Below, one piece after another: positions 1 to 64,000 of a DNA stretch of 64,000 nucleotides. Each line of letters opens with the position of its first letter. The first letter of the stretch is position 1. The translations under genes and the position numbers were made by a program. The notes under the pieces are model-generated. The model worked only from the letters and a program-made list of their open reading frames with translations. It made no database searches and was not told where the DNA came from. The stretch is from the IMG/VR virus record IMGVR_UViG_3300020165_000007, positions 206,384 through 270,383 of that record, one strand, 5' to 3'.

Positions 1-35
1 CACCCATACCTATTGATAAATTTATTGAAGATTTT

Positions 36-536
36 ATGGACGTTTTAAAAGGTAATAATGAATTAGATACTTGGGTTAACCTTCCTGGAGGTGGTGACGC
101 CGAGATATATAACTATACTTTTGAGATTAATCCTGAGGAGCGTATGGTAAGAATATATGGGGATTATAGTTACTATACCGAGGGTGAACAAAACAATAAT
201 GTATATGATGCTGACGTATTACCTGAAGAAATTATTGAATTTTTAAATAAATTAAGTGAGGAAGGTCACGGTGAATTGGAGGTAGATTTCCAAGGTTCAG
301 GTGATAGTGGTTGGCTAGAGGAAGATGGTAGAACAAGGAGAGATGACCATTATAAAATACCTGAGGTCGTAGAAAACTATTGTTATGAACTTTTAAAACA
401 ATATCCAGGTTGGGAAATTAATGAAGGTTCTCAAGGTAATTTTTATTTTGATTCCTCAAAAATGATAGTTTCTTTTGAATTCCAATATAATGAAGAGGTT
501 AGTGAGAGAGAATTAATGTATCAGTTCAAATATTAA
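36..536 (+). CDS. Acidic hypothetical phage protein (DUF6878-like)
   Basis: 166-aa ORF; VDFQGSGDSG and GWEINEGSQG motifs resemble DUF6878 as I recall it. Confidence 0.55.
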   Translation: MDVLKGNNELDTWVNLPGGGDAEIYNYTFEINPEERMVRIYGDYSYYTEGEQNNNVYDADVLPEEIIEFLNKLSEEGHGELEVDFQGSGDSGWLEEDGRTRRDDHYKIPEVVENYCYELLKQYPGWEINEGSQGNFYFDSSKMIVSFEFQYNEEVSERELMYQFKY

Positions 537-1570
537 TTACTTAATGGTGCCTTAATCGTTGGGTGTGATTCGTAGTTAATGATTTTATAATCAAACTCAC
601 CATTTAAAATGTCTTGTTCAATAAGATGAATCTTAGGTAATTTAAAAGGTTTTCTTTTAATTTGTTCTTTAGCCTGTTCTATATGGTTATTATATAAATG
701 AACATCACCTAAGTTACCAATCAAATCACCAGGGACCATACCAACTTCATCGGCAATAATTTCTAATAACATCGCATAAGACGCGATATTGAAAGGTAAT
801 CCTAAAAAGGTATCCACACTCCTTTGGTTCCACATAAGTGAAATCTCACGTCTTGGAATACCGTATACGTCCATATGTTCATGGAAGTAGTCATTAGAAC
901 GACTCATAGGATTTACCCCTTCATTATAAATGTCAATTCTCTCATCTAAATTCAATTCTCTTGTGTATACTTGAAAACCATAATGACATGGAGGTAATAC
1001 CATTTTATCAATATCACCTGGATTCCATGCGTTAACCATAAGTCTTCTTGAATCAGGATTATCTTTAACCTGCTCTATCAAATTCCTTATTTGGTCAACA
1101 GAAGACTTAACGTTTGGGAATCCCTCTTTATCGGTTAGTTGGTGGTCGTACTTATCCCACTTCTTCCATTGTTTACCGTAAACAGGGCCTAACTCCCCAT
1201 ACAAATCCGCAAAACTATCATCAGTTTTAATGTTTTCTATAAATTCTTCCATAGACACATAATCGACATCCGTTACTAATAAGTTCATGAGTTTATAATT
1301 CTTATAAGCATCTCCGTTCCATATCTTACAATTATTTTCAACTAAGTAACGAATATTTGTATCTCCTTTTAAAAACCATTTAAGTTCTGTCATAAGTGAT
1401 TTAATCGCCATCTTCTTAGTTGTAAGAAGAGGAAACCCATCTCTCATTTTATGACGTATAGAATAACCGAAGATTGACTTAGTACCTGTACCTGTTCTAT
1501 CTTTTTTTTCTACACCATATTCCAATATGGTCATCAAAAGTTCTTGATATTGTTTATCTAATTTATTCAT
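533..1570 (-). CDS. thyA: Thymidylate synthase ThyA
   Basis: DRTGTGT, LGPVYGKQW, DSRRLMVNAWN, LPPCH, QRSVDTFLGLPFN, GDVHLYNNH motifs. Confidence 0.97.
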   Translation of the reverse strand: MNKLDKQYQELLMTILEYGVEKKDRTGTGTKSIFGYSIRHKMRDGFPLLTTKKMAIKSLMTELKWFLKGDTNIRYLVENNCKIWNGDAYKNYKLMNLLVTDVDYVSMEEFIENIKTDDSFADLYGELGPVYGKQWKKWDKYDHQLTDKEGFPNVKSSVDQIRNLIEQVKDNPDSRRLMVNAWNPGDIDKMVLPPCHYGFQVYTRELNLDERIDIYNEGVNPMSRSNDYFHEHMDVYGIPRREISLMWNQRSVDTFLGLPFNIASYAMLLEIIADEVGMVPGDLIGNLGDVHLYNNHIEQAKEQIKRKPFKLPKIHLIEQDILNGEFDYKIINYESHPTIKAPLSN

Positions 1571-1803
1571 AAGATAGTATTATTAAAATCTTCTTTATTA
1601 ATCATAACGTACTCACCTCGATATTTTCCATACATTTCATAATCATATTCTTTGATTGATTCGAAATATTTTAAATTAAATTCTTTAACCAAAACGTAGT
1701 CGCTTTCATTACTAAATCTCATCCTAACTGTTTGTAATTCACTAATAGCGTGGTTTAACACTCTATCCAATGCGTCTTCCTCATCAAATTCTATTTCATC
1801 CAT
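1567..1803 (-). CDS. Hypothetical protein
   Basis: 78-aa ORF, ATGA-type overlap with thyA start. Confidence 0.7.
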   Translation of the reverse strand: MDEIEFDEEDALDRVLNHAISELQTVRMRFSNESDYVLVKEFNLKYFESIKEYDYEMYGKYRGEYVMINKEDFNNTIL

Positions 1804-1821
1804 AATGATGTATGTTAAAAT

Positions 1822-2073
1822 TTATTCATGATTAAATTCCAAAATAGTGTTACTAATCGGAACCCTTAGTAGAGGAGCGTTTTTTTCTGTTATATTTTGT
1901 TTTTGTAAAACTTCGTAATAATTTTCATGAGTTTTTATAGTCATTACATTTTCAAATGTACGAGTAATATGGTCATACGTGTATTCTAACGAATGATTTA
2001 ATGTATCAAATTTTAGTTCAATCATAATTGTATTGTTATTTTTTAGGGTATAAAAAACCTTTCCCCTAAACAT
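1822..2073 (-). CDS. Hypothetical protein
   Basis: 83-aa ORF packed in the minus-strand run; exact start uncertain. Confidence 0.65.
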   Translation of the reverse strand: MFRGKVFYTLKNNNTIMIELKFDTLNHSLEYTYDHITRTFENVMTIKTHENYYEVLQKQNITEKNAPLLRVPISNTILEFNHE

Positions 2074-2110
2074 AAGGAAAAGGTTTTAATTTTTCAAGTT
2101 TATAATTATT

Positions 2111-2407
2111 TTAGTTGCCTATAACTAAATCATTAAAATCTAATTTATCCATTCCTCCTACCTCACCCTCTATCTCATCGTACATAAAAGCCTTAACAAC
2201 CGCAACTATAGATTGTTCTGACTGTGCAATTTTAGACTCCATCCAATCCTCTAACTGTTCACCGTCTTCCATCGTTTCCCACATCTTATAAGCTAAAGTT
2301 GCTATGGTAAACATTTGTTGTTTGGCCATATACGACCCATCTTTATTCTCTTTGAGGTTCTCTTTTAATTTTTTAAGTTGTTGTTCTGTAATAACTATAT
2401 TACTCAT
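2111..2407 (-). CDS. Putative head-associated protein with (I/L)xE-type N-terminal leader
   Basis: MSNIVITEQQLKKLKENLKE leader; GSYMAKQQ...LEDWMESKIAQ domain resembles small proteins of T4-like phages (from memory). Confidence 0.55.
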   Translation of the reverse strand: MSNIVITEQQLKKLKENLKENKDGSYMAKQQMFTIATLAYKMWETMEDGEQLEDWMESKIAQSEQSIVAVVKAFMYDEIEGEVGGMDKLDFNDLVIGN

Positions 2408-2529
2408 GTCTTATTGTTTTATATTTTATAAGTATCCCGTATAACGGGTTATTCTATTATACCTACCGTTATTCTTTGTATTTCTTCTTCCATAATAGTA
2501 TAAATATTATTATTTTTTTAATCCTTAAA

Positions 2530-2739
2530 CTATTTAATTTTTGACTTATTTTCAATTGATTTAACCCACTTACCCAGTTTAGTTATCTCTTTATTAAATT
2601 CAATGAATGTTCTTTTTACTTCATTAATATAGTTGACATTTTTTTTAACTTCCGTTTTAACCACACCAACAATATAACCTATTAAAAATATAGATATTGC
2701 GATTAAAATAAAACCAAGAATTTTTAAAATTAGAATCAT
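2530..2739 (-). CDS. Small single-TM membrane protein
   Basis: Hydrophobic N-terminal ~25 aa followed by a basic tail. Confidence 0.65.
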   Translation of the reverse strand: MILILKILGFILIAISIFLIGYIVGVVKTEVKKNVNYINEVKRTFIEFNKEITKLGKWVKSIENKSKIK

Positions 2740-2758
2740 GTTTTAAAATTATAGATGT

Positions 2759-3166
2759 TTATTCAATATTCTCATATTGTTCACAATATTTGTACTTACC
2801 GTTATTACTTCTAACCCTTATTTTAATATAATAATCGCGGTTTTCTTTTGTTTCCCCAATTAATTTTAATACTCCATTTGGTATTATATGTGCCTCCCAC
2901 CACCCTGGGTCTATGTTATAATAAAACCATAAATCATCACAACTAATATACTCTTTATCAGTGTTTAAATACATAGTAATATCTAATAATTTACTCATGT
3001 CAGGTGATGACCACCTATCTTTAGTCTCTGTACTTTTCGATATTTCTTTCAATTCCACATTAAACCTATCAATATCAGAATCTCCTTCTTTATTTTTACC
3101 TAAGTAATTTAAATACGTTGGTGTATTTAATATTTTTTCAACTAATTGAGCTTTTTCTACCTCCAT
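2759..3166 (-). CDS. Hypothetical protein (start corrected to MEVEKAQL, 135 aa)
   Basis: The track's 5' extension runs through the upstream terminator (3205-3233); ATG at 3166 is preceded by TATTTAT motifs at 3171-3177 and 3188-3194. Confidence 0.7.
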   Translation of the reverse strand: MEVEKAQLVEKILNTPTYLNYLGKNKEGDSDIDRFNVELKEISKSTETKDRWSSPDMSKLLDITMYLNTDKEYISCDDLWFYYNIDPGWWEAHIIPNGVLKLIGETKENRDYYIKIRVRSNNGKYKYCEQYENIE

Positions 3167-3204
3167 AATAATAAATATAACATGTTGATAAATATAAGTT
3201 AAAT

Positions 3205-3233
3205 AAAAAAGGTGGAGAGTTTCCTCCCCACCT
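3205..3233 (-). terminator. Intrinsic terminator
   Basis: Minus strand AGGTGGGGAG-GAAA-CTCTCCACCT followed by a T run. Confidence 0.8.
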
Positions 3234-3281
3234 GTAAGGCCGACTTGGATGTCGAACTCCACCACTCGTTTCACAACGAGA

Positions 3282-3545
3282 TTAACTAACCCCCTCTTTC
3301 ATTTTAGTAACTGCGTACTGTCCGAGAGTCATGGAAGATGTGTTTCCTACAATCACACATTCCTTTAGAATATCATAAGGGATGTGAATAAGATTGTCAA
3401 CCCCGTTGAACATAGAAAGTGGATTTTTCAGAGCCAAAGCTGAGTGAACCGCATTAAGATAGATTTTGTGTTGGTTTTGTTCGTTATCAAACTCTTGATT
3501 CAACAACTGTCCAAACTGTGGGTGAATAATGACTACGTTTTTCAT
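3282..3545 (-). CDS. Hypothetical protein
   Basis: 87-aa ORF with TATATTTG at 3550-3557 just upstream. Confidence 0.7.
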   Translation of the reverse strand: MKNVVIIHPQFGQLLNQEFDNEQNQHKIYLNAVHSALALKNPLSMFNGVDNLIHIPYDILKECVIVGNTSSMTLGQYAVTKMKEGVS

Positions 3546-3563
3546 ATCACAAATATAAGAAAA

Positions 3564-3818
3564 TTAATTCATACAAACAAGTAATTCGTCCCTAATATCT
3601 GTTAATTCTTCGATAGTACAGTCTTCAAACAAATATTCATATTCTTCAGGTACCTCATCCACAAACAACTCATGTATTGGGTTATGTTTGATGTAATTGT
3701 TTAGGTGATGTAGAAAAAATGTATTGTCTTTTAAGTCACATTCGATTGATTGCCACCTCATAGGTTCGTTATGAATCATATTATCAAATAGGTTGAATGA
3801 GATTTCGTTATTTTCCAT
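3564..3818 (-). CDS. Hypothetical protein
   Basis: 84-aa ORF with TATATTTG at 3823-3830 just upstream. Confidence 0.7.
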   Translation of the reverse strand: MENNEISFNLFDNMIHNEPMRWQSIECDLKDNTFFLHHLNNYIKHNPIHELFVDEVPEEYEYLFEDCTIEELTDIRDELLVCMN

Positions 3819-3874
3819 ATGTCAAATATATACATTTATTACGATGTATCCTATTTTTTTAAAAAAAAAGTTAC

Positions 3875-4807
3875 ATGAGAATTATAGTTACAGGAGGATT
3901 AGGTTTTATAGGTTCTAATTTTGTTAATCTATTGAATGAGAGATTACCAAAAATCGAAGTAGTAATTTTAGATAAGATGACCTACGCAGCAGACCCAAAT
4001 AGTATTATTAAGAATAATAAATTAATTAAAAAAGATATTTGTGATGTCACACCTGAAGATTTAGGTGTATATGATTATATTGTTCATTTTGCCGCTGAAA
4101 GTCATGTAGATAATTCAATATCAGATGGTAGACCTTTTATGAACACGAACATTATTGGAACATTTAACTTAGTTGAATGTGCAAAACAAAATAAATCTTT
4201 GAAAAAGTTTATTCACATATCCACTGATGAGGTATACGGTGATATGGCAGATTCTGAATGGTTAAGTTCGAATGAGGACCACAACTTATCCCCAAGTTCT
4301 TATTACTCATCATCTAAAGCATCTTCAGACATGATTGTGTTGTCGTCTCACAGAACATTTGGTTTACCTTACCTTTTGACAAGAACTTGTAACAACTATG
4401 GTGAAAACCAAAATAAAGAGAAGTTTTTACCTAAAATTTTTGATTCTATAATTAACGAAAAAACAGTTCCTGTTTACGGTGATGGAAAACAGATTAGAGA
4501 GTGGATGTATGTTAAAGATAATGTTGAAGTAATCTTTGACTTGATGATGGATGATAAAGTCGTAAATGAAGTATACAATATTGGTACTGACAATACTTTC
4601 TATAATTTAGAATTAGTTAAAAAGATATCTGAAATTATCGGTAAAGACGTAACATTTGAATTTGTTACTGACCGTTTAGGTCACGATAGAAAATACAATT
4701 TAGATTGTACGAAACTTAAAGAATACTACAAGTCAAAGGGTAAAGAGTACCAACCAAAAGATATTATTGATTGGATGAATCAGTTCCTCCTTGAAGAAGT
4801 GGTATAA
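3875..4807 (+). CDS. rfbB: dTDP-glucose 4,6-dehydratase (RfbB/RmlB-like extended SDR)
   Basis: GGLGFIG, HFAAESHVD, ISTDEVYG, YSSSK, NNYG, DRLGHDRKY motifs. Confidence 0.92.
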   Translation: MRIIVTGGLGFIGSNFVNLLNERLPKIEVVILDKMTYAADPNSIIKNNKLIKKDICDVTPEDLGVYDYIVHFAAESHVDNSISDGRPFMNTNIIGTFNLVECAKQNKSLKKFIHISTDEVYGDMADSEWLSSNEDHNLSPSSYYSSSKASSDMIVLSSHRTFGLPYLLTRTCNNYGENQNKEKFLPKIFDSIINEKTVPVYGDGKQIREWMYVKDNVEVIFDLMMDDKVVNEVYNIGTDNTFYNLELVKKISEIIGKDVTFEFVTDRLGHDRKYNLDCTKLKEYYKSKGKEYQPKDIIDWMNQFLLEEVV

Positions 4808-5144
4808 GTATATTTAAGTACTTCTTTTCTTCTGTTCTATTCAATACATAGGACATGTCAAAGTCTATACCTAGTCTTTCTTTTATACTGTTTTCTAAGT
4901 ACTCCTGCATTTCAGGTGATTGTTCATAACCATAAAGAATAAGATTAGAAACTGATGGGAGTACTTTTAAATCAATAAAATCCAGTATATTTCTAACAAT
5001 TATAAAGTAAGGTTTACCATTCTTATGTAATACCGCAGTATCGTAGAGAAAACCTGGTAGGGTTCTATCTTCTAACTCTTGAAATTTGAGTCCATCGACA
5101 ATATTGTCTATTTGTTTCTTTAATACATCAGGTAGAGTACTCAT
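4764..5144 (-). CDS. Hypothetical protein
   Basis: 126-aa ORF, ATGA overlap with upstream gene. Confidence 0.7.
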   Translation of the reverse strand: MSTLPDVLKKQIDNIVDGLKFQELEDRTLPGFLYDTAVLHKNGKPYFIIVRNILDFIDLKVLPSVSNLILYGYEQSPEMQEYLENSIKERLGIDFDMSYVLNRTEEKKYLNILIPLLQGGTDSSNQ

Positions 5145-6055
5145 TTTTTTAATTTTTTTAAGTTAATAGGTACTACATTTCCTTTATCTAAATACATTAA
5201 TATATCCACTGATTTATAACTACCATTCAAATATCTTTTAATGAAATCTTCTTTTTGACCTACACCAGTTTTTACCTGTACAGTATATAGTTTTCCTTTA
5301 AATTCTACTATTAAGTCGATACCTAATTTCATATCTATAAAATCACCATCCCCGCCTTGTCTTACAACTGTACCTCCCCACTTATCACTTTCAATCCACT
5401 TTACCGCTTTATTTTCAGTCGCTAAACCTATTCTATCCGTAACCCCTAATTTTTTATCTGCTATATCTATTAAGTTATGCCCATCAAACATATTACCAAA
5501 CTCATCTTGGATATCATTTTTATATTTTTTTAAGATGTCTTTTAATCGGGTCGGGTTATTTTCCTCAGAAATTTGTTGTAAGATATCATTTCTACCTTGT
5601 TCAAATAAAATGTCAGTAACCAACTCAGAAAGTAAGGTATAATTTGTGTTTATCTTATTTGAGTGGTGCCACCTTCCGTTAACTTCAACTCTTTTAAAAT
5701 TTTCTAACTCTTCTAAGAGTTTATTGTAATACCAAGAATTTATTTTATTAGCATTTTTTAACTTAAGTAACCATTCTTTTGAGTTTTCCTTTTCCTCGTT
5801 ACTCATAGGTGATTTTATTTCATCCTGAATGTCGTTAACCAATTTTTTAAGACCTAATCCATTATCACTATGTAAAAATGCTCTTAAATTATTAATTTTT
5901 TTTCGTATCTCTGACTTATTAAAACTCACGGGCTCGTTATTGGGTATACCGTCCATATTTGGTATACCGTCATAGTTGTCCCCCCGCGGGTGCATTGGGT
6001 CATTGGGTCCGATAAGGTCTTGTTCTCTTAATATTTTACGTATAAGTTCTTTCAT
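5141..6055 (-). CDS. PD-(D/E)XK-superfamily nuclease-like protein with MKELIRKILRE leader
   Basis: C-terminal E..AVKW, D..LGIDLIV..TVQVKT pattern typical of restriction-endonuclease fold. Confidence 0.6.
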   Translation of the reverse strand: MKELIRKILREQDLIGPNDPMHPRGDNYDGIPNMDGIPNNEPVSFNKSEIRKKINNLRAFLHSDNGLGLKKLVNDIQDEIKSPMSNEEKENSKEWLLKLKNANKINSWYYNKLLEELENFKRVEVNGRWHHSNKINTNYTLLSELVTDILFEQGRNDILQQISEENNPTRLKDILKKYKNDIQDEFGNMFDGHNLIDIADKKLGVTDRIGLATENKAVKWIESDKWGGTVVRQGGDGDFIDMKLGIDLIVEFKGKLYTVQVKTGVGQKEDFIKRYLNGSYKSVDILMYLDKGNVVPINLKKLKK

Positions 6056-6093
6056 ACTTCAGGTAATTTCATGTTATTGTTTTTATCTATTAC

Positions 6094-6765
6094 TTATGAC
6101 CCATATAATCTCCATGCATTTCTATAGTTGTGGTCCATACCAGTCATATACAATCCGTACTTATCGATTATATCTAAAAAAGATTCTTTTGCTGCCATCC
6201 CTATTTCAGTAGTTACTTCATACAAATCATCTTGATGAATATCGTGGTCAATCATAAATAGTTCGTCAAAGTCCCATCTAGTATCATCATCTCTATCTAA
6301 AAATTGTACTGAACCGTTAGTTATGCGGACCTTCATACCTAATTCAGTACCATATGGATTTTCATCAGGGTTACCTTCCGTCCTACTGATAATCCCAATA
6401 GATAAAGGTGTCACATCCATTTCATATCCTCCTGAAGATATATGTCTTTTTTTACCTATACCTATTTCTTTTTTGGCTAATTCAAGTGCTTTATCATATC
6501 CACCATAGAATTTTATTTTCAGTTTGTCAATCTCCTCTTCGTATTCTAAACAATTTATACCAATATATCTACAGGGTGTTAGTTCTGTACCATTTTTACT
6601 CCAATAGTCAAATAAGAATTCTTCTACTTGAGGACTTAGTTCCTTTTTTTTAGGTGCTCCTTGCCAACCTTCACTCATTTCATACTCATCACTTTTAGGT
6701 GAAGCGTCAGTAACATGTGAATACTCTAAGTCTTCTCTCAATATTTTACGTATAAGTTCTTTCAT
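6094..6765 (-). CDS. Hypothetical protein with MKELIRKILRE leader
   Basis: 223-aa ORF; first 11 codons nearly identical to those of 5141..6055; TATTTAT at 6775-6781. Confidence 0.8.
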   Translation of the reverse strand: MKELIRKILREDLEYSHVTDASPKSDEYEMSEGWQGAPKKKELSPQVEEFLFDYWSKNGTELTPCRYIGINCLEYEEEIDKLKIKFYGGYDKALELAKKEIGIGKKRHISSGGYEMDVTPLSIGIISRTEGNPDENPYGTELGMKVRITNGSVQFLDRDDDTRWDFDELFMIDHDIHQDDLYEVTTEIGMAAKESFLDIIDKYGLYMTGMDHNYRNAWRLYGS

Positions 6766-6791
6766 AGTATGTTAATAAATATCGTTAAAGT

Positions 6792-6825
6792 AAAAAAACC
6801 TCAGTCGACTAAGACTGAGGTTTTT
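6792..6825. terminator. Bidirectional intrinsic terminator closing the ncRNA candidate
   Basis: AAAAACCTCAGTC-GACTAA-GACTGAGGTTTTT perfect hairpin flanked by A and T runs. Confidence 0.9.
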
Positions 6826-7680
6826 AATGTTATATATATTGGGGTAGGGAATTAAAGGACGCTGAGATTACACGTTTGAATGACTCGTCTTTTGTGGGAT
6901 TATTATTACTTTTTCCCCACTTATCCACCCCATTGACAGGGGTATCGAATCAGTGTCGGTTACTATCGGTAACCACTCGTATCGTTGATAACTACTCAAC
7001 CGTTACTAAAATCTCTTAAGACTTGCGGTCTCATAAAGGGTCGGCCAACCCACGAGTTGTTTCACAATCGACATCCTTAGACTTGCGGTCTGAAGGAAAA
7101 CTTCGTTGACAAAGGTCCGAAGTATTAGACACCTTTCGTCATCAACGCTCGAAGACTCTTGCTTTTCTAATTGATTTTAGATAAACAACATGGATTTATG
7201 AAAGATGCGCTTCGAGAGAAGTTCTATACCTTTGGAGTACAGAATGCTTCACACCTCTCTGTAAGTCTGTCAACTTACGGTAAGTTAGGACCACGTCGAC
7301 TTGTCGTCTCGGAGACCCCTCATACTGGTACTCAGCCCTACAACACCTGACAGGGTGTGTCGAACCGTCACCTGTAGCTTTTCCTATTGATATCACTATC
7401 TCAACTCTGATATTCCACGGACTCAGAGTGGTTTCATCCCTTTAGCAGTTGCCCTTAGGGTTTTGACCGTAGCCACTTTGTTTAGTTGTCAGAGTAAACT
7501 CTGCGGATATCTGAGAGTTGCTCAACACTCTTCAATCCCTTTAGTCCTGTTACCAGGGTTATCTAACGACGCTAAACCGCCGATGACTAATAACTCACTG
7601 TGATTTTAAAAAAAGGGGGTTAATCTTTTTTGATATAAACTCGATTCAGTGAGTGTTCGTCATTATTATTTCAAAGAACT
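6826..7680 (-). ncRNA. Large structured ncRNA candidate (~850 nt; GOLLD size class, family unconfirmed)
   Basis: No credible ORF over ~1 kb in a gene-dense genome; GC-richer than flanks; many hairpins; TAnnTTTG promoter upstream and terminator downstream. Confidence 0.75.
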
Positions 7681-7684
7681 TCTA

Positions 7685-7692
7685 CAAAGATA
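7685..7692 (-). promoter_or_regulatory. Bacteroidota sigma70 -7 element (TATCTTTG) for the ncRNA
   Basis: Exact TAnnTTTG match just upstream of the structured region; second match TATATTTG at 7779-7786. Confidence 0.7.
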
Positions 7693-7822
7693 AGAAACTT
7701 TTTTCTTAATCTCCAATTTTTTTTTACTTTTTTTTAAAAGGTAATATATAAATATACTGTTTTGTCTAAAAGGTTGTACAAATATATAAAAAATCTTTCA
7801 TATATCAATCAAAAACACCATA

Positions 7823-8035
7823 TTATTTAGAATACTGTTTATAATTACTATTTAATGTATCTAAATTACCCTCAGCAGTAGCAAGTTTTTCTATTAATTT
7901 ATCCATTTCTTCAATAATACCTGGATGTTCTCCAATACCCGTGGGATTGTTAAAGTAAATTTCTAATGTAGCTAAACACTCTAACTTGTCAGCCTCATAC
8001 TTAGACTTTAATGCTTTGTAAATATAGTTTTTCAT
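7823..8035 (-). CDS. Small conserved-type phage protein
   Basis: 70-aa ORF (YFNNPTGIGEHPGIIEEMDK), ATGA overlap with NUDIX gene. Confidence 0.75.
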   Translation of the reverse strand: MKNYIYKALKSKYEADKLECLATLEIYFNNPTGIGEHPGIIEEMDKLIEKLATAEGNLDTLNSNYKQYSK

Positions 8036-8439
8036 TTTAAAATTATGTTTAATAGTTTATTAAGTTGTTTCGTCATTGGTTCCGGTAATTCGTCTTTACC
8101 GAAGTATCCACATTCACTGTGTTCATCACCATCTATAGCGTTATCCAAGTCAGGATATATAGGTTCTTCTGTATCTAAAAGATGACAATACATCACTCCC
8201 TTTAAAATTTCTCCGTCTCTTGTGTACCTTTTTATTGCACCAATAAATTCGACATTACCGTAGATAGGTAAATCTGTTTCTTCAATAAATTCCCTAACCG
8301 CAGCTTCTCTCGGTGTCTCTCCTTGCTCCATTTTCCCGCCAGGACAAGACCAAAAACCTGGTAATGTTCCTTCATTGTTTCTTTTACATAGTAAAACTTT
8401 ATTTTCATGTCTCACTATTATTCCAGCATATTTCTTCAT
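8032..8439 (-). CDS. NUDIX hydrolase
   Basis: Nudix box GGKMEQGETPREAAVREFIEET. Confidence 0.93.
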   Translation of the reverse strand: MKKYAGIIVRHENKVLLCKRNNEGTLPGFWSCPGGKMEQGETPREAAVREFIEETDLPIYGNVEFIGAIKRYTRDGEILKGVMYCHLLDTEEPIYPDLDNAIDGDEHSECGYFGKDELPEPMTKQLNKLLNIILK

Positions 8440-8456
8440 GTATAATATTTATGTAT

Positions 8457-8813
8457 ATGAAGGTAATGATAAATAATAACATTTTTAAAGTCAAATTATG
8501 TACGAGACAAAAATCGATAGAGGAGGGAATGCAAAATAAAAACTTTAACGAATCTTTTAATGGAATGTTATTTATGATGCCAAAAACTACCGAACAAAGT
8601 TTTTGGACGTATAACTGTATTATTCCTTTAGATATATTAATGATTAATAGAGGCGAAATAAATGAGGTACATCATAACTGCAAACCTTGTCACAAACAAT
8701 CACAATGTGATTCATATAAAGGTTACGGTGGTGAAGTATTAGAATTACCTGGAGGTACTTGTAAAAGTTTAGACATTAAAAAAGGAGACTCAGTCTCCTT
8801 TTCTTTAGTTTGA
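8457..8813 (+). CDS. DUF192 family protein (start corrected to MKVMINNN)
   Basis: GMLFM, SFWTYNCIIPLDILMI, VLELPGG motifs; track's longer start overlaps the NUDIX gene; TATTTAT at 8446-8452. Confidence 0.85.
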   Translation: MKVMINNNIFKVKLCTRQKSIEEGMQNKNFNESFNGMLFMMPKTTEQSFWTYNCIIPLDILMINRGEINEVHHNCKPCHKQSQCDSYKGYGGEVLELPGGTCKSLDIKKGDSVSFSLV

Positions 8814-10220
8814 TTTACTTTCGTTAATCTTTTCTTTTAGAACTTCAACGAATCTTCGTTGAATCATCTTTACAAACTTAACGTATGGAGTGTCTCCCTC
8901 TTTTTTACCATACTTCTTCTTACCTGAAGGAGGTCTCTTACTTCTACCAAAATAATTTAGTGCTGAAATATTTGTAATACATTTATGTCCTCCTGAATTT
9001 GCTTGAATCATCTCCCAAGCAGGAACACCTAACTTATCAAGTATTGCCCATTCACCATCCGTTAAATCATTATATGGTTTGTTCATTATTGTCTTTAATC
9101 TATCCATATACTCTTCACCACCGTCTATAGACCTAACTTTATCTCCATAAAACGCTTCTAAATCGGCGTTAGTAAACCCTACAGACTCTTGGTCAAAACT
9201 TTTACCTGATTCTGATATCCACTTAATAGTTGATAATGGTATTATTTTATCTCTGAGTTGTGGTTCCCATTTCGCTAAGACTTCTTGAGCAATCTCACCT
9301 AAGTTTACACCTTTAAGTTCTCTCTCACCCTTAAATGGATTACAACTTGCCTGAACTAATCCCATGGGCCAAGCGATAACTAAAAAATCTGCGTCAGGAT
9401 TGTTTTTAAATGGTGTATATCTATCATATGAACCCGGTTTAAACATAGAACCTCCACCATATTGAACGATTATTCCGTCATCTACTTTTACTTTATCACT
9501 ACTATCTTGTTTTTTCACATAACCTTGTTGATTTAAAACCATTTCCTCAGGTGATGCATATCCTTCTTCTTGTGCAATTCTATTAATATTTTGAAATATA
9601 TTTAATAGTGATGGTGATGAAGACATAACTAATTTTTCTAAGAACTTAGGTTTGTTTTTATAAGCCAGTAGTAGTTTATTCGTGGCCAACCCTAAAGCCA
9701 TTTTATTTTTTTGTAATGATTTATCCTTTTGTAATTTAAATATAAAGTTCATTATATCTTGAGGTTCAAGACCAAATCTAGCGAAATCTGCCGAATCAAC
9801 TGTTGATATTAGTGTAATATCATCTGATGGGAATATGTCTGATGGTGACATAATATCAGAAAGTGTTGCCACATTTGAACGAGATGACCTAAAGGATGTT
9901 GAAGTATCTCCCTCAACACCCGTCTGACTATCGTGGTGGTCTGTATGAACCACAAACATAGGTTTACCATGTGCAAAATCTACAAGAACTGGCATTGTGT
10001 CTCCTTGAGCGTCCTGTTTTTTGACTGCAAACTCTTTATCTCCGTATTGAATTATCTCAGAGTCTACTACTTCTATTCCGTTATTTTCCAAATAGTTTTT
10101 CATCGCTAAGGCGGTAGTTACACCGTCTAAGTCTTGGTGGAAATATATCTTAGCCTTCTTGTACCTATCTGCAAGTGCCTTAATATTTCTTAATCCTGTC
10201 TCGTTTAATATTTTTTTCAT
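8805..10220 (-). CDS. DHH-family phosphoesterase-like protein
   Basis: YFHQDLDG, VDFAHG, TDHHD, DSAD, GGH motifs; MKKILNE leader. Confidence 0.75.
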   Translation of the reverse strand: MKKILNETGLRNIKALADRYKKAKIYFHQDLDGVTTALAMKNYLENNGIEVVDSEIIQYGDKEFAVKKQDAQGDTMPVLVDFAHGKPMFVVHTDHHDSQTGVEGDTSTSFRSSRSNVATLSDIMSPSDIFPSDDITLISTVDSADFARFGLEPQDIMNFIFKLQKDKSLQKNKMALGLATNKLLLAYKNKPKFLEKLVMSSSPSLLNIFQNINRIAQEEGYASPEEMVLNQQGYVKKQDSSDKVKVDDGIIVQYGGGSMFKPGSYDRYTPFKNNPDADFLVIAWPMGLVQASCNPFKGERELKGVNLGEIAQEVLAKWEPQLRDKIIPLSTIKWISESGKSFDQESVGFTNADLEAFYGDKVRSIDGGEEYMDRLKTIMNKPYNDLTDGEWAILDKLGVPAWEMIQANSGGHKCITNISALNYFGRSKRPPSGKKKYGKKEGDTPYVKFVKMIQRRFVEVLKEKINESKSN

Positions 10221-10534
10221 TACGCTCCTATACTTCCAATGTTTAAGTCACCATCCAAAGCGAATGATGCCACTTTTAAATCAGGGTTCTCTTCAACTCT
10301 AAACCTATACTGAGTTCCGTATCCACCATGACAAACTTCACTTAATTTATCACCTCCCAACTCTATTAACCAATTTAGTTTGTTTTTATCTTTTACGACT
10401 TCTTCAATACCTTCTACTTGATTTATTGGTATACATTTACCTTCTTGCTCATTCAAATATTGTCTTTTTGTTGCTGACTCGTGAAGGTTTAATATTCTAT
10501 CTTTTTCCGAGTTATCAATTCTGAATTGTCTCAT
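10220..10534 (-). CDS. Hypothetical protein with LNE-type leader
   Basis: ILNLHES..YLNEQ; TATTTAT at 10551-10557. Confidence 0.7.
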   Translation of the reverse strand: MRQFRIDNSEKDRILNLHESATKRQYLNEQEGKCIPINQVEGIEEVVKDKNKLNWLIELGGDKLSEVCHGGYGTQYRFRVEENPDLKVASFALDGDLNIGSIGA

Positions 10535-10568
10535 AGTAACTTATTTTAATATAAATATCACGTATAAC

Positions 10569-10595
10569 AAAAAACCCCTCACAAGGAGGGGTTTT
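10569..10595. terminator. Intrinsic terminator
   Basis: AAAACCCCTC-ACAAG-GAGGGGTTTT. Confidence 0.85.
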
Positions 10596-10618
10596 AAGTT
10601 AATTTAAATATTTTAATC

Positions 10619-11677
10619 TTACTCTTGAGTCATAATATACTTCTTACCATTATAGATATATAAACTACCAAATGGAAGGTCTAATAAATTATCGATTCTC
10701 TGACCCATAACATTATAATAGTTATTATCTAGTGGTCGTTGAGTATTTTGAATCTCACCTACACTGTTAGTAGTGTTGTCTAACAAGACCGCATCAATTG
10801 CATGTACTACACCATTTTGAGCTTCTAAATCAGCTAAGACGACTGTAGCAGTGCCGTTAATTGTTACTGTTTCACCGACACCGACTGTCAAAGTACCACC
10901 ACCAACTGTGGTCGCTTCCAGTCCATCATATAAATCAGTACTCATAACAGTAGTACCTAATACGTGATACAAAAGAATGTCAGTCAAATTAGGAAGAACT
11001 AAAAGGTCAGTAACCTCAACACCCAACGTAGTTGCCAATGCGACGAACGCATCGTCAGTCGGTGCGAATACTGTAAAGGTACCTTCACCTTCTAAAGTAC
11101 TTTGTAGACCTCCGGCAATAACAGCTGCTTCGAGGTAGTTATGGACATCACTTCCTTCAATCCAGTCCCATACTGTTGCCACTGCAGGTGTACCCGGTGG
11201 AAAAACAACCGCATCGATAACGTGGACTACACCATTGTCAGTAATAAGGTCTGCCACAGTTACTGAAGCTACACCATTTATTGTAATAGTCATACCATCT
11301 GATTGTATGTACATTGGTTCTTCAGGGAGTAAAGTGCCTAACATAGAATTAATTGACGGTGGAAGAAGCACCTCTCCTAAATATACTTCCGGAAGTACGT
11401 GGTATAAAAGAATATCAGTAAGATTAGGTAGTGCAAGTAAATCTTCTACCTCAACATTCAATTCATATGCTAACGCAATAAATGCATCATCAGTTGGTGC
11501 AAATACGGTAAAAGTGCCCGATGTGTCACTTAATGCATCGACAAGACCAGCAGATACAACAGCGGCTTCCAACAATGTATGGTCTTCACTATTAACGATT
11601 ACATCTACTACTGTAGATTGAGAAAAACTAATTAGGGATGTTAAGGCCAACCCAAAGGCCATTAGTACTTTTTTCAT
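10619..11677 (-). CDS. Secreted tandem fasciclin (FAS1) protein with T9SS-like C-terminal domain
   Basis: Signal peptide; two FTVFAPTDDAF..ILLYHV..NGVVH(V/A)IDAV repeats; C-terminus YYNVMGQRI..GSLYIYNGKKYI. Confidence 0.88.
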   Translation of the reverse strand: MKKVLMAFGLALTSLISFSQSTVVDVIVNSEDHTLLEAAVVSAGLVDALSDTSGTFTVFAPTDDAFIALAYELNVEVEDLLALPNLTDILLYHVLPEVYLGEVLLPPSINSMLGTLLPEEPMYIQSDGMTITINGVASVTVADLITDNGVVHVIDAVVFPPGTPAVATVWDWIEGSDVHNYLEAAVIAGGLQSTLEGEGTFTVFAPTDDAFVALATTLGVEVTDLLVLPNLTDILLYHVLGTTVMSTDLYDGLEATTVGGGTLTVGVGETVTINGTATVVLADLEAQNGVVHAIDAVLLDNTTNSVGEIQNTQRPLDNNYYNVMGQRIDNLLDLPFGSLYIYNGKKYIMTQE

Positions 11678-11776
11678 TTTTTTTGAAATTTGTTTTTTAT
11701 TGTTCCTTTAGTATAGTGTGTAGAGTTTTATTAGTCAATTGTTTTTTTGTGAAAGTTTTATTAAAAATATTTAAAC

Positions 11777-11807
11777 AAAAAAGACTCCTCATTATAAGGA
11801 GTCTTTT
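11777..11807. terminator. Intrinsic terminator
   Basis: AAAAGACTCCT-CATTATA-AGGAGTCTTTT. Confidence 0.85.
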
Positions 11808-13264
11808 AACATAGTAAAAAATTTATCTTGTCTATTATTATCAGGTTTTTCAAAAACTTTTTCCATATTGTACTTACCTATTCTTTTTGGAATTTTTAAT
11901 TCATTGTATTCTATGTAATCATCTTCATAATCTCTTTCAATAACCCCATTAATAACTCCACGGGTTTGTGATAATGAGAATCTTTTATAATTTTTATCAA
12001 AACCTGTATTCACTAACCACACTTTTACTTTGTGGTTATTCTCAACCCTATTTCTAAACATATTGGTGTAATCAGATATTTTCCTTGGTAGGAATGGGTC
12101 CCCAAAACAAGGTGAGAACGTTGTGGTAGGTTCAGTAACTCCAACTTCAGTACCCGCAACTTTTGAAGTATACCCTAACTTAAAGTACTCAACTGCTTGT
12201 TCTGTATTTAATAATGATATAGGTGGTAATACACCAAAAGCGTCAAAAGATAGAAAAAATATATTCTCAACCCCTAAACCTCTACCTGGCATACTTACCT
12301 TAACCTCACGTCTTATTTGGTCCAATGGATAAGAAACCCTAATGTTCTCTGTTATACTACTATCACTAAAATCAACATCACCTTCCTCATCAACTATAAC
12401 ATTCTCTAATAATGAGGTATTTGTTTTAGTGAATTTACTATGTATTGCGTCCCATATTACAGGTTCTTTATACTCATCTAAATCTATGAGTTTAGCGTAA
12501 CATCCTCCTTCAAAGTTATATATATAATCATCATACCATCCGTGTTCATCATCACCAATAAAATACTTTAAAGGGTCAGAAGATAGGGTAGTCTTACCAG
12601 TACCTGATAGTCCAAAAAATAAATTAACACCTCTACCGTCTTTAGTATTAGAATTAGCAGAACAATGCATCGGTAAGACTCCTCTATCAACTAAAAGAGT
12701 ATTCATAACGGTAAAGACACTTTTCTTTATCTCACCCGTATAACTCGTACCAGCTATTAAGATTTTTCTATCATCAAAATCTAATATTACAAAATTTTCA
12801 TTTTTAACATCTTCAGGTCTATTTTTACTTACAAAATCAGGGCAATGTAATATTTCCCATTCAGTAAATGTAGTTGAGAATGTTGTGACAAAACTTTGTG
12901 GGTCAATTAACATATTATTAAAGAATATGATAGCCCATGGTTCTGTACTTTCTATATTAAAAGTTGCACTGTGTTCATAATTGTAACCTGCAACTTGTCT
13001 AGCTCTGAAAGTTTTTGCGTTTTCTATATATTCTTTAATTTCATTTTTTAATGAAATATAACTATCTCTACTAACTCGTTGGTTTATGATTCTTTCAAAA
13101 TCGATAGTCTTATCTGTATATTTCCCCTCAGAAAAGTATCTATCTTTAGGTGACCTACCCGTAAATTTACCAGTATTAAAATGTAATAAACCCTCTTTGG
13201 TGGTCTTCATTCCTCTCTCCTTAGCAAGGGTCATTAATTGCTCAGTAGTTTCGTAATAAACCAT
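11792..13264 (-). CDS. pckA: Phosphoenolpyruvate carboxykinase (ATP)
   Basis: TGRSPKD, MHCSAN, FGLSGTGKTTLS, IGDDEHGW, FEGGCYAK, LENV, WLVNTG motifs. Confidence 0.95.
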   Translation of the reverse strand: MVYYETTEQLMTLAKERGMKTTKEGLLHFNTGKFTGRSPKDRYFSEGKYTDKTIDFERIINQRVSRDSYISLKNEIKEYIENAKTFRARQVAGYNYEHSATFNIESTEPWAIIFFNNMLIDPQSFVTTFSTTFTEWEILHCPDFVSKNRPEDVKNENFVILDFDDRKILIAGTSYTGEIKKSVFTVMNTLLVDRGVLPMHCSANSNTKDGRGVNLFFGLSGTGKTTLSSDPLKYFIGDDEHGWYDDYIYNFEGGCYAKLIDLDEYKEPVIWDAIHSKFTKTNTSLLENVIVDEEGDVDFSDSSITENIRVSYPLDQIRREVKVSMPGRGLGVENIFFLSFDAFGVLPPISLLNTEQAVEYFKLGYTSKVAGTEVGVTEPTTTFSPCFGDPFLPRKISDYTNMFRNRVENNHKVKVWLVNTGFDKNYKRFSLSQTRGVINGVIERDYEDDYIEYNELKIPKRIGKYNMEKVFEKPDNNRQDKFFTMLKDSL

Positions 13265-13269
13265 TTTTT

Positions 13270-14145
13270 TTAATTTGTTAATTCATCAACCTGTATTTTA
13301 AGTTGTTGTTGTTCCAACTGATAATCTTTAATTCTTTTTTTGGCGACTTCACAATAGTTTTTTGAGATATCAATTCCTATCCATTTTCTACCTAACATTT
13401 CGGCGGCTAAGCAAGTTGTTCCTGAACCGTTGAATGGGTCGAGTATTATATCTTCTTTATATGAAAGTATTTTAATCGCTCTGTACGGTATATCTAAAGA
13501 GAATGTCGCCTTTGTTTTTTGTTTGGTATCTGCAAAGTAATTCCATTGACCGAAAACTAGTGACATGAAATCTTTCTTATCTTTATCTTCATAAACAAGT
13601 TTCTTTCTCATCCCACCTTTTTTAGTGTCTTCAACCATTTGGTGTTCACCTTTCCATTGTGGAGTACCTTTTACCTTTTTCTTATGTAAGTTTTTATAAG
13701 CCAAAATGACACATTCCTTAGGGTTATAAATATACGGTGAAGAAGGACTCATCCAACTTCCCCAAGCAGTGGTCTTACTTCTATGAGGTGAACTTTCCTC
13801 TAAATCAACAATACCGAAGAATCCAAAACCAATCTCTTTCATTATCATCCACATCTCTGCAGAAAAATAAATTCTACCACCTTTGTCCTGTCGGTTTATT
13901 TCATAAGGTATGTTGATAGCAATCCTACCATCATCTTTAAGTACTCTGTAAGCCTGTGTTAACCAATCTTTCGCAAAGACTTTATACTCTTCGAAATATT
14001 TGTCGTCATCCCAACTATCATAATCAATACCAACACCATAAGGTGGTGATGTAACAATAAGGTCAATCGACCCCTCCTCCATCACCTCCATTTTCTTTAT
14101 AGAGTCTGACGTATAAATCGTGTTTGTTTCCATCTTCATTTTCAA
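13270..14145 (-). CDS. Beta-class N4-C/N6-A DNA methyltransferase
   Basis: TSPPY near N-terminus, DPFNGSGTT near C-terminus. Confidence 0.92.
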   Translation of the reverse strand: MKMKMETNTIYTSDSIKKMEVMEEGSIDLIVTSPPYGVGIDYDSWDDDKYFEEYKVFAKDWLTQAYRVLKDDGRIAINIPYEINRQDKGGRIYFSAEMWMIMKEIGFGFFGIVDLEESSPHRSKTTAWGSWMSPSSPYIYNPKECVILAYKNLHKKKVKGTPQWKGEHQMVEDTKKGGMRKKLVYEDKDKKDFMSLVFGQWNYFADTKQKTKATFSLDIPYRAIKILSYKEDIILDPFNGSGTTCLAAEMLGRKWIGIDISKNYCEVAKKRIKDYQLEQQQLKIQVDELTN

Positions 14146-14356
14146 TTGTTTTTATTCTTCTTTCCAAATACCATAAAGCTTTCTTTAAGTCTTGTAAAGG
14201 GGGGTTATCATCTTTTTTTCCACTACGTCCAATATATTTTAAAACATTAAATAGATAGGCGTCTTTATCTATACCCCAAGCTTCCGCTACTTTTACAACC
14301 TCATATGGGTTATCCTCACCACCGTAATGTGAAGGATGATTTACCTGTTCTTTCAT
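14063..14356 (-). CDS. DUF3310 (SaV-like) phage protein
   Basis: VNHPSHY..NVLKYI.R.GKK..DLKKALWYL. Confidence 0.85.
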   Translation of the reverse strand: MKEQVNHPSHYGGEDNPYEVVKVAEAWGIDKDAYLFNVLKYIGRSGKKDDNPPLQDLKKALWYLERRIKTIENEDGNKHDLYVRLYKENGGDGGGVD

Positions 14357-14517
14357 TCTTCTAATAGTTTTTTTATCTTTTCTTCTGTTAAAACAGCCTG
14401 ACTGTAGTATTCATCAGATTTTTTTCTGTCAATATTTCCGTATTTATGAGAAAGTTCAAAAAATTTATCTTTTTTACTATTTAATCTCTTTAGTTTTATG
14501 TTTTTAAAAATACCCAT
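14353..14517 (-). CDS. 54-aa protein absent from track (resembles Flavobacterial Lacal_2735-type small proteins)
   Basis: MGIFKNIKLKRLNSKKDKFFELSHKYGNIDRKKSDEYYSQAVLTEEKIKKLLEE; fills the gap exactly with ATGA overlap. Confidence 0.65.
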   Translation of the reverse strand: MGIFKNIKLKRLNSKKDKFFELSHKYGNIDRKKSDEYYSQAVLTEEKIKKLLEE

Positions 14518-14518
14518 A

Positions 14519-14740
14519 TTACTTTGATTCGTATTTCTTCTTTTTATTTTCTTTCCTCATTTTTCTCTTTTTCTTATCTGACATATTGTCAGATTCATAC
14601 TCTAATTCCTGTACAGGTTTTTTCTTACTACCTTCTTTCCATAGGTTCTTTGGGCAATATTCCCATCCAAATTTAACCATATTAATAGCCTCTTTATCTG
14701 AGACTCTTTTTACTTCTACACCTCTTTTAATTGTTTTCAT
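14519..14740 (-). CDS. Basic hypothetical protein
   Basis: 73-aa Lys/Arg-rich ORF in operon. Confidence 0.7.
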   Translation of the reverse strand: MKTIKRGVEVKRVSDKEAINMVKFGWEYCPKNLWKEGSKKKPVQELEYESDNMSDKKKRKMRKENKKKKYESK

Positions 14741-14918
14741 AGTTTTTGAGTTTTTCTTTTATTTCATTTATTGGTTTGTTTTCCGAAAACATTTTATAAA
14801 AATCGTGTGACCAATCATCACCAAAAATTAACGCATCTGAATTGAAGAGGTTATCTATGTAGTTATCCTCAGTCATTTCAATTATTTCTTTAGTTATAAA
14901 TCTTTTATTGAAACCCAT
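14727..14918 (-). CDS. Hypothetical protein
   Basis: 63-aa ORF in operon. Confidence 0.65.
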   Translation of the reverse strand: MGFNKRFITKEIIEMTEDNYIDNLFNSDALIFGDDWSHDFYKMFSENKPINEIKEKLKNYENN

Positions 14919-15313
14919 TTTAGTTCTGAATTTAATTTTACCGATACAATATGTTCTTGTTCTTTATCCCATTCATCTGGTGATATTAATGATAAGAATT
15001 TTTTTCCATTATTTCCATAGTATAAGTGATAGATATAACCTACCACAGGCTCGAAAGAATAAGTCGAATTGTAAATCATATTATTTAGGTTAACTTCTTC
15101 TATTAATTTATTGTATTTGTCGACAATTTGTTCAAACTCAGATTTAAATATTTTTTGTATTTTATGAGTCCCTTTTTGTCTAAATAAATCAATGTCCTCT
15201 ACTTCAATTTTAGGTCCTGATAAATTAGAAGCGTATGGTAATATATTAGCGTGGAATTTTTCATTCTCTTCGTCCCATACGATATTATCAGGGTATCTAG
15301 ATTTTTTACTCAT
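14894..15313 (-). CDS. DUF2452-like protein
   Basis: LPYASNLSGPKI, FEPVVGYIYHLY, LSLISPDEW motifs. Confidence 0.7.
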   Translation of the reverse strand: MSKKSRYPDNIVWDEENEKFHANILPYASNLSGPKIEVEDIDLFRQKGTHKIQKIFKSEFEQIVDKYNKLIEEVNLNNMIYNSTYSFEPVVGYIYHLYYGNNGKKFLSLISPDEWDKEQEHIVSVKLNSELKWVSIKDL

Positions 15314-16020
15314 TTTATATTACTTTCTTTGAGTTCATCTAATTTTATTGTTTGAGTAATGTAATTAATTACCTTTCTTTTAATTATCGAAAGTAGACAC
15401 CCGTCAATAGGAAATTCACTATCGAATTTTGCCTCGAAAATTATGTGATTCTTTTTAAATTTATGTGTGATTAATTCTCCCCTTTCTTTTAATATAAAAT
15501 CACACTTCTTTTCGTCATATCTTCTATGAATTTTTTTTATACGATATTCATATAAAAATTTTTCGTCATTATAGTCAAATATTAAATAACCTTTATTCGC
15601 ATTTTTATTATTTAATTTAACTTCTCTGTTAGTAGGCTTTACTAATACAGATTCAAATACGATAGACCATATTGACTTGGCAATTAAAAAGTAATCTTTT
15701 AATTGTTCATTAGCCTTTTTAGATATTTTTACAATTTCTATTAAGTTATCGTCACTAATACCTGTTAATTTTTTATGGGATAAATGAGCTAAAAGTATTT
15801 CATCGTCAACATTTTCAGGTTCTTTTTTTAATACTATTCTAGTTAAGTTTTTACTTATAGAATTAAGATTGGCTAAATGTAAAGAAAGTTCTTGAAATGT
15901 TGGGTATAGTTTAAAGTTTTCTAAGTCTTTATCTATTTTAGAAATATAGTCTAATAGAACATACTCTTTATGTTCCATATCTATAGGTTCTTGTAAAATC
16001 CAATCTAAAGGTAATCTCAT
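15310..16020 (-). CDS. Hypothetical protein
   Basis: 236-aa ORF; IDMEHKEYVLLDY..LYPTFQELSLH resembles conserved Bacteroidota hypotheticals (from memory). Confidence 0.75.
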   Translation of the reverse strand: MRLPLDWILQEPIDMEHKEYVLLDYISKIDKDLENFKLYPTFQELSLHLANLNSISKNLTRIVLKKEPENVDDEILLAHLSHKKLTGISDDNLIEIVKISKKANEQLKDYFLIAKSIWSIVFESVLVKPTNREVKLNNKNANKGYLIFDYNDEKFLYEYRIKKIHRRYDEKKCDFILKERGELITHKFKKNHIIFEAKFDSEFPIDGCLLSIIKRKVINYITQTIKLDELKESNIK

Positions 16021-16067
16021 AATTAATTATTATACCTTAAGAATAAAAAAAACTTTTAATTAATCAA

Positions 16068-17699
16068 TTAATCTACCCTAAATACATAATAATCGTGACC
16101 ATCAATTCTAATATCATATTCTACACCATCATAATGTGATATATTGTGACCAACACCATCCGTATCCACCGCATCCTCAATTATCTCATCTTTATTTAAG
16201 AATTCCTCAAGGTCTAAATCGTAATCTTTAATATAATTTTGTGGGTTAGACCTAACGTCACTTAAATACTCATCCACCTTTTTTTCTATCATTTCCTCAG
16301 TGGGTTCTCCCTCAGGACTTAATGTTAAATCATCTCTCTCCTCTTCTAACTCATCTATTTTATCATATACTTCACCCCTTTCATCACTACTATAAGGTAA
16401 CGAGTCAGTATCTCTTGTCTTTCTATAAAGTTCTTCAATCTCTTGGTCTAATTCTTCGTGTCTTTCCTTTTGTTCTGTAGATAACGGTAGTTCATCTTCA
16501 TCGAATATAGATTCCCAATCATCTCTAACATAATCATAATACCAACTCTCAAAATAACTGACAATAGAATCTATGTCTATGTAATTCATCAAATAGTCTT
16601 CGTTAAATGACTCCATTAACCCTACGTCATTAACCAAGTCGTTTAATCTAGATTTTGCGAGTTCGTAAACATCATCCCATTCACCCACAATATATTCACT
16701 ATCTGTTTCATTTTCACCCATCCATTTAAATGCTAAAATTTCTCCAGGATAAAAATTATTAGTCTCAGGTATTAAATTATATATGTCCTCATCTTCACCA
16801 ACTTCATTCACTAACCACTCATTTCTTAAACCACTCATCACAGCATTTGCCTTTCTTCCTACCTCATCTAATTCGTTGTTTTCAGGATTCCACGCATCTC
16901 TTTCTCTTATATCGTCCATCCTCCTTAGTAATCTTTCTCTTCTTATTCTATCATCTCTTTGGGTTCGTCTTTGTAACTCTTGTTTCGCTTTAATTTCGTC
17001 TTTAAATAATTCGATATCACTAGCGTAATTTGTTGACATGTATCTTTGTATAACATTATCAATCTTTTCAAACTCAGGTGTCCCTAAAATCCACCCCACT
17101 TTAAATGAATCATCAGGCGCATCATAGAAAATTTGTTTTCCATCATATTTTTGTAACATTGCAACTTTATAAAACTTACTACCTGATTTAGCTTTTTTAT
17201 CTAAAAAATAAAATAATTTACCGTCTCTATTGTAGGACATAAAGTGACTATCACTACTTTTAGCTGCTGTACACCATTTACTGCCCGCTCCGTAATAACA
17301 ACTAGCCTCATGTGTCTTTGGTGTTATTACAGTAAACCTGTCGTCTTCATACACTATGTCGGCCCCATCTATTTTTTTAACGTCCCTCCTTACCTTATTT
17401 TCGTGTTTTTCAATCGCATCTGTAATATCTTTTAAAGTATTGTATTGATTAATATCTTTTATTTCTAAATTTTTTTGAAATTTTATAAACTTCTCTACCG
17501 CAATTTTCGCTTTAACTAAATCATCATTTACATTTTCAGATGAAATGACCTTACCTAAAAAGTTTAAAAACTTTTGGTTGGATGATAGTTCTATAGATAA
17601 TAAAAATATTTTTTTTATATCCTCAGGTTTGAACTTATCTTTATATCTTAATAAAAACTCGTCTTTTCTTCCTTCTAATAATACTTTACTAAGATTCAT
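16068..17699 (-). CDS. Large hypothetical with ASCYYG..KWCT domain and acidic C-terminal region
   Basis: 543 aa; MNLSKVLLE leader; paralogous domain in 27475..28818; TATTTAT at 17717-17723. Confidence 0.8.
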   Translation of the reverse strand: MNLSKVLLEGRKDEFLLRYKDKFKPEDIKKIFLLSIELSSNQKFLNFLGKVISSENVNDDLVKAKIAVEKFIKFQKNLEIKDINQYNTLKDITDAIEKHENKVRRDVKKIDGADIVYEDDRFTVITPKTHEASCYYGAGSKWCTAAKSSDSHFMSYNRDGKLFYFLDKKAKSGSKFYKVAMLQKYDGKQIFYDAPDDSFKVGWILGTPEFEKIDNVIQRYMSTNYASDIELFKDEIKAKQELQRRTQRDDRIRRERLLRRMDDIRERDAWNPENNELDEVGRKANAVMSGLRNEWLVNEVGEDEDIYNLIPETNNFYPGEILAFKWMGENETDSEYIVGEWDDVYELAKSRLNDLVNDVGLMESFNEDYLMNYIDIDSIVSYFESWYYDYVRDDWESIFDEDELPLSTEQKERHEELDQEIEELYRKTRDTDSLPYSSDERGEVYDKIDELEEERDDLTLSPEGEPTEEMIEKKVDEYLSDVRSNPQNYIKDYDLDLEEFLNKDEIIEDAVDTDGVGHNISHYDGVEYDIRIDGHDYYVFRVD

Positions 17700-17799
17700 C
17701 TTATAATACTTTTATGATAAATATTAGTAGTTTATAAAATAAACTTTTTAAAGACTATTTATATATTAAATAAACTCTCACTATTAAAAAATTAAACTC

Positions 17800-17931
17800 A
17801 TGGGATGTGGATGTAAAAAAAAGGCTCAACAAGCTCAACAACAAGCACAAGTTCAGCAACAAGATAATACTAAGTCTGTACAAGAAGCGGTAAATAAAAC
17901 TGTGGAAAAGTATTATAAGAAAAAAGACTAA
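17800..17931 (+). CDS. 43-aa MGCGCK microprotein (absent from track)
   Basis: MGCGCKKKAQQAQQQAQVQQQDNTKSVQEAVNKTVEKYYKKKD; TATTTAT at 17756-17762, terminator downstream. Confidence 0.75.
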   Translation: MGCGCKKKAQQAQQQAQVQQQDNTKSVQEAVNKTVEKYYKKKD

Positions 17932-17951
17932 GTAAAATCCGCCATAAACTT

Positions 17952-17978
17952 AAAAAGGGGTGTAATACATCCCTTTTT
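17952..17978 (+). terminator. Intrinsic terminator
   Basis: AAAAAGGGGTGT-AAT-ACATCCCTTTTT. Confidence 0.75.
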
Positions 17979-18026
17979 CTATTTATAGTATTTTTATTTA
18001 TTGGTATATTTCATAAAAAGTATAAT

Positions 18027-18857
18027 ATGGAGACAATTTTTTTTGGGGAGAATTTAGGGAATTTATTTTTAAATGAAATAATAAAGGAGTACGATAATAT
18101 TGACACTTCTCATAAAACCAATTTAGAGTTAATTGATGTTACTCAATTTATTATATTAAAAGGTAAAACTTCAATATCTAACCCTATAAATTATTCTAAA
18201 TTATTTAGAAATTATATGGAAAGTAAGATAGGTGTTGAGAATAACTATAGTATTATAGACTTAATTGAGTACGGGTCTTCAATTAATTACAAAGATGTAA
18301 TAGTAAAAAGTGTTTTCGATAGTAATTCGTTATACCCTAATCGTCTTTTTTTAGATTCACATCAACAAGGAGAGTATGTGATTGACGACATTCAAAATAT
18401 AATATACACTACAAGTGAGTCGTTATATTCTAAAATATTATTAGAAGGTGATTATTCTCAATATATAAATAAGAGGTTAAAAAACAATAAGTCATTTATT
18501 TGTGATAAATTTTATGGAATGAGCTTATCCCCACTCAAAATATATGAAACATATTTAAAATATATTTCACATAATCTTTTTGAAAAACAACTGTGTAAAG
18601 ACATATCTTATAATCTATACTACGAAGGTGATATAAATAAATTAAATTGGGAGACCATGTCTTTTGTAATTGATAGTAATTCTTTAGTTGTTAATAAAGA
18701 ATGGGTGAAGTCATTAATATTGGACTTATTTGACTTTAACATTAATCATGTGAAAAAACATTTATCTTTGGATAAATATGACTTTGAGAATGACATTACT
18801 GGTGTATCTCCTTGTTGGAAGGTTAGAGATAGAACTTCAGAAATGGTTCTACTATAA
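18027..18857 (+). CDS. Degenerate MetK (SAM synthetase)-fold protein
   Basis: N- and C-terminal segments align by eye with MetK, but GHPDK, GAGDQG and GGGAFSGKD are absent. Confidence 0.5.
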   Translation: METIFFGENLGNLFLNEIIKEYDNIDTSHKTNLELIDVTQFIILKGKTSISNPINYSKLFRNYMESKIGVENNYSIIDLIEYGSSINYKDVIVKSVFDSNSLYPNRLFLDSHQQGEYVIDDIQNIIYTTSESLYSKILLEGDYSQYINKRLKNNKSFICDKFYGMSLSPLKIYETYLKYISHNLFEKQLCKDISYNLYYEGDINKLNWETMSFVIDSNSLVVNKEWVKSLILDLFDFNINHVKKHLSLDKYDFENDITGVSPCWKVRDRTSEMVLL

Positions 18858-19133
18858 TAGGAATTCTTTGACCTTGTGAATTGCTTCATTTAAGTCTTTG
18901 AACGATAGGTCTGGAGCTAACAATTGTATATCAGGTTTTTCCCCTTCTTTAATCTCTACTAATGTTAGAGCGGGTAGATATTCATTTTTAGTTACATCAA
19001 CAAATTGTTTATATTCTTTTTCATGTTCATCGACATTTCTTTCAATATACTCTAAATTTTCTTCTTTAAACATTTTTTTTAAAGAATAACAGTGAGGACA
19101 CCCTTCCATACTATATAAGATTACTGTTTTCAT
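18852..19133 (-). CDS. Glutaredoxin-like protein
   Basis: LYSMEGCPHC..LP thioredoxin-fold motif. Confidence 0.88.
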   Translation of the reverse strand: MKTVILYSMEGCPHCYSLKKMFKEENLEYIERNVDEHEKEYKQFVDVTKNEYLPALTLVEIKEGEKPDIQLLAPDLSFKDLNEAIHKVKEFLL

Positions 19134-19450
19134 TATAATACGTTTTTAACCATTTCTAATATTTGATTTTCACTAACTAAACCAACTTTATTACCCACAT
19201 TTTCTCCTCCACTAAAAATTTTAATATAGGGAATAGAACGTACCCCTAGTTGAGTAGCCATTTGTTGGTCTTCTTCAATGTTAAATTTATAAACTTTCAT
19301 TTCACTTCCTTCTTCCTCCAATTTTTTAGCAACACTTTCGATAATCGGACTTAACATTCTGCAAGGTCCGCACCAATCCGCGTACAAATCTACTATAAAT
19401 TTTTCACCTGAATTTATTTTTTCTTGCAATTCCTGTGCATTTATTTTCAT
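19133..19450 (-). CDS. trxA: Thioredoxin
   Basis: YADWCGPC, GVRSIP. Confidence 0.95.
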   Translation of the reverse strand: MKINAQELQEKINSGEKFIVDLYADWCGPCRMLSPIIESVAKKLEEEGSEMKVYKFNIEEDQQMATQLGVRSIPYIKIFSGGENVGNKVGLVSENQILEMVKNVL

Positions 19451-19797
19451 ATTGTTTTATATTTTTTAAGTTGATTTAAGTAGAAGATTATACTATCAGA
19501 AGAATCTTCATTACATAAGTAATAAAATTTATATGTATTTTCATATTCATTTTTAGTAAAGTATAATAATGTTTTAGTATCTAAAAACTGTATTAATCCT
19601 TTATTGTAAATAGTGACTTGACCATCAAAATATTTTTTTGACCATATAATTTTATTTTTTTTTAAAGTTATTCTTAACGCGTCAATAGTATAAAAATCAG
19701 TCTCAATAATAGAAGGTAAACTTCCAATTATATTCTCAGATAAGATTGATACTTTATTTGGTATACCATAATTGTTATGTTTTTCTTTATCTTTCAT
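19447..19797 (-). CDS. Hypothetical protein
   Basis: 116-aa ORF abutting neighbours. Confidence 0.65.
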   Translation of the reverse strand: MKDKEKHNNYGIPNKVSILSENIIGSLPSIIETDFYTIDALRITLKKNKIIWSKKYFDGQVTIYNKGLIQFLDTKTLLYFTKNEYENTYKFYYLCNEDSSDSIIFYLNQLKKYKTI

Positions 19798-20867
19798 TAA
19801 ACTTCAAGTAATTCTTTTTCTATACTTTTTGAGTTTTTTACATAATCAATACTATCACTAATTACTTTAGTTATTTTATATGGGTCAGCGTTAGACGCAG
19901 GTCTTCTATCTTCTAGATACCCCTTCCACGTTTTACTCGTTTGTAGTGGAACTCGTATAGACGCCCCTCTATCAGAAACACCCCAACTAAATTTAGTAAT
20001 ATTCTGGGTTTCATGTAACCCTGTTAGTCTCATCTCATTACTTGAACCATAATTATTAATGTGTATATCATGTCTATCCTTGAAAGATTTAAATATATTT
20101 TGATAGTACTCTTCATCTCCGTCTTCCCTCATTTTTTTATTAGAGAAGTTACAGTGAAGTCCTGAACCGTTCCAATCACCTGTAACAGGTTTAGGATGAA
20201 ATTCGATATCATAACCGTAATCCTCAGACATCTGATGTAAAATATATCTAGTAATCCATAGGTCATCTCCAGCCTTAATTTTACCCTTACTGAATACTTG
20301 GTATTCCCACTGACCTAGCATGACCTCAGCGTTCGTTCCAGTGATGTCTATACCGGCCATTATACAGTTTTCCATATGTTTATCAACAAACTCCCTACCT
20401 GTTACTTGTCCGTTACCTACACCGCAATAGTACTTTCCTTGTGGTTCAGGAAATCCATTTTTAGGAAAACCTATAGGTTTGCCGTCTTTCATTAGAGTAT
20501 ATTCTTGTTCAAATCCAAACCATAAATCCTCATCATCTTCATTAAATAATCCCCTACTATTACTTTCGTGTAATGTACCATCAGGGTTTAAAACTTCACA
20601 TAGAACTAAATAACTTTCTAATAATCCATTATTCAGTGGATTTGGATAAAGTGTTACAGGTTTTAGTATACAATCGGAAAAATGTCCCTCAGCTTGTTCA
20701 GTGGACGACCCATCGAATGACCATTCAGGGCAATCAGTTAACCCTACACCATGAACCGTTTTACCATGAATAGTGTGTGTAGGTGGGTTGATTACTTTTA
20801 CTTTACTTCTGAGATTAGGTTCAGGATTATACCCATCTAACCATATGTATTCTAATTTAATTTTCAT
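19797..20867 (-). CDS. glnII: Glutamine synthetase type II
   Basis: EYIWLDG, WSFDGSST, FGFEQEY, NAEVMLGQWEYQ, HPKP..DWNGSGLH, RLTGLHET, SIRVP, EDRRPASNADPY. Confidence 0.93.
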   Translation of the reverse strand: MKIKLEYIWLDGYNPEPNLRSKVKVINPPTHTIHGKTVHGVGLTDCPEWSFDGSSTEQAEGHFSDCILKPVTLYPNPLNNGLLESYLVLCEVLNPDGTLHESNSRGLFNEDDEDLWFGFEQEYTLMKDGKPIGFPKNGFPEPQGKYYCGVGNGQVTGREFVDKHMENCIMAGIDITGTNAEVMLGQWEYQVFSKGKIKAGDDLWITRYILHQMSEDYGYDIEFHPKPVTGDWNGSGLHCNFSNKKMREDGDEEYYQNIFKSFKDRHDIHINNYGSSNEMRLTGLHETQNITKFSWGVSDRGASIRVPLQTSKTWKGYLEDRRPASNADPYKITKVISDSIDYVKNSKSIEKELLEV

Positions 20868-20896
20868 TTTTTATTTAATTAAAGTTTTATGTAAAT

Positions 20897-21553
20897 TTAT
20901 TTAACCGGAATTGGAGTACCAACGGGATATGGTGACCCTTCTTTCGCAGCAGTGACAGAAGTCATACCTGAATCTACAGGAATAGCAAATCTTAATGGAA
21001 TTGCCGCCTCATTTAAAGGACCATAACATTTGGATAATATTATACCATTGTCAAGTGTGTCTATTATGTCACATGGCATTGCGAACATATTACTCATACT
21101 GGTACTTGGTGAATTTGTGTCAACAATAAACTTACGATTAGTTGGTGGTAACCATTCCCATCCGTTAGTTTCAGGATTAAATTGTGGTACTGTATCACTT
21201 GATGTAAAGAACCAAAAGAATGACCATGTTGTTCCGTCTGTCCCATCAGGAGTTTGTTGATTTTCTTTTACATTAAACTCTCCCCAAGTTTCACTTTTAC
21301 CTTCCATAGCCAAGTTGGAAATTGATAGTCCGTTCATAACAGGACAAATTGCACAACCTTCGTCGAACTCAGTTCCTTGTACAGTTATTTTTTTACCTGT
21401 AGGTACAGCACCTGACGCCCCACAGAATGAGAAAGAACCTTCATGTAGTACAACCACTTCTTCAGGTTCAGGAGCGCATGTATCCACTTCCGTTTGTTGT
21501 CCACAACTTAGTAGTAAGAAGGATGACAACAATGTTAATAATGTTTTTTTCAT
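20897..21553 (-). CDS. Cys-rich lipoprotein of unknown function
   Basis: Signal peptide ending in LLLSC lipobox; several further Cys residues. Confidence 0.75.
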   Translation of the reverse strand: MKKTLLTLLSSFLLLSCGQQTEVDTCAPEPEEVVVLHEGSFSFCGASGAVPTGKKITVQGTEFDEGCAICPVMNGLSISNLAMEGKSETWGEFNVKENQQTPDGTDGTTWSFFWFFTSSDTVPQFNPETNGWEWLPPTNRKFIVDTNSPSTSMSNMFAMPCDIIDTLDNGIILSKCYGPLNEAAIPLRFAIPVDSGMTSVTAAKEGSPYPVGTPIPVK

Positions 21554-21640
21554 TGTTTATGTTTTTTAATGAGTTTATTTGATATTAATAATATCAAATT
21601 ATAAGTATTAGTATACCTAATATTTTAAATTTTTTTAAAA

Positions 21641-21672
21641 AAAAAAGGGGTTCAAAAACTGAACCCCTCTTT
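21641..21672 (-). terminator. Intrinsic terminator after the TBDR gene
   Basis: AGGGGTTCA-AAAAC-TGAACCCCT with 10-nt T run on the minus strand. Confidence 0.85.
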
Positions 21673-21698
21673 CATATATTTTATAATATTATCGTAAA

Positions 21699-24452
21699 TT
21701 AGAAGTTATATCTTAAAGATGCATTCCAAGTTCTACCAAATCCAAACCACACTGAGTTACGTGTGTCAATACCGTTCCACGTATCTGATGTTTCAGATGC
21801 GTGAATATTAGTGTTTGACTCCGCAATGTATGTAGTGTCGAATAAGTTATTTACGTTAACTCTAAACGTTGCATTGTTACCTAACAAGTCAAAACGAGTG
21901 GTAACACCCAAATCAACTAAATTGTATGACGGTAACTTCAACGCCCCTTGGTTATCGGGTGTGAAGAAGTCAGAACCTGTGATTGAGTAGTCAGCGTAAA
22001 GTCCGTCAACATATCTCATACCTAAGTCTACATTCACACCTCTAGTTACTCTGTAGTCAACACCTAAGTTTCCAACAACTTGTGCTGCGTCACCAACTTT
22101 AGCCCCTTCAGTATAAAGAACTCCTGTACCAATCTCTTCTTGATTCTCATCAAACAAGGTGGTTTCAAAATCCTTTGTATACTTCCAATCTCCCAATGAT
22201 AACATACCTGTAAGTTTTAGGTTGTTAGTAGGTCTATATGTAGACTCTAACTCGATACCATTGTGTTGAACGTCAATATCTCTAAACTGTGCAAATCCAT
22301 CGACACCTTGAGCATTAGTCAATGAAAGTGCTCTAAATCTATTACCCCATGTTGTTGCATATGCATTAACATTAACAGTAAGCTCGTCACCTAAGTATCC
22401 GTAACCTAACTCAAATGAAGTAATTTCTTCATTTTGTAAGTCGTCATTAATGTCATTACCATAACTTGGGAATACCGCTGAGAAGTTTGGTTGACGTGAG
22501 ATGAATCCCGCGTTAGCAAAAACATTAGACTTTTCATCGATATTATAGTTAGCACCACCTTTAATGTATCCACCACCTAAATTAGCCGTTTCTGAAATTG
22601 GATTACCTGGTTGGTCAAAGTAATCTTCTCTTTGGAATGATTGGTTCGATAACCCCGCTTGTACAACCGCGTTTATTCTTCCATCATCATTATATTCAAT
22701 AAGTCCGTTTACACCGGCCCATCCAACGTTTCCTACATTATAGTAGTCAATTTTTGGACCGTTAAGACCTGTGTTATTAAACGGACTAGCGTTTACAGTT
22801 GTGTTAACAAACTGACCTACACTATTATCATTACCTGTTGAGTAGTATGCGTCAAAACCCATTAGGTTATTTACTGTACGATAGTGATAACCTTTGTACT
22901 TTCTGAGGTCAATACCTACAGAAGCCCTAATCTTGTCTTTATCGTACTCTAAATTAGAGATTGCACCTACCCAGTCGTGTGAGTTCATAGACGCTCTACG
23001 AATCATCCCACTTCTATTAACACCACCTTCATCATATCCATTTGAACCGATGAGTTGTCCGAAAAAAGGACTGTCCATTAAGGTTGAGTCAGGAATTGTT
23101 CCGTCAGCATCAATACCATAAGTCTGTGCCCCTGATTGGTTATCAGCGACAATAGCGTCAAAATCAATTGTACCATCATCGTTACGAAATTGTGTTGTAC
23201 TGTCTTCATACATGAATTCATACAAATCCTTTCTATAAGGATGGACATCGTAGTTTCTACCACGAGGACCTGTTCCTCCACCTCGACCAGCAGAACCATA
23301 GACTGAAGTATTCAATGTTAAATCTTCGTTGATGTCCCAATCCCAGTTAAAGGTTGCAAGTGGTTTGTTATAAAAGTTTCTTCTCATAGAGAACTCTTCC
23401 CCATTTAAAGTACCTCCGTTTGTGTTCCAACGAGCGTTGATACCATCGTCATTCTGTTCACCAAATGTTTGAAAGTCTCTAATAGAAACCCAAACGTCTC
23501 TTTGGTGGTGCCATTGACCCGCACCTAAAATAGATAGGTTCAATGCGTGTTTTGAACCTTCAGGTTGGTAACCTACAGCTCCGAAGTATGTCCAACCTTC
23601 ACCACTGGTGTTGTCGACATATCCATTACCTGCCCATCTACTCATTAAGAACGATGACGCCCATCCATTCTCATTTTTACCGGTATTGTAGTTAACACTT
23701 GTCTTAGTGTAACCATCATTACCAATAGTTTCAGATACTGAACCACCTTGTTCTTTCTCCGCCGCTTTAGTAGAAATAGAAACGGTACCACCAACAGATG
23801 GAACCGCAAGACGAGTAGCACCCAATCCTCTCTGGATTTGAATACCTGAAGCAACGTCAGTAAGACCTTGCCAATTAGACCAATATACCCATCCATTTTC
23901 CATATCATTAACAGGTTGACCGTTAATTAGGAATGATGTGTTACGTTGGTCGAAACCTCTAAGAGATATTCTTGAGTCACCATAACCACCACCTTGTTTC
24001 GTAGCATAGACACCAGGTGTTCTATTCATGATTTCAGGGAATTCTTGGTTTCCGACTTTCAAAGCAATCTCTGACGGACCAATGGTTGATACCGCAACTG
24101 GTGTTTCTCTCACTTTCGCAAAGTCAACAACGTTAACGATTACGGATGCCTCATCCAAACCCAACGCAGTAGCGGTTAATGATATGGTACCCATATCTTT
24201 TAGTGCCGGTGTAGTTATTGTTTCATACCCGATAAAACGTACAACTAGGTTTCCTGTGGCCTCACTGTTGAGAGTGAATTCACCTGATACATTAGTTGAT
24301 GTTCCTCGTGTGTTACCTTCAAGATAGACATTCGCTCCGATGAGCTCATTACCTGTCTTAGAGTCAACAACTTTACCTGTAATTTGGGAGAATAGACTCG
24401 TAGTTGAGACCATCATTACTCCTAAGATAAACAATCGATTAATTAATTTCAT
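21699..24452 (-). CDS. TonB-dependent receptor with N-terminal carboxypeptidase-regulatory-like domain
   Basis: Signal peptide; GKVVDSKTGNELIGANV; plug TPGVY..ISLRGF..LINGQP; C-terminal NNLFD..GFGRTWNASLRYNF. Confidence 0.93.
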   Translation of the reverse strand: MKLINRLFILGVMMVSTTSLFSQITGKVVDSKTGNELIGANVYLEGNTRGTSTNVSGEFTLNSEATGNLVVRFIGYETITTPALKDMGTISLTATALGLDEASVIVNVVDFAKVRETPVAVSTIGPSEIALKVGNQEFPEIMNRTPGVYATKQGGGYGDSRISLRGFDQRNTSFLINGQPVNDMENGWVYWSNWQGLTDVASGIQIQRGLGATRLAVPSVGGTVSISTKAAEKEQGGSVSETIGNDGYTKTSVNYNTGKNENGWASSFLMSRWAGNGYVDNTSGEGWTYFGAVGYQPEGSKHALNLSILGAGQWHHQRDVWVSIRDFQTFGEQNDDGINARWNTNGGTLNGEEFSMRRNFYNKPLATFNWDWDINEDLTLNTSVYGSAGRGGGTGPRGRNYDVHPYRKDLYEFMYEDSTTQFRNDDGTIDFDAIVADNQSGAQTYGIDADGTIPDSTLMDSPFFGQLIGSNGYDEGGVNRSGMIRRASMNSHDWVGAISNLEYDKDKIRASVGIDLRKYKGYHYRTVNNLMGFDAYYSTGNDNSVGQFVNTTVNASPFNNTGLNGPKIDYYNVGNVGWAGVNGLIEYNDDGRINAVVQAGLSNQSFQREDYFDQPGNPISETANLGGGYIKGGANYNIDEKSNVFANAGFISRQPNFSAVFPSYGNDINDDLQNEEITSFELGYGYLGDELTVNVNAYATTWGNRFRALSLTNAQGVDGFAQFRDIDVQHNGIELESTYRPTNNLKLTGMLSLGDWKYTKDFETTLFDENQEEIGTGVLYTEGAKVGDAAQVVGNLGVDYRVTRGVNVDLGMRYVDGLYADYSITGSDFFTPDNQGALKLPSYNLVDLGVTTRFDLLGNNATFRVNVNNLFDTTYIAESNTNIHASETSDTWNGIDTRNSVWFGFGRTWNASLRYNF

Positions 24453-24490
24453 TAGTTTTTTTTTAAGTGTTTATTGGTTGTTTATATAAT

Positions 24491-24519
24491 AAAAAACTAC
24501 CCCCACTCTGAGGGTAGTT
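24491..24519 (-). terminator. Intrinsic terminator upstream of the TBDR gene
   Basis: AACTACCC..GGGTAGTT hairpin with T run on the minus strand. Confidence 0.75.
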
Positions 24520-24530
24520 CTAAATTCAAT

Positions 24531-25127
24531 TTATGTGGTTTTTTCGGTTTCCGTTTCCGTAAACACGAAGGGGTCACCTTCCCCATCATTAATAAATGCG
24601 TAACCTCTTTCTATAAAAGCGTCCTGTGTCATACCAACACTATCATAAAGTTCCATCATCGCATCTTCATACGCCTCTTCATTTTCCATATCATCCTCAT
24701 CAGGATATTCGAAGTCCTCATCCTCATCTGCGAATATTTGATTTTTATAAACCAATATACCACCGACTGGGTCGTATCCTTCATCTTCATATCTGTTCTC
24801 AACAGCCACATCGGGGTCTAACTCAACAAGTAAATTGTAAAGGTGCATCGTAAATTCTTTAACCGGATGCCATGCCGATGTAACTTTAATTTCGTTATCA
24901 TCTATAGTGTGTTCAAAATATGCCCATTTAGCTCCTAAATTTTCACCAGCCCATGAGTTGAATGTTCCTCCATTTTCACTTATGTGTGGGTTTTTATAAA
25001 AGATTTTTGCGAAACCTCCTGTGTCTGAGTATTCTAAAGAATCAAGTAAATCGATGTACTCATTCATCTTATTAGTTACTTTTTCATTTCCAACAACTCT
25101 AATGTTGTTACTTACGTGATTTGCCAT
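24531..25127 (-). CDS. Hypothetical protein (DUF1281/YubB ferredoxin-like family)
   Basis: MANHVSNNIRVVG..W..ENLGAKW..SAWHP pattern. Confidence 0.55.
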   Translation of the reverse strand: MANHVSNNIRVVGNEKVTNKMNEYIDLLDSLEYSDTGGFAKIFYKNPHISENGGTFNSWAGENLGAKWAYFEHTIDDNEIKVTSAWHPVKEFTMHLYNLLVELDPDVAVENRYEDEGYDPVGGILVYKNQIFADEDEDFEYPDEDDMENEEAYEDAMMELYDSVGMTQDAFIERGYAFINDGEGDPFVFTETETEKTT

Positions 25128-25204
25128 TATTTTAATTTTTTTATTTTAAACTTGTTAAAGTTAATTGAACTAAACCATAAGGAAAGTCTTAATATTAAAT
25201 AATA

Positions 25205-25336
25205 TTATCGACCTTGACCTCTATAAGATTTACGATAATTTTTAGAATTTTTATTCTTAGATGATTTTGTTTTGGAGTGAACTCCTGGTCGATTTACTTT
25301 GTTTTTACTTTCGTAACCTCCTGCAATTTTTGCCAT
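25205..25336 (-). CDS. 43-aa very basic microprotein ending YRGQGR (absent from track)
   Basis: MAKIAGGYESKNKVNRPGVHSKTKSSKNKNSKNYRKSYRGQGR; TATATTTG at 25368-25375. Confidence 0.75.
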   Translation of the reverse strand: MAKIAGGYESKNKVNRPGVHSKTKSSKNKNSKNYRKSYRGQGR

Positions 25337-25394
25337 AATTTTTTATTATTTAAAATGTTTTACTAATCAAATATACAACATTTTTTTTAATAAA

Positions 25395-27086
25395 TCAAAA
25401 AGGTAAATCGAAATCTACGAATTCATCTATATTTCCAATATTATCTTCCCATACCAAAAAATCAAAACTATTATTAAGTTTTTTATTTTTATGGAAATAT
25501 GATTTGGTTTTCATTACTTTACCATTACTAAACTCTTTAATCATTTTAGGTAAATCAAAATTATTACTATTAAACAATAATTCAATTTTATTATCTAAAA
25601 CTTCTAAAGGAACGTTCCACGTATCATCTAAATTACTATTAAATTTTCCTCTACTCTGAACTCGTTTTAAACTACTTTTTAATATTCTATATTCTACTGT
25701 TGCCCTGTCTTTATTCAATATATCATTTTTTCTTAATGATATAATTAAAGATTCAGGTTTTTCAATATAGGTCCTAACACAATTGGACTGTACTTGAGAC
25801 TCCTCATTATATTCTCCTGAACTTGTTAAAACTACAGGGTAATAATTTTCATTTGGCAGTACTTCTATCGGTATTTCTATAACCTGAAGGGTATGGTCGT
25901 TATATATTCTCTTTATTTTACCTTTCTTGTATGTTTCAACTAATTCACTTATGATATAATGTTCATCATTAAATTGAGTTATGTTAGTAAATTTCATCTT
26001 GAAGTCTTCTCCATACTTTTTTAAAGATTTTATAATATGTAGATGGTCTTTTATGATTGACCAATTCATATCTTTATTTTCGTTAATTAAATTAACTATT
26101 CTTTTTTTATCGATATTACTAAGGTCGAAGTAAGACCTTCTATTAAAATCAACGAAATTGAACCATGTGGAATACATATCCACACTATTTTTACTAAAAA
26201 AACTTTCTCTTATTTTATTAAAATAGTCTACCCCTAAATTGTGAAATACTTCGAATAAAATAAAAAAGTCAATATCTCTACCTTGGTTTAGTATCTTTCT
26301 GACTTTCTTACCCTTTAATCTATTTTTATCCATAAAAAACTGTGTTAGGTTTCCCTTTTTAATAAGTTCTCTTTTTGGGAGTTGTAGGACTCTATACTCT
26401 AATACCGAATCAGGGTAAGACACTTTGTTAACTTTTAAGTATAGTTTATACATTTCACCCTCTAAGTGGTTTGACGTATATTCCATTAAAATATTGGTTT
26501 GCTTATGTAGTTGATTAATAAATATTTTTATTGATTGTAGAGCAATTTCATCTCCTACCGTATTAAAGTTATTAGTTGTGGAAATCATATCTTTCCATTC
26601 CTTATTTTTACTTACTACATGATTAAAGTTTCTTCTTACAGCAAGTTTTATTTCTGTTAAAAATGGTAACTGAAATCCATTACATCTTACTTTTTTGGAA
26701 ATTATCTTTTTACGTTTCTTAGATATGTGTCCGTGGTAAAAATTTTTACTTTTAGTATTATAAGTAACAAAACTAATTTCTTTATTGACTTTAAAGTATT
26801 GACTACCAACCAATCTTTTAAAAATATTATGATAAAACCTAATACTGATTTTATCGCCTGATTGTACAACTTTAACCTTTATTTTAATAAGATGTAGTTG
26901 TTTAGTCTTATCAGAATAAAACTTTTTTACATCTTCGTCTTTAATTATCTCATCTTTTTCAAAAAAAAATTTTCCGTATTTTAGAGTTGATTTTTCGGAC
27001 TGTACGTAACTTATTTCACAACTATTTTTAAAATATTCTAATATGTTAATTGTCCCTTCTTTTTCATACAGTATAGTTTCACCCAT
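25395..27086 (-). CDS. PcfJ-like domain protein
   Basis: C-terminal EESQVQSNCVRTY..IISLR..ATVEY preceded by DHLH. Confidence 0.75.
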   Translation of the reverse strand: MGETILYEKEGTINILEYFKNSCEISYVQSEKSTLKYGKFFFEKDEIIKDEDVKKFYSDKTKQLHLIKIKVKVVQSGDKISIRFYHNIFKRLVGSQYFKVNKEISFVTYNTKSKNFYHGHISKKRKKIISKKVRCNGFQLPFLTEIKLAVRRNFNHVVSKNKEWKDMISTTNNFNTVGDEIALQSIKIFINQLHKQTNILMEYTSNHLEGEMYKLYLKVNKVSYPDSVLEYRVLQLPKRELIKKGNLTQFFMDKNRLKGKKVRKILNQGRDIDFFILFEVFHNLGVDYFNKIRESFFSKNSVDMYSTWFNFVDFNRRSYFDLSNIDKKRIVNLINENKDMNWSIIKDHLHIIKSLKKYGEDFKMKFTNITQFNDEHYIISELVETYKKGKIKRIYNDHTLQVIEIPIEVLPNENYYPVVLTSSGEYNEESQVQSNCVRTYIEKPESLIISLRKNDILNKDRATVEYRILKSSLKRVQSRGKFNSNLDDTWNVPLEVLDNKIELLFNSNNFDLPKMIKEFSNGKVMKTKSYFHKNKKLNNSFDFLVWEDNIGNIDEFVDFDLPF

Positions 27087-27135
27087 AGTAAGTTTAATTT
27101 ACTAAAGAATAAAATACAATATCTGAACTTTCAAC

Positions 27136-27411
27136 TCAATTTAAATATATTTTACCAAACTTACCTTCCATAGTTACTTTATATTCTTTCTTACTTTCAA
27201 CTACATTCAACTTTAAAATAACCTCTATCATTTGTTTTTGGGTAAGTTGTATGTCATTACCTTCTTTATGGTTAATTAACGCTTTCTTATATATTGCATC
27301 AAAAAAATTATCAATAGGTGAGTCACCGATTAAACTATACAATTCTTTTGGATTTTCTTTAAAGAATGTTTTAATCTGTGAAAGATATATTTGCACGTCA
27401 ACATCACTCAT
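27136..27411 (-). CDS. Hypothetical protein
   Basis: 91-aa ORF. Confidence 0.7.
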   Translation of the reverse strand: MSDVDVQIYLSQIKTFFKENPKELYSLIGDSPIDNFFDAIYKKALINHKEGNDIQLTQKQMIEVILKLNVVESKKEYKVTMEGKFGKIYLN

Positions 27412-27474
27412 TTAATTATTTTTTAAAAAACTATGTAAAATGAAAATAACCGATTTAACGGTTATTTTCAAGTA

Positions 27475-28818
27475 TTACCTAAAGATATGTAATTTTTTAT
27501 TATTCTCAATCTCGTCAGGTATTTTAACGTTTGGACTATTCTTTAAGTTAATTACCTGTAGGTTTTTCAAGTTACTTATCCCCTTAGGTATCGTTGTAAG
27601 ATTATTATTGTTCGGTAAGGATAGGAATACTAAATCTTTCAACTCTTCGATTTCTTTAGGTAGTTCTTTAATAATACCTTCCAAGTGAAGGGCATTTAGA
27701 TTTTTAAATCTACCTAGCGTTTTTGGGATAGTAAGTGCGACTTCATCTGAAGATTCCCCGTATCTATTATTCGACTTAACAAAATCAAATCTTTCAAGAT
27801 TATCAGGTAGAGTTTCAAAAAACTCATCAAACCCATATAATGATATAAACTTAGAAGCGGAATCTTTTGGATATTCAACAGATATCGAAGTTCCTTCTCT
27901 ATTAGTTAAACTTTTCATAAATTCCGGTTTAAATACTTCTTTAAGTTCTTCGTTTTTATTCAAAAATTCTATTAGATTAATTTGTCTATCATTTGCCCCC
28001 ATATACTGATTAGATGGGAAATGAAACTGATACCTATTTGCAGGTAATCCACTTTTTTCTCCTGTAGTCACACCTCCATCTCGGAAAGATTCAGGTTTGT
28101 TTGGAATTACCACATATAAAGGACCATCTTTAATATAAGTATTAAAGTAGTTACTTCTTCCAGGTGCAGATGTACACCAACCACTTTCACCTTTTGCAAT
28201 ATCTAAACCATATCCACCGTAAAAACAAGCCGCATCGTGCCCTAACTTTCCAGTGTCTTCGATTTTTACAACGGTCCACTTACTACCTTTAAAAATTACT
28301 TCACCACCTGGATGTTCATAAGTTTTAGCGGCTTCTTCTTTTTCTGATTTAGAAGCTTTAGTTTTATCCAAACTAAAATCTACAGTAATATCTGCTAATT
28401 TTTCAATATTAAGTTTATTAATATCTCTAAGTTCTTGGTCAAGTTGACCTTTGAACCTGTCGAACTTTTGTAAAGACTCTGTAGTTTTATATAAATCCTC
28501 AAAAAATAGTTCTTGTAACCTACTCATTTCACTTTTAAATTCTGAAGTACCATACTCCGATTCAGGCTCAAGTCTAAGAAATTGTTTTACCAACCACGGT
28601 GTATATGTACCGGCCTTTTTAATTTCGTCTCCGTCTCTACGAGTCGTAGGGTCAGCTAATACTATTTTATTCAAATCCTCTAAAGACATTCTAGCAGGTT
28701 TTACTTTGTCACCTTTTTTCTTAGGTTCAGTATAAGTCTTCCTAAGAATTTCATAACGACCCTGTTCTAAAATTATATGTCTAATAATACCACTAAATTT
28801 CATATTATTCTTTTTCAT
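27475..28818 (-). CDS. AACFYG..WCT domain protein with C-terminal leucine-rich repeats
   Basis: IIRHIILEQ leader (likely start 28803); LRRs IPKTLGRFKNLNALHL, LPKEIEELKDLVFLSL, IPKGISNLKNLQVINL; TATTTAT at 28819-28825. Confidence 0.8.
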   Translation of the reverse strand: MKKNNMKFSGIIRHIILEQGRYEILRKTYTEPKKKGDKVKPARMSLEDLNKIVLADPTTRRDGDEIKKAGTYTPWLVKQFLRLEPESEYGTSEFKSEMSRLQELFFEDLYKTTESLQKFDRFKGQLDQELRDINKLNIEKLADITVDFSLDKTKASKSEKEEAAKTYEHPGGEVIFKGSKWTVVKIEDTGKLGHDAACFYGGYGLDIAKGESGWCTSAPGRSNYFNTYIKDGPLYVVIPNKPESFRDGGVTTGEKSGLPANRYQFHFPSNQYMGANDRQINLIEFLNKNEELKEVFKPEFMKSLTNREGTSISVEYPKDSASKFISLYGFDEFFETLPDNLERFDFVKSNNRYGESSDEVALTIPKTLGRFKNLNALHLEGIIKELPKEIEELKDLVFLSLPNNNNLTTIPKGISNLKNLQVINLKNSPNVKIPDEIENNKKLHIFR

Positions 28819-28843
28819 ATAAATATATAGTTAACTTAAAAGA

Positions 28844-29689
28844 TTACGAATTATAATTCAAAATTAATAGTTCGGTTCCTTTATTTTGTGTTTTTCCTTT
28901 TTTAGCTGACGCCGCTTTGACGAAGTCTTTCTGTTCCCAAAGATAATCATTTTTTGGAAACCACCCATTTAAAAGTTCAAAATCATAGTAAGATAATGAA
29001 AACTTTCCTTTGATATTGTTTAGAATTTTTGCCAACCTTTCGTGGTCATTCCTATCAAAGTCGTGATTAGAATAGTAGTTCTCTGTTTTCCAGTACGGTG
29101 GGTCTAAGTAAAAGTATGTCTTATCTCCATCATATTTGTTAATGAGTTCTTCAAAGTCCATATTTTCAACAAAGTTAATTTTTGAGAATTTGTCTATCCA
29201 CTTTTCGTTTTTCAGTTTATCTCTAAAAGTAAGGTATTTTGATTTGTACTTACCCTTTAAGTCGATGTAATTTGATGACTCTGGTTTACTGCCGCTGAAT
29301 ACCTGTGTAAGAATGTAAGCATACTTAGCAGCAACATCATAGTCAGGGTAATTTATTTCAAAGTCATCTGCAAATATCTCAGACTGGAACTCTTTGAATA
29401 GGTCTTTATATTCTGTAGGTGTGTTCTCCACTCCTCGTTGTTGACAAGGGATAGACTCAACAGATTTAAGAAGTTCTGTAGGGTTTTGCACACACATAAA
29501 GAGATTGTAGTTCAACGGATTGAAATCGTTATAAACAATGTTCTTTAGATTTGGGTACTCATCCAAATCCATATTGTAGTAACACCAAAACATACCTCCG
29601 AATGGTTCAACATATGTCTCCATATCTTTAGGGTAATATGGGACTATCCATTTACCTATCCTACTTTTTCCTCCTATATAACTAAGCAT
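28844..29689 (-). CDS. Dam/D12-class N6-adenine DNA methyltransferase
   Basis: YIGGKS, EPFGG, YNDFN, LDPPY; TATATTTG at 29707-29714. Confidence 0.92.
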   Translation of the reverse strand: MLSYIGGKSRIGKWIVPYYPKDMETYVEPFGGMFWCYYNMDLDEYPNLKNIVYNDFNPLNYNLFMCVQNPTELLKSVESIPCQQRGVENTPTEYKDLFKEFQSEIFADDFEINYPDYDVAAKYAYILTQVFSGSKPESSNYIDLKGKYKSKYLTFRDKLKNEKWIDKFSKINFVENMDFEELINKYDGDKTYFYLDPPYWKTENYYSNHDFDRNDHERLAKILNNIKGKFSLSYYDFELLNGWFPKNDYLWEQKDFVKAASAKKGKTQNKGTELLILNYNS

Positions 29690-29840
29690 ACTTATTAATT
29701 TTACTACAAATATAGTAAAGAAAATTCAAAAAGAAAATTAATCTTGATTTTTGAATTTTTCAATCAATACAGATATAACGGATATAGTTATTATTGAGAT
29801 TGAAAGGATTAAAAAAAGTATGTCGAATATTGGGAAACCT

Positions 29841-30776
29841 TTATACATAATGTATTAATAATACTATAGCTACTGAAACAAGTAGACCAACTAATAACTT
29901 TAAGAAATCTTTAGCTACTATAGGAAATACTTGTTTTAAATTACCTTTCTTAGTTAGGTATGTGTTTAAAGCAAGTTCTCTACCACACAACAATCCAACA
30001 AATACCCATGTAGTTGACATAGGGACGTTATTTAATTGTTTAAAATACAATAGTAGGAAAGCATACACTAAGTCAATTAAAGTCGCTGAGCGAACGTATT
30101 TTGTATTTTGTTTGTCAAGAACTATCTGTTGTATCTTACCACCTTGTTGATAAAATATCCATCCCAATCCTATAGTAAAAAAGGTTATAACACCTGACAG
30201 TTCAACAACTGAAAGTTGTCTTGGTAAGAACACTGCGATGTTTGCGATATCGTGTGAAAGCCACGTAAACCACAAAAAACTTGTGGTTAACCATTGTCCT
30301 ATTCTCCAATATTTTTTATTACTTTCTTTTATGTCGTTATCTTCGTTGAATACTCCTGATATTAAGAACCATAATCCGTACGCCGCCACAGCTGCCAGAC
30401 CATATCCTACAATACTTTTCATTAACATCTTCTCTAATACAAATGTTGACGCAAAAGCCGATAATACCAAAAATGATGTAGACACAGGAATACCTTTTCT
30501 TGTTAGTGCAACTAAAGCAAGAGGTGCAAGTGCGTGATACCACTGTACTTCTTGGAAGGGTATCTTATCTAATCTACCAAAGGATATGTCACCGTCATAT
30601 ACATTCCATCCATATATTAATGTGAAAGCCATTACGACTGAAGCTGCTAACCATAATACATACCATTTAAATTTTTCTTTATTTGATGCAATCCATGTGC
30701 CGAGCGTTTGTACACTATCATTGGCAATTACTGAGTAACCCGCCAATGTAAATCCTATTAACGAAAGTAATGTCAT
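29841..30776 (-). CDS. PiT/PHO4-like phosphate (or sulfate) permease
   Basis: Multi-TM; duplicated PiT-like signatures IANDSVQTLG and SHDIANIA, plus PVSTS and PMSTT. Confidence 0.7.
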   Translation of the reverse strand: MTLLSLIGFTLAGYSVIANDSVQTLGTWIASNKEKFKWYVLWLAASVVMAFTLIYGWNVYDGDISFGRLDKIPFQEVQWYHALAPLALVALTRKGIPVSTSFLVLSAFASTFVLEKMLMKSIVGYGLAAVAAYGLWFLISGVFNEDNDIKESNKKYWRIGQWLTTSFLWFTWLSHDIANIAVFLPRQLSVVELSGVITFFTIGLGWIFYQQGGKIQQIVLDKQNTKYVRSATLIDLVYAFLLLYFKQLNNVPMSTTWVFVGLLCGRELALNTYLTKKGNLKQVFPIVAKDFLKLLVGLLVSVAIVLLIHYV

Positions 30777-30780
30777 ATTT

Positions 30781-31227
30781 TTAAATTTTTATAGAAAATC
30801 TGAATCTTATGGTTTTAGAATTATCCCATCCAATTCTGTAAACAAATTTATTATTTTTATATGGTATGTCAACAGCTACTGCCAAATTATATAATTTATC
30901 ATACCAAAATTCTTGTTGTACCCAAAGTTTGAACTTTTCAAATTTGTAAATTAATCTAGGTTCAAACGTTGGTTGGTTATTTTCAATCTTATAATGTAGT
31001 GGTACACTAAATACTATCGGTGATTCTGCAAAATTAAAGTTGTGTCTGTATGTGACTCTATTCTCATCCAACTTTGTTTTGTGTCTGAGTTCAAGTCCTC
31101 CCTTCTCAGTAATTTTGTGACTAAATGTTATGTAGGATTTTCCGTTGGTTCTCATCTCATAACCTATTTTTTGGGATAGGAGACTACAACTGATTAATAA
31201 CATTAAAAATGTTAGTGTTAGTTTCAT
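30781..31227 (-). CDS. Small outer-membrane beta-barrel-like protein
   Basis: Signal peptide; alternating hydrophobic beta strands; C-terminal RFRFSIKI. Confidence 0.6.
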   Translation of the reverse strand: MKLTLTFLMLLISCSLLSQKIGYEMRTNGKSYITFSHKITEKGGLELRHKTKLDENRVTYRHNFNFAESPIVFSVPLHYKIENNQPTFEPRLIYKFEKFKLWVQQEFWYDKLYNLAVAVDIPYKNNKFVYRIGWDNSKTIRFRFSIKI

Positions 31228-31287
31228 AATAATCTATTTCTAACCATATATAGAAATAGATTATTTAAAATTTCACATTATCTAATA

Positions 31288-31305
31288 TGTTAACCTTGTG
31301 TTAAC
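31288..31305 (-). promoter_or_regulatory. Pho-box-like direct repeat (GTTAACA-N4-GTTAACA)
   Basis: Two perfect 7-mers with 11-bp period, ~60 nt upstream of the barrel/PiT operon. Confidence 0.5.
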
Positions 31306-31320
31306 AATTAAGAAACAATA

Positions 31321-31491
31321 TTACTTATAGCAATTCTTATAAGGTCTACACGAAGCTTTCTGTGAGAACCCCATATCTTTACAAAGCGTTTTTTCACAAT
31401 AAGATTTACTCATCTTACGAGTTCCCTTATCATTACTTTGTTCTTTCTCCTCTAAGTAGGATTTAATAACACGTTTAATAATACTATTCAT
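31321..31491 (-). CDS. 56-aa Cys-rich microprotein with YLEE leader (absent from track)
   Basis: MNSIIKRVIKSYLEEKEQ...YCEKTLCKDMGFSQKASCRPYKNCYK; TATTTAT at 31497-31503. Confidence 0.75.
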   Translation of the reverse strand: MNSIIKRVIKSYLEEKEQSNDKGTRKMSKSYCEKTLCKDMGFSQKASCRPYKNCYK

Positions 31492-31505
31492 TAAAAATAA
31501 ATATC

Positions 31506-31655
31506 ATGAAAGAAAAAAAAGAAGAAGGTTGTAGTAGTTGTAAAAAAGGATTAGACATTAAACAAAAGTCTATGGTAGTATTATCAGTTTATATATTTAT
31601 TACCTCTATATATGGAACCTATAAAATAATACAGAATGTAGTTTCACACTTTTAA
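31506..31655 (+). CDS. 49-aa CxxC plus TM microprotein (absent from track)
   Basis: MKEKKEEGCSSCKKGLDIKQKSMVVLSVYIFITSIYGTYKIIQNVVSHF. Confidence 0.6.
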   Translation: MKEKKEEGCSSCKKGLDIKQKSMVVLSVYIFITSIYGTYKIIQNVVSHF

Positions 31656-32618
31656 TTTTTCTATAATATTATTTTTCATCTCTGCATCCATAATTTCGTT
31701 AACTACACTCATTTTAACGTAAAAATCACCTACCCCACCATTAGTTTTATATCCTTTACCTTTTAACCTTAATGGTTTACCCGTCTCAGTATTTTTAGGG
31801 ATACTTATTAATACTTCACCGTCAGGGTGAGGGAGACTAATTTCATTTTCCATAATTAAATCATATAATTTAACCGATTTAGTATAAACTAAATCATGAT
31901 TAATTTTTTCAAAGTTATCACTATTAATTACCTCTATTTGTAATATTAAATCACCAAAACCTAAATTAGGTGTAAAATCACCCTTACCTTTAACTCTTAA
32001 ATATTCACCCGTATTTACATTTGGTGGAATATCTACAGTTATGTTCTCTATTTTTTGTTTAATCCCCTTACCCTGACAATTAAAACATGGGTCTATCATA
32101 ATACTACCCACTCCATTACAACTACTACACGGAGTATCTATTATATGGTTAACAAACCCTGAACCCATCTTTCTTCTTATGTTACCACTTCCTTTACAAG
32201 TTTGACATACATTCTTTTTACCTCCACTTCCAGCACAGGTACCACAAGTATTATTGGTTTGATAGGTTATCGCTTTACTAACACCTTTAAATGATTCGAT
32301 AGGGTTAATTTGTATATTTATTTTTTTGTCAGGTCTTCTTCTATTTTTTTGATTTTGACTCCTAAACTGATTCATAAAATTAGAAAAAGGGTCAAATCCA
32401 TTACTTCTTTGATTATTGAATAGATTAGGATTATCGTATTTCGCTTTTTTATCATCATCCGTCAATGTTTCATATGCCTCAACAATCTCTTTGAACTTGT
32501 CTCCCCCATTGGGGTTAACATCAGGGTGATACTTTTTAGATAACTTTCGATAAGATTTCTTAATCTCATCTTTGGTTGATTTTTTATTAACACCTAGTAT
32601 TTTATAGTAATCCTTCAT
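31644..32618 (-). CDS. dnaJ: DnaJ co-chaperone (class A-like)
   Basis: J domain with HPD; four CxxCxGxG-type repeats; C-terminal domain. Confidence 0.93.
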   Translation of the reverse strand: MKDYYKILGVNKKSTKDEIKKSYRKLSKKYHPDVNPNGGDKFKEIVEAYETLTDDDKKAKYDNPNLFNNQRSNGFDPFSNFMNQFRSQNQKNRRRPDKKINIQINPIESFKGVSKAITYQTNNTCGTCAGSGGKKNVCQTCKGSGNIRRKMGSGFVNHIIDTPCSSCNGVGSIMIDPCFNCQGKGIKQKIENITVDIPPNVNTGEYLRVKGKGDFTPNLGFGDLILQIEVINSDNFEKINHDLVYTKSVKLYDLIMENEISLPHPDGEVLISIPKNTETGKPLRLKGKGYKTNGGVGDFYVKMSVVNEIMDAEMKNNIIEKLKV

Positions 32619-32620
32619 TT

Positions 32621-33265
32621 ATGGAAAATTTTATAATAGTATTATTTAAGAATAAGAAAAAGAAAAAAATTATCAAAGGTTATTCTACAGAGAAAAACGC
32701 TTTATCTAAATTTAATTCTTTATTAAAAAGTAATAACGTTTTATTTGATACTAAATATGAAAATTCGGAAAAGGTTAAGTACGAGTTAGCACTACTCTCT
32801 AAGATAGACGACTATCAATTACCCTTATATAAAATGGATGAGATTGGTCGAAATAATCGAGTTTTTATGGATGACCAATCAGGTTATATAATTAAAAATA
32901 TATCAGACTATAAGTTAGAAGAATTAGTGTATGACTGGCAGTCATCTTCTCGTATTTCTTTTAATCAATTAATATCAAAATATTGTAAGAAAAAAGACTT
33001 TAAAGTTATATCTAAATTAAATAATAAAATTGTTATTCAAATAGACGAAATTTTTAGTTTATTTTCTCTAAAAAACACAGAAGACTCTGAACGTCTAATC
33101 GACACTCTAGAGTCTTCATTTAGAGAGTTAGGAAGGAGTGACGCCATGTTTATTAAAGATAGTACTCAAACTCAACGTAAATGGTTATATAACGTATTAG
33201 AAAAAAATGGATTTGATAAGAAAAAACTTTATAGACAAAAGACTACTTTTTCAAAACGAACTTAA
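32621..33265 (+). CDS. Hypothetical protein
   Basis: 214-aa ORF divergent from dnaJ. Confidence 0.75.
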   Translation: MENFIIVLFKNKKKKKIIKGYSTEKNALSKFNSLLKSNNVLFDTKYENSEKVKYELALLSKIDDYQLPLYKMDEIGRNNRVFMDDQSGYIIKNISDYKLEELVYDWQSSSRISFNQLISKYCKKKDFKVISKLNNKIVIQIDEIFSLFSLKNTEDSERLIDTLESSFRELGRSDAMFIKDSTQTQRKWLYNVLEKNGFDKKKLYRQKTTFSKRT

Positions 33266-33473
33266 AACTAACCTTACCAAAAGTAATAAAAAACTTTTCT
33301 GAATTCCAATCAATCTCTCTAAAGTGTTTTAATATCTTATCGTATTTAGGTTTTTCTAAATTAAGTTTTATCTGTACTTCTTCATCCTTTAATAAAGAAT
33401 TTTTCTCAATTAAATCTGCAATTTCCGCAAATGATTTTATGTTATCCCCAAAGTTTTCTTGATTCTTTTCCAT
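33243..33473 (-). CDS. Hypothetical protein
   Basis: 76-aa ORF. Confidence 0.65.
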   Translation of the reverse strand: MEKNQENFGDNIKSFAEIADLIEKNSLLKDEEVQIKLNLEKPKYDKILKHFREIDWNSEKFFITFGKVSFKFVLKK

Positions 33474-33640
33474 AATGAATATTTTTCTTCTTCGTTAACT
33501 TTAGTCTCTACTATGAGTTTTTGAGTACTTTTTATTTCTTTAATAAGAACTTGTTTATGTTGTTTTAGGTTCTGTTGATTTTTCTCTATCTGTAGTTTCA
33601 ACTTCTCCACTTCCTTCTGAACTTTGTCCATTTTCTTCAA
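33437..33640 (-). CDS. Coiled-coil hypothetical protein
   Basis: 67-aa ORF. Confidence 0.6.
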   Translation of the reverse strand: MKKMDKVQKEVEKLKLQIEKNQQNLKQHKQVLIKEIKSTQKLIVETKVNEEEKYSLWKRIKKTLGIT

Positions 33641-34025
33641 TGTTATTAGTTAATAGGGTAAACTCATCAATATCAAACTTAAGATTCTTTAGTATATCCA
33701 GATTTTTATCTTCAAAAATACTCTTTAATTCTTGAACTTTATTTTTAAACAGTCTTTCTTTCTCCTCTTTTTCGATATTGAATTTAATTATAGAGTTAAT
33801 AGTATTTTCTATTTTATTAATTGACTCTTCTTTAAAAGGAGTTACGAAGGATATTATAATTCTTCCAGTCTCACCTTTATTTTTAATTATTTCAATTCCT
33901 TCTGAATGTTCTTTTAGAATTACCCATTTATCAGGAAATGACATATCAAAACTTATATAGTCTTTTATAACCCTAACCGACTTAAGGTAGTCTTTAGTAG
34001 AATTTATGAAATTATAGTACGACAT
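33555..34025 (-). CDS. Hypothetical protein
   Basis: 156-aa ORF. Confidence 0.7.
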   Translation of the reverse strand: MSYYNFINSTKDYLKSVRVIKDYISFDMSFPDKWVILKEHSEGIEIIKNKGETGRIIISFVTPFKEESINKIENTINSIIKFNIEKEEKERLFKNKVQELKSIFEDKNLDILKNLKFDIDEFTLLTNNIEENGQSSEGSGEVETTDREKSTEPKTT

Positions 34026-34231
34026 TATGTTATAATATTAAATAAAACTGTAATTAAAAAAGATAAACATATCCCATAGTAAATTAGTGCGTTATTACCC
34101 ATTACAAACTTTTCTGGTGGTGTGGACAACAACGCACTAATAAATTTAAACAACAACCTAAATAATGAAATTATTGCAAAAACAAATAAAAAAGTGATAA
34201 TATATCCCAGTATAGGTATTTCTATATTCAT
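34025..34231 (-). CDS. Small two-TM membrane protein
   Basis: Two hydrophobic segments. Confidence 0.7.
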   Translation of the reverse strand: MNIEIPILGYIITFLFVFAIISLFRLLFKFISALLSTPPEKFVMGNNALIYYGICLSFLITVLFNIIT

Positions 34232-34232
34232 A

Positions 34233-34403
34233 TTATTTACTTCTCTCTTCTAAAATTTCTTTTCTTAAGTCTTGAAGTAAAGCTTTTAGTTCCTGTGCTG
34301 ACTTTCTAGCTCTAGTACCCGCTGATTTATTACCTCCGTAAAATTTAACAGTATCTACTGATAGTGTTTCAACAAGTGTCTTAATGTTTTCTAAAGTTTC
34401 CAT
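34233..34403 (-). CDS. Histone H1-like (Hc1-family) nucleoid protein, 56 aa (absent from track)
   Basis: METLENIKTLVETLSVDTVKFYGGNKSAGTRARKSAQELKALLQDLRKEILEERSK; GNKSAGTRARK is the family hallmark. Confidence 0.85.
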   Translation of the reverse strand: METLENIKTLVETLSVDTVKFYGGNKSAGTRARKSAQELKALLQDLRKEILEERSK

Positions 34404-34480
34404 TTGTGTATTTTTTTTATTTTTATTATTCTATAAAAAAGTAATTTTTTTACATTTATAGTAAATAGATAACCACTTTT

Positions 34481-34966
34481 TTAAATATGTAAAGACCTTT
34501 CAAGTGTTTTGTAAACATCAGTAAACATCTCTAAGTCGGACTTACTGGTTGGTCTTTTTCTATTGAACATCTGTTTTAAGAAATCGTTAAGAGCCTCTCT
34601 CATTTCCTTATCTTCTTGGTCATAAAATACTTCGAAAAAAAAGTCTTTAAAGTACTCTTCGTCTTTTTCACTAAATTTAAAGATTATATTTTCTTTTTTA
34701 AAGCTGTCTATTGTTTTATTCCAACACCACTGATAGTGTTTGACTTTATCTACTGTCGTCATACCTATTTTAGTCTCTTTAGAATCATTATAACTGTCTC
34801 CTAAATATGTACCCCTAACTAAGTAATAAAAAGAGAAACAGAAGTCTTTAAATAACTCTGTCAGTTCTGGCATTATATTATGAGCCATATTCCATGTATG
34901 TATGTCTTCCTTTCTCATAGGTTCAGATAACCACTTAAAGAATTGGTCCGGATTATATCTCTTCAT
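34481..34966 (-). CDS. Hypothetical protein
   Basis: 161-aa ORF. Confidence 0.75.
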   Translation of the reverse strand: MKRYNPDQFFKWLSEPMRKEDIHTWNMAHNIMPELTELFKDFCFSFYYLVRGTYLGDSYNDSKETKIGMTTVDKVKHYQWCWNKTIDSFKKENIIFKFSEKDEEYFKDFFFEVFYDQEDKEMREALNDFLKQMFNRKRPTSKSDLEMFTDVYKTLERSLHI

Positions 34967-35012
34967 ATAAGAAATATAACACGGACCAATAAAAAATGAA
35001 TAATAAGTTTTA

Positions 35013-37013
35013 TTATTGTGACTTATAATTGTGTGAGAATAATTTTTTCATTCTGTCAACATTCTCATTAATTTTTAATTTATTTTTATCTTCTTTTTTA
35101 GATTCAGGTAACGTAATACCTGCCATCTTACTATTATGTCTTTTTTTACCTGGGTAATCAGTTATAGGTTGGGTTGCCTTATTATAAGCCATATTTTTAA
35201 GTTGAGCTAAGACATTCTTTTCCATTCTTTGTTTAACTTCGTCTCCGACATCAGTAGCCACAGCATTTCCCCACTCAGGATTATTACCTGTATCAGATGA
35301 ACCCATAATGTTTTTATCTAACCATTCCTCATCTGGCTTAATTTGGTCGTATTCTAAGTTTTCTTGTCCTCCTGAACGTGCAATTTGTTCTATATACTCC
35401 TCAACACCATCCGAAGCCGTATACATCATCTTATCATCTTTTATGTCTCCATTACCTGATGGAAATTTTTTGGGGTTAGTTTCATACTTCGCGTTGGAAC
35501 CTTTTAAAAAGTTTGATAGTTTGGACGCTAAATCTTTCATATAACTTTCGGTGTCTTTTTTGCTCTGTTTAAGAGCTTTGTTTTGAGAAGTTATTCCCTC
35601 TATCTTTTGTTCTTCAATTATTTTTTCAATCAAGTCTATCATATCCTCCTCACTTAACTGTAAACTCTTTTTACCTTCATGAAAATCTAAAGGTGCATTA
35701 AAAGAACCTGAAGATGACGCACCAGTGGCTTCTTTAGTCTCTTTCTTTTTCTTTTTCTTATCTTTAGCAGCTTTTTTCATAGATTCTTTTTTGTTTCCAT
35801 CACCATCTAAATCTAAAAAGTCAGGTTTTTCATCTTCCTTCATTTCATCTTGTTTTTTAATGTTAGAATCAACACCAATAACTTCTCCTGGTCTACCATC
35901 AAATTCATCTCTGTCTTCAGGAGCCTTACCCATATCTTCTTTGGTGACCATTCTTTCCTGTTTTCTCTGTTTAGCAATCTCATAGAATTCAGTCATATCA
36001 TCAATTTCTTCTGAGACAGACTCTGTTATATGTTTGGCTTTTTTATTAATCTCTTCAGACAGTACTTTGTCTACTATCCCATCAATCATATTTTCAATTT
36101 CTTTATTCATTTCGGTACTTTTATAATAAATATTAGTGTTTTCTAAAATAACACCTTTTATGTAATCTTGATTTAATTTATATCTTGTTGATATGTTTTT
36201 TATTGCTTCGTTTACTAAATTATTTTCAAAAAACTCTAAAGCTTTTATATCTCCCTGATTACAATATGGGAAAGTTTTACATTTATTTTTTATCTTAACG
36301 AACTTACCTCCCGGTCCTCCATACTTTGGGAAGTTCTTGTCTTTCACAGACCTTAAATCTTTATAAACAGTATCAGGGTTGGAAAGTTTCAGTGGGTCTT
36401 TCTTTGGTCCCCCAAATGGTGCGTCATAAGGTCCTGATGATGATGCTGTTGTCGCTTCTTTGGCTTCTTCCTTATGTGATTTAGATTCCATATCTTCTAA
36501 TTTATCGTAATAATATAAATCTTCATATATATGGTCCATAGCAATTTCAATAGCTATGGATTTATCATTAGTGTGTTCCATTTCAACATTAACACCCTTT
36601 TCCATTTTATCTAAAAGTTGTGTAATATCGACCTCATGTTTATTAGCTAAATCACTAACAGTCATTCCGTCAGCTAATCCTCCAGGTATTTCATCTTCAT
36701 TCACAGATTTAGATAGTTTTGTTTCAGTGTCAGGTTGAAATAATGTATTTTTAACGGGTTCGGTAAACATCGGCTTTTCGAAAGACCCTGATGAAGATGA
36801 GCCAGTCGCTTCTTTAGCCTCAACTTTAGTAATCTCCTCGAAAAACTCATCATAATCCTCTTCCTTTATCTCTTTTTCCGCTTTACTCAAACTAGTCATC
36901 ATTTTTCCATAATTTTTTATCGGTATTGGGTTTTTGCCTGTGGTAATCTGTGTAGCGGCGTCTCTAAACTCACCGCTTAAGGCTTTTTTAAATTGTTGGT
37001 TAACTGAACTCAT
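35013..37013 (-). CDS. Putative processed head/internal protein with DUF5661-like domain and three KEAT..SSSG repeats
   Basis: GVNVEMEHT..IAIEIAMDHIYED..YYDKL; repeats KEATGSSSSGSF, KEATTASSSGPY, KEATGASSSGSF; many xxE motifs. Confidence 0.65.
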   Translation of the reverse strand: MSSVNQQFKKALSGEFRDAATQITTGKNPIPIKNYGKMMTSLSKAEKEIKEEDYDEFFEEITKVEAKEATGSSSSGSFEKPMFTEPVKNTLFQPDTETKLSKSVNEDEIPGGLADGMTVSDLANKHEVDITQLLDKMEKGVNVEMEHTNDKSIAIEIAMDHIYEDLYYYDKLEDMESKSHKEEAKEATTASSSGPYDAPFGGPKKDPLKLSNPDTVYKDLRSVKDKNFPKYGGPGGKFVKIKNKCKTFPYCNQGDIKALEFFENNLVNEAIKNISTRYKLNQDYIKGVILENTNIYYKSTEMNKEIENMIDGIVDKVLSEEINKKAKHITESVSEEIDDMTEFYEIAKQRKQERMVTKEDMGKAPEDRDEFDGRPGEVIGVDSNIKKQDEMKEDEKPDFLDLDGDGNKKESMKKAAKDKKKKKKETKEATGASSSGSFNAPLDFHEGKKSLQLSEEDMIDLIEKIIEEQKIEGITSQNKALKQSKKDTESYMKDLASKLSNFLKGSNAKYETNPKKFPSGNGDIKDDKMMYTASDGVEEYIEQIARSGGQENLEYDQIKPDEEWLDKNIMGSSDTGNNPEWGNAVATDVGDEVKQRMEKNVLAQLKNMAYNKATQPITDYPGKKRHNSKMAGITLPESKKEDKNKLKINENVDRMKKLFSHNYKSQ

Positions 37014-37264
37014 TACTTAACATTTTTTAAAGATGGTTCCCAAAAACTTCTTCTAGTCCACATAATCTTATAGAACTCTTTCATGATTTTAGTCACTATT
37101 TCGTTTATATCACCACGTATCTTTCCGTTATTAATTTCTTTTTGAATATTATCTACAATTTTTTTTTCGAATTGTTGAATCGTATTAGAGTTAAGAAAGT
37201 CTTTAATCTCTTTCCTAACTATCACTTCAATATCCTTTTTATCTGTATTACTTAGTGCCATCAC
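37013..37264 (-). CDS. Hypothetical protein
   Basis: 83-aa ORF; TATTTAT at 37267-37273. Confidence 0.75.
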   Translation of the reverse strand: MMALSNTDKKDIEVIVRKEIKDFLNSNTIQQFEKKIVDNIQKEINNGKIRGDINEIVTKIMKEFYKIMWTRRSFWEPSLKNVK

Positions 37265-37273
37265 ATATAAATA

Positions 37274-37900
37274 TCACTCATTCTTTAATTTCCAATGAAT
37301 ACCTCCTCCAATTGATAAATTATTTTCTATATCTGTTCCTAAACCTAAAATAAATAGATTTCCTTTTCTACTCTTTACCGCACCTTCTAAACCCATCCAA
37401 TTAATTTTTTTCATATTATATCTTGTCCCAAAACCCACGTATAATTCTAACTTATTAATATCTTCTATTCTGTTAATAGTTTTTATTGGTATTTCTATAT
37501 CTTGAATATAACTTCTTGATAAGATATTATTATTATATATGGTGTCAATCACCTCTACATAACCTATACTATCAATCTGTAATGTATCAATATATACGTT
37601 TCTTTGGTGGTATCTTTGAATAATATTTAATGTATCTACTTCTATAGGTACATTAACAATTACAGTATCATATATAAACTTTGTATTTGTTTTCCATAGT
37701 GTCTTAATCTTAACAGTCTCTATGGTGTCGATTAGAGTTTCAGTCTCAATAATAGTTATAGGCTCAGATATTGTAAGTTTATTATCCTCTTCACACTTAA
37801 TTAAAAAAAGAATTACAACAATTAAAGTAAAAATTGTTATGTTTTTTACTCTTCCCCTGCGGGCATAGTTTTCTTTCTTTGTGCTAACGTTTTGGCCCAT
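37274..37900 (-). CDS. Membrane-anchored protein next to the amidase (possible lysis accessory)
   Basis: N-terminal TM ending in LIKC; beta-strand-like C-terminus; start uncertain. Confidence 0.55.
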   Translation of the reverse strand: MGQNVSTKKENYARRGRVKNITIFTLIVVILFLIKCEEDNKLTISEPITIIETETLIDTIETVKIKTLWKTNTKFIYDTVIVNVPIEVDTLNIIQRYHQRNVYIDTLQIDSIGYVEVIDTIYNNNILSRSYIQDIEIPIKTINRIEDINKLELYVGFGTRYNMKKINWMGLEGAVKSRKGNLFILGLGTDIENNLSIGGGIHWKLKNE

Positions 37901-38427
37901 TTTGATTTAAATTTTTCATAAAAAGATGTTAATTTATTTATTAACTCAACTAACTCTGTATCTAATTTAATCATATCTCCATTAATATATACGCCGTTAT
38001 TTTCTCCTATAGTAAAATAAAATTCTAAATCAAAGTCAATTACTTTACCTGACCAATCAACATTATTAGGGTAAATATTTAACGTACCAAAGTCAGATAG
38101 GTCAGAGACTTCATTAACAAAATCATCCATAGTCTCTTGGTAGGATAGCTTCTCATCTGTAGATAGTTCTAAGTCTTGCTTATTCTTTCCATGAAGTGTT
38201 ATTAAACCTCCAGATACCCTATATGTCTTTTGCTTATCTTCTTTAGGTCTTGTATCTAATTCAATCTCCTCCTCACTATCAGCGGCTAAATTATCTGGTT
38301 TAATGTCCATTTCTTTTAAGAGTCCACTTTTAATTAAAGTTTTTTTAGACTCCTCTAATCCACTAACACCCATTAAGTTTCTACTACTTTTTAGTAGATT
38401 TTTGATTTCGTCGTATTGGTTACTCAT
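37846..38427 (-). CDS. Hypothetical protein with LKE-type leader
   Basis: 193-aa ORF; TATTTAT at 38442-38448. Confidence 0.75.
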   Translation of the reverse strand: MSNQYDEIKNLLKSSRNLMGVSGLEESKKTLIKSGLLKEMDIKPDNLAADSEEEIELDTRPKEDKQKTYRVSGGLITLHGKNKQDLELSTDEKLSYQETMDDFVNEVSDLSDFGTLNIYPNNVDWSGKVIDFDLEFYFTIGENNGVYINGDMIKLDTELVELINKLTSFYEKFKSKWAKTLAQRKKTMPAGEE

Positions 38428-39016
38428 CTTTTATTTTATTTATAAATATATCGAAATCAAAAGCAGGATTCAAATCAGTATTAATTATATCATAATTACT
38501 ATTACTAGATATACCTTTAAATCTTTCTATTTTGTCTACCTTAACATTATGTCCTACACTCATTTTAGGTATTTCGTAATCCTCACATAGTTTATTCACT
38601 ACATTAATCAGTGATTCCATTTGGTTATCTGTGTATGGTTGCCAAAAGTGATGACCTCTCCATTTTCTACTATATATTTCATCTTCATGTATATCACCTA
38701 TCCAATTAATAAAATTATGAGTTAAAGGGTTTTTTCTCAACCACCCTAAATTTTCCAAACAAACGATTATAGACTGTTTGTTACTCTTGTTAGTTTCCAT
38801 ATAATAACTGTACGTGTCCGTTGGTATTATACTATATATGTCCCCTTCTCTTCCGATAATAAAATGTGGTAATTTTTTATTATCTCCATTATACCTGTAC
38901 TTTAATGAGGAAATATAATCTTTTAGATTTCTAGAAGTATGAGTGAGAATTATTTGTTTTTTTTTCTTATATCTTCCTACAGGTTTAAAACCATCAATAA
39001 TATTAACTTTTATCAT
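38420..39016 (-). CDS. N-acetylmuramoyl-L-alanine amidase (Amidase_2-like)
   Basis: IILTHT, PHFIIGREGDI, SIIVCLEN, YTDNQMESL, VGHN. Confidence 0.8.
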   Translation of the reverse strand: MIKVNIIDGFKPVGRYKKKKQIILTHTSRNLKDYISSLKYRYNGDNKKLPHFIIGREGDIYSIIPTDTYSYYMETNKSNKQSIIVCLENLGWLRKNPLTHNFINWIGDIHEDEIYSRKWRGHHFWQPYTDNQMESLINVVNKLCEDYEIPKMSVGHNVKVDKIERFKGISSNSNYDIINTDLNPAFDFDIFINKIKDE

Positions 39017-40037
39017 TACGTTTTTTATAAACTAACCTTTTATTGTTTTGAACTTTTTCCATTGTAATCGGTTCTTCTATAATCTCTTCTTTAGGTTCTT
39101 CTATAATCTCTTCTTTAGGTTCTTCTATAATCTCTTCTTTAGGTTCTTCTTTAGGTTCTTCTATAATCTCTTCTATAATAATAGTATTATTTTTTTGTGA
39201 TAAGTCATTATTATTTTCTTTTTTTCTTATAGTTTTAAATAAGAAGTTAGCCGCAATTACAAGTGCAATAGCGAGTGGGTCAAATACAAAAATTATAACT
39301 AAGAGTAAGTAATTAATAATTTTATTCATCGGTAGCCCTGTTAATTCACTTAAGTATTTTAACGGTCCTAATTCAGCTGCTACATCAGAATTAGATTCTA
39401 TATTTAATATTTTAATATCTAAAGATGTTATAGAATCTGTAACTGATTCTAGTTTTACTGATAAATTATTTTTATTATCTATTGCCTCGTCTAACTGTGA
39501 TTGTAAAGCTCGTCTATTAGAAGATGAAGTTGTTGTGATTATTTGACCTGTCTCTTGGTCTTTATATTGAATTACATTGTTGGAGATACCGTCCCTAAGT
39601 GATGATATACTTTCTTCAACAATTTTCTTTTCTTCTATAATATATTCTCGATTTTCAATGAAACGACTACGTTTAACATCTAATAAATTAATTTCTTTAT
39701 CAATTATTCCTGATTTTGAGGCGGTTTCTTGATATGCCGCAGATAAAAATCCATATATACCCATAGAGGTAATAATAACTAATGTAGTTGCCGCTACGGT
39801 TAAATAGAATCGTAACACTTTATTTAATTCATCCCAATATTGATACAGTAATGAGGCGATAATAAGTTTAGAAACTTCTAATGAAGAAGCCATAATTATT
39901 ACTTCAAAACTTGCACCGGCAAACAATTTACTTAATCCAGTTATTGAATAAAATGCCGCGGAAGCACTAACTGACAACGCAGATAGTGCAACCATGGTTG
40001 GGAATAATATTTCTTTTAATCTTTGTATAAATCTCAT
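39003..40037 (-). CDS. Multi-TM coiled-coil membrane protein
   Basis: Four N-terminal TMs, coiled coil, AELGPLKYL..IFVFDPLA, EEPK repeats; TATTTAT at 40059-40065. Confidence 0.8.
   Translation of the reverse strand: MRFIQRLKEILFPTMVALSALSVSASAAFYSITGLSKLFAGASFEVIIMASSLEVSKLIIASLLYQYWDELNKVLRFYLTVAATTLVIITSMGIYGFLSAAYQETASKSGIIDKEINLLDVKRSRFIENREYIIEEKKIVEESISSLRDGISNNVIQYKDQETGQIITTTSSSNRRALQSQLDEAIDNKNNLSVKLESVTDSITSLDIKILNIESNSDVAAELGPLKYLSELTGLPMNKIINYLLLVIIFVFDPLAIALVIAANFLFKTIRKKENNNDLSQKNNTIIIEEIIEEPKEEPKEEIIEEPKEEIIEEPKEEIIEEPITMEKVQNNKRLVYKKRNDKS
39070..39179. repeat. 24-nt coding tandem repeat (EEIIEEPK)
   Basis: GGTTCTTCTATAATCTCTTCTTTA x3 plus partial copies. Confidence 0.9.
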
Positions 40038-40075
40038 TTGATTATTTTTAGTCTACCTATAAATAGACTAAGTTA

Positions 40076-40891
40076 TTACAAATAATCAAAAAGTATACTA
40101 CTCTCGTTTCTTAGTTTTCTTAAAGCCTTTTCTTTAATTTGTCTAACTCTTTCCTTTGTTAGGTTAAAATCTTTACCTATTTCTTCTAAAGTTTTAGGTG
40201 TTCCGCTTATTCCGTAATAATCTTTAACTATTACTTGCTCTCTTTTATCTAAAGTTTTCATAATCGCAAATAATTTACCTTTTAAAGCCTTATCATCATT
40301 AAAAGTTGCGTCAGGACTGCTAGAGTTTTCATTCTCAATTAAATCAAGTAACGTATCACCTTCCTCATTGATGTGATTATCTAAACCTGTAACTTTCGGT
40401 AAAGAAGTGAATTTTGCATCCATCTCTTTATTTGTCTTTTGACACTCTTTTTTAGCCTTATAAAGGTCTTGGACTACATTTACCGGTAGACGGATTGTAC
40501 GAGAGTTCTCATTTAATGATTGCAAAATTGATTGCTTAATCCACCAAACCGCGTAAGATATAAATCTTAGGTTCTTAGTCCAATCAAAGTTTTTTATCGC
40601 CTTCATGAGTCCGTAATTACCCTCAGCGATTAAATCACTTAAGTCTAACCCCTGATTTTGGTATTGTTTGGCCACTGTAATAACAAACCTTAGATTACCT
40701 TGTAAAAGTTCTTGGTGAATTTCTTCTTTTTGTTTTTCAGTACATTCGACTGAACATATGATTTTTGCCAATTCTTTTTCTCTTTCTGGCGTCATAACTT
40801 TAATCTTACGGATATCTTTAAGATACATTTGTATCTCATCTTGATTGATAGGATTGTGATTGTTCATTAAATTAAGTTTTTGAGTATTCAT
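40076..40891 (-). CDS. Sigma70-family RNA polymerase sigma factor (Bacteroidota primary-sigma-like, no region 1.1)
   Basis: NLRFVITVAKQYQNQGL, DLIAEGNYGL, FISYAVWWIKQSI, TLEEIG..LTKERVRQIKEKALRKL. Confidence 0.95.
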   Translation of the reverse strand: MNTQKLNLMNNHNPINQDEIQMYLKDIRKIKVMTPEREKELAKIICSVECTEKQKEEIHQELLQGNLRFVITVAKQYQNQGLDLSDLIAEGNYGLMKAIKNFDWTKNLRFISYAVWWIKQSILQSLNENSRTIRLPVNVVQDLYKAKKECQKTNKEMDAKFTSLPKVTGLDNHINEEGDTLLDLIENENSSSPDATFNDDKALKGKLFAIMKTLDKREQVIVKDYYGISGTPKTLEEIGKDFNLTKERVRQIKEKALRKLRNESSILFDYL

Positions 40892-41453
40892 CTAAAATTT
40901 GTTTTTCTATTTTGGTTAGTGAGGTCATACCTTCCTCTTTTATTTTTTCAAGGATGTCGTCCATACTTGGTTTTTCTTCATTTACTTTAGCCATAATATT
41001 CTCAAACATCTCATTCATTTTTTCCTCTGGTAAAACGTTTTCAGGTAATATAGTAGATGCCGCATTTAATAAAAAGTTGTCTATAATATCTGTCATATCT
41101 TTAAAATTAAAATCTTTTTGTTCAACATTATCATTCTCTTCATTTAAATCAAATAGATTTAACTTTAATTCAGGAGGCATAAAAGCATACATATGTTGTG
41201 GTCTCTCTATGAGAAAGTATTGTGGAGCCACCTTTTCTAAAACCAAATGAATATAATCCCTAATCTCATAAAAAGGTAGAAGACTTTCTAAATTCATTAC
41301 GATACCATAATCACCATAATTATATTTTAGATATGAGTCTTTATTAGTAAAAGGAGATATTTGAGTCGCTATTAATCTGACTAACTCGTCGTCGTTTTTG
41401 AAGTTTCCAAAAATGAATATCATGTATTGGAATTTCTCGGTTTTATTATCCAT
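40872..41453 (-). CDS. Hypothetical with DUF6576-like C-terminal helix pair
   Basis: MDDILEKIKEEGMTSLTKIEKQIL. Confidence 0.65.
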   Translation of the reverse strand: MDNKTEKFQYMIFIFGNFKNDDELVRLIATQISPFTNKDSYLKYNYGDYGIVMNLESLLPFYEIRDYIHLVLEKVAPQYFLIERPQHMYAFMPPELKLNLFDLNEENDNVEQKDFNFKDMTDIIDNFLLNAASTILPENVLPEEKMNEMFENIMAKVNEEKPSMDDILEKIKEEGMTSLTKIEKQILDEYSKT

Positions 41454-41506
41454 ATGTTGTGTTTTATATTTATATATACTTATCTTAATATGTAAAAATT
41501 TACGTA

Positions 41507-41896
41507 TTAAAGTTGTATTTCAAATCTGTTCTTCATTCTCTCAATAGATTCTGAAGGAACTCCATGAATATTATCACCACTATGACGATTTTCCACAATC
41601 AAAGAGAATACCAAATAACCTTTTTCTTCAGACATATCTATATATGGTTTCATCTCCCACTCTTGTGTTGAAGTGTTAGATACTACGATTCTCTCAACCT
41701 CTTCGTCCATCCATTCATTAACCATATTCTGACACCACTTGTGTGCGATAGGTAGACTCGTAGGGTCAAAGTTATATTCTCCATCATCATTAGTAAAATA
41801 CATGTCGGCTTCGATGTGATATCCACCAAGAGATTCTGCAAGAGTGGACTTACCACTACCGGGAAGTCCTCGAAGGATATAAAGTTCTTTTTTCAT
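41507..41896 (-). CDS. AAA_33 P-loop kinase (polynucleotide kinase-like)
   Basis: LRGLPGSGKST, VSNT, HGVP. Confidence 0.85.
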   Translation of the reverse strand: MKKELYILRGLPGSGKSTLAESLGGYHIEADMYFTNDDGEYNFDPTSLPIAHKWCQNMVNEWMDEEVERIVVSNTSTQEWEMKPYIDMSEEKGYLVFSLIVENRHSGDNIHGVPSESIERMKNRFEIQL

Positions 41897-42195
41897 TATG
41901 CAAATTTTACTTCAGTATTAACAACTTTAACCACATTCACAACACTATCGTTATTAATCATCTCAATAACACGGTAAGTGAACCCTTCTTTGGTTTCACC
42001 CGGTAGATTCTCTACCGGAAGTTTGTTACCTTTACGGTATCCAACCTGCATGTTACTCAACGCAAATGCAGTACCACTACTACTATGACCTCCATAAAAG
42101 CTATACTTAAGGCTACCATCGACCAAGTTACACACAAGTGTTTTCTTGTTCTTCATACCATCTTCAAGATGGAAATGGAATATTTTTTCTGACAT
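41896..42195 (-). CDS. Hypothetical protein
   Basis: 99-aa ORF; TATATTTG at 42215-42222. Confidence 0.75.
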   Translation of the reverse strand: MSEKIFHFHLEDGMKNKKTLVCNLVDGSLKYSFYGGHSSSGTAFALSNMQVGYRKGNKLPVENLPGETKEGFTYRVIEMINNDSVVNVVKVVNTEVKFA

Positions 42196-42233
42196 GTTTA
42201 TTTTGTTTGTGGTACAAATATAGGTATAAAGTT

Positions 42234-43166
42234 TTAACTGACCAAAAAAGTATCACTAATTGAACGATTTTCTACTAAACAATGTAATGTGGTTGCAAAA
42301 AGTTCGTTAGTTGGGATTACTTTTATCTTACCGTTAGTCTTGGTTTTGTCAATAGGTATTGTGTCTGTGACAATAAGTTCTGTTAGAACACTTTCTTCAA
42401 TTCTCTGATATGCGGGTCCACTAAGAACTGCATGTGTACATAGAGCTCTAACGGATTTTGCTCCGTTATCCATCATTAGTGATGCGGCCTTAGTTAAAGT
42501 ACCCGCAGTGTCACATATATCGTCAACCAACACCACATCCTTACCACTAACGTCACCGATTACTGTCATACTGTCAACTTGATTAGCGACCTTACGTTGT
42601 TTGTAACAAATAGCCATATCAACACCCAAAAATTTTGAGTAAGAATTAGCTCTCTTAGTTCCGCCAGTGTCAGGGGTTGCAATACATAGGTTATTAATAT
42701 TCATTTTTTGAAGATGTGGTACAAATAGTGTATTAGCATATAGGTGGTCTACAGGTACTTCAAAAAACCCTTGTATTTGGTCTGCATGTAAGTCCATAGT
42801 CACTACTCTATCAACACCTGAAGCAGTTAAAAGGTTAGCCACAAGTTTTGCTCCGATGGGTACTCGTGGTTTATCTTTTCTATCTTGCCTTGCATATCCG
42901 AAATAGGGGATAACTGCGATGATTCTTTTCGCACTAGCTCTTTTCGCTGCGTCAACCAATAATAATAATTCCATAAGGTTATCAGTTGGTGGGAAGGTTG
43001 ATTGAATAATTGCCACCTCATCTCCTCTAATAGTTTCTTCAATACTAACTGAGAATTCACCATCACTAAACCGATGTGTCTTAACAGGAACCAATTTAGT
43101 TCCAAACGATTTTGCCACTTTTTGGGCATACTCTTTTGATGCCGAGCCAGCCATAATTTTTAACAT
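42234..43166 (-). CDS. prs: Ribose-phosphate pyrophosphokinase
   Basis: FSDGE, YFGYARQDRK, DLHADQIQGFF, PDTGG, VDDICDTAGTL. Confidence 0.96.
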   Translation of the reverse strand: MLKIMAGSASKEYAQKVAKSFGTKLVPVKTHRFSDGEFSVSIEETIRGDEVAIIQSTFPPTDNLMELLLLVDAAKRASAKRIIAVIPYFGYARQDRKDKPRVPIGAKLVANLLTASGVDRVVTMDLHADQIQGFFEVPVDHLYANTLFVPHLQKMNINNLCIATPDTGGTKRANSYSKFLGVDMAICYKQRKVANQVDSMTVIGDVSGKDVVLVDDICDTAGTLTKAASLMMDNGAKSVRALCTHAVLSGPAYQRIEESVLTELIVTDTIPIDKTKTNGKIKVIPTNELFATTLHCLVENRSISDTFLVS

Positions 43167-43168
43167 TT

Positions 43169-43714
43169 TTAAACTCTTTTTGAATATCCAACTACTTGAT
43201 AAAAATCCTTTTTTCCTTCTGTATACTCTTTAACAAGACCCAAAAGGTTTCTAAACATAAACGCCCCCTCTGTCTGTTTCTCACATTTAGTGAATAACTC
43301 AATAAATGTTGTGAGTGTACTTACAGTGTAATAACCACTTTTAGATAAACTACCGTATTTTTCTTGTAGTTGGTTATTAACGTATTGTAATTCGTAACCA
43401 TTTCTCTCATCGATACTATTGAATGGTTGTATGGTATCATACATACCAATCATATCATTAATGTAATTTTTTACAGTATCTTTTTGTGTTTCACATTTAA
43501 CCAATAGGTCCACAATCCAGTGAGTGTGGGAAGGCGTCCGAAGACGCCCTCCTTCCTCTTTATATTTGACGATGAAATCTAACTCAGGATTCCCGCCACG
43601 GAACCCCTGATAGATAGCAACGAGGGTTTTCTCATCTGTCTCGTAATATTTGAGTGGTGGGTAATAAACATCCTCACCTCTCTTCTTATATGTAAGTTCT
43701 TTAATAGTGTCCAT
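43169..43714 (-). CDS. Hypothetical protein (start corrected to MDTIKEL)
   Basis: ATG at 43714 overlaps the stop of the HAD gene. Confidence 0.75.
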   Translation of the reverse strand: MDTIKELTYKKRGEDVYYPPLKYYETDEKTLVAIYQGFRGGNPELDFIVKYKEEGGRLRTPSHTHWIVDLLVKCETQKDTVKNYINDMIGMYDTIQPFNSIDERNGYELQYVNNQLQEKYGSLSKSGYYTVSTLTTFIELFTKCEKQTEGAFMFRNLLGLVKEYTEGKKDFYQVVGYSKRV

Positions 43715-44175
43715 CAGAAGTCCCCATTTGCAACTTGAAAACACTGAAGTCCGTTATCCCTCCACATCTTTACCACCTTATCACGGTCATCAAATACACA
43801 AAGAATATCATTCTTCTTTTCACCAGGGAAAAGACTGTCCAACCAATGTTGTTTTAGTTCATCATCAGGCATGTACATCCAATCTTTACTGGTGGGTCGC
43901 ATCTTAATCACATCAAAGGGGACATCAAACTTCTTCAACCACCTCTTGGTTTCGTCTTTAGTTCCTTTGGAACGTCCAGAGAAGATAACGATACGGTTCT
44001 TTTGGCTCAACATCTGTGCCATTTGAATCACCACTTCGTTGGGTGTATCAAACCAAATGTTTTCAGGTGTGAAGAATGTATCCCAATCAATCTTACCATT
44101 CTCTTTGGTTGACATCTCACGACGCTTGGTGATGTCTGCCAACGTTCCGTCCAAATCAAAAATAACTGTTTTCAT
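43714..44175 (-). CDS. HAD phosphatase (PNKP 3'-phosphatase-like)
   Basis: FDLDGTLA, FSGR, MRP, VFDDR..VVKMWR; TATATTTG at 44180-44187. Confidence 0.88.
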   Translation of the reverse strand: MKTVIFDLDGTLADITKRREMSTKENGKIDWDTFFTPENIWFDTPNEVVIQMAQMLSQKNRIVIFSGRSKGTKDETKRWLKKFDVPFDVIKMRPTSKDWMYMPDDELKQHWLDSLFPGEKKNDILCVFDDRDKVVKMWRDNGLQCFQVANGDF

Positions 44176-44213
44176 AAGACAAATATAAGGAAAGTTTTTT
44201 ATTAATCAAAATA

Positions 44214-45131
44214 TTATTTCATCAAGAAACCAAGTTCGTAAACCAATGGTCTCATACGGTTCTCCAATGATTTGTAGAGTTCACGGAACTCTTTAAAGTC
44301 CTCAGGGAAGTATTCCTTCCATACGAGTTTGAGTTGAGCGTAACCCGCATCCCATGAGTTCAAGTGGTTCTCATCGTTTGCCATCATCTGACGCATTTGG
44401 ATGGAGTTCTCAACCATCTCGGTCGCTTTGTCCAACACCTCTTTTGCATCGTCAGAGAGTTTGTCGTAGATACGTTCTTCACCAAAGAGAAGTTTGTATA
44501 CGTGACGGTCTGATGCGGTACGAGCGTCGTTGTAAAGTTCATCGTAACCGTTCTCGTCAGCCAATTCTTTCATTCGGTCAGCAGACATCCAAAAGAATTC
44601 ATTTTTGATGTCCCATAACTTGTCTTTGTATTCAACCTGACGGAGAGAGGATTGATTCGAACCTGAATGAAATAATGAATACACTAAAGAATCATATTTA
44701 AATTGTTCGAAATGTTCGTGTTCTTCGTTCGGCGCAAGGTACTCGTCTTTTTGGTTAACCCAATCGGATTTAACAATTTTTCTAACCGAAAATAATGAGA
44801 CACATCTGAAAAAATTAGAGGAGTGTACTGATAATCCATGAGCCATCGCAAAGGTAGAACTCCCAATAGACACACCTGTACCACTCTTATAAATATTATT
44901 GGAATTATTAATCATATAACCCAAATACCCATTAACCACAGAACCCCCACCTGTTTGTTTGTACGATAACGCAGATGTCATTTGAGGAGCATCATGTGTT
45001 TTCATACCCTTAAGTGGTTCTCTAACCCATTTTGATGCTGGTAGAACATTATCAGTATTATAAAGACTCTTAACTGAAGTTTTAACAACTTCTAAATCTT
45101 TATTCATTTCTAAAACGTCAAATTTAAACAT
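44214..45131 (-). CDS. Putative target-recognition/C-terminal subunit of a type IIG-like RM enzyme
   Basis: Directly follows the ENase-MTase ORF; no catalytic motif; ends WDAGYAQLK..LRPLVYELGFL-like. Confidence 0.55.
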   Translation of the reverse strand: MFKFDVLEMNKDLEVVKTSVKSLYNTDNVLPASKWVREPLKGMKTHDAPQMTSALSYKQTGGGSVVNGYLGYMINNSNNIYKSGTGVSIGSSTFAMAHGLSVHSSNFFRCVSLFSVRKIVKSDWVNQKDEYLAPNEEHEHFEQFKYDSLVYSLFHSGSNQSSLRQVEYKDKLWDIKNEFFWMSADRMKELADENGYDELYNDARTASDRHVYKLLFGEERIYDKLSDDAKEVLDKATEMVENSIQMRQMMANDENHLNSWDAGYAQLKLVWKEYFPEDFKEFRELYKSLENRMRPLVYELGFLMK

Positions 45132-45163
45132 ACTTTTTATTTTTATTTATACAAATATAAGGA

Positions 45164-46639
45164 TTATTTCTTAACTGACAAAATAGAAAAGGTTAAACCC
45201 CACGATTGAACATCGGCAAAGTTAGCAGCATCCATAATAAAACCACCGTCAAAACTATACGAGTCAAGGAGTTTCTTTCTGATTTTAATCGAACTTGGAC
45301 CTGTCAAGTACAGTGGTGGACTAAACATGACAATATTAGACTTAACCTCATTAATAATACGGTAAAGAAACTGGTTATAAATTTGTTGTGTTGACTTACC
45401 CATATCATCATTTCTCATTAACCCTCCAACTTTAGTATCCGACAATCCCACTTTTTTAGCACCTTTATTAGCACCGTCATTGGCTGCGGCATATGGAGGA
45501 TTCATCAACACAATGATTTGACGACCTTCCTCAATCGCTTTACGAAGACCTTCAGGAAGTTTCTCGTAGTCATCATTCAAGAAGTCGTACTGAAACTTAA
45601 CCGCCTCAGGGTTGTAACCCATTTGGTTTGCAGTGTCAATATCTGATTGGTTCAAAGTTGAAACATACAACTCACCGAATTTGTAGTCACGAGTCAAATT
45701 ACCTGTTCCCCAAGCTGGGTCCCATACCACGTACTCCTCTTTCCAATTCTCACCGTAAACAGAAGCAATATATTCGTGAGCTTTATCCACCCAAATTGCC
45801 GGTGTGAAGAACTCACCTTGTTTGCGACGAGTTGTATCCTCAACGATACGGTCAACTACCGCAGTCAACTTATCTTTTTGAGATGGTGAGTAAGAGGAAG
45901 AAAAGTGAGCGAAGAACGATTGAAAACCTTCGCGAGACTTAATAGATACCTCACCAAAAGCTTTAGTTACGACAGTCTTTCTACGTTTTGCAGGGTGAAT
46001 ATAGTTATCTTCTTTATTGACCAACAACTGAACAAAAAGATTAGCCAGCTCATTTGTACCCAACTTAGTACGACTAATAACATTCTTTTCAAAATAACGA
46101 AATACCTCAGTAATATTTTTGTCAGTAACTAAAACCTTTCGTTGAATGTTATCTGTCAATTCTTTTACTTTATCGATACACTGTGTAAATCCATCGGGAT
46201 TAAAGATGAATGGATTAATGTTTTCGTCTTGGATAAGTTCGGTAATCAACTCAGGGATACGATAGGCTGAAGAAGGTGCGATAGACCAATCAATGTCCAT
46301 ATCCAAGTACTTAAGGACATCGTTTACGTGTACTGCAAAACACTCATTACGGTCTCCAACAAAAATTGTAGACGGAGGAATGATACCTTTATCATAAAAC
46401 TTCTTAATGTAAAAAATTGACTGAGCCAAAACCTTACAAACTTCAATTTTATTGGTGAGTTTAAGGTCGTCTTTGAATTCTAATAAAGTACGAATATTGT
46501 GTTTTTTGGAAACCGCAAATCCGTCACAGCCAAAAGGAGAAGTGATTTCAAGGTCACTAAACTTATTCATCAAAGTGTGACGATACAGGTTTTCTACATC
46601 CTTTTCGTTGAGCGTTTTATGAAGTTCTTGTAATCCCAT
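45164..46639 (-). CDS. Type IIG-like fused endonuclease and gamma-class N6-adenine methyltransferase (no TRD)
   Basis: N-terminal CDG..LLEFK; QGEFFTP, VVWDPAWGTGNL, VLMNPPY; TATATTTG at 46645-46652. Confidence 0.8.
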   Translation of the reverse strand: MGLQELHKTLNEKDVENLYRHTLMNKFSDLEITSPFGCDGFAVSKKHNIRTLLEFKDDLKLTNKIEVCKVLAQSIFYIKKFYDKGIIPPSTIFVGDRNECFAVHVNDVLKYLDMDIDWSIAPSSAYRIPELITELIQDENINPFIFNPDGFTQCIDKVKELTDNIQRKVLVTDKNITEVFRYFEKNVISRTKLGTNELANLFVQLLVNKEDNYIHPAKRRKTVVTKAFGEVSIKSREGFQSFFAHFSSSYSPSQKDKLTAVVDRIVEDTTRRKQGEFFTPAIWVDKAHEYIASVYGENWKEEYVVWDPAWGTGNLTRDYKFGELYVSTLNQSDIDTANQMGYNPEAVKFQYDFLNDDYEKLPEGLRKAIEEGRQIIVLMNPPYAAANDGANKGAKKVGLSDTKVGGLMRNDDMGKSTQQIYNQFLYRIINEVKSNIVMFSPPLYLTGPSSIKIRKKLLDSYSFDGGFIMDAANFADVQSWGLTFSILSVKK

Positions 46640-46663
46640 GACAACAAATATAGAACATTTTAT

Positions 46664-47206
46664 TCATAAAGCAAAATCGTTAACATATATTTGAAAAAAT
46701 ATGTCGACTGGAACGGTGACTACATCTCCGTTTGGAAAGTAAAATTCAGAACTTAGTTTTTTTGATTTAATAAGCGTTAATTTCTGTATCTTATCTACAC
46801 AATTATATTTCGTTTTATACTCAAAGTAGTCGGGTAAGATGAACGCAACCACATCCGAAAACTGTGAAGCATGATTTATAAATTTAACCGCTAATTTACC
46901 TCTGTTCCCAAATGGTGGACCACCTATAGTTATATACTTACCTTCATCTTTAGGGTTCCACTCAAGAAAATTACCTTCAACAATCTCTTCATGTCTAGGC
47001 TCTATATCTATCCCGAATCTCCTATCTTTAGGTAGTTTAGTTAAAAAAGCTCCGTCACCGGCTGACGGTTCAATGTATGTATACTCATCTGAGTTTATTT
47101 CTAACTCATTTAGTTTTTCTTGTAGTAGACTTAAACATTCGTTAACCATGTCCTTATGTGCAAAGTATTGGTCTCTTTCCTCATATTTTATAATATTTTT
47201 ATTCAT
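46664..47206 (-). CDS. SAM-dependent methyltransferase-like protein with atypical GPPF motif
   Basis: DQYF, IEPSAGDGAF, GIDIEP, IGGPPFG, VAFILP. Confidence 0.75.
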   Translation of the reverse strand: MNKNIIKYEERDQYFAHKDMVNECLSLLQEKLNELEINSDEYTYIEPSAGDGAFLTKLPKDRRFGIDIEPRHEEIVEGNFLEWNPKDEGKYITIGGPPFGNRGKLAVKFINHASQFSDVVAFILPDYFEYKTKYNCVDKIQKLTLIKSKKLSSEFYFPNGDVVTVPVDIFFQIYVNDFAL

Positions 47207-47642
47207 AAAATAAAACCTCTACTCCACTTTCTTCAAACATTATTCTAGACCTTGCTGCGTGAGCATCCCAATGTTCACGATTACGAGTGGTGTCTTCTTT
47301 TTTAACATATATCTTTTTAATACCAGCATTAATTATACCTCTACAACAATCAGAACATGGAACACCACACGTTAGATACATCGTACAATCCTTTGTAGAT
47401 ACTCCGATACGTGCAGCATTCAATATTGCATTCATCTCAGCATGGACAATCCAATAATACTTCTCAGGTCTTACTTGTCTTTCATCAACTTCATCATCTA
47501 TACCACGAGGAAATGAATTATACCCTGTAGACACTATTTCATTGTCTTTACCAACAATTACAGCCCCTATCTGTGTACGTTTATCTTTAGACTTTAATTT
47601 AACAGTCTCAGCGATATTCAAAAAATATTCTTTCCAATTCAT
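47199..47642 (-). CDS. dCMP deaminase
   Basis: GAVIV, TGYNSFPRG, HAEMNAI, PCSDC. Confidence 0.93.
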   Translation of the reverse strand: MNWKEYFLNIAETVKLKSKDKRTQIGAVIVGKDNEIVSTGYNSFPRGIDDEVDERQVRPEKYYWIVHAEMNAILNAARIGVSTKDCTMYLTCGVPCSDCCRGIINAGIKKIYVKKEDTTRNREHWDAHAARSRIMFEESGVEVLFYE

Positions 47643-50014
47643 TGTACAACTTTTGATACGTTTTTAGTTTTTTCTATTTTTACGATAGAGTCAGACCATT
47701 GACTAACCATCGGATTGTGTGTTATAACAAATATTTTTTCAAAGTATGATTTAATCTTATGAAAAAACTCTGACACCATATCAAGGTTATCGTTTGATAT
47801 CTTACCAAACACCTCATCGAACACCACAATATTTGGTTTAGGTAATGAACATACTTTGGATAGTACCGCTCGTAATGCAAGTGAAGCTATAGTTCTTTCA
47901 TATCCACTACCACTACTCATAAGTTTTTCTATTTGGGTATTGTTATCTACCATCCAAAATTCCACTTCATCTTTTTCGGATATACGTACCTCAAGCTTAA
48001 ACTCTGCAGAGTCCATAAGAAGTCTTTGTAATTCAGAATTAATAACAGGAGTCATACTTCTCATAATCATTTTGGTTATACCTTTCTTACCAAACAATTC
48101 TAAATATATCTTATATACTCTTAGTTTTTCTTCTTCCTCTTTGATTCTAGTTATGAATCCATTAAGTTCTTCAATTTTATCTTTGTACTTATTTATATTG
48201 TTATTTGAGGTTGTTATGTTTGAATTGACTTCTTCTTTTTCATTTGTTAGTTCGTCCAATCTCATATCGGCTTTAAGTAGTACCTCATCAATTTTATTGT
48301 TATCCTTAACTTTAACCTCTTGTTCCCTAAACCTATTTAGTATATCTTCAACACCTTTCTTTTTTAACTCAAAAGACTCTATTTGTATTTCACACTTTTC
48401 TTTAACCAATTTGTTCTTTTCATACACATCAAATTGATTTTTAAGGTCGACAAATATTTTTTCTTCTTTTGTGTGTTTCTTAACTTCTTTTACGCACTTC
48501 TTAAGGTATTCTTTTAGTTCTATTAATTCTAATTTTTTGTTCTCAGAATATTCGGACTGAGCAAGTGTTATTCCACAATACTGACATTTGATTCCTCCTT
48601 CAAATTCTTTTAGTTCCCCCTCGATATCCTTAATCTTTGACTCAGTAGTACCAAAACTAATCTCAGACATTAACAACAGTTCTTTAACCCCGTCATGTTT
48701 ATCTTCCTCATACCCTTTTGGTGGTTCCGTAATGTCTAGTTCATCGATATCTTTCTGAGTGTTTGTAATCTTAGACTCGTAATTCTTTATATCTAAATCT
48801 AAGTCGTTTGGATTAACTCTAAGTAAGTCTTTATCAATTCCTGTATGTTTCTTCTGTATCCATTCATCACGGTATTTTTGTCCTTTATCAATTCTTTCGT
48901 TAACATCTTTTATTTGGTTATTATATATTTTAATATTAACCTTTTCCTCTGATATCTTTTCTTTATTGATTTCAATATCTGATTTTAAATCTTCAATATT
49001 ATATAGATTTGAGGTCATCCTTTTATTGAAGTTGGATACAATTTCTTTAGCCGCTTCTTCTTTAAGTTTTAAACTATCTAAACCTAAGAATCTTGATAGT
49101 ACCTGACCTCGTGCTGTTGGTTTAGAATCTATTAGTTCCTCTAAATTACTCGATGTGGTTAAGATAGTCATTAGGAAATCATTCATCTCACCTATGGACC
49201 TCTTAATGAACTCTTCGGTTTCCCTTCTTTGTTCTCCAGTAAAGTTAACCAAGGAACCGTCAACCAACTTCTTAAAGAAATCTAATTTGGTACTTACTGT
49301 AAACCCATCACCATTTCTTTTTGGTTTTCTTATAACCTCACGAACTATAATGTAGTTTTCACCGTCAATAGTAATATCACCTTTAACGCTAACTTTATTC
49401 TTATCTCTAAACCTATTGAATATCTCTTCAGCCTTATTTGTTTTGGTGGTGGTATTAAAGAATAAGAAAAGTAAAAGGTCTACTGTTAATACTGTCTTAC
49501 CTCCAAAGTTTGGTGGGTTAGATTCAACAGCGGTGATACCATTTACCTTATTAAAGTCTATTATTTGATTATCACCAAAAGATAAAAAGTTAGAAAACTC
49601 AATCCTATTTATATACCATTTTTTAAAGGGCGTGATATCTGATTTATCAGCACTTACTTTATTCTCAACAATATCATTAAATTCAAGTATTTCTTTTTCG
49701 TCACCCAATAACTCATGGACTTTTAAAAACTTAGTAATTAAATCTTTTTGAAAATTCTCATCGAGAATATTCATAGATACGTCAACCGACTGTATTTCTT
49801 CGTTTGAAGATTTTACTTTAGTAACTACATTAACATTTTTTGAACCGTACTTTTTTTCAAAGTAAGAACGGACTCTCTTGATTCTTTCTTGTGTGAAATT
49901 GTCAGGAGTGTCTTCCCATACAACTTGTATGTATGGGTTTTTTATTTCGTCTACTTTTAAATCGTGGTTCATATTAACATAGTCAAATTCTATCGGTTGA
50001 TTGAATAGGTCCAT
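47639..50014 (-). CDS. SbcC/Rad50/gp46-like ATPase with ~130-aa N-terminal extension
   Basis: FSNFLSFG, NFGGKT Walker A, CQYC zinc hook, SSGSGYE signature, FDEVFG, ITH. Confidence 0.92.
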   Translation of the reverse strand: MDLFNQPIEFDYVNMNHDLKVDEIKNPYIQVVWEDTPDNFTQERIKRVRSYFEKKYGSKNVNVVTKVKSSNEEIQSVDVSMNILDENFQKDLITKFLKVHELLGDEKEILEFNDIVENKVSADKSDITPFKKWYINRIEFSNFLSFGDNQIIDFNKVNGITAVESNPPNFGGKTVLTVDLLLFLFFNTTTKTNKAEEIFNRFRDKNKVSVKGDITIDGENYIIVREVIRKPKRNGDGFTVSTKLDFFKKLVDGSLVNFTGEQRRETEEFIKRSIGEMNDFLMTILTTSSNLEELIDSKPTARGQVLSRFLGLDSLKLKEEAAKEIVSNFNKRMTSNLYNIEDLKSDIEINKEKISEEKVNIKIYNNQIKDVNERIDKGQKYRDEWIQKKHTGIDKDLLRVNPNDLDLDIKNYESKITNTQKDIDELDITEPPKGYEEDKHDGVKELLLMSEISFGTTESKIKDIEGELKEFEGGIKCQYCGITLAQSEYSENKKLELIELKEYLKKCVKEVKKHTKEEKIFVDLKNQFDVYEKNKLVKEKCEIQIESFELKKKGVEDILNRFREQEVKVKDNNKIDEVLLKADMRLDELTNEKEEVNSNITTSNNNINKYKDKIEELNGFITRIKEEEEKLRVYKIYLELFGKKGITKMIMRSMTPVINSELQRLLMDSAEFKLEVRISEKDEVEFWMVDNNTQIEKLMSSGSGYERTIASLALRAVLSKVCSLPKPNIVVFDEVFGKISNDNLDMVSEFFHKIKSYFEKIFVITHNPMVSQWSDSIVKIEKTKNVSKVVQ

Positions 50015-50217
50015 TACAGACTTATATTCATAGACTCTGATGTGTCTATCTCTTGGTTTTCCGTTTCTCCTGAACCTTTTAATTCTTCCATTTTTTTCAT
50101 CATCTCTTCTTCGAACATCTGTTGCATTTTACTACGTTGATTCGTAATGGTGTTATTTCTTTTCTGAACTCTTTTTCTGTGTGCTTTTGCACCGCCTCGT
50201 AATCTTGATTTTGGCAT
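50014..50217 (-). CDS. Hypothetical protein with basic N-terminus
   Basis: 67-aa ORF. Confidence 0.7.
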   Translation of the reverse strand: MPKSRLRGGAKAHRKRVQKRNNTITNQRSKMQQMFEEEMMKKMEELKGSGETENQEIDTSESMNISL

Positions 50218-50244
50218 GATATTTATATTTAAAGTTAATTTACT

Positions 50245-50463
50245 ATGAAAAAATTTATTAAAAAAATATTAGATAATACTTGGGTTAAATTATTATTCTC
50301 TATTTCAATTATTGTCTCATCTGTACCCTCAATTATACAAGATTTTCAGGACCCAGTCAACAATGGTTACACACATTATGGATTATTTATTGTCGGAGTG
50401 ATGTATTTATTAGAAAGTTTATTATGGATAGCCGACATTTGGAAGACCTCAGAAGAGAGTTAA
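50245..50463 (+). CDS. Small two-TM membrane protein
   Basis: Two hydrophobic segments. Confidence 0.65.
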   Translation: MKKFIKKILDNTWVKLLFSISIIVSSVPSIIQDFQDPVNNGYTHYGLFIVGVMYLLESLLWIADIWKTSEES

Positions 50464-50819
50464 GTGAGTTTGAGAACCTTATTTTTAAGGGTGAAGAGAT
50501 TGACGATAAAAAGTTTTTTATGTTAAAAAAGACTCTTATCGATAACCGAGAAACTTGTAGAGATTTATTGGAACTTTACGATATGTTAGAATCTCTAATT
50601 GATAAAATACAGAATGATAAAATTAATAGAAGATTAAACGTATTAACTATATGGTCCACATTATTCCTTCCGTTATCTTTTTTTACAGGTCTATTCGGTA
50701 TGAATTTTAATGATATTCCTTTTTTAAATAGTCATTATGGTTTTTGGATTTTTGTAATACTTAGTTTATTAACCGTAGGTGGGTTATGGTACTACTTTAA
50801 AAAATACAAATGGTTTTAA
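50424..50819 (+). CDS. Minimal CorA-family Mg2+ channel-like protein
   Basis: INRRLNVLTIWSTLFLPLSFFTGLFGMNF..P with GMN filter, then a second TM. Confidence 0.85.
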   Translation: MDSRHLEDLRRELSEFENLIFKGEEIDDKKFFMLKKTLIDNRETCRDLLELYDMLESLIDKIQNDKINRRLNVLTIWSTLFLPLSFFTGLFGMNFNDIPFLNSHYGFWIFVILSLLTVGGLWYYFKKYKWF

Positions 50820-51043
50820 CCTAAATAAAACTCCATCATTTTACCCATTCTACCATTATTAAAACCTTCTAAAAATAGTACATAGGCTAAGTATACCCAA
50901 CCTAAAAAGAAATGGAATATACCCCAAAATACAGATTTATTAAAGTACCAACTAACAAACATAGCTAACACTCTAAAAATTAAACGGTAGTCTGTTGGTA
51001 TAAGGTGACTTTTAACTATATTTTTCTTTTCTTCTTCAGTCAT
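50816..51043 (-). CDS. Small membrane protein (start corrected to MTEEEKK)
   Basis: SWYFNKSVFWGIFHFFLGWVY; track start overlaps the upstream gene. Confidence 0.65.
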   Translation of the reverse strand: MTEEEKKNIVKSHLIPTDYRLIFRVLAMFVSWYFNKSVFWGIFHFFLGWVYLAYVLFLEGFNNGRMGKMMEFYLG

Positions 51044-51377
51044 TTTTTCTATTTTCTTCAAACCATTCAACAATTGCGTTAATAGCCCAAACACCACCTG
51101 AAGCAAACATACCGTCAAAGAATATCCCAAAGGCCGGATGTAAACCTAAGTACCACGTAAACGGTGAATAGAACAAACTCATAAAAAACCCTACCCAAGT
51201 TGATGTACACATCATACAGACTATAAGTCCTGATAGGAATTTAAATAATGGTGTAATAAGTGGTATATCTGTATTTGACATACTATGAATAGTATTTCTA
51301 TACCCTTCAAATATAGAACCGTATACAAGAATATTACTCATCCCATAAGCGGCTATTAACCATAAAAACATTTCCAT
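51036..51377 (-). CDS. DUF1360-like membrane protein
   Basis: TM helices around LIVCMMCTSTWVG. Confidence 0.65.
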   Translation of the reverse strand: MEMFLWLIAAYGMSNILVYGSIFEGYRNTIHSMSNTDIPLITPLFKFLSGLIVCMMCTSTWVGFFMSLFYSPFTWYLGLHPAFGIFFDGMFASGGVWAINAIVEWFEENRKND

Positions 51378-52267
51378 TATTTATATAAATTATCGTTTAG
51401 ATTGGACGAGCCCATATATTGAGCCTTTATAGGTCCTTTTATCTTTTGTAATTCTAACACATTTTTCTCTAATTGTAAAATGTTTTTATCTTTTTTTATC
51501 ATTTCTTCTCTTAATGTTTGAAGTGTTTTTTGTAGTTTCTTTTGTTTTTCTTTGTTTTCTACTTCCTTAGTAACTTCTACTATTTTTTCAGTAATAACCT
51601 CCTTCACTACTTCAACAATTTTTTCTACCTCAACTTCTTTTATTACTTCAACAATTTTTTCTACCTCAACTTCTTTTATTATTTCAACCGGTTTTTCTAT
51701 TATTATTTCTTTTTCAATCGTCTTGGGAGGTATATTTTCTAAATGTTGTATTTTAACTAATAGTTCTTTTATCTCGGTATCATCTGTAATGTAAATTTCT
51801 TTCTCTACTTCTATTTCTTTTATGGTTTCTATTAATTTTTCAACTTCGACCTCTTTTATTACTTCCACAATTTTCTCAACTTCTTTTATAACTTCTACTG
51901 GTTTTTCTATTTCTTTTATAACTTCTACAATTTTCTCAACCTCAACCTCAACTTCTTTTATAACTTCTACAATTTTCTCAACTTCTTTTATAACTTCTAC
52001 CGGTTTTTCTATTTCTTTTATAACTTCTACAATTTTCTCAACCTCAACTTCTTTTATAACTTCTTTTATAACTTCTTTTATAACTTCTTTTTCAATAACA
52101 GATTGCCCGTCTATAGTTAATAAACCATACTTTTCAATTTGATATCCTTTATTAAAGCACTCTTTTACGAATTTAAAATAATCTAACTCATTAAGATTAC
52201 AAAATGAGTTGATGTCTTTTAATTCATCTGCAGAAAATTTAATTATTGACAAGTCTTTCTTTTCCAT
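51377..52267 (-). CDS. E/V/K/I-repeat (VEKIVEVIKE) protein
   Basis: About 180 aa of EKIVEV-type repeats between a small N-terminal domain and a coiled coil. Confidence 0.85.
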   Translation of the reverse strand: MEKKDLSIIKFSADELKDINSFCNLNELDYFKFVKECFNKGYQIEKYGLLTIDGQSVIEKEVIKEVIKEVIKEVEVEKIVEVIKEIEKPVEVIKEVEKIVEVIKEVEVEVEKIVEVIKEIEKPVEVIKEVEKIVEVIKEVEVEKLIETIKEIEVEKEIYITDDTEIKELLVKIQHLENIPPKTIEKEIIIEKPVEIIKEVEVEKIVEVIKEVEVEKIVEVVKEVITEKIVEVTKEVENKEKQKKLQKTLQTLREEMIKKDKNILQLEKNVLELQKIKGPIKAQYMGSSNLNDNLYK

Positions 52268-53024
52268 TTACCAAATCATCTATCGATTTAATTTTAAAAT
52301 TTAAAAATGGTCGTGGGTTGGGTAAGTCAATTGTTTCATACTTATCCTTATCAACATGATAAATACCATATCCGTGATTCTTTACACTTTCACCAAAATT
52401 TTGTTGTATTGTGGAACCAACCATATATGCCTTTTTATTATTAGGTATGTTAAAAGTTTGTCTTTTATGTATGTCTCCACATAAAACTAAATCACACCCT
52501 TTAAACCTTGCAGTATCAAACCCATCTTCAAACTTATACCCGATATCAGTCGTTAATCCTTGAATAGGTCCGTGAAATAATCCAATTTTAAGGTTATCCG
52601 ATTTATCGATTTGAGGTCTTACATTATGGTTAACTAATGAGTATACTACCCATTCTATGTTTTCGTCAGTATATACACCACTATCTTTATGATACACTAT
52701 ATTATTATTTTCTAGTGAATCTATAATCGGTGATAAAGCATCAACTCTGTTTAAATTACTTTCTAAAAAATCATGATTACCAATAATTAATACAGTTTTA
52801 CATATCTTGGAACATTCACCTAAAATCCAAACAACAAAGTTAATTAATTCGGGAGTCATCTGATTTTTAGAGTGTACTAAATCACCCGTAAATACTATTC
52901 TATCAGGTTTTTCTTTTTTCCACTGAGATAACGCATTAGTCATTATTTCACGATATAAGTCGTGGTCTTTGAATAACCTAATGTGTAAGTCAGAAAAATG
53001 TATAATTTTATTAATCATAAGCAA
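52239..53024 (-). CDS. SbcD/Mre11/gp47-like metallophosphoesterase
   Basis: SDLH, TGDLVH, GNHD, FHG, GDIHKRQ. Confidence 0.92.
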   Translation of the reverse strand: MLMINKIIHFSDLHIRLFKDHDLYREIMTNALSQWKKEKPDRIVFTGDLVHSKNQMTPELINFVVWILGECSKICKTVLIIGNHDFLESNLNRVDALSPIIDSLENNNIVYHKDSGVYTDENIEWVVYSLVNHNVRPQIDKSDNLKIGLFHGPIQGLTTDIGYKFEDGFDTARFKGCDLVLCGDIHKRQTFNIPNNKKAYMVGSTIQQNFGESVKNHGYGIYHVDKDKYETIDLPNPRPFLNFKIKSIDDLVNGKERLVNN

Positions 53025-53926
53025 CTTAAGTATCTTTCTCCTCTGTCACATAGGAATGTTACAACACGACCTCTAGGGTTGTTTTTTTCGACCCACCTTT
53101 CAGCCGCTAAAATATTTGCACCTGCAGATATACCTACAAAGATACCTCTTTCTTTTGCTAATCTTATTGCTCTATGTTTAGCGTCTTCGGTAGATATTGT
53201 AACCACTTCTTTCACACTATCCATGTCTACAAGAAATTTAGAGCCGTCACCTATTCCCTGTATACCGTGTAATCCAGGTTCTCCACCACTCATAACAGGT
53301 GATTCTGAAGGTTCAACTGCAATCATTTTTATTAGTGGATACTGTTTGTCTAATGTTTTTTTACACCCCATTAAAGTTCCTCCAGTTCCTGTCCCTGTAA
53401 CTACCGCCTCAAGATATTCAGACCTTTTTTGAAAGAAGTCTAATATCTCAACCGCAGTACCTTCAGAGTGTGACTTTATGTTTATCGGGTTACCGAATTG
53501 ATTACAGTTGTACCATCCGTTTTCTATAGCTAATTCATCTCTTAGTCTAATGGCTCCATCAAAATCACCAGCGTCAACCTCAATTAATTCCGCACCATAT
53601 AGTCTCAACATATGTTTTCTTTCGTCAGACATATTAGACGGCATTACAATCTTACATTTATAACCTCTCTCTGCTGCTAACCAAGCAAATGAAATTCCCA
53701 TGTTACCTGAAGTGGCCTCGATGATAGTATCACCATTCTTTAAAACCCCCATAAGTTCGGCATTATCTAAAATATAACTAGCGGGTCTATCTTTGATGGA
53801 ACCTGTAGGGTTAAAAATCTCAGCCTTAGCATATATTTTATCGCTGATTTTTATCATAGGAGTATTTCCTATCATAGAAGATAATTTCATTTTATTATCT
53901 GGTATACCGTATTTACTTATACTCAT
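53015..53926 (-). CDS. cysK: Cysteine synthase (CysK/CysM family)
   Basis: GNTP, NPTGSIKDR, EATSGNMG, GTGTGGT, HGIQGIG, GISAGA, CDRGERYLS. Confidence 0.93.
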   Translation of the reverse strand: MSISKYGIPDNKMKLSSMIGNTPMIKISDKIYAKAEIFNPTGSIKDRPASYILDNAELMGVLKNGDTIIEATSGNMGISFAWLAAERGYKCKIVMPSNMSDERKHMLRLYGAELIEVDAGDFDGAIRLRDELAIENGWYNCNQFGNPINIKSHSEGTAVEILDFFQKRSEYLEAVVTGTGTGGTLMGCKKTLDKQYPLIKMIAVEPSESPVMSGGEPGLHGIQGIGDGSKFLVDMDSVKEVVTISTEDAKHRAIRLAKERGIFVGISAGANILAAERWVEKNNPRGRVVTFLCDRGERYLSCL

Positions 53927-54153
53927 ACTTTAAATTCTTTGTTAATATTTCCACATTCAGTACATTTATAGGTTTCCACGGGTACGTATTGGTCCTCAGA
54001 TGTACGAGCTATTAATCTACTAATTTTTTTTAAAACTGTCACTTTATCAAAGTAAATATTTTTACAATTTTCACACTCAGTATTAGTAGCATCTTTAATA
54101 TTAACTTGAATTTGATGTCCTCCCTGACCTAAATTTTCTAAATCCATATTCAT
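53923..54153 (-). CDS. Small Zn-ribbon protein
   Basis: CENC..CTECG. Confidence 0.75.
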   Translation of the reverse strand: MNMDLENLGQGGHQIQVNIKDATNTECENCKNIYFDKVTVLKKISRLIARTSEDQYVPVETYKCTECGNINKEFKV

Positions 54154-54154
54154 A

Positions 54155-54832
54155 TTATCTATTATCTATATGTATTATTACCTCATTATAAAATTCTATA
54201 AAGTGTTCATTCCATAAGTCCCATTTTATATCGATTCCATCAATAGAGTAAACTTTATGATTAGGAAATATTCTTAAAAATACATCTCTAAATTCTCTAA
54301 ATTGTTTTTTACTTTTAGGTGAATTTAAATGCCATTCACCTGCACATTTTTTCATATTTTCTTTTAACCAGCATATATTTTCGACCTTGAATACTCCATA
54401 TTCCCCACCTTCACAATCAGTTTTTAAAAAGTCTATTTTTTCTATATTATTTTCTTCAATAATTTGCATAAATGTTTTAGCTTTTACAATCTCATGATTC
54501 GTACTATCACCAAAAGATTCCGCAATTACTAAATCATTATCACTGATTACATTAGGTATGTAAGTATATGGAATACCATCTATATTTTTAAGTAATGTAA
54601 TTGATTGAGTTTTTGATGGTTCAATAACGTACAGGTGCTCTACGTTCCTATCTTTTAATTGGTATGACCAAGGTCCGATACTTGCACCTATGTCCATAAC
54701 TACATCATTTTCTTCTACTTCAAAAACAGTTTCGTATACATTTTTATCGGAATTAAAGAATTCCTCTTTAATAGTTCTTACGAACCATTCATTGGATTTT
54801 CCCCAATCAAATTTTTCTAAATCTATACTCAT
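54155..54832 (-). CDS. FkbM-family methyltransferase
   Basis: VVMDIGASIG, IEPS, IDFLKTDCEGGEY. Confidence 0.88.
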   Translation of the reverse strand: MSIDLEKFDWGKSNEWFVRTIKEEFFNSDKNVYETVFEVEENDVVMDIGASIGPWSYQLKDRNVEHLYVIEPSKTQSITLLKNIDGIPYTYIPNVISDNDLVIAESFGDSTNHEIVKAKTFMQIIEENNIEKIDFLKTDCEGGEYGVFKVENICWLKENMKKCAGEWHLNSPKSKKQFREFRDVFLRIFPNHKVYSIDGIDIKWDLWNEHFIEFYNEVIIHIDNR

Positions 54833-55590
54833 AATTCTTCTAACATTAATTTAATTTCCGTCTCTAAGTCTTTACACTTATAAACCTTATAGTTTTTATT
54901 TTTTTCATTAATCCATATAAGGTAACAATTACCTATTTTTAAATCAGTATTCTTTTCAATAATATGTTTATATAATGATAATTGTAGTGAATATGTATTT
55001 ATTTCGCACACATCTAAATGTGAAATAGGTTCTTTAAACCTTTGACCATAATTATTCTTGGTGTTAATAGCTTTGTTTGTTTTATAATCCCAAACTTCCA
55101 ACATATTTGATTTTTTATTATAAAATAAGCAATCAACCATACCACCTAAACCATAATCTTCATCTCCCACTACCAATTCCATTTTTACTGGGATTAAGTT
55201 TATTCGTGAGTCCTCATAAAAATTTTTAAATATCTGTTGACACTTGTCAAATCTTTCTTTTATTATATCGTGACCAAATTCTCTGATAGCTACAGAAGAA
55301 TCGTAAGGGAACTCTTTATTATTCCACCAATTCTCTGCGTAATCATGAACCGCAGACCCCTTTACTGTAGAGGTGTCCCTTTTTAAATCCCAATCGGCAA
55401 TGACATCATCTACTTTAAGTCCTCTTTTTGCCGCATATTCTTCAGCTATACGTTGTGTCTCAAATTTTGGTTTAAACATTCCGATAAACCTTGTGGCCGA
55501 CATAAGCTCCCTATCATGGATAAAATACTTATGAGGACCATCATAGTACTTTACATGGTTAAATTTACTTAACTCTAATATCGTTTCCAT
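54829..55590 (-). CDS. PD-(D/E)XK exonuclease (RecB/Cas4-like)
   Basis: GSAVHDYAE, GMVDCLF..WDYKT, QLSLY. Confidence 0.85.
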   Translation of the reverse strand: METILELSKFNHVKYYDGPHKYFIHDRELMSATRFIGMFKPKFETQRIAEEYAAKRGLKVDDVIADWDLKRDTSTVKGSAVHDYAENWWNNKEFPYDSSVAIREFGHDIIKERFDKCQQIFKNFYEDSRINLIPVKMELVVGDEDYGLGGMVDCLFYNKKSNMLEVWDYKTNKAINTKNNYGQRFKEPISHLDVCEINTYSLQLSLYKHIIEKNTDLKIGNCYLIWINEKNKNYKVYKCKDLETEIKLMLEEL

Positions 55591-56519
55591 TATTTTTCTA
55601 ATTTTATATATGAACCTTCAGGTATGACTCCTCTTAAATCTCCGAGGTCTTTACCCTCAGGTAGTTTAACTATTTTTATCCTTCCAAACAATTTACCACC
55701 CGATAGTTTATAGTAAAGTCTTTTAGCATCTTCCCACGCATCTTCATCAAGACAAATTATAATGTCTTTTTTAGACCTTTCATAAAGAACTTCCCATAAG
55801 TTATCATTAATATATTTACCTAATAAAGGTATAGAGTTCGGTACAAAGAACCCATCAAACACTCCTTCTACAATCCATATATCTTCTTCCCAATTAATTC
55901 TACTCTCATTAAAAATAAGAAATTCTTTAGCCGCTTCAGGGTTTTTATATTTCATTCGAGTATTTGGGTTCCAACTCCTACTTACAAAGTAATTTAGTTT
56001 ACCTTCCATATCATATGAAGGAACGATAATACGACCCGTATAATCACCTTCGTAAGCAAAACCTATGTCGTACTTATCTATAATGTCTTTAGTGATACCA
56101 CGACCCTTTAAATAGTTCATAGCCCTCTTTTTCTGAGGGTATAAGTCACTAACGTCATCAAACCTATAATATTCCTTGGGTAAGGTTAATTTTTTATAGG
56201 TTTTCTCTTCCCTGATAAATTCATCAGGTCTGATAAGTTCATAATATTGTTTGTCTTTCTTACCCCCATACCTTTCTATTAACCAACCTAAATGACCTTT
56301 TGTGTTGTGTGTCTCAGCACAAGCCCAACATTTATAAACATGGTCACCGTAATTGACTTCTAGGTTACCTTTACCGTCACCTTTATCTAAACCTTTAATA
56401 TCATAGGAACACACAGGACAATCAAAAGATATTTGATTCCTGTGTTCATTATGCGCATGTTCTCTACCGAACATACTTGTCAACATATCAACTATTAATC
56501 CTTCATCAGTATGGTCCAT
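55590..56519 (-). CDS. DNA primase (Zn finger plus TOPRIM)
   Basis: CPVC..CWAC, YLKGRGI, RIIVP, KYKN, VEGVFD, LDED, KDLGD. Confidence 0.9.
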   Translation of the reverse strand: MDHTDEGLIVDMLTSMFGREHAHNEHRNQISFDCPVCSYDIKGLDKGDGKGNLEVNYGDHVYKCWACAETHNTKGHLGWLIERYGGKKDKQYYELIRPDEFIREEKTYKKLTLPKEYYRFDDVSDLYPQKKRAMNYLKGRGITKDIIDKYDIGFAYEGDYTGRIIVPSYDMEGKLNYFVSRSWNPNTRMKYKNPEAAKEFLIFNESRINWEEDIWIVEGVFDGFFVPNSIPLLGKYINDNLWEVLYERSKKDIIICLDEDAWEDAKRLYYKLSGGKLFGRIKIVKLPEGKDLGDLRGVIPEGSYIKLEK

Positions 56520-56554
56520 AGAATGAAGATAAGTAAAATATACTTAATAATCAA

Positions 56555-57157
56555 TTACCATATACCCTCTTTATTCATATAACCTAAAACGCATGTATAC
56601 GCATCTGCTTGGTCGAAACATTCTTTCTTAAGGGTATTATTTCTAGTATATAACCATGTTATTTGTGGTTCCTTATCAGAAACTTTTTTCCAAATTAACT
56701 CTTTTTTATCTATGTCCTTTGGTAGTCCTCCAAATAAAACTCTCTTCCCCTTGTTATTTTCTTGTACTAAAGAAGGCCAAGCAAATTTTCTTGAGTTATA
56801 TGTCGATATGTAGTTTGGGATTATACCTAAAGTTTTATATATCGACCTAGATATCATAGAGTTATATCTCAAAAGTGTACCTACGGTCCATATGTTATTA
56901 GAGTTTAAAAGGGGTTCTTCAATAACTATTTTAGTTATTCCCATATTTTTATAATCATTTAACTTGTCTTCAAACGCGTCGACTTTAAACAATAACTCCT
57001 CCATCTTATCTTCAGGTTTAGGTTTAATAACTGGTGATACGTGAGTTAATTCTAAAAGATTCTGAGTTTCTAAGTCGAATAAAGCCCAACCTATAGTTTT
57101 GGTTGAGATGTCTAACCCCAACACTTTTGGGGTATTCTTAAGGTTACTTTTGGTCAT
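56555..57157 (-). CDS. RuvC-like Holliday junction resolvase
   Basis: LGLDISTKTIG, VIEEP, DQADA. Confidence 0.85.
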   Translation of the reverse strand: MTKSNLKNTPKVLGLDISTKTIGWALFDLETQNLLELTHVSPVIKPKPEDKMEELLFKVDAFEDKLNDYKNMGITKIVIEEPLLNSNNIWTVGTLLRYNSMISRSIYKTLGIIPNYISTYNSRKFAWPSLVQENNKGKRVLFGGLPKDIDKKELIWKKVSDKEPQITWLYTRNNTLKKECFDQADAYTCVLGYMNKEGIW

Positions 57158-57163
57158 GTAATA

Positions 57164-59383
57164 TTAAAAATCTATTTTTATATTGTATTGTTGTACACCT
57201 AACCTCATTTCGGGGGACTGTACTTTAGATATAATCATAAGATTTTTATTATTATCGTAAAGCCCAACCTCAGAAACATAAGGTGTATCGGAGGTTGACC
57301 ATGTGGGATTGTTTGAAGTCATAAATTGACTTTGTCCTAAATTACATAGATAATTTAATACATATATTGTAGCTTGAATATCTGTTTGTAGTTCTCCATA
57401 AAAGAAGTATTCACCTCCAAAATTTAAAGTTTGTCCTGTTTCACCCACAGTCGGGATATCAATATAATTAGATAAATTATAGATTGGTGCAGAATCAAAG
57501 TCAGGTTTATTAATACTAATGGTTGAGTTTGTTAAACCTGTGGCTGTTATATAACCACCTATTTTAGTAGATTCAATCTGACTTGTTACGTTTATCTCAC
57601 TCCATAAAGAAGGATTAGGTCTTTGACCTGTCGTAACTTTTTGTGCTAAAATAATTAATTCGTTTGCTGAAAATCCTGAAGGTGTTGACCCGATTATATG
57701 TTCCAAAAATGGAAACTCGTCACCTAACCTAAATGTAACATCAGCAGTATCTGGTGGACAGTCGGGGTTAGTTCCTGATATCAAACTATAATAATTACAA
57801 TGAAGTGAATCAGTAAATGCAGTACTATTAAATCTATAGGTCACCCATAGAGATTCTGAAGACCCACTTAATAAACCTTCATCATCTGCCGCCGTATCGT
57901 TACAGGTGTTAGGTACAATTAAACCTAACTGAGGTGCGGGTAAAGTCCAATTTCGATTTGACTTATAACTTAACGACGCAATAATTTCATCATCATCAAA
58001 AGTAACTATTTTTAAATCAGGCCATACTTTACCTACTCTATTTGGATATCCGTTTGTATTGGTGTTCGTATCCCATAGGTGGTAGTACCTTAACCCTGGT
58101 TCATTCATGTTACTATTAGGTGTTGACTTCATATAGTAAACCGTGAATAGATTTAGATTACTATAACCAGGTGGGTCCACATAAAATGTTTCCCCAATAC
58201 TACCATCGGTAGATTTGTGCCACATTAAAGTAGGAATTGTTATTTTAAAATTACGAGCCTGACCTGTCTCTCCCGCATCTGTAGAATCATAAGGTTCTAA
58301 AGCAAATTTTTCACCATAATAATTATCAATGGCTTGATTTGTGTAATGTACAATAGATATTGATTTTTGGTCTGATGGTGATAGGTTAATTTTTTCACTA
58401 AATGAATTATAATAATATGTACTACTTGTGTCAGTTTGACCGGTATTCGAATTGTAACCCAAATACTCTTTTGTACCAATATATGACCTAGAATCGTAAG
58501 TGGTATAATCTTGGTTGAGAGTACTGAATACTCCTGATGGCGATTCAGTCCACGGTATATTCATATTCCATATTTTAACATCAGTATTAGAAATATCACA
58601 ATTACTTTCAAAGTCAATTGCGTCACTTTGCCAATAGTATGAAGGTGTTATAGAATCATACAACTCAGTCATACCTGAAGGGTAAAATATGACTCTACCA
58701 TTACCACTATACCCCATACTATTAAAGTCAGGTAACTCTCTATCTAATTTGACACTAACTGAACCTGTATTACCTGACGTATCACCAGTCACATTAATTA
58801 CTTTATATGTGAGTATGGGATAATTCTGTGTGATAGAGGAGACTGAACCCGACTGTCCGAAAAATAACACAGCAAAGTCACCTTCTTGTGTGTTACCTGT
58901 CACGTCACTATCTAAAACATCGGCACCTACTGTTAAGGTATCACCGGAATTAATGTTAGATATATTAAATATAAAGTTAGGGTTAACAGTATATCCCGTA
59001 GAAACTAAAACATTGTCATATCTATTTAAAGTTTCTCCAGTATTAAAAAAACCTCTCGGTGCCGCAGTATTATAGATTGGGTCAATATATGAGTTTTGAA
59101 CTGGTATCCCGAAAGTACTATCTGAAGTAGACGTAACTTTTATAGGGTACTTTATATTAGATTTACTTTTTTCAGGTATTGGAGATAAGTTTTGAGCGTT
59201 ATAATCGGCGTCTAATACCATTCCAGATGTTAAGTCTTCTCCACTCACACAGTCATAACAAACTTCACTATCACCTACTTGGAAATAGGATATATTAAAT
59301 TTACCCTCTGACATCTTTTTACGAGCGGCGTCGGTAACTTTCGTAGTTAATAGAGCTGCGGTATTTTTAATTATATATCCCAT
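57164..59383 (-). CDS. Putative virion structural protein (tail/baseplate-associated)
   Basis: T/S/G/N-rich; ends VSEVGLYDNNKNLMIISKV..KIDF like tail-collar/baseplate modules; TATTTAT at 59389-59395. Confidence 0.55.
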   Translation of the reverse strand: MGYIIKNTAALLTTKVTDAARKKMSEGKFNISYFQVGDSEVCYDCVSGEDLTSGMVLDADYNAQNLSPIPEKSKSNIKYPIKVTSTSDSTFGIPVQNSYIDPIYNTAAPRGFFNTGETLNRYDNVLVSTGYTVNPNFIFNISNINSGDTLTVGADVLDSDVTGNTQEGDFAVLFFGQSGSVSSITQNYPILTYKVINVTGDTSGNTGSVSVKLDRELPDFNSMGYSGNGRVIFYPSGMTELYDSITPSYYWQSDAIDFESNCDISNTDVKIWNMNIPWTESPSGVFSTLNQDYTTYDSRSYIGTKEYLGYNSNTGQTDTSSTYYYNSFSEKINLSPSDQKSISIVHYTNQAIDNYYGEKFALEPYDSTDAGETGQARNFKITIPTLMWHKSTDGSIGETFYVDPPGYSNLNLFTVYYMKSTPNSNMNEPGLRYYHLWDTNTNTNGYPNRVGKVWPDLKIVTFDDDEIIASLSYKSNRNWTLPAPQLGLIVPNTCNDTAADDEGLLSGSSESLWVTYRFNSTAFTDSLHCNYYSLISGTNPDCPPDTADVTFRLGDEFPFLEHIIGSTPSGFSANELIILAQKVTTGQRPNPSLWSEINVTSQIESTKIGGYITATGLTNSTISINKPDFDSAPIYNLSNYIDIPTVGETGQTLNFGGEYFFYGELQTDIQATIYVLNYLCNLGQSQFMTSNNPTWSTSDTPYVSEVGLYDNNKNLMIISKVQSPEMRLGVQQYNIKIDF

Positions 59384-59414
59384 TGATTATAAATATTCTT
59401 TTAGTCATTTTATT

Positions 59415-62114
59415 TTAAGTTAGTGGAGCAGTACAGTCGTATATTGTTATATTTTCAGCGATGGGGGTATTAGCGTTAACCACATTTCCACAGTTACTAT
59501 TATTTAACCTTAGATTAGATACTTGTAATGTCGTATTATATGTTCCGACCATTCTACACTCTGGAGAACAATCAACTCCATTACCACTTATAGTTACAGT
59601 TTGAGTTACAACACCGTTTAATGAAGTATCTGTACTACTTAAATTTAAAGAATTTACAAAGTTTGTGAAGGTTTCAGTAATTTGTTGTGTTGGTTTTACC
59701 GTACATCCTGTATCGACAGATGTTGTTACGGTTGCTGAGGTATTATATGGTATATTTAAATTACCGTTTTTAGTAATTGTATGTACATAACTAAATGATG
59801 ATATTCCAGTATCCCTATATTGTCTAATGTGATTTAAACTTAAATTGAAGGTTATGTCTTCACCCGCACTTAACGCAGGATTAATCTGAACTCCGTAGTT
59901 CCAAGTTCTTGTTCCATTACTACTGTTAGTTACATTTGATGTTAAACTTACAGTATATGTCGTTGAATCCTCACCTTGGTTAATTGTAAATACTGTAGTA
60001 GTGGTATTTCCTGAATTATCCTGCACCTCCCCTAAGTAATTACCTGACGATAAACCGTTAAATATACCAACATTACTATATGCTGGGTATGGTAATATGT
60101 TTTGCACTCTATATTGATATGGAGGATATCCCCCGTCTGCAGTTAGTATTACCGCACCATTTTCATTCCCTTTACACACCTCGTCACTTATTACAGAATT
60201 TAAAGTTAATGGTATCCCTAAACATGAACCTTCAGTCATTTCCCATGTAAGTGGTTGATTATTACCTAAGTTAGTAAAGTTACCTGTAGGTATAGTCTCG
60301 TTAACATTTCTAACCATACCTCCAACACCTATATTAGTCCATGGAGTTATCTCCCATCTATTTAAAGAGATATTATATTTTAAAGTTAAGGTGTTTGGTG
60401 TGTTTTCCCACACAAAATAATTATTTACATCCGTACCACTAGGTGTAAAATCGTATTGATTATTCGAGTTGGAAAAACATAAGGTAGGTTGAAATATTGG
60501 GTTAGGTGGGGATGGTTGACATTTCAAACAACTATCATATATGTTAGATACTGTTAATGCTGAGAATGTTTGACCTGTAGAAAGTAACCTTTGGTTATAT
60601 GAATAACAACCGTTTGTGTTAGTAAAATTATATATTGTGTTACCTGTTAGTCCAGCTATTGGTGATGTGTAAATTTTTTCGGTTGATAGACTGATACCTG
60701 AGAAGAACTCATCTATTACTTCACCTACCACTCCCCCTTGGAATCCTCCTACTGTGGGGTCTACTTGCCAATCAAAATTCTTTAATCCTGCACCGTTTTT
60801 ATATGTTGGGTTTAAGTTAGTATATGTAGTAGTACCAGTTAATCCTGAATATACGTTTGTGGTGGTTAACGCGCTTAAATTTAAACTTAATGGTCCCACA
60901 TTTGTTATAGGTGTATCGTATTTATCCTCAAAGGTTGTTGCGGATATAGTCGTCCCTTCTACCGCAGCAACAGTATGTTGGATATATGGTATCTCTGCCG
61001 TGTTATTTTCAATAACAGGGAAAATAAATCCTTCAAATCTTCCACTCTCATCTTTTATGTCTTCCCATACTTTCAAAAAGGATTCATAGTCATGAGTAAA
61101 TCTATTCGACGGTTCCTGTTGGGTTGTCGCACTCCATCCCGTACCTGACAAAGCAAAAGGGTTGGTGAATAGATAGTTTTTATTTGGCTGTCCACTTATT
61201 GTGTTAACATTACCATGATATAGTCCGGTATCTCCATCTGCCTCATCTGATACTATTATACATAAATAGTTTTTATCACCACCAATAAAATCGCCATATA
61301 TTGTTTCGTAATTACCTGTCATAGATGGTGTAACTGTGAAGGGTACACCCATACTTCTAACATCATCACTACCATAAGCACCTGTTAAGGTAAAACCATT
61401 ATTAATTCTCTGATATATATCTGATATTAAACCTCCAGCAACTGATGTACTAAAATTAAAAGATGGTTGTCTAGGTACACATTTTCCACCGTCACTAGAT
61501 TCACACCAATTCGAGTTATATGTTGAATAGTTTACTGATTGTCCGTCGAGTCCAAAAGATTTTATCTCTGTTATTCCATCTGATAGCGTTCCACCTGTTA
61601 AAGAACCCAAATATGGGTATGTTGACCACCATAACCAATTCTCAGCATTGTGATTTTCTTTACCTACTACACCTTCATATAATAATCCACCAAATCCATT
61701 ATTCTTTTTAGTCTGATACCAAGTTCTTATACTTTCCGAGGCTTGTGCCGCTGTTGTATAATTTAAAGATGTTCCATCATAAAATACAAATATATTCGGG
61801 TTAAATTCTTCTTCACATTTTATAAATTCATCTAAATAAAACGTATCATTACCTACAGTACATGTGACAGTCGTAGTATAATCACCATAATAATCTGTTA
61901 CTGTAGCAACATAGTTTCCTGATTGTAAGTTACCTATATAGTTACCGACACCTCCATTAGCCCAAGTAACTGTATAAGGTGATGTCCCTCCGTTAATAAA
62001 TAACTGAATAGAACCGTCTTGAGTTTCAGGACTTGTAGCATTTGTAGGGTTACAAGTCACCTCAAGAGGTCTTAAGCTAATAACATTACAATTATTTTGA
62101 TTAATTTCTGACAT
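59415..62114 (-). CDS. Putative virion protein with SprB-like repeats and possible vWA-like domain (start corrected to MSEINQ)
   Basis: DGSIQLFINGGTSPYTVTW and NGAVILTADGGYPPYQY; FYDGTS and IVSDE; TATTTAT at 62120-62126. Confidence 0.6.
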   Translation of the reverse strand: MSEINQNNCNVISLRPLEVTCNPTNATSPETQDGSIQLFINGGTSPYTVTWANGGVGNYIGNLQSGNYVATVTDYYGDYTTTVTCTVGNDTFYLDEFIKCEEEFNPNIFVFYDGTSLNYTTAAQASESIRTWYQTKKNNGFGGLLYEGVVGKENHNAENWLWWSTYPYLGSLTGGTLSDGITEIKSFGLDGQSVNYSTYNSNWCESSDGGKCVPRQPSFNFSTSVAGGLISDIYQRINNGFTLTGAYGSDDVRSMGVPFTVTPSMTGNYETIYGDFIGGDKNYLCIIVSDEADGDTGLYHGNVNTISGQPNKNYLFTNPFALSGTGWSATTQQEPSNRFTHDYESFLKVWEDIKDESGRFEGFIFPVIENNTAEIPYIQHTVAAVEGTTISATTFEDKYDTPITNVGPLSLNLSALTTTNVYSGLTGTTTYTNLNPTYKNGAGLKNFDWQVDPTVGGFQGGVVGEVIDEFFSGISLSTEKIYTSPIAGLTGNTIYNFTNTNGCYSYNQRLLSTGQTFSALTVSNIYDSCLKCQPSPPNPIFQPTLCFSNSNNQYDFTPSGTDVNNYFVWENTPNTLTLKYNISLNRWEITPWTNIGVGGMVRNVNETIPTGNFTNLGNNQPLTWEMTEGSCLGIPLTLNSVISDEVCKGNENGAVILTADGGYPPYQYRVQNILPYPAYSNVGIFNGLSSGNYLGEVQDNSGNTTTTVFTINQGEDSTTYTVSLTSNVTNSSNGTRTWNYGVQINPALSAGEDITFNLSLNHIRQYRDTGISSFSYVHTITKNGNLNIPYNTSATVTTSVDTGCTVKPTQQITETFTNFVNSLNLSSTDTSLNGVVTQTVTISGNGVDCSPECRMVGTYNTTLQVSNLRLNNSNCGNVVNANTPIAENITIYDCTAPLT

Positions 62115-62143
62115 TATATATAAATACAATCATAAAATGATTT

Positions 62144-62470
62144 TTAGAATTTTACATCCTTAGAATAACATATTGTTATTTCTTCATCTTTATCGATGTC
62201 CATTAAAGAGTAAAGGTAGAGATATTCATCATTTTTATTGTTTTTTATTACGGCATTTGGTTCCTCTGAATGGTTCAAAAAAGAAGAGTATGATGTCATC
62301 ACACACAATTTACCATTAGTCAATCCGAAAGCATATTTTTTAAACTCTTCAATTTGGTCTTCCCTATTAAATTCTATGTAAGGAATTTTTTCTATTAACT
62401 CCTCTTTATGGATGTCTTTATTCGCAAAAACTCCTCTCCCCTGTATTTTTGATTCTCTTATGTATATCAT
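62144..62470 (-). CDS. SET-domain protein lysine methyltransferase
   Basis: SKIQGRGVFA, FLNHSEEPN, DIDKDEEITICY. Confidence 0.9.
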   Translation of the reverse strand: MIYIRESKIQGRGVFANKDIHKEELIEKIPYIEFNREDQIEEFKKYAFGLTNGKLCVMTSYSSFLNHSEEPNAVIKNNKNDEYLYLYSLMDIDKDEEITICYSKDVKF

Positions 62471-62483
62471 CTAACCATATCTA

Positions 62484-64000
62484 TTAGGTGGCTGCCTGGC
62501 AACAGTCACCTTCATCGGATATACCTCCACCCGCTGATGGTGTAAATGTTATACTAGATAATTCCACACATCCAGGTATAGTATAGAAAGTTTGTACTAA
62601 ATCACCCGCCTCTAGTACATGTGATATTACGGTTGACTCTCCACATAAAGTCCATTGGTATGTTATATCAGTTCCTCCACCCATTGCACCCGCATCACCA
62701 TATGTGTTTTTAACCACTAATCCACTTCTACATCCACATGATTGAGTCTGCACTGATAGGTGTGTTCCGTTTTGTTGTCCTGACCCATCGGAGACTGTAT
62801 ACATAGTACCGTCTGTAACTGTGCCAGTAACTACCTTAACACAACTAATACCCACATTATAACTTGAACTCGTAGTGTACCCATTAATATTACTACCTGA
62901 GAACACATTACCAGTACTATAGTCAACTCCCGTTTGAGGGTTATATATCCATGATATTACTACGCCAGAATCGTCACAAGGTTCTACCGATGCCACACAT
63001 CTGTTACATCTATTATCATCACAAGCATTGTTTGCTACTTGAGTATTCCAACCGCTCAGCTGAGTGTTATCAATCGTAACAGTATTATCATAATTAAACG
63101 AGCTAACACATATCTCAGGGTCTTCAGTGGTATCAATTAATCCATGACCAATATTAATAATATGACCAAACGAACTAAATAAAGCTCCCTGAGTACTAAA
63201 TGGTGCTACATATGATGGACTACCAACAACATCGCAACAAGGTTTAAACGTATATCTACATCCAGAGCTAGTTCCGATTATAGTTACCGCAGCTGCGACT
63301 GCAATTTCACATGAAGCATATGGGTCTGACACATCTGTATAATAATTCACCGTCCCTATTGGTGTTGCACTAGCAGTTTCTATCTCATATGAATGACCAT
63401 CTATTATAATAAAGTCTCCACTTGAAAGTCCTTGTGCTGGTAGTGCGACTGAACCTCCACCTGGTACAGTAACCGGAGTATCTGTAGAATCACAACATAT
63501 AGTAAGTTTAGTTACGTAAATCCATTCAAAACTAGATGTTGGTGTAACCGTAGGCGTAATCGATGGTGTAATCGATGGTGTTGCGGTTATTGATGGTGTT
63601 GCCGTTATCGATGGAGTGGCAGTGATTGATGGAGTTGCGGTAATCGAAGGAGTTACTGATGGTGTTGCAGTTATCGATGGAGTTGCTGTTATCGATGGAG
63701 TGGCAGTGATTGATGGAGTTGCGGTAATCGAAGGAGTTACTGATGGTGTTGCTGTTATCGATGGAGTTGCTGTTATCGATGGAGTGGCGGTGATTGATGG
63801 AGTTGCGGTAATCGAAGGAGTTACTGATGGTGTTGCAGTTATCGATGGAGTTGCTGTTATCGATGGAGTGGCGGTGATTGATGGAGTTGCGGTAATCGAA
63901 GGAGTTACTGATGGTGTTGCTGTTATCGATGGAGTTGCTGTTATCGATGGAGTGGCGGTGATTGATGGAGTTGCGGTAATCGAAGGAGTTACTGATGGTG
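62484..64000 (-). CDS. Cys-rich putative virion protein with long TPSITA linker; 5' end lies outside the window
   Basis: The frame stays open from the track's GTG at 63350 through the repeat to the window edge. Confidence 0.8.
   Translation of the reverse strand, partial: PSVTPSITATPSITATPSITATPSITATPSVTPSITATPSITATPSITATPSITATPSVTPSITATPSITATPSITATPSITATPSVTPSITATPSITATPSITATPSITATPSVTPSITATPSITATPSITATPSITATPSITPSITPTVTPTSSFEWIYVTKLTICCDSTDTPVTVPGGGSVALPAQGLSSGDFIIIDGHSYEIETASATPIGTVNYYTDVSDPYASCEIAVAAAVTIIGTSSGCRYTFKPCCDVVGSPSYVAPFSTQGALFSSFGHIINIGHGLIDTTEDPEICVSSFNYDNTVTIDNTQLSGWNTQVANNACDDNRCNRCVASVEPCDDSGVVISWIYNPQTGVDYSTGNVFSGSNINGYTTSSSYNVGISCVKVVTGTVTDGTMYTVSDGSGQQNGTHLSVQTQSCGCRSGLVVKNTYGDAGAMGGGTDITYQWTLCGESTVISHVLEAGDLVQTFYTIPGCVELSSITFTPSAGGGISDEGDCCQAAT
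63541..64000. repeat. Coding tandem repeat: 18-nt TPSITA units in an 84-nt higher-order repeat
   Basis: ATTGATGGAGTTGCGGTA recurs at 63625, 63709, 63793, 63877 and 63961. Confidence 0.95.

What the first reader, a model, noticed from the sequence alone, without database searches (positions are those of the whole stretch)
3171..62126. Two upstream motifs partition the genes: host-type TAnnTTTG versus TATTTAT
Seen: TAnnTTTG (plus-strand CAAAnnTA) at 3550, 3823, 7685, 7779, 25368, 29707, 42215, 44180, 45152 and 46645, before small hypothetical, MTase, RM and repair genes. TATTTAT (ATAAATA on plus for minus genes) at 3171, 3188, 6775, 7748, 8446, 10551, 17717, 17756, 17980, 28819, 31497, 37267, 38442, 40059, 59389 and 62120, before structural-like and leader-bearing genes. 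Established: TAnnTTTG is the Bacteroidota -7 element; T4 late promoters are TATAAATA on the sense strand. Notably, this sense-strand motif is essentially the reverse complement of the T4 one and also a near variant of the host -7 element (TATATTTG versus nATATTTA). Inference: an early host-sigma programme and a late programme read by a phage factor.
Basis: partly seen in the sequence, partly recalled or inferred. Interest (0 to 1): 0.65.

Follow-up and report, generated by a model that had tools for sequence, protein, structure and literature searches.

The report
Two promoter classes in a marine jumbo phage
This 270-kb marine phage of Bacteroidota carries two kinds of promoter, the ordinary host type and a phage-specific one that differs from the host core mainly by one base and is most likely read with a phage-encoded sigma factor: a familiar phage strategy with a consensus I found no description of.

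Summary
Both motifs are real and sit at all 26 coordinates given. The window is the last 64 kb of a 270-kb uncultured marine T4-superfamily myovirus.

- **Host-type class (H).** It is a canonical Bacteroidota promoter: TTTG, 19-20 nt, then TATATTTGTA. It precedes small ORFs, methyltransferases, a kinase, a sigma-factor operon and non-coding RNAs (GOLLD in the window; tmRNA and tRNAs elsewhere).
- **Phage-type class (P).** TATTTAT is not over-represented in the window as a whole (47 against 56 expected). In AT-matched intergenic DNA on the sense strand it is strongly enriched (genome 67 against 11.6±3.3; window 10 against 2.2±1.4).
- **Promoter-like behaviour of P.** It lies 4-5 or 11-19 nt from start codons, directly after terminators, in divergent intergenic regions and upstream of two RNA genes. 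It has no -33 element. It shows no strand bias in a Flavobacteriaceae genome.
- **Relation of the two cores.** They share TATTT-N-TA. G at -5 goes with T-12/A-11 and the -33 TTG; A at -5 goes with neither.
- **Candidate readers.** The phage encodes a sigmaA-like factor (window 40076-40891, behind an H promoter) and a second divergent sigma-like protein. No phage RNA polymerase was found.

The host-then-phage programme is supported. "Late only" is not, because P also heads replication and recombination genes. Timing, transcription start sites and the reading factor remain untested.

The parts
46645..46652 (-). Host-type promoter -7 element (TATATTTG) with TTTG at -33; 5 nt before the ATG of the 491-aa methyltransferase-like gene (leaderless geometry)
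45152..45159 (-). Host-type promoter with -33 TTTG; 20 nt before the 305-aa gene
44180..44187 (-). Host-type promoter with -33 TTTG; 4 nt before the ATG of the polynucleotide kinase gene (leaderless geometry)
42215..42222 (-). Host-type promoter with -33 TTTG; it heads the run 41896-42195 / ATPase / DUF6576 / sigma factor
   Evidence: conserved in relative L006
40076..40891 (-). Phage sigma factor of 271 aa (regions 1.2, 2 and 4), a sigmaA-like paralogue
   Evidence: PHROG 351 at E 2e-55; Pfam Sigma70_r2, r4 and r1_2 above cut-off; 40-45% identical to FCB-group sigmaA
29707..29714 (-). Host-type -7 element before the DNA methyltransferase gene; no canonical -33 spacing here
   Evidence: host-type element before the orthologue in 7 of 9 relatives
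25368..25375 (-). Host-type promoter with -33 TTTG; only a 43-aa ORF follows (or a small RNA)
7779..7786 (-). Host-type promoter, first of three tandem elements upstream of the GOLLD RNA
7748..7754 (-). TATTTAT element between the two host-type promoters upstream of GOLLD; no ORF follows it
7685..7692 (-). Host-type promoter (TATCTTTG) with -33 TTG. A start about 5 nt downstream would give an RNA of about 850-890 nt running to the terminator, in the size range I recall for GOLLD
6859..7259 (-). GOLLD RNA (conserved part matched by Rfam RF02032)
   Evidence: 299.8 bits against a gathering score of 150, E 1.7e-84
3823..3830 (-). Host-type -7 element 4 nt before the ATG of an 84-aa ORF; no -33 TTG
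3550..3557 (-). Host-type promoter with -33 TTG; 4 nt before the ATG of an 87-aa ORF
62120..62126 (-). TATTTAT 5 nt before ATG 62114 of the 899-aa SprB-repeat protein
59389..59395 (-). TATTTAT 5 nt before the ATG of the 739-aa gene; the recombination/replication genes follow with no further exact motif
40059..40065 (-). TATTTAT just downstream of the sigma gene, in or overlapping a hairpin, 21 nt before the 344-aa gene
   Evidence: present before the orthologue in 13 of 13 distinct relatives
38442..38448 (-). TATTTAT inside the 3' end of the upstream gene, 14 nt before the 193-aa gene; poorly conserved (2 of 19)
37267..37273 (-). TATTTAT 5 nt before ATG 37261 of an 83-aa gene; conserved in 3 of 16 relatives
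31497..31503 (-). TATTTAT 5 nt before the ATG of a 56-aa ORF
28819..28825 (-). TATTTAT abutting the first ATG of the LRR protein gene; a second in-frame ATG lies 15 nt downstream
17717..17723 (-). TATTTAT 17 nt before the 543-aa gene, in a divergent intergenic region
17756..17762 (+). TATTTAT on the plus strand in the same divergent region, 37 nt before a 43-aa ORF
17980..18001 (+). Two plus-strand TATTTAT copies (17980 and 17995) directly after a terminator (17957-17978), 40 and 25 nt before the 276-aa gene
10551..10557 (-). TATTTAT 11 nt after the terminator at 10569-10591 and 16 nt before the 104-aa gene
8446..8452 (+). TATTTAT on the plus strand, 4 nt before in-frame ATG 8457 of the plus-strand ORF ending at 8813
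6775..6781 (-). TATTTAT 10 nt after the terminator at 6792-6820 (end of GOLLD) and 9 nt before the 223-aa gene
3171..3194 (-). Two TATTTAT copies (3188 and 3171) after the terminator at 3205-3232; the proximal one lies 4 nt before ATG 3166
50220..50226 (+).

Best explanation
The genome uses two promoter classes.

Class H is the ordinary Bacteroidota sigmaA promoter: TTTG at -33, 19-20 nt, then TATATTTGTA. The unmodified host holoenzyme reads it. It drives small early-type ORFs, methyltransferases, a kinase, PRPP synthetase, a Lon-like protease, the tRNA array, tmRNA, GOLLD RNA and the operon holding the phage sigma factor.

Class P has the core (a)TATTTAT(a). It keeps the host -7 core TATTT-N-TA but has A instead of G at -5. 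It needs neither T-12/A-11 nor a -33 element.

Inference: host core RNA polymerase reads P when it carries a phage-encoded sigma. My first choice is the 271-aa sigmaA paralogue, which is made from an H promoter. The divergent 250-aa sigma-like protein is the alternative.

P switches on most of the genome: virion genes, and also helicase and recombination genes.

Both classes often sit 4-5 nt before the start codon. By the known 4-5 nt distance from the -7 element to the start site, this predicts leaderless or nearly leaderless mRNAs.

Shown here: motif anatomy, enrichment, orientation, spacing, context, conservation in relatives, and presence of the sigma genes.

Inferred: that P is a promoter, which factor reads it, and the temporal order.
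For: Enrichment and orientation:
- AT-matched intergenic enrichment and strand bias.

Spacing:
- The distance from the end of the motif to the start codon is bimodal. There are 13 cases at 4-5 nt and about 39 at 11-19 nt. The same two modes appear in 30 related loci.
- Host-type sites show the same 4-5 nt class.
- In F. johnsoniae the -7 element lies 4-5 nt from the start site (PMC6847099).

Context that requires fresh initiation:
- In about 10 places P begins 13 nt or less after an intrinsic terminator; three of these are in the window.
- Of 64 genes whose upstream neighbour lies on the other strand, 32 carry an exact P or H. Of 139 co-directional genes with gaps under 25 nt, 21 do.
- P also stands upstream of GOLLD and overlaps the promoter of the tmRNA gene, where nothing is translated.

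Anatomy:
- In the unbiased TATTTN table, N=G goes with TA at -12/-11 (15 of 23) and TTG at -33 (14 of 23). N=A goes with neither (18 of 91 and 15 of 91). T at -4 is about 80% in both.
- The A+T-rich peaks near -18 and -26 upstream of P match those reported for host promoters.

Phage specificity:
- A Flavobacteriaceae genome shows H at 29 sense against 6 antisense, but P at 11 against 8.

Factors:
- The 271-aa sigma has regions 1.2, 2 and 4 and is the only full sigma70-type gene in the record.
- Its recognition helices in regions 2.4 and 4.2 are almost identical to those of Bacteroidota sigmaA. Regions 1.2 and 2.3 differ, and region 3 is about 25 aa shorter.
- It lies behind an H promoter. In relatives its operon carries H and/or P in 14 of 17 distinct upstream sequences.
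- No multisubunit RNA polymerase was found.

Conservation:
- P is kept before the 344-aa gene in 13 of 13 distinct relatives, with diverged flanks.
Against: - There are no transcription-start or time-course data. The metatranscriptome contigs covering the region cannot show RNA ends.
- The whole-window count of TATTTAT is not above chance, so the case rests on position and orientation.
- The 271-aa sigma keeps the host-like region 4.2 and 2.4 helices. It could therefore read H-type rather than P-type promoters. A promoter that needs only the -10-like element would fit a minimal T4 gp55-like factor better.
- The operon of the 250-aa sigma-like gene has no recognisable H or P within 3 kb upstream, here or in most relatives. 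The cascade is therefore incomplete.
- About 20 genes that must have their own promoter show neither motif, although some of those ORFs are doubtful.
- Several internal P sites are poorly conserved.
Confidence: 0.68

Rival explanations
1. P is read by the divergent 250-aa sigma-like protein (genome 103598-104350, outside the window), as a T4 gp55-type late factor. The 271-aa sigmaA paralogue then merely replaces or supplements host sigmaA on H-type promoters. This differs from the main explanation only in which factor reads P.
For: - The virion module is of the T4 superfamily: the portal is gp20-like.
- Group 2 jumbo phages are reported to carry both a minimal and an RpoD-like sigma (PMC7824862).
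- P has no -35/-33 partner, like T4 late promoters.
- The 271-aa sigma has the same region 4.2 and 2.4 helices as the host factor.
- The 250-aa protein is a conserved core gene. It has a weak Sigma70_r2 match, falls in virus-only 'sigma factor' Atlas clusters, and gives sigma factors as its top, though weak, fold hits.
Against: - It has no sequence match to any solved sigma or to gp55.
- All fold matches have E above 0.001.
- Its own operon shows no host-type promoter that would make it early.
- In relatives, P sites stand in front of the operon of the 271-aa sigma, which looks like autoregulation by that sigma.
Confidence: 0.3
2. P is a weak variant of the host -7 element that host sigmaA itself uses. 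It may do so unaided or after phage modification or appropriation of the holoenzyme (MotA/AsiA-style), with no phage sigma needed for recognition.
For: - The P and H cores are identical at 8 of 9 aligned positions.
- Both share the upstream A+T-rich periodicity and the same distance to start codons.
Against: - G-5 and T-12/A-11 are nearly invariant in F. johnsoniae promoters (PMC6847099), and P lacks them.
- P shows no strand bias in a Flavobacteriaceae genome, whereas H does.
- The clean linkage of G-5 with T-12/A-11 and the -33 TTG, against A-5 with none, argues for two readers.
- The phage carries conserved sigma genes.
Confidence: 0.1
3. TATTTAT acts at the RNA level, as a translation enhancer or an endoribonuclease processing site placed before selected genes, and is not a promoter.
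For: - It lies at fixed short distances from start codons.
- Many short-spacing copies sit in 11-12 nt junctions directly after the stop codon of the upstream gene.
- Bacteroidota lack Shine-Dalgarno sequences and rely on other upstream cues (PMC6847099).
Against: - It is found just after intrinsic terminators and in divergent intergenic regions, where no upstream transcript exists.
- It is found before GOLLD and tmRNA genes.
- Three quarters of the genes lack it.
- The A+T-rich features conserved at helical spacing lie upstream of the motif, that is in DNA that would not be transcribed.
- The undoubted host promoters show the same 4-5 nt class.
Confidence: 0.06
4. An unrecognised phage RNA polymerase reads P, either a highly diverged multisubunit enzyme or a single-subunit one.
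For: - The record is only about 88% complete.
- Many large proteins have no family assignment.
- Diverged jumbo-phage polymerases can escape Pfam.
Against: - There is no match to the RNA_pol_Rpb2_6 or Rpb1_2 families.
- T4-superfamily (group 2) jumbo phages are reported to lack polymerases and to carry sigma factors instead (PMC7824862).
- The P core and its geometry mimic the host -7 element.
- A hairpin-promoter mode of the N4 type is not supported.
Confidence: 0.04

Closest known systems
Bacteroidota sigmaA (sigma-ABfr) promoters: -33 TTTG / -7 TAnnTTTG (F. johnsoniae analysis, PMC6847099)
   Same: Class H matches in full. It has T-12, A-11, T-8, T-7, T-6 and G-5, no G at -10/-9, TTG near -33 with a 19-20 nt spacer, and A+T-rich stretches upstream. 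Class P shares the TATTT core, T-4/A-3 and the upstream A+T pattern.
   Different: - Class P has A at -5, no fixed T-12/A-11 and no -33 element.
- P is not strand-biased in a Flavobacteriaceae genome.
- Many phage promoters of both classes lie 4-5 nt from the ATG. In F. johnsoniae 87% of leaders exceed 10 nt.
T4 late promoters (TATAAATA at -10, read by gp55 with gp33 and the gp45 clamp)
   Same: - A single A+T-rich 7-8 nt element with no -35 partner.
- It stands in front of virion genes of a T4-superfamily phage.
- The distance to the presumed start site is similar.
- A phage-encoded sigma-like factor is present.
   Different: - The sense-strand sequence is the reverse complement. TATAAATA is 4 sense against 31 antisense here.
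- The motif is closer to the host -7 element than to the T4 element.
- It also precedes replication and recombination genes.
- No recognisable gp55 homologue was found.
Phage sigma cascades such as Bacillus phage SPO1 gp28 followed by gp33/gp34 (from my own knowledge)
   Same: Host sigma reads the early promoters. One of these drives a phage sigma gene, and that sigma redirects host core polymerase to a distinct promoter class.
   Different: - SPO1 promoters have both -35 and -10 elements that are unlike the host ones.
- Here the phage class is a one-base variant of the host element, without an upstream partner.
- Nothing has been shown experimentally here.
RpoD-like and minimal sigma factors of group 2 jumbo phages (PMC7824862)
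   Same: A T4-like jumbo phage without its own polymerase, carrying one near-complete RpoD-like sigma and one divergent small sigma-like protein.
   Different: That survey catalogues the genes only. No cognate promoter motif is given for Bacteroidota phages. This lineage has no cultured relative: the best match in GenBank phage records is below 40% identity.

Membership tests
Bacteroidota sigmaA promoter (class H) | -7 element TAnnTTTG (TAHHTTTG) on the sense strand upstream of genes | tested here: met
   21 sense against 5 antisense in co-directional intergenic DNA. 19 against 5.4±2.2 in shuffles. No G at -10/-9 in most sites.
Bacteroidota sigmaA promoter (class H) | -33 element TTTG/TTG about 19 nt upstream | tested here: met
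   TTG at the right distance in 14 of 21 near-gene intergenic sites, against 10 of 69 for TATTTAT. The logo shows TT at -35/-34 and G/T at -33/-32.
Bacteroidota sigmaA promoter (class H) | Transcription start 4-5 nt downstream of G-5 | not testable with these tools
   The only indirect evidence is six sites with exactly 4-5 nt to the ATG. The RNA contigs give no ends.
Bacteroidota sigmaA promoter (applied to class P) | Near-invariant T-12, A-11 and G-5 | tested here: not met
   With the TATTT cores aligned, P has A at -5 in all sites, TA at -12/-11 in 18 of 91, and TTG at -33 in 15 of 91.
T4-type late promoter | TATAAATA on the non-template (sense) strand at -10 | tested here: not met
   TATAAATA is 4 sense against 31 antisense. 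Its reverse complement TATTTATA is 31 against 4.
T4-type late promoter | No -35 element | tested here: met
   There is no conserved position upstream of P beyond A+T richness. Terminator hairpins of unrelated sequence occupy that space.
T4-type late promoter | A gp55-family sigma, with the gp33 co-activator and the sliding clamp | tested here: inconclusive
   The 250-aa sigma-like protein has a weak Sigma70_r2 match at E 7.6e-4, Atlas 'sigma factor' clusters, weak fold hits, and no sequence hit to solved chains. gp33 and the clamp were not searched for.
sigma70 family (271-aa protein, window 40076-40891) | Regions 2 and 4 above the Pfam gathering scores | tested here: met
   Sigma70_r2 scores 58.3 bits (cut-off 24), Sigma70_r4 56.6 (24.1) and r1_2 29.9 (22). 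Solved SigA chains match at E 1e-44.
GOLLD RNA (RF02032) | Covariance-model score at or above the Rfam gathering threshold | tested here: met
   299.8 bits against 150, over the full model length 1-416.
N4-type hairpin promoters | Motif presented in the loop of a short hairpin | tested here: not met
   Loop-constrained folding of 77 P sites equals shuffled flanks (mean -0.42 against -0.46 kcal/mol). Only the site after the sigma gene sits in a hairpin.

The most novel reading that the evidence does not exclude
A phage paralogue of the Bacteroidota primary sigma factor has been retuned, through changes in regions 1.2 and 2.3 and a shortened region 3. It then reads a promoter that is the host -7 element with one base changed (G-5 to A) and with no requirement for T-12/A-11 or the -33 element. 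A single-nucleotide code would thus separate host-read from phage-read genes. Many genes of both classes would be expressed as leaderless mRNAs in a phylum where leaders are the rule. The lineage is abundant in marine and estuarine metagenomes, so this would be a widespread, undescribed transcription programme.
Probability: 0.35. Interest if true: 0.6.

Novelty: new member of a known kind. Interest (0 to 1): 0.45.

Why it matters
- Transcription of Bacteroidota phages is almost unstudied outside the crAss-like group, and this lineage has no cultured member.
- A well-defined pair of promoter consensus sequences gives an immediate way to annotate transcription units, correct start codons and predict early versus phage-dependent genes in hundreds of related metagenomic contigs.
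- The near identity of the two cores offers a compact test system for how the unusual Bacteroidota sigma reads the -7 element, especially G-5.
- It could also supply orthogonal promoter and sigma pairs for genetic tools in Flavobacteriia.
- The predicted leaderless starts bear on translation initiation in a phylum without Shine-Dalgarno sequences.

Tried and rejected
- **Whole-window over-representation of TATTTAT.** Rejected: 47 against 55.7 expected. Only the positional tests carry the case.
- **Metatranscriptomes.** Four RNA runs hold the region, but only as assembled contigs. Recurrent contig ends (for example 37251 and 42190) look like strain-variant breaks, not RNA ends. No transcription start site can be read from them.
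- **A third promoter class.** Among 73 upstream regions lacking both motifs, no convincing motif emerged, only one-mismatch variants (TATTTAC and TACTTAT, each 6 sense against 1 antisense).
- **Subclasses of P.** Comparing the structural block with the rest, and short with long spacing, showed only that short-spacing sites usually abut the upstream stop codon.
- **H-driven genes as recently acquired, G+C-rich morons.** Rejected genome-wide: G+C is 0.322 against 0.321.
- **P lying in hairpin loops (N4-like).** Rejected.
- **A promoter for the operon of the 250-aa sigma-like gene.** None found within 3 kb, here or in relatives.
- **Cultured relatives.**
  - GenBank phage records have no near DNA match.
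  - They have no match to the 250-aa protein.
  - The 271-aa sigma matches at below 40% identity.
  - The first 50 kb of the nearest Flavobacterium myovirus by portal shows no P bias.
- **Literature.** Searches for this motif or for promoters of such phages found no description.
- **Limits of the method.** Gene calls are my own longest-ORF calls, so some small ORFs and start codons are uncertain.

Full report
**What the window is**

The window is bases 206384-270383 of a 270,383-bp IMG/VR virus record (33% G+C, about 88% complete).

- PHROG scans find a tail sheath, tail tube, baseplate wedge, head-tail adaptor, portal and protease outside the window.
- The portal is gp20-like, with more than 2,500 T4-type phage records matching it. 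The record is therefore an uncultured jumbo myovirus of the T4 superfamily.
- It occurs nearly identically in marine, estuary and seawater metagenomes from at least 15 studies.
- GenBank phage records hold no close relative.
- SprB repeats, a SusC-like receptor and a sigma closest to FCB-group sigmaA point to a Bacteroidota host, probably Flavobacteriia.

**The observation**

Whether the motifs exceed chance depends on the test.

- Counted over the whole window on both strands, TATTTAT is not over-represented: 47 against 55.7±7.8 in dinucleotide shuffles.
- The motif is, however, concentrated in the 7% of the genome that is intergenic, and on the sense strand.
- In the intergenic sequence upstream of genes (80% A+T, each region shuffled on its own), TATTTAT is 67 against 11.6±3.3 genome-wide and 10 against 2.2±1.4 in the window. 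TAnnTTTG is 19 against 5.4 and 7 against 1.4.
- In co-directional spacers the sense:antisense counts are 51:11 for TATTTAT, 31:4 for TATTTATA and 21:5 for TAnnTTTG. The sense strand there is A-rich, so the bias towards a T-rich word is conservative.
- ATATTTAT is the single most enriched 8-mer upstream of genes. It is again the top 8-mer in 30 related viral loci whose sigma is 67-84% identical.

**Class H**

The TAnnTTTG sites are complete Bacteroidota promoters. The intergenic consensus is TTTG, 19-20 nt, TATATTTGTA. This matches the F. johnsoniae logo of T-12, A-11, T-8, T-7, T-6 and G-5 (PMC6847099).

About 25 stand in intergenic DNA across the genome. They precede:
- the tRNA array and a tmRNA gene (outside the window);
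- in the window, a GOLLD RNA (6859-7259, minus strand, 299.8 bits);
- two small ORFs, three methyltransferase-like genes and a polynucleotide kinase;
- the operon that ends with a sigma factor.

A start about 5 nt below 7685 and the terminator at 6792-6820 would give an RNA of about 850-890 nt. That is in the size range I recall for this family; the length is my recollection, not a tool result.

**Class P is a DNA-level promoter element, not an RNA signal**

Five kinds of context support this.

1. In about ten places P begins 13 nt or less after the T-run of an intrinsic terminator. Three are in the window: 3205-3232, 6792-6820 and 10569-10591. The next gene has no other candidate promoter, and the unrelated hairpins fill the space where a -35 element would lie.
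2. Of 64 genes whose upstream neighbour is on the opposite strand, and which therefore need their own promoter, 32 carry an exact P or H and 12 more a one-mismatch P. Of 139 co-directional genes with spacers under 25 nt, 21 do.
3. P copies stand before GOLLD (7748) and overlap the tmRNA promoter, where nothing is translated.
4. The positions conserved beside the core are A+T-rich patches about one and two helical turns upstream. The same feature is reported for host promoters at -18 and -28. They would lie in untranscribed DNA.
5. The distance from the motif to the start codon is bimodal, at 4-5 nt (13 cases) and 11-19 nt (about 39). The undoubted H promoters show the same 4-5 nt class, and so do the relatives.

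The -7 element sits 4-5 nt from the start site in F. johnsoniae. The short class therefore predicts mRNAs that begin at, or 1-2 nt before, the AUG. That is a prediction, not an observation.

**How P relates to H**

I tabulated every TATTTN in sense-strand upstream spacers, with no prior pattern.

| Base N | Sites | TA at -12/-11 | T at -4 | TTG at -33 |
|---|---|---|---|---|
| G | 23 | 15 | 19 | 14 |
| A | 91 | 18 | 71 | 15 |
| C | 5 | 3 | 3 | 0 |

N = T occurs 29 times and looks like T-run background (T at -4 in only 9).

- The two consensus sequences, TATATTTGTA and nATATTTATA, agree at 8 of 9 aligned positions. The base at -5 predicts whether the upstream determinants are present.
- It makes the resemblance to the T4 late promoter look incidental. 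TATAAATA itself is 4 sense against 31 antisense.
- A different register, with the TA of TATTTAT at -12/-11, cannot be excluded without start-site data. Both registers are compatible with the spacing.
- P is phage-specific in the one control I could run. In 400 kb of a Flavobacteriaceae MAG, H is 29 sense against 6 antisense, while P is 11 against 8.

**Who reads P**

No multisubunit RNA polymerase was detected, in line with what is reported for T4-like group 2 jumbo phages (PMC7824862). Two sigma-like genes exist.

*The 271-aa protein (window 40076-40891, minus strand):*
- It has regions 1.2, 2 and 4 above the Pfam cut-offs.
- It is extremely conserved and abundant in metagenomes.
- It is 40-45% identical to the short primary sigma of Bacteroidota and other FCB phyla.
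- Aligned with ten such sigmas, it keeps the region 2.4 helix (YAVWWIKQSILQSL) and the region 4.2 helix (TKERVRQIKEKA) almost unchanged.
- It differs in region 1.2 and in region 2.3 (FDETRGF becomes FDWTKNL). It has a six-residue insert after region 1.2 and lacks about 25 residues of region 3.
- Regions 1.2 and 2.3 face the downstream half of the -10-like element in solved holoenzymes. This is my own knowledge, not tested here. It is where H and P differ.
- Its operon follows the H promoter at 42215. In relatives the DUF6576-sigma pair is preceded by H, P or both in 14 of 17 distinct upstream sequences. That fits early expression followed by self-reinforcement.

*The 250-aa protein (outside the window):*
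- It has only a weak Sigma70_r2 match.
- It falls in virus-only 'sigma factor' clusters in the Atlas.
- Its fold (pLDDT 70) gives sigma factors as top but non-significant hits.
- It has no hit among solved sequences.
- It could be the gp55 analogue and the true reader of a promoter with no -35 element.
- Its own operon has no recognisable promoter.

I put about two to one on the 271-aa factor. The main claim is only that a phage sigma on host core polymerase reads P.

**The programme**

- P precedes virion genes (baseplate wedge, tube, sheath, adaptor, portal, protease), and also a DnaB helicase.
- In the window, the two P sites at 62120 and 59389 head a run with no further exact motif. It holds RuvC, primase, exonuclease, a methyltransferase, SbcD, SbcC and dCMP deaminase.
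- A crude assignment that ignores terminators puts about 186 ORFs downstream of P, 54 downstream of H and 59 downstream of neither.
- 'Host-read first, phage-sigma-read for most of the genome' fits. 'Late only' does not. The temporal order is an inference from the position of the sigma gene behind an H promoter.

**Conservation**

- P before the 344-aa gene that follows the sigma gene is present in 13 of 13 distinct relatives, with flanks that have diverged and even with changed synteny.
- At that site the motif lies in or overlaps a hairpin whose stem differs between relatives, probably the terminator of the sigma operon. P sites in general are not in hairpin loops.
- H before the methyltransferase is kept in 7 of 9 relatives. 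In four of the six examples printed it lies 4 nt from the ATG.
- Internal P sites (37267, 38442) are labile.

**Verdict**

The kind of system is classical: host promoters for early genes and a phage sigma for the rest. This consensus and its one-base relation to the host element have no description that I could find, and the lineage is uncultured. I rate it a new member of a known kind and of moderate interest. It still needs 5'-end mapping or in vitro transcription.

Noticed in passing
window 6859-7259 (-), probably extending to about 7680: A GOLLD RNA (Rfam RF02032, 299.8 bits) is encoded by this marine Bacteroidota jumbo phage. It is preceded by three tandem promoter elements (host type, TATTTAT, host type) and followed by a strong terminator.
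   Followed up: partly
window 21699-24452 (-): A phage-encoded 917-aa SusC-like TonB-dependent receptor (CarboxypepD_reg, Plug and beta-barrel domains) lies in a locally G+C-richer stretch (0.40), bracketed by terminators. Neither promoter motif stands in front of it.
   Followed up: no
genome 103598-104350 (+) = L004:1315-2067: A second, highly conserved 250-aa sigma-like protein is always translationally coupled to a conserved 276-aa upstream gene. It sits at the end of a glycosyltransferase/aminotransferase cluster, and no recognisable promoter lies within 3 kb.
   Followed up: partly
genome 135635-136024 (+) and about 163.8-176.4 kb (L045, L047, L048): The phage carries a tmRNA gene and an array of at least 13 tRNA genes, both served by host-type promoters. 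At the tmRNA gene a TATTTAT overlaps the host-type -7 element.
   Followed up: partly
window 40040-40075 (-) and the same place in relatives L006-L033: The TATTTAT just after the sigma gene lies in the loop of, or overlaps, a hairpin. Its stem sequence differs between relatives, and in some it is followed by a T-run (a combined terminator and promoter).
   Followed up: partly
window about 42190-42200: Metatranscriptome contigs of a co-occurring strain diverge exactly upstream of the 99-aa gene. In place of the window's host-type promoter with a 19-nt leader they carry TATATTTA, then 4 nt, then ATG.
   Followed up: no
window 46686-46693 (+): A plus-strand TATATTTG lies 34 nt from the minus-strand promoter at 46645, facing into the 3' end of the minus-strand gene 46664-47206. 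It has no -33 element and no ORF of 40 aa or more behind it. It may be an antisense start or chance.
   Followed up: no
genome 128523-131679 (+): A 673-aa ATP-dependent protease (PHROG 4871, E 4.5e-243) and a peptidase are each preceded by host-type promoters.
   Followed up: no
window 59415-62114 (-): An 899-aa protein with an SprB repeat (a repeat of Bacteroidota gliding-motility adhesins) lies directly upstream of the recombination/replication genes.
   Followed up: no
L231 (Flavobacterium phage vB_FspM_immuto_2-6A, first 50 kb): This cultured Flavobacterium myovirus shows a different strand-biased upstream word (TATATTA, 10 sense against 1 antisense) rather than TATTTAT. That hints at another phage-specific promoter variant.
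   Followed up: no

Follow-up and report, generated by a model that had tools for sequence, protein, structure and literature searches.

A phage-borne miniature relative of SAM synthetase that keeps the predicted fold and lacks the catalytic motifs

The stretch of DNA analysed here (the window) is the final 64 kb of an IMG/VR virus record of 270,383 bp, which is estimated to be 88% complete. Amid a long run of genes on the minus strand, it contains a sole sizeable gene on the plus strand, the open reading frame and 276-aa product of which are exactly as given in a preliminary description of the locus. There, the product was read from its letters alone as a catalytically eroded protein with the fold of SAM synthetase (MetK). 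We refer to it as mini-MetK. It is 108 aa shorter than the MetK of E. coli (384 aa) and 142 aa shorter than that of Flavobacteriales (418 aa), in agreement with the shortfall of about 100 aa noticed originally. The positions of the gene, of the lobes of its product and of neighbouring features are compiled in Table 1.

Table 1. Mini-MetK, its lobes and associated features in the 64-kb window
Feature	Position	Strand	Basis or remark
N6/N4 DNA methyltransferase (SAM consumer)	13270..14145	-	PF01555, E 4.6e-40
Micro-ORF, 43 aa (MGCGCK..., Q-rich linker, ...EKYY)	17800..17931	+	Opens the plus-strand island in every related phage examined
Terminator-like hairpin, 12-bp stem and T run	17952..17978	+	In the gap between micro-ORF and mini-MetK; consensus scan, 1 found against 0.4 expected
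Promoter-like site, TTTATA-17-TATATT with TG	17982..18010	+	17 nt before the ATG; consensus match only
Mini-MetK CDS	18027..18857	+	276 aa and stop; MetK fold (predicted) without catalytic motifs
N-terminal lobe, aa 1-85	18027..18281	+	Equivalent of Pfam S-AdoMet_synt_N; HMMER, hhalign, column counts
Degenerate middle lobe, aa 86-152	18282..18482	+	Conservation and gap profile
C-terminal lobe, aa 153-276	18483..18854	+	Equivalent of Pfam S-AdoMet_synt_C; PF02773 at 177-254, hhalign, TIGR01034 in relatives
Phosphate-binding loop remnant, aa 159-171	18501..18539	+	hhalign mapping and column counts
Glutaredoxin gene	18852..19133	-	PF00462; convergent, overlaps the mini-MetK 3' end by 6 nt
D12/Dam-class N6-adenine DNA methyltransferase (SAM consumer)	28844..29689	-	PF02086, E 3e-19

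Mini-MetK closes, as its last gene, a short plus-strand island that begins with the micro-ORF, and it converges, with an overlap of a few bases, on the glutaredoxin gene. The same gene order was found in 16 viral contigs and six more, with family members as distant as E ~1e-12 to 1e-18. The glutaredoxin gene is usually followed by a thioredoxin gene, an ORF of approx. 110 aa and, in many contigs, a glutamine synthetase gene. Orthologues of the micro-ORF product (41–59 aa, 34–55% identical, BLASTP E down to 7e-11) are encoded upstream of mini-MetK in contigs L022, L026, L114 and L116. Extra plus-strand genes that lie upstream of mini-MetK in L116 and L025 were considered as paralogues and rejected (hmmsearch E > 0.8). 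Promoter-like sites in the region numbered 15 against 13.2 expected, a weak signal, and the promoters of Bacteroidota differ from those of the sigma-70 type. Upstream of mini-MetK, no known RNA family or SAM riboswitch was detected, the only match being a sub-threshold one to sraA that is attributable to chance.

Both genes for SAM-dependent DNA methyltransferases lie within 11 kb of mini-MetK, and related phages carry up to three. No radical-SAM or C5-methyltransferase genes were found in the phage, and the 270-kb record, at about 88% completeness, holds no canonical MetK C-domain; a canonical metK may be present elsewhere in the genome. In two related contigs (L004 and L005) the flanks are 98–100% identical to the window, whereas the block of mini-MetK, glutaredoxin, thioredoxin, a 116-aa ORF and glutamine synthetase is 44–80% identical, which indicates an exchange of modules. 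Proteins identical or related to mini-MetK are encoded on contigs of up to 311 kb. No close cultured phage was identified; a neighbouring 543-aa protein is only weakly, and in part, similar to those of PA5oct-type jumbo phages. The phage also encodes a TonB-dependent receptor (21699–24452) that is 62–71% identical to receptors of marine Flavobacteriales (Polaribacter, Cryomorphaceae, MS024-3C), and this identity points to a flavobacterial host, the same as was presumed in the preliminary description. The hosts of the phage clade are likely Flavobacteriales. Mini-MetK itself is a core gene of this uncultured clade of aquatic jumbo phages.

Taken singly, the mini-MetK sequence produced a sub-threshold Pfam match only (PF02773 at residues 177–254, E 0.067; 13.6 bits, the cut-off being 25), so that its resemblance to MetK as seen by eye stood at the edge of significance. 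A comparison with PHROGs returned a weak match of 21 residues, a single-sequence phmmer search of the PDB nothing meaningful, tblastn against 50,697 phage records zero matches, and a feature-based protein atlas search matches at noise level (0.76). No likeness to another enzyme family was seen in the Pfam, PHROGs, PDB and NCBIfam searches. A word-indexed search turned up 35 unnamed homologues of approx. 275 aa in metagenomes of marine and freshwater origin, and an exhaustive profile search extended these to 276 representative clusters at E<=1e-3, 160 of them at E<=1e-10. The family thus comprises at least 276 clusters at 50% identity; its members are 59–295 aa long among the matches listed, and none is of the size of MetK.

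Twenty-four of the 35 homologues matched PF02773 (best E 2.3e-5), and two relatives matched the NCBIfam model TIGR01034 for metK (E 3e-6 and 4.8e-5). The latter model did not match the mini-MetK of this phage and scored at most 26.4 bits in its relatives against a cut-off of 309.4, and PF02772 was not matched in Pfam searches by mini-MetK or by its homologues. When the family profile was compared with the PDB using HMMER, the best sequence matches were methionine adenosyltransferases (MATs), with residues 9–90 aligned to MAT 19–100 and residues 169–248 to MAT 264–340 in collinear order. We also used hhalign in local mode to compare the 153 family members that are 200 aa or longer with ten MetKs (one from E. 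coli, five from Flavobacteriales and four carried by phages). Residues 171–273 were aligned to E. coli MetK 273–377 (probability 89%, E 2.3e-6) and residues 10–67 to E. coli MetK 19–76 (E 8e-4); against one MetK sequence, the hhalign signal was too weak. The three segments that had been paralleled with MetK by eye were in this way all recovered by programs (HMMER and hhalign).

An AlphaFold2 model of mini-MetK, built from the alignment of the 35 homologues (A1), had a pLDDT of 90.6 and a pTM of 0.87. The Foldseek search proposed as a check in the preliminary description returned nothing but MATs among the top 50 PDB matches (E ~1e-11, best 1.5e-11, TM 0.60–0.66 by query), and the profile check by hhalign agrees with it. 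Among 48,161 chains compared with VIA-align, two bacterial MATs were found at Z 18.0, with 271 of 276 residues aligned, followed by an archaeal MAT at Z 12.3, and the next unrelated fold reached Z 5.7. A shape search of the ESM Atlas gave a MAT cluster at TM 0.76 over 270 aligned residues, while BFVD contained one related viral model only, for a protein of 208 aa, uncharacterised and encoded by an uncultured phage. We also modelled a 231-aa member (P0088), whose phage has its genes in the order described above: its pLDDT was 92.0, a MAT was matched at Z 19.2 with 225 of 231 residues aligned, and its middle lobe consisted of one strand. On the evidence of these models, the MetK fold is established for the entire mini-MetK and for the minimal form of the family.

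The three lobes of the protein differ in how much they have retained. Mean conservation is 0.44 in the N-terminal lobe, 0.40 in the C-terminal lobe and lowest, at 0.19, in the middle lobe. The N-terminal lobe bears a family signature of its own, near-invariant among the 153 members: N12 (148), F41 (147), G46 (152), T48 (142), D78 (143) and Y82 (143); at the position of GHPDK it has F/Y-G-K/T-N. The middle lobe of MetK holds the GAGDQG motif and much of the adenine pocket. In mini-MetK this lobe is devoid of GAGDQG and amounts to approx. 67 aa, about half of the central Pfam domain of MetK, and in family members of 205–250 aa it is mostly deleted. The C-terminal lobe keeps the K/R-Y-I-x-x-N-L helix of MetK, the LDLFDF block and a C-terminal W-x3-D, and its near-invariant residues are S159 (151/153), G164 (151/153), S229 (146/153), D233 (147/153) and F235 (146/153). 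Cys is the only alternative to S159, and both the phage of the window and its closest relative (P0002) have it.

The catalytic motifs GHPDK, GAGDQG and GGGAFSGKD, described at first as missing from the protein, are missing from the whole family: GHPD, GDQG and FSGKD occur in 0/35 and 0/153 members, and were present in the canonical MetKs used as controls. By ungapped extrapolation from the N-terminal hhalign block, the column of E. coli MetK His14 is occupied by Tyr or Phe in the family, and that of Asp16 by Lys or Thr. In the hhalign columns, Lys265 is variable, Lys269 is replaced by Ser or Asn, and Asp271 by Ser, Glu or Lys. The columns matching Glu42 and Glu55 of MetK are variable, and so are the positions aligned to the catalytic and interface residues of its flat face. 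The triphosphate loop of MetK, G-G-A-F-S-G-K-D-P, aligns with S-[DE]-x-[PF]-[YFH]-G-x-S-L of the family, and over the longer segment S/C-[DE]-x-[PF]-[YFH]-G-x-S-L...[KR] stands where MetK has GGAFSGKDPSKVDR. Nothing of this phosphate loop is kept by the family except the Gly and the basic residue after it, the latter being aligned to MetK Arg272 and conserved in 147 of the 153 members. Since His14, Asp16, the GAGDQG loop and Lys265/Lys269/Asp271 are lost, SAM synthesis via the MetK mechanism appears to be excluded, as far as a sequence allows one to judge. Mini-MetK is almost certainly a phage-specific, miniaturised descendant of a bacterial-type SAM synthetase that would be unable to make SAM in the manner of MetK.

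The gene is nevertheless maintained. Close orthologues of mini-MetK show dN/dS values of 0.056–0.12 (pairs with dS of 0.05–1.5), and a value of 0.23 was obtained for one pair with almost no differences. Among the conserved neighbours mini-MetK is the most divergent (44–48% identity vs 56–98% for the flanking genes), and where glutamine synthetase is 76% identical, mini-MetK is 34% identical. Purifying selection, together with near-invariant residues of its own in a large family, indicates that mini-MetK was repurposed and is not decaying. The word 'eroded' in the preliminary description says too little: the catalytic motifs are lost family-wide, and the gene is not decaying (dN/dS 0.06–0.12, own signature); the proposal of a pseudo-enzyme or repurposed scaffold gains support from the kept fold, the lost motifs and the purifying selection. 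The testable marks of a pseudoenzyme, namely homology to an enzyme family, a family-wide loss of catalytic residues and purifying selection, are all present here. A search of 401 genomes from the host class with the mini-MetK profile yielded no match, while the positive control, the copy of the phage, was recovered at E 4e-113; the family appears to be restricted to phages.

Several explanations of these data can be weighed against one another. A divergent but active SAM synthetase, serving as an auxiliary metabolic gene in the manner of the metK of Streptococcus prophages, is suggested by the functional-looking canonical metK of 138 phage records, mostly Streptococcus prophages, and by the SAM-consuming methyltransferases of the phage. 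Canonical phage-borne MetKs keep their motifs, whereas none of the 153 family members has GHPD, GDQG or FSGKD; together with the substitutions at His14 (Y/F), Asp16 (K/T), Lys269 (S/N) and Asp271 (S/E/K), the halved or deleted middle lobe and scores far under the cut-offs (13.6 vs 25 and 26 vs 309 bits), this makes such an activity highly improbable. The sub-threshold single-sequence Pfam match, and the fact that the gene is annotated nowhere, might be taken as signs of a decaying pseudogene or of a chance ORF with a spurious resemblance to MetK, a view which we find hardly tenable in the face of the dN/dS of 0.06–0.12, the intact orthologues of constant length in many contigs and the high confidence of two independent models with fold matches at Z 18–19. 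A few more specific readings were rejected. Mini-MetK has a pI of approx. 5 and a net charge of approx. -11 over approx. 270 aa, as have ordinary MetKs, so that a DNA mimic of the Ocr type is unlikely. A PII/GlnB-like regulator of the neighbouring glutamine synthetase was raised by the ferredoxin-like repeats, but no PII protein occurred among the fold matches, and glutamine synthetase is absent from several family contexts. A SAM lyase is contradicted by the MetK fold, and no PHROG or Pfam match of the SAM lyase kind was obtained.

More serious consideration is due to two readings in which the protein acts on the host or on a metabolite. Both subunits contribute to the active sites of MetK, and a dead mini-MetK subunit that paired with host MetK monomers might act as a poison, stopping SAM synthesis and so disabling type I R-M and BREX defences. 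The retention of the MetK fold across the whole chain fits this, as does the placement of the gene in a separately transcribed island and its fast evolution, which is often seen in host-interaction genes; a precedent exists in the complex of the T3 SAM lyase with MetK (8bb1; bioRxiv 10.1101/2023.02.27.530186), which was itself among the fold matches. Against it, the phage has two SAM-dependent DNA methyltransferases, with up to three in its relatives, and a phage that methylates a genome of approx. 300 kb needs SAM, which argues against simple starvation by poisoning of MetK. Furthermore, the positions at the flat-face catalytic residues of MetK are variable, and mini-MetK is the fastest-evolving gene of its neighbourhood, whereas MetK is extremely conserved. 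MetK dimers are very stable, so that a poison subunit would reach newly made MetK only. On balance we consider poisoning unlikely. Somewhat less doubtful is a neo-enzyme or small-molecule binder, with a new site formed from the Ser/Cys159-[D/E]160...Gly164 loop, perhaps with D78, Y82, N12 and T48, and with a SAM-related or nucleotide-like metabolite as substrate. The near-invariant polar residues unlike those of MetK speak for it, as do Ser159 in 151/153 members with Cys as the sole substitution, the origin of the loop as a structural remnant of the MetK triphosphate loop and the strong purifying selection. Yet all known substrate-binding residues of MetK are lost or variable, the lobe to which MetK owes much of its adenine pocket has degenerated or been deleted in a large number of members, the database searches showed no resemblance to another enzyme family, and the N12/T48/D78/Y82 cluster lies probably on the helix side by strand register and would then be structural.

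As to the general mode of action, we consider it probable that mini-MetK is a pseudoenzyme and serves as a binding module without catalysis. What is preserved is the fold, the polar cluster N12/T48/D78/Y82 of the first lobe and the loop remnant S/C159...G164, whereas the middle lobe and the greater part of the surface are evolving rapidly. Going by the register of their strands against MetK, N12, T48, D78 and Y82 would face the helix side of the first-lobe sheet and may form a buried structural cluster there; both this placement and that of flat-face residues derive from the alignment to MetK strands. A point against the binding module is the 99%-invariant Ser, replaced only by Cys and set in a conserved loop that contains Gly: nucleophiles are expected to show this pattern, and mini-MetK might be a new enzyme and not a pseudoenzyme. 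As to the specific mechanism within the binding-module reading, dead paralogues often regulate their live counterparts, and to our knowledge the flat sheet face is the only way in which MetK associates, which makes modulation of host MetK the most specific guess. Mini-MetK would pair with host MetK subunits as MetK does, via the flat beta-sheet face, and SAM synthesis of the host would be tuned, not abolished, with activation and inhibition both possible. By analogy we tentatively regard this association as the most likely specific mechanism. About equally likely is a self-associating scaffold with another partner or ligand, perhaps the micro-protein encoded in the same island. Against a mimicry of MetK stands the extreme conservation of the MetK interface, whereas the mini-MetK family diverges quickly and its polar positions on the flat face vary. 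A co-fold of a Flavobacteriales MetK (L109:769-2022) with mini-MetK gave no verdict (ipSAE 0.00 in both runs) and counts neither way.

Searches of the literature brought up neither a pseudo- or mini-MetK nor any other non-catalytic relative of SAM synthetase. The family is hitherto unannotated and undescribed, and mini-MetK is apparently the first non-catalytic offshoot of the SAM synthetase family. Few enzymes in biology are as conserved as SAM synthetase, and mini-MetK keeps its fold and drops its chemistry under strong selection. For enzymology, it represents a natural minimal MetK scaffold in which, in the short forms, two lobes suffice. For phage biology, it is a testable candidate for the manipulation of host SAM in abundant marine and freshwater phages of Flavobacteriales, and whether type I R-M and BREX defence succeeds is known to hinge on the supply of SAM. 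The arrangement of the micro-ORF with a mini-MetK that converges on glutaredoxin may also serve as a signature gene and synteny marker for this uncultured jumbo-phage clade. One may speculate, with due reserve, that a regulatory subunit encoded by the phage docks on the ancestral dimer face of host MetK and re-sets SAM production. If true, this docking could feed the phage DNA methyltransferases or blunt SAM-dependent defences at a chosen time, and mini-MetK would amount to a 'prozyme' that a virus supplies for an enzyme of central metabolism, with the MGCGCK micro-protein as a possible partner.

The phages themselves resemble, by features alone, the 'moraphages', a lineage of jumbo phages from aquatic habitats, described recently, whose hosts are predicted to be Flavobacteriia (PMC12619734); the shared features are the size class, the aquatic source, the glutamine synthetase and DnaJ genes and the Bacteroidota/Flavobacteriales host signal, while SAM, MetK and methyltransferases go unmentioned in that paper. 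With bacterial and eukaryotic MetK/MAT (PF00438, PF02772 and PF02773; TIGR01034), mini-MetK shares the same three-lobe beta-alpha-beta-beta-alpha-beta fold over its whole chain (Z 18–19, predicted), collinear homology in the N- and C-lobes, and the K/R-Y-V/I-x-x-N-I/L helix, the FFDL/LFDF block and the C-terminal W-x3-D. It differs in lacking GHPDK, GAGDQG and GGGAFSGKD, with the catalytic His, Asp and Lys replaced; in the length of the family, which is 100–190 aa shorter and has the middle lobe halved or reduced to one strand; in scoring under every curated family cut-off; in its fast evolution, MetK ranking with the most conserved of all proteins; and in being known, per the searches made, from phage contigs only. 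Canonical phage-borne MetKs (Streptococcus Javan320 and phi-m46.1, Staphylococcus phage UPMK_1) are likewise MetK-fold genes in phages, but with 345–406 aa, 46–63% identity to E. coli MetK and catalytic motifs kept, and none of them was retrieved by tblastn with mini-MetK. We know of no SAM-dependent methyltransferases of its own that phage T3 would have to feed. The T3 SAM lyase (SAMase) cleaves SAM, and it also binds and inhibits MetK (PDB 8bb1; bioRxiv 10.1101/2023.02.27.530186). It is an active enzyme of an unrelated fold, whereas binding of MetK by mini-MetK is only hypothetical; a functional analogy is possible, in that both would be phage proteins aimed at the host SAM supply or MetK. 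The AdoMetDC prozyme of trypanosomatids is a dead homologue that heterodimerises with the active enzyme. Dead and live copies share one genome there, whereas for mini-MetK the live copy would be that of the host alone; the two are alike as catalytically dead homologues kept under selection, and the prozyme belongs to the same SAM/polyamine pathway.

The block that runs from mini-MetK (the 276-aa MetK-fold protein without catalytic motifs) through the genes for glutaredoxin, thioredoxin and a 116-aa protein to the glutamine synthetase-like gene (18027–20867) is only 44–80% identical to its counterpart in the related phage contigs L004 and L005 (6001–8847), whereas the flanking 543-aa and 218-aa ORFs share 98–100% identity with theirs. 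This mosaic pattern suggests that the whole module, from mini-MetK to glutamine synthetase, was swapped by recombination between phage lineages. The glutamine synthetase-like gene is the most conserved of the neighbourhood, with 75–80% identity across otherwise divergent phages.

The short plus-strand island that ends with mini-MetK opens with a micro-ORF in all related phages checked (41–59 aa, 34–55% identity), and all five copies seen carry the same N-terminal Cys-Gly-Cys; the product of the micro-ORF may be a partner of mini-MetK. In some related phages, one to three additional genes lie between the two, as in L116 (1665–4305, plus strand) and L025 (4960–5949, plus strand). The extra proteins of these two contigs (263–335 aa) gave no Pfam match, and those of 329 and 335 aa are homologous, with 27% identity to each other. 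The island appears to be a variable slot for accessory genes. Within mini-MetK itself, codon 159 (18501–18503) encodes Cys in the window phage and its closest relative, and Ser in 151 of the 153 aligned family members; Ser/Cys exchanges are typical at nucleophilic or metal-binding positions. Outside the phages, the Flavobacteriales MAG G001, to which L028 belongs, contains a divergent second match to the MetK C-domain (C29:23293–23694) besides its main metK, which may represent contamination or a second copy.

Features surrounding mini-MetK in the window
Feature	Position	Strand	Remarks
NAD-dependent sugar epimerase/dehydratase	3875–4807	+	GDP-mannose 4,6-dehydratase-like
Protein with two fasciclin domains	10619–11677	−	PF02469, E 4.8e-50; phage-encoded
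ATP-dependent PEP carboxykinase	11792–13264	−	PF01293, E 5.5e-143; phage-encoded
543-aa protein	16068–17699	−	C-terminal half acidic, repeat-like
Micro-ORF, 43 aa	17800–17931	+	MGCGCK..., Q-rich linker, ...EKYY; conserved, upstream of mini-MetK
Glutamine synthetase-like, 356 aa	19797–20867	−	
TonB-dependent receptor, full-length	21699–24452	−	CarboxypepD_reg + Plug + barrel; phage-encoded
PcfJ-like protein	25395–27086	−	~535–590-aa ORFs in distant relatives
LRR-containing protein	27475–28818	−	~437–461-aa ORFs in distant relatives

The TonB-dependent receptor, an outer-membrane auxiliary gene carried by a jumbo phage, is 62–71% identical to receptors of marine Flavobacteriales, a likeness which serves as a host signal. 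The PEP carboxykinase, also conserved in the related phages L025–L027, is an unusual auxiliary gene of central carbon metabolism. Fasciclin domains are adhesion modules of the cell surface. The epimerase/dehydratase is a further plus-strand gene amid a mostly minus-strand region. Both the PcfJ-like and the LRR-containing genes are kept downstream of the glutaredoxin/thioredoxin block among distant relatives. The gene for the 543-aa protein is transcribed divergently from the mini-MetK island, and the N-terminal third of its product weakly resembles (28–35% identity) a 'structural protein' of PA5oct as well as proteins from further Pseudomonas jumbo phages.

What the first reader, a model, noticed from the sequence alone, without database searches (positions are those of the whole stretch)
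21641..24519. Full-length TonB-dependent receptor as a terminator-bounded viral cassette
Seen: a 917-aa intact TBDR with signal peptide and C-terminal Phe, no SusD-like partner next to it, and terminators on both sides. An 11-bp-period repeat TGTTTAT (24468-24474, 24479-24485) just upstream resembles the TGTTAAC pair before the PiT operon. Inference: viral nutrient uptake (P, Fe or B12), or replacement of a receptor for superinfection exclusion.
Basis: partly seen in the sequence, partly recalled or inferred. Interest (0 to 1): 0.6.

Follow-up and report, generated by a model that had tools for sequence, protein, structure and literature searches.

The report
Jumbo-phage copy of a flavobacterial TonB-dependent transporter
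A 270-kb marine phage of Flavobacteria-like hosts carries an intact, selection-maintained copy of a core host outer-membrane TonB-dependent transporter as a self-contained gene unit. The same transporter family occurs in hundreds of other marine phage contigs, so this is a real, recurrent but not unprecedented kind of phage "auxiliary" gene whose cargo is still unknown.

Summary
Window 21699-24452 (-) is an intact 917-aa TonB-dependent transporter (TBDT). It has a signal peptide, a CarboxypepD_reg domain, a TonB box, a plug, a barrel and a terminal Phe. Rho-independent terminators sit on both sides and no SusD is present. The contig is a genuine jumbo phage.

The gene is not an accident. It occupies the same slot (198-aa gene, TBDT, GlnII, thioredoxin) in relatives whose TBDT is only 75% identical. 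dN/dS is 0.03-0.14. The 47-nt leader holding the ATAAACA-N4-ATAAACA pair is invariant where synonymous sites are saturated.

The family is a stand-alone, core-genome ortholog of marine Flavobacteriales (60-70% identity; plug 91-98%). At least 442 IMG/VR contigs carry it, in several unrelated phage contexts. Partition trees conflict with strong support, so alleles recombine.

Most likely it is a working transporter made during infection, relying on host Sec, BAM and TonB-ExbBD. The cargo is unknown. SusC and siderophore-receptor memberships fail, and no riboswitch is present. Superinfection exclusion is not excluded. The claimed likeness to the GTTAACA pair is not supported.

Phage TBDTs were already reported (Mar_Mega_1 in 2021; a huge-phage OMP survey in 2026). 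This is a new member of a known kind. Expression could not be tested.

The parts
24493..24521 (-). Rho-independent terminator ending the upstream 198-aa gene. It forms the upstream boundary of the TBDT unit.
   Evidence: 13-pair hairpin followed by a T-run. Compensatory stem changes occur in L005, L010 and L020.
24453..24492 (-). Conserved A/T-rich leader between the hairpin and the ATG; with the last 7 nt of the terminator's T-run it makes the 47-nt block counted as invariant. It contains the direct repeat ATAAACA-N4-ATAAACA (24468-24485; TGTTTAT on the + strand) and an A9 tract before the ATG. It is presumed to be a gene-specific promoter/operator plus an unstructured translation-initiation region.
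   Evidence: 47 nt are identical between the window, L010 and L002. L020 differs by a 1-nt insertion and L005 by 2 nt, while TBDT dS is 0.6-1.25. The pair is unique in the genome. The leader lacks both the host-type TAnnTTTG motif seen before bacterial orthologs and the phage-wide TATTTAT motif.
24384..24452 (-). Signal peptide (aa 1-23), with cleavage probably before Gln23.
   Evidence: Translation. The same MKLINRLF... N-terminus occurs in all syntenic phage copies. The cleavage site is inferred from the sequence pattern.
24207..24383 (-). N-terminal CarboxypepD_reg-like domain (aa 24-82).
   Evidence: Pfam PF13715 at 56.5 bits and PF13620 at 35 bits. PDB sequence hits to the SusC N-terminal domain 9hfj and to 6ytc.
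24123..24158 (-). TonB-box segment (aa 99-110, LDEASVIVNVVD).
   Evidence: It aligns with the L-x-E-V-V-V-T-S-G-V-I-D TonB box of orthologs. The same variant form occurs in the nearest bacterial clade. TonB binding is inferred.
23787..24113 (-). Plug domain (aa 114-222).
   Evidence: Pfam PF07715 at 47 bits. Identity is 91-98% to all phage and bacterial orthologs.
21702..23747 (-). Beta-barrel (aa 236-917) ending in the C-terminal Phe (beta-signal).
   Evidence: Pfam PF00593. AF2 barrel pLDDT is 80-90. Foldseek matches FhuA, Fiu and FecA at E 1e-30 to 1e-24.
21646..21668 (-). Rho-independent terminator of the TBDT gene.
   Evidence: GGGGTTCA/GAACCCC stem followed by T10. It is conserved with a compensatory G>A/C>T change in L002 and L020, and L010 has a different hairpin at the same place.
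20897..21553 (-). Neighbouring 218-aa lipoprotein gene (lipobox LLSC). It is a separate moron and not a conserved partner of the TBDT.
   Evidence: Translation. There are >850 homologs, found in other phage contexts. It is replaced or absent in L002, L005 and L010. None of 10 other TBDT-phage records holds it.

Best explanation
The gene is a phage-borne, host-derived ortholog of a core, stand-alone TonB-dependent outer-membrane transporter of marine Flavobacteriales. It is carried as an autonomous unit: terminator, conserved phage-specific leader, gene, terminator.

Proposed mechanism (inferred): during the probably long infection cycle of this jumbo phage the gene is transcribed from its own leader. 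The pre-protein is exported by the host Sec system via its signal peptide. The host BAM machinery folds it into the outer membrane, using the C-terminal ...YNF. The host TonB-ExbBD complex energises it through the TonB box, since the phage record itself encodes no TonB or ExbB. The transporter then maintains or raises import of the same, still unidentified, substrate that the host ortholog imports. This would be analogous to cyanophage PstS or psbA sustaining a host bottleneck function.

Shown here: integrity, domain set, phage location, vertical retention, purifying selection, mosaic allele exchange, and wide occurrence in phages.

Inferred only: expression, localisation, TonB coupling, transport, and benefit to the phage.
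For: - Complete TBDT architecture.
- The genome is a genuine phage.
- The same slot is occupied in relatives with 98, 91, 76 and 75% identical TBDTs.
- dN/dS is 0.029 (dS 0.34), 0.083 and 0.14.
- GC3 is 0.305, close to the phage median of 0.235 and far from the nearest bacterial clade at 0.57-0.79, so the gene is a long-term resident.
- The plug is 91-98% identical to bacterial orthologs, and the long loops (64-69%) are hardly more variable than the strands (70-72%).
- The TonB-box segment has the same form as in the nearest bacterial clade.
- 442 IMG/VR contigs carry the family, in at least five different phage gene contexts.
- One of these phage groups also encodes a full TonB.
- The leader is invariant although neighbouring synonymous sites are saturated.
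- A transcribed TBDT in Lak phages (preprint 10.64898/2026.10.24.761521) and a TBDT in a marine megaphage (PMC9723777) show that such genes exist and can be expressed.
Against:
- The substrate is unknown. Bacterial orthologs lie among housekeeping genes (pgi, M23 peptidase, DUF3108), without a nutrient operon or riboswitch.
- The AF2 plug is poorly modelled, with pLDDT below 50.
- No recognisable promoter was found in the leader.
- Sequence conservation could partly be imported by recombination with host alleles rather than maintained in the phage.
Confidence: 0.55

Rival explanations
1. Receptor-landscape remodelling or superinfection exclusion. The host ortholog is a phage receptor, and the phage-made variant dilutes, masks or replaces it (or acts as a decoy), so that later phages adsorb unproductively. 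Transport would be secondary.
For: - TBDTs are classic phage receptors; FhuA complexes with T5 pb5 and Llp are among the fold hits.
- Alleles are mosaic, with strongly conflicting partition trees, as expected for a locus under phage-host conflict.
- The N-terminal domain is lineage-specific.
- A phage lipoprotein gene lies next to the TBDT in this genome.
- The 2026 preprint proposes this role for huge-phage OMPs.
Against: - An exclusion or decoy role does not need a plug that is 91-98% identical or a retained TonB-box segment.
- The long loops are not hypervariable relative to the strands.
- Adding barrels does not remove host receptors that are already in the membrane.
- The lipoprotein is not a conserved neighbour.
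Confidence: 0.2
2. The transporter is repurposed for something other than the host's nutrient. Examples would be scavenging nucleic-acid or nucleotide breakdown products or another phage-specific need, or outward transport as proposed for Oar-type CarboxypepD_reg TBDTs.
For: - The architecture (CarboxypepD_reg domain plus TBDT without SusD) differs from classical small siderophore/B12 receptors.
- Phage contexts are rich in nucleotide metabolism: RNR, ThyX, SHMT and non-specific endonuclease genes lie beside the gene.
- A CarboxypepD_reg outer-membrane protein is needed for DNA uptake in Riemerella (PMC8459023). This is a lead only; no sequence comparison was possible.
Against: - The phage copies remain 65-70% identical to the bacterial core orthologs, with a near-identical plug, which argues for the same cargo as in the host.
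- The Riemerella gene is paired with a DUF5689 protein, and that pairing is not seen here.
Confidence: 0.12
3. The gene is a passenger or an artefact: a recently captured host fragment, an assembly chimera, or bacterial contamination of a 'viral' contig, with no role for the phage.
For: - The gene's GC (0.40) is above the phage mean (0.33).
- IMG/VR contains some misassigned contigs, and some MAG contigs look mis-binned.
Against: - The same slot is occupied in independent assemblies from different samples, including 311-kb and 301-kb contigs.
- Phage genes flank it on both sides.
- GC3 is close to the phage's.
- dN/dS is 0.03-0.14.
- The phage-specific leader is conserved.
- None of the viral loci carries the bacterial pgi/M23/DUF3108 context.
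Confidence: 0.03

Closest known systems
Putative TonB-dependent receptor (SusC) of the marine megaphage Mar_Mega_1 (PMC9723777). UniProt A0A8D9FQQ5, the only full-length viral TBDT in BFVD, is labelled 'TonB-dependent receptor SusC [uncultured marine phage]' and is probably the same protein; that identity is my assumption and was not checked.
   Same: A full-length 22-strand TBDT encoded by a very large marine phage, interpreted as an uptake AMG. Foldseek E is 4e-29.
   Different: It is a different TBDT family, only 13% identical and 805 aa. Mar_Mega_1 is a ~650-kb megaphage with no host assigned. That paper reports no analysis of selection, synteny or allele exchange.
22-stranded TBDT of Lak megaphages and the huge-phage OMP repertoire (bioRxiv 10.64898/2026.10.24.761521).
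   Same: Phage-encoded beta-barrel outer-membrane proteins with Bacteroidota hosts, host homologs, frequent transport genes nearby, and transcription detected.
   Different: The Lak copies match only ~20-30% of P0001 at 26-32% identity. They come from the gut rather than the sea. Here the family is a single orthologous group that also occurs on phage contigs whose CheckV-based size estimates fall below 200 kb.
Core stand-alone CarboxypepD_reg-TBDT ortholog of marine Flavobacteriales (e.g. in Polaribacter, Robiginitalea, MS024-3C and Cryomorphaceae MAGs).
   Same: 60-70% identity over the full length, the same domain order, a 91% identical plug, and no SusD neighbour.
   Different: The bacterial genes sit after DUF3108, M23 peptidase and pgi, and carry a host TAnnTTTG-type promoter. 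The phage gene has its own leader, its own signal peptide and N-terminal domain lineage, and phage-like codon GC3.
Cyanophage psbA and pstS (host-derived AMGs with phage-host allele exchange). This comparison rests on established knowledge and was not tested here.
   Same: A host core gene retained in many phage lineages, purifying selection, and mosaic genes indicating recombination between phage and host pools.
   Different: The product is an outer-membrane transporter that needs host Sec, BAM and TonB. There is no functional or expression evidence yet, and the direction of transfers is unresolved.
SusC/RagA transporters of polysaccharide utilisation loci.
   Same: The N-terminal CarboxypepD_reg domain, the TonB box of DEVVV type in most orthologs, and Bacteroidota origin.
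   Different: TIGR04056 matches only model positions 2-162 (68 bits against a 368 cut-off). There is no SusD in the phage or beside the bacterial orthologs.

Membership tests
TonB-dependent transporter superfamily | Plug domain (PF07715) above the gathering score | tested here: met
   47 bits against a 23.9 cut-off, aa 114-222. The whole-genome scan gives 52.7 bits.
TonB-dependent transporter superfamily | C-terminal 22-strand beta-barrel (PF00593) enclosing the plug | tested here: met
   PF00593 at 51.5 bits against a cut-off of 27. AF2 barrel pLDDT is 80-90. Foldseek E is 3e-30 to FhuA, with ~830 aligned columns. The strand number was not counted exactly, and the plug placement is low-confidence.
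TonB-dependent transporter superfamily | TonB box N-terminal to the plug | tested here: inconclusive
   The aa 99-110 segment LDEASVIVNVVD aligns with the L-x-E-V-V-V-T-S-G TonB box of orthologs and matches the variant form of the nearest bacterial clade. Binding to TonB was not tested.
TonB-dependent transporter superfamily | Signal peptide and C-terminal aromatic beta-signal | tested here: met
   The N-terminal hydrophobic leader and the terminal ...RYNF are read from the translation. They are conserved in all 174 copies examined except those cut off by contig ends. No signal-peptide predictor was available.
SusC/RagA family (TIGR04056) | Full-length match above the curated cut-off | tested here: not met
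   68.1 bits against 368.25; only model positions 2-162 are matched.
SusC/RagA family (TIGR04056) | Adjacent SusD-like lipoprotein | tested here: not met
   No SusD_RagB or SusD-like_3 match above cut-off in the 270-kb record. None lies beside the bacterial orthologs.
TonB-dependent siderophore receptor (TIGR01783) | Score above the curated cut-off | tested here: not met
   96.1 bits against 223.5.
BtuB-type cobalamin receptor (the automatic JGI name given to homologs) | Cobalamin riboswitch in the leader, or a specific family match | tested here: not met
   No Rfam match near the gene in the window or in 9 bacterial ortholog loci. No BtuB-specific NCBIfam hit. Absence of a riboswitch is only weak evidence.
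Phage auxiliary (host-derived) gene / moron | Lies inside a bona fide phage genome, flanked by phage genes, and is conserved among related phages | tested here: met
Phage auxiliary (host-derived) gene / moron | Cellular homologs exist and the phage copies are under purifying selection | tested here: met
   Bacterial orthologs are 60-70% identical. dN/dS is 0.03-0.14.
Phage auxiliary (host-derived) gene / moron | Own transcription signals (promoter and terminator) | tested here: inconclusive
   Terminators with covariation lie on both sides, and the leader is conserved. No recognisable promoter consensus was found.
Phage auxiliary (host-derived) gene / moron | Expressed during infection | not tested
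No other route was tried.
Phage superinfection-exclusion outer-membrane factors (Llp, Cor, Lom type) | Blocks adsorption or entry of incoming phage | not testable with these tools
   Only indirect arguments are available.

The most novel reading that the evidence does not exclude
The host ortholog of this transporter is itself the receptor of these Flavobacteria phages. The phages carry, shuffle and express their own alleles, keeping the phage-lineage N-terminus while swapping the barrel. Infected cells would thus keep importing an essential substrate while the surface is re-tooled against superinfection. The phage pool would then become a major vehicle for allele exchange at a core host outer-membrane locus, a psbA-like gene circuit acting on a phage receptor.
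Probability: 0.12. Interest if true: 0.75.

Novelty: new member of a known kind. Interest (0 to 1): 0.5.

Why it matters
Marine Flavobacteriia are the main degraders of algal-bloom organic matter, and TonB-dependent transporters are their dominant surface proteins.

A single transporter ortholog group sits in at least 442 IMG/VR contigs classed as viral. It is under purifying selection there and recombines with other alleles. This suggests that phages of these bacteria routinely invest in one particular outer-membrane import route.

Identifying the cargo would reveal what limits phage production in these hosts. It would also assign a function to a conserved, unannotated core TBDT of Flavobacteriales.

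If the protein instead serves surface remodelling, it would be a large-barrel counterpart of Lom- or Llp-type exclusion.

Either way, the locus offers a compact, testable unit: a leader with a direct repeat, one gene and two terminators.

Tried and rejected

2. Substrate by sequence. NCBIfam gave only sub-threshold hits. The PDB sequence search found only N-terminal-domain fragments.

3. Substrate by fold. Foldseek returns generic TBDTs (FhuA, Fiu, FecA, OprC, PqqU) at 12-15% identity, with no discrimination between them.

4. Substrate by context. Bacterial neighbours are housekeeping genes, and Rfam found no riboswitch.

5. Lipoprotein as TBDT partner. Rejected: the lipoprotein is variable or absent in close relatives, its family occurs in other phage contexts, and 0 of 10 other TBDT-phage records hold it. 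For that reason no complex-prediction job was sent.

6. ATAAACA as a genome-wide phage regulatory motif. Rejected: the enrichment is ordinary and the pair is unique. The genome-wide upstream motif is TATTTAT.

7. Shared motif with the GTTAACA pair. Rejected as unsupported.

8. Terminase_6C scans to type the other TBDT phages. Uninformative, because the model does not hit even the window's own genome.

9. Single-sequence scan for phage TonB. It found only the one close relative.

10. Direction of transfer. Not resolvable: the full-length tree mixes recombinant segments, the nearest bacterial clade has a very different GC, and some 'bacterial' MAG contigs look like mis-binned phage.

11. My first alignment of the region upstream of the PiT-like operon used wrong coordinates. 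It was replaced by a pattern search.
Full report

Yes. The only long ORF in 21641-24519 is 21699..24452 on the minus strand, 917 aa, ending ...LRYNF.
- Pfam finds CarbopepD_reg_2 (aa 24-82), Plug (114-222) and the TonB-dependent receptor barrel (376-870), all above the gathering scores.
- The N-terminus, MKLINRLFILGVMMVSTTSLFS followed by Q, reads as a Sec signal peptide. This is from sequence only; no predictor was available.
- Aa 99-110 align with the TonB box of the orthologs.
- An AlphaFold2 model built on a 44-row alignment has a confident barrel (pLDDT 80-90) but a poorly placed plug.
- Foldseek matches FhuA, Fiu, FecA and other 22-strand transporters at E 1e-30 to 1e-24 and 12-15% identity.

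Both terminators exist. Upstream is a 13-pair hairpin with a T-run at 24521..24493. Downstream is GGGGTTCA/GAACCCC with T10 at 21668..21646. Both are kept in related phages with compensatory stem substitutions, which is good evidence that the hairpins matter.

No SusD-type protein is encoded anywhere in the record.

**2. Is it viral?**

The window is the last 64 kb of a 270,383-bp IMG/VR record, CheckV 88%.
- Outside the window the record encodes tail-fibre, baseplate-wedge, ribonucleotide-reductase, DnaB and helicase proteins.
- Inside the window are SbcC-like, PRPP-synthetase, Dam, DnaJ, thioredoxin and GlnII genes.

The TBDT is therefore embedded in a jumbo-phage genome, in a stretch rich in host-like metabolic genes.

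**3. Is it a stable phage gene?**

The exact-protein look-ups and the IMG/VR scan recovered the same arrangement in independent assemblies. The order is: 198-aa protein, TBDT, variable small ORF, GlnII, 116-aa protein, thioredoxin, glutaredoxin. The TBDTs in these assemblies are 98% (one on a 311-kb contig), 91%, 76% and 75% (a protein seen on contigs up to 301 kb) identical.

Nei-Gojobori estimates:

| Pair | dN/dS | dS |
|---|---|---|
| window vs L002 | 0.029 | 0.34 |
| window vs L005 | 0.083 | 0.63 |
| window vs L010 | 0.14 | 1.25 |

.

Third-position GC of the gene is 0.305. That is close to the phage median of 0.235 and far from the nearest bacterial clade at 0.57-0.79. The raised overall GC (0.40) noticed in the profile therefore probably reflects amino-acid make-up, not a fresh capture.

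**4. What family is it?**

The genome scan found orthologs at 60-70% identity across marine Flavobacteriales: Polaribacter, Robiginitalea, MS024-3C, Cryomorphaceae, Schleiferiaceae and many MAGs. Paralogs follow at about 42%.
- In 15 of 38 bacterial loci the gene follows DUF3108, an M23 peptidase and pgi on the same strand. Other neighbours are RecJ, UvrC and thymidine kinase.
- It is thus a core-genome, stand-alone transporter, not part of a polysaccharide utilisation locus or a metal or vitamin operon.
- It fails the SusC/RagA and siderophore-receptor models.
- No riboswitch precedes it.
- The automatic JGI label 'cobalamin receptor' on homologs has no specific support.

The plug is 91-98% identical between P0001 and every group of phage or bacterial orthologs. 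Strands are 70-72% identical and long loops 64-69%. The N-terminal domain is only 37-38% identical. Loops that are barely more variable than strands, plus a near-invariant plug, point to a conserved cargo.

**5. How widespread is it in phages?**

The IMG/VR scan found 442 contigs encoding a relative; the best 80 are 62-100% identical. Besides the jumbo-phage slot there are at least four other contexts:
- ThyX, M15 peptidase, TBDT, 4HBT.
- A large group in which the TBDT lies beside homologs of the phage's AAA_28 protein and a 76-aa zinc-ribbon protein, often with Metallophos, GT2 and RNR genes.
- Cpn60, NUDIX, non-specific endonuclease, TBDT, CHU_C.
- Class II RNR, SHMT, TBDT.

None of the viral loci carries the bacterial pgi/M23/DUF3108 context. 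CheckV figures imply that most of these contigs come from phages of roughly 130-300 kb. Two related contigs (L185, L031) also encode a complete TonB. The window's own record has no TonB_C or ExbB.

**6. Phylogeny and recombination**

I built a 124-row tree rooted on the paralogs. Phage and bacterial rows are interleaved, and at least 9-10 label changes are forced by well-supported branches. A bacterial clade is nested among the jumbo-phage copies.

The full-length tree is a blend, because sliding-window identities show mosaicism:
- In the first 160 alignment columns, the window, L005, L010 and L020 are 83-94% alike and only 37-69% like the bacterial clade.
- In columns 320-480, L010 is 89-91% like that bacterial clade and 62-78% like the window.

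Careful partition trees confirm the conflict:
- N-terminal partition: (window, L005, L020, L010) at 99/99.
- Middle partition: (L010, L026, three bacterial rows) at 100/100, against (window, L005, L020, L008, L018, L021) at 100/99.

Alleles of this gene therefore recombine, while the phage-lineage 5' end is kept. I cannot give the direction of transfer for three reasons. The nearest bacteria are too GC-rich to be recent partners. Sampling of low-GC hosts is incomplete. Some 'MAG' contigs look like mis-binned phage.

**7. The leader and the repeat**

The 47 nt from the terminator's T-run to the ATG are identical in the window, L002 and L010. L005 differs at 2 positions and L020 by a 1-nt insertion. 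This holds although synonymous sites of the adjacent gene are saturated between these genomes.

The ATAAACA-N4-ATAAACA pair lies 33 nt (34 in L020) before the ATG in all 12 syntenic loci. It is unique in the genome. It is absent from the more distant syntenic L080 and L081, from other phage groups and from bacterial orthologs.
- Bacterial orthologs show the Bacteroidota TAnnTTTG-type element (the consensus is from established knowledge). The phage leader lacks it.
- The leader also lacks the phage-wide TATTTAT(A) motif (74 hits, 11.6-fold enriched, mostly 15-25 nt before starts).

The gene therefore has its own, lineage-specific control region. A direct repeat with one helical turn of spacing is the classic geometry of OmpR/PhoB-type regulator sites. 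That is an inference, not a result.

The GTTAACA-N4-GTTAACA pair before the PiT-like operon exists. It is not found in the relatives that carry that region, so the proposed link between the two pairs is unsupported.

**8. The neighbours**

The 218-aa downstream ORF starts MKKTLLTLLSSFLLLSC, a lipoprotein signal.
- It belongs to a highly conserved family of more than 850 metagenomic proteins, which occurs in other phage contexts without a TBDT.
- At this position L002 has an unrelated 144-aa ORF, L005 has nothing and L010 has a 63-aa ORF.
- None of 10 other TBDT-phage records contains it.

It is a separate moron, so I make no binding claim and sent no complex prediction.

**9. Mechanism**

The best-supported reading is a working transporter made during infection. 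The host Sec system exports it, BAM inserts it, and the host TonB-ExbBD energises it. It sustains or increases import of the host ortholog's unknown cargo (confidence 0.55).

Surface remodelling or superinfection exclusion remains possible (0.2). It explains the plug and TonB-box conservation, and the unremarkable loop variability, less well. A repurposed cargo (0.12) and a passenger or artefact (0.03) are less likely.

**10. Comparison with the literature**
- BFVD holds one full-length viral TBDT, labelled as from an uncultured marine phage and 13% identical to P0001. I take it to be the Mar_Mega_1 protein, but did not check this.
[quoted passage not shown] These include a transcribed 22-strand TBDT in Lak phages, and the authors propose receptor-landscape remodelling (10.64898/2026.10.24.761521).
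- Searches for phrases such as 'phage-encoded TonB' found nothing.
- No record in the INPHARED phage collection carries a close relative; the best is 34% identical, on an uncultured gut contig.

The kind is therefore known. What I found no report of, within the library searched, is this particular orthologous family: its breadth in marine Flavobacteria-type phages, the selection on it, its mosaic evolution and its conserved leader.

**11. Limits**
- No host is assigned and no cargo is identified.
- The plug is poorly modelled.
- dN/dS values are pairwise approximations, with saturation for the distant pair.
- The large tree is a quick LG+G4 search.
- My ORF calls in the scripts are simple longest-ORF calls.

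Noticed in passing
window 6859-7259 (-): Full-length GOLLD RNA (Rfam RF02032, 299.8 bits, E 9e-85), a large structured non-coding RNA known from phages and prophages.
   Followed up: no
L002:1176-4765 (also L003, L004), corresponding to window 29841-31227: The closest relatives (98% TBDT) carry a second, unrelated TBDT-like gene (814 aa; CarboxypepD_reg plus Plug; 27% identity over the N-terminal part only) together with a 382-aa beta-helix gene. At the same place the window has a 148-aa plus 311-aa PiT-like pair (PHO4 hit below cut-off). This looks like a swappable transport-gene slot between DnaJ and Dam.
   Followed up: partly
window 20897-21553 (-): The 218-aa lipoprotein belongs to a very conserved family (>=63% identity among the 31 homologs aligned) of more than 850 metagenomic proteins, with invariant His37, Cys44, Cys67 and Cys70 (CAIC motif). 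It has no Pfam family and is seen in several phage contexts. Its function is unknown; it may bind a metal or act in exclusion.
   Followed up: partly
whole record G000; e.g. window 16068-17699 upstream, 18027 upstream: The motif TATTTAT(A), followed by an A-run, lies mostly 15-25 nt before start codons. There are 74 hits and 11.6-fold enrichment. It is probably a phage promoter class, and the TBDT and its metabolic neighbours lack it.
   Followed up: partly
window 31228-31320 (-): A perfect ~15-bp inverted repeat lies immediately before the ATG of the 148-aa gene, and GTTAACA-N4-GTTAACA lies 70 nt upstream. Part of the inverted repeat is kept in L010 and L011; the direct repeat is not.
   Followed up: partly
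L185:9973-10623 (+); L031:1335-1979: A phage group carrying the same TBDT family also encodes a complete TonB, with membrane anchor, Pro-rich spacer and TonB_C domain.
   Followed up: partly
window 19797-20867 (-), 19133-19450 (-), 11792-13264 (-): GlnII-type glutamine synthetase (405.6 bits against a 500 cut-off), thioredoxin and glutaredoxin are syntenic with the TBDT in all relatives, forming a metabolic-gene island. The relatives also carry a PEPCK homolog nearby; window 11792-13264 matches that L002 gene at 85% identity, so I take it to be PEPCK, but I did not scan it against Pfam or NCBIfam.
   Followed up: no
L113, L114, L121 (genome contigs): Short contigs binned into Arcticimaribacter and Crocinitomicaceae MAGs share phage-type flanking genes with IMG/VR loci (46-92% identity). 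They are probably phage contigs mis-binned as bacterial, which blurs the counts of phage-host transfers.
   Followed up: partly
window 28844-29689 (-) upstream: The Dam-type methyltransferase gene is preceded by ACTATATTTGTAG, a host-like TAnnTTTG element. This suggests at least two promoter classes in this region.
   Followed up: no
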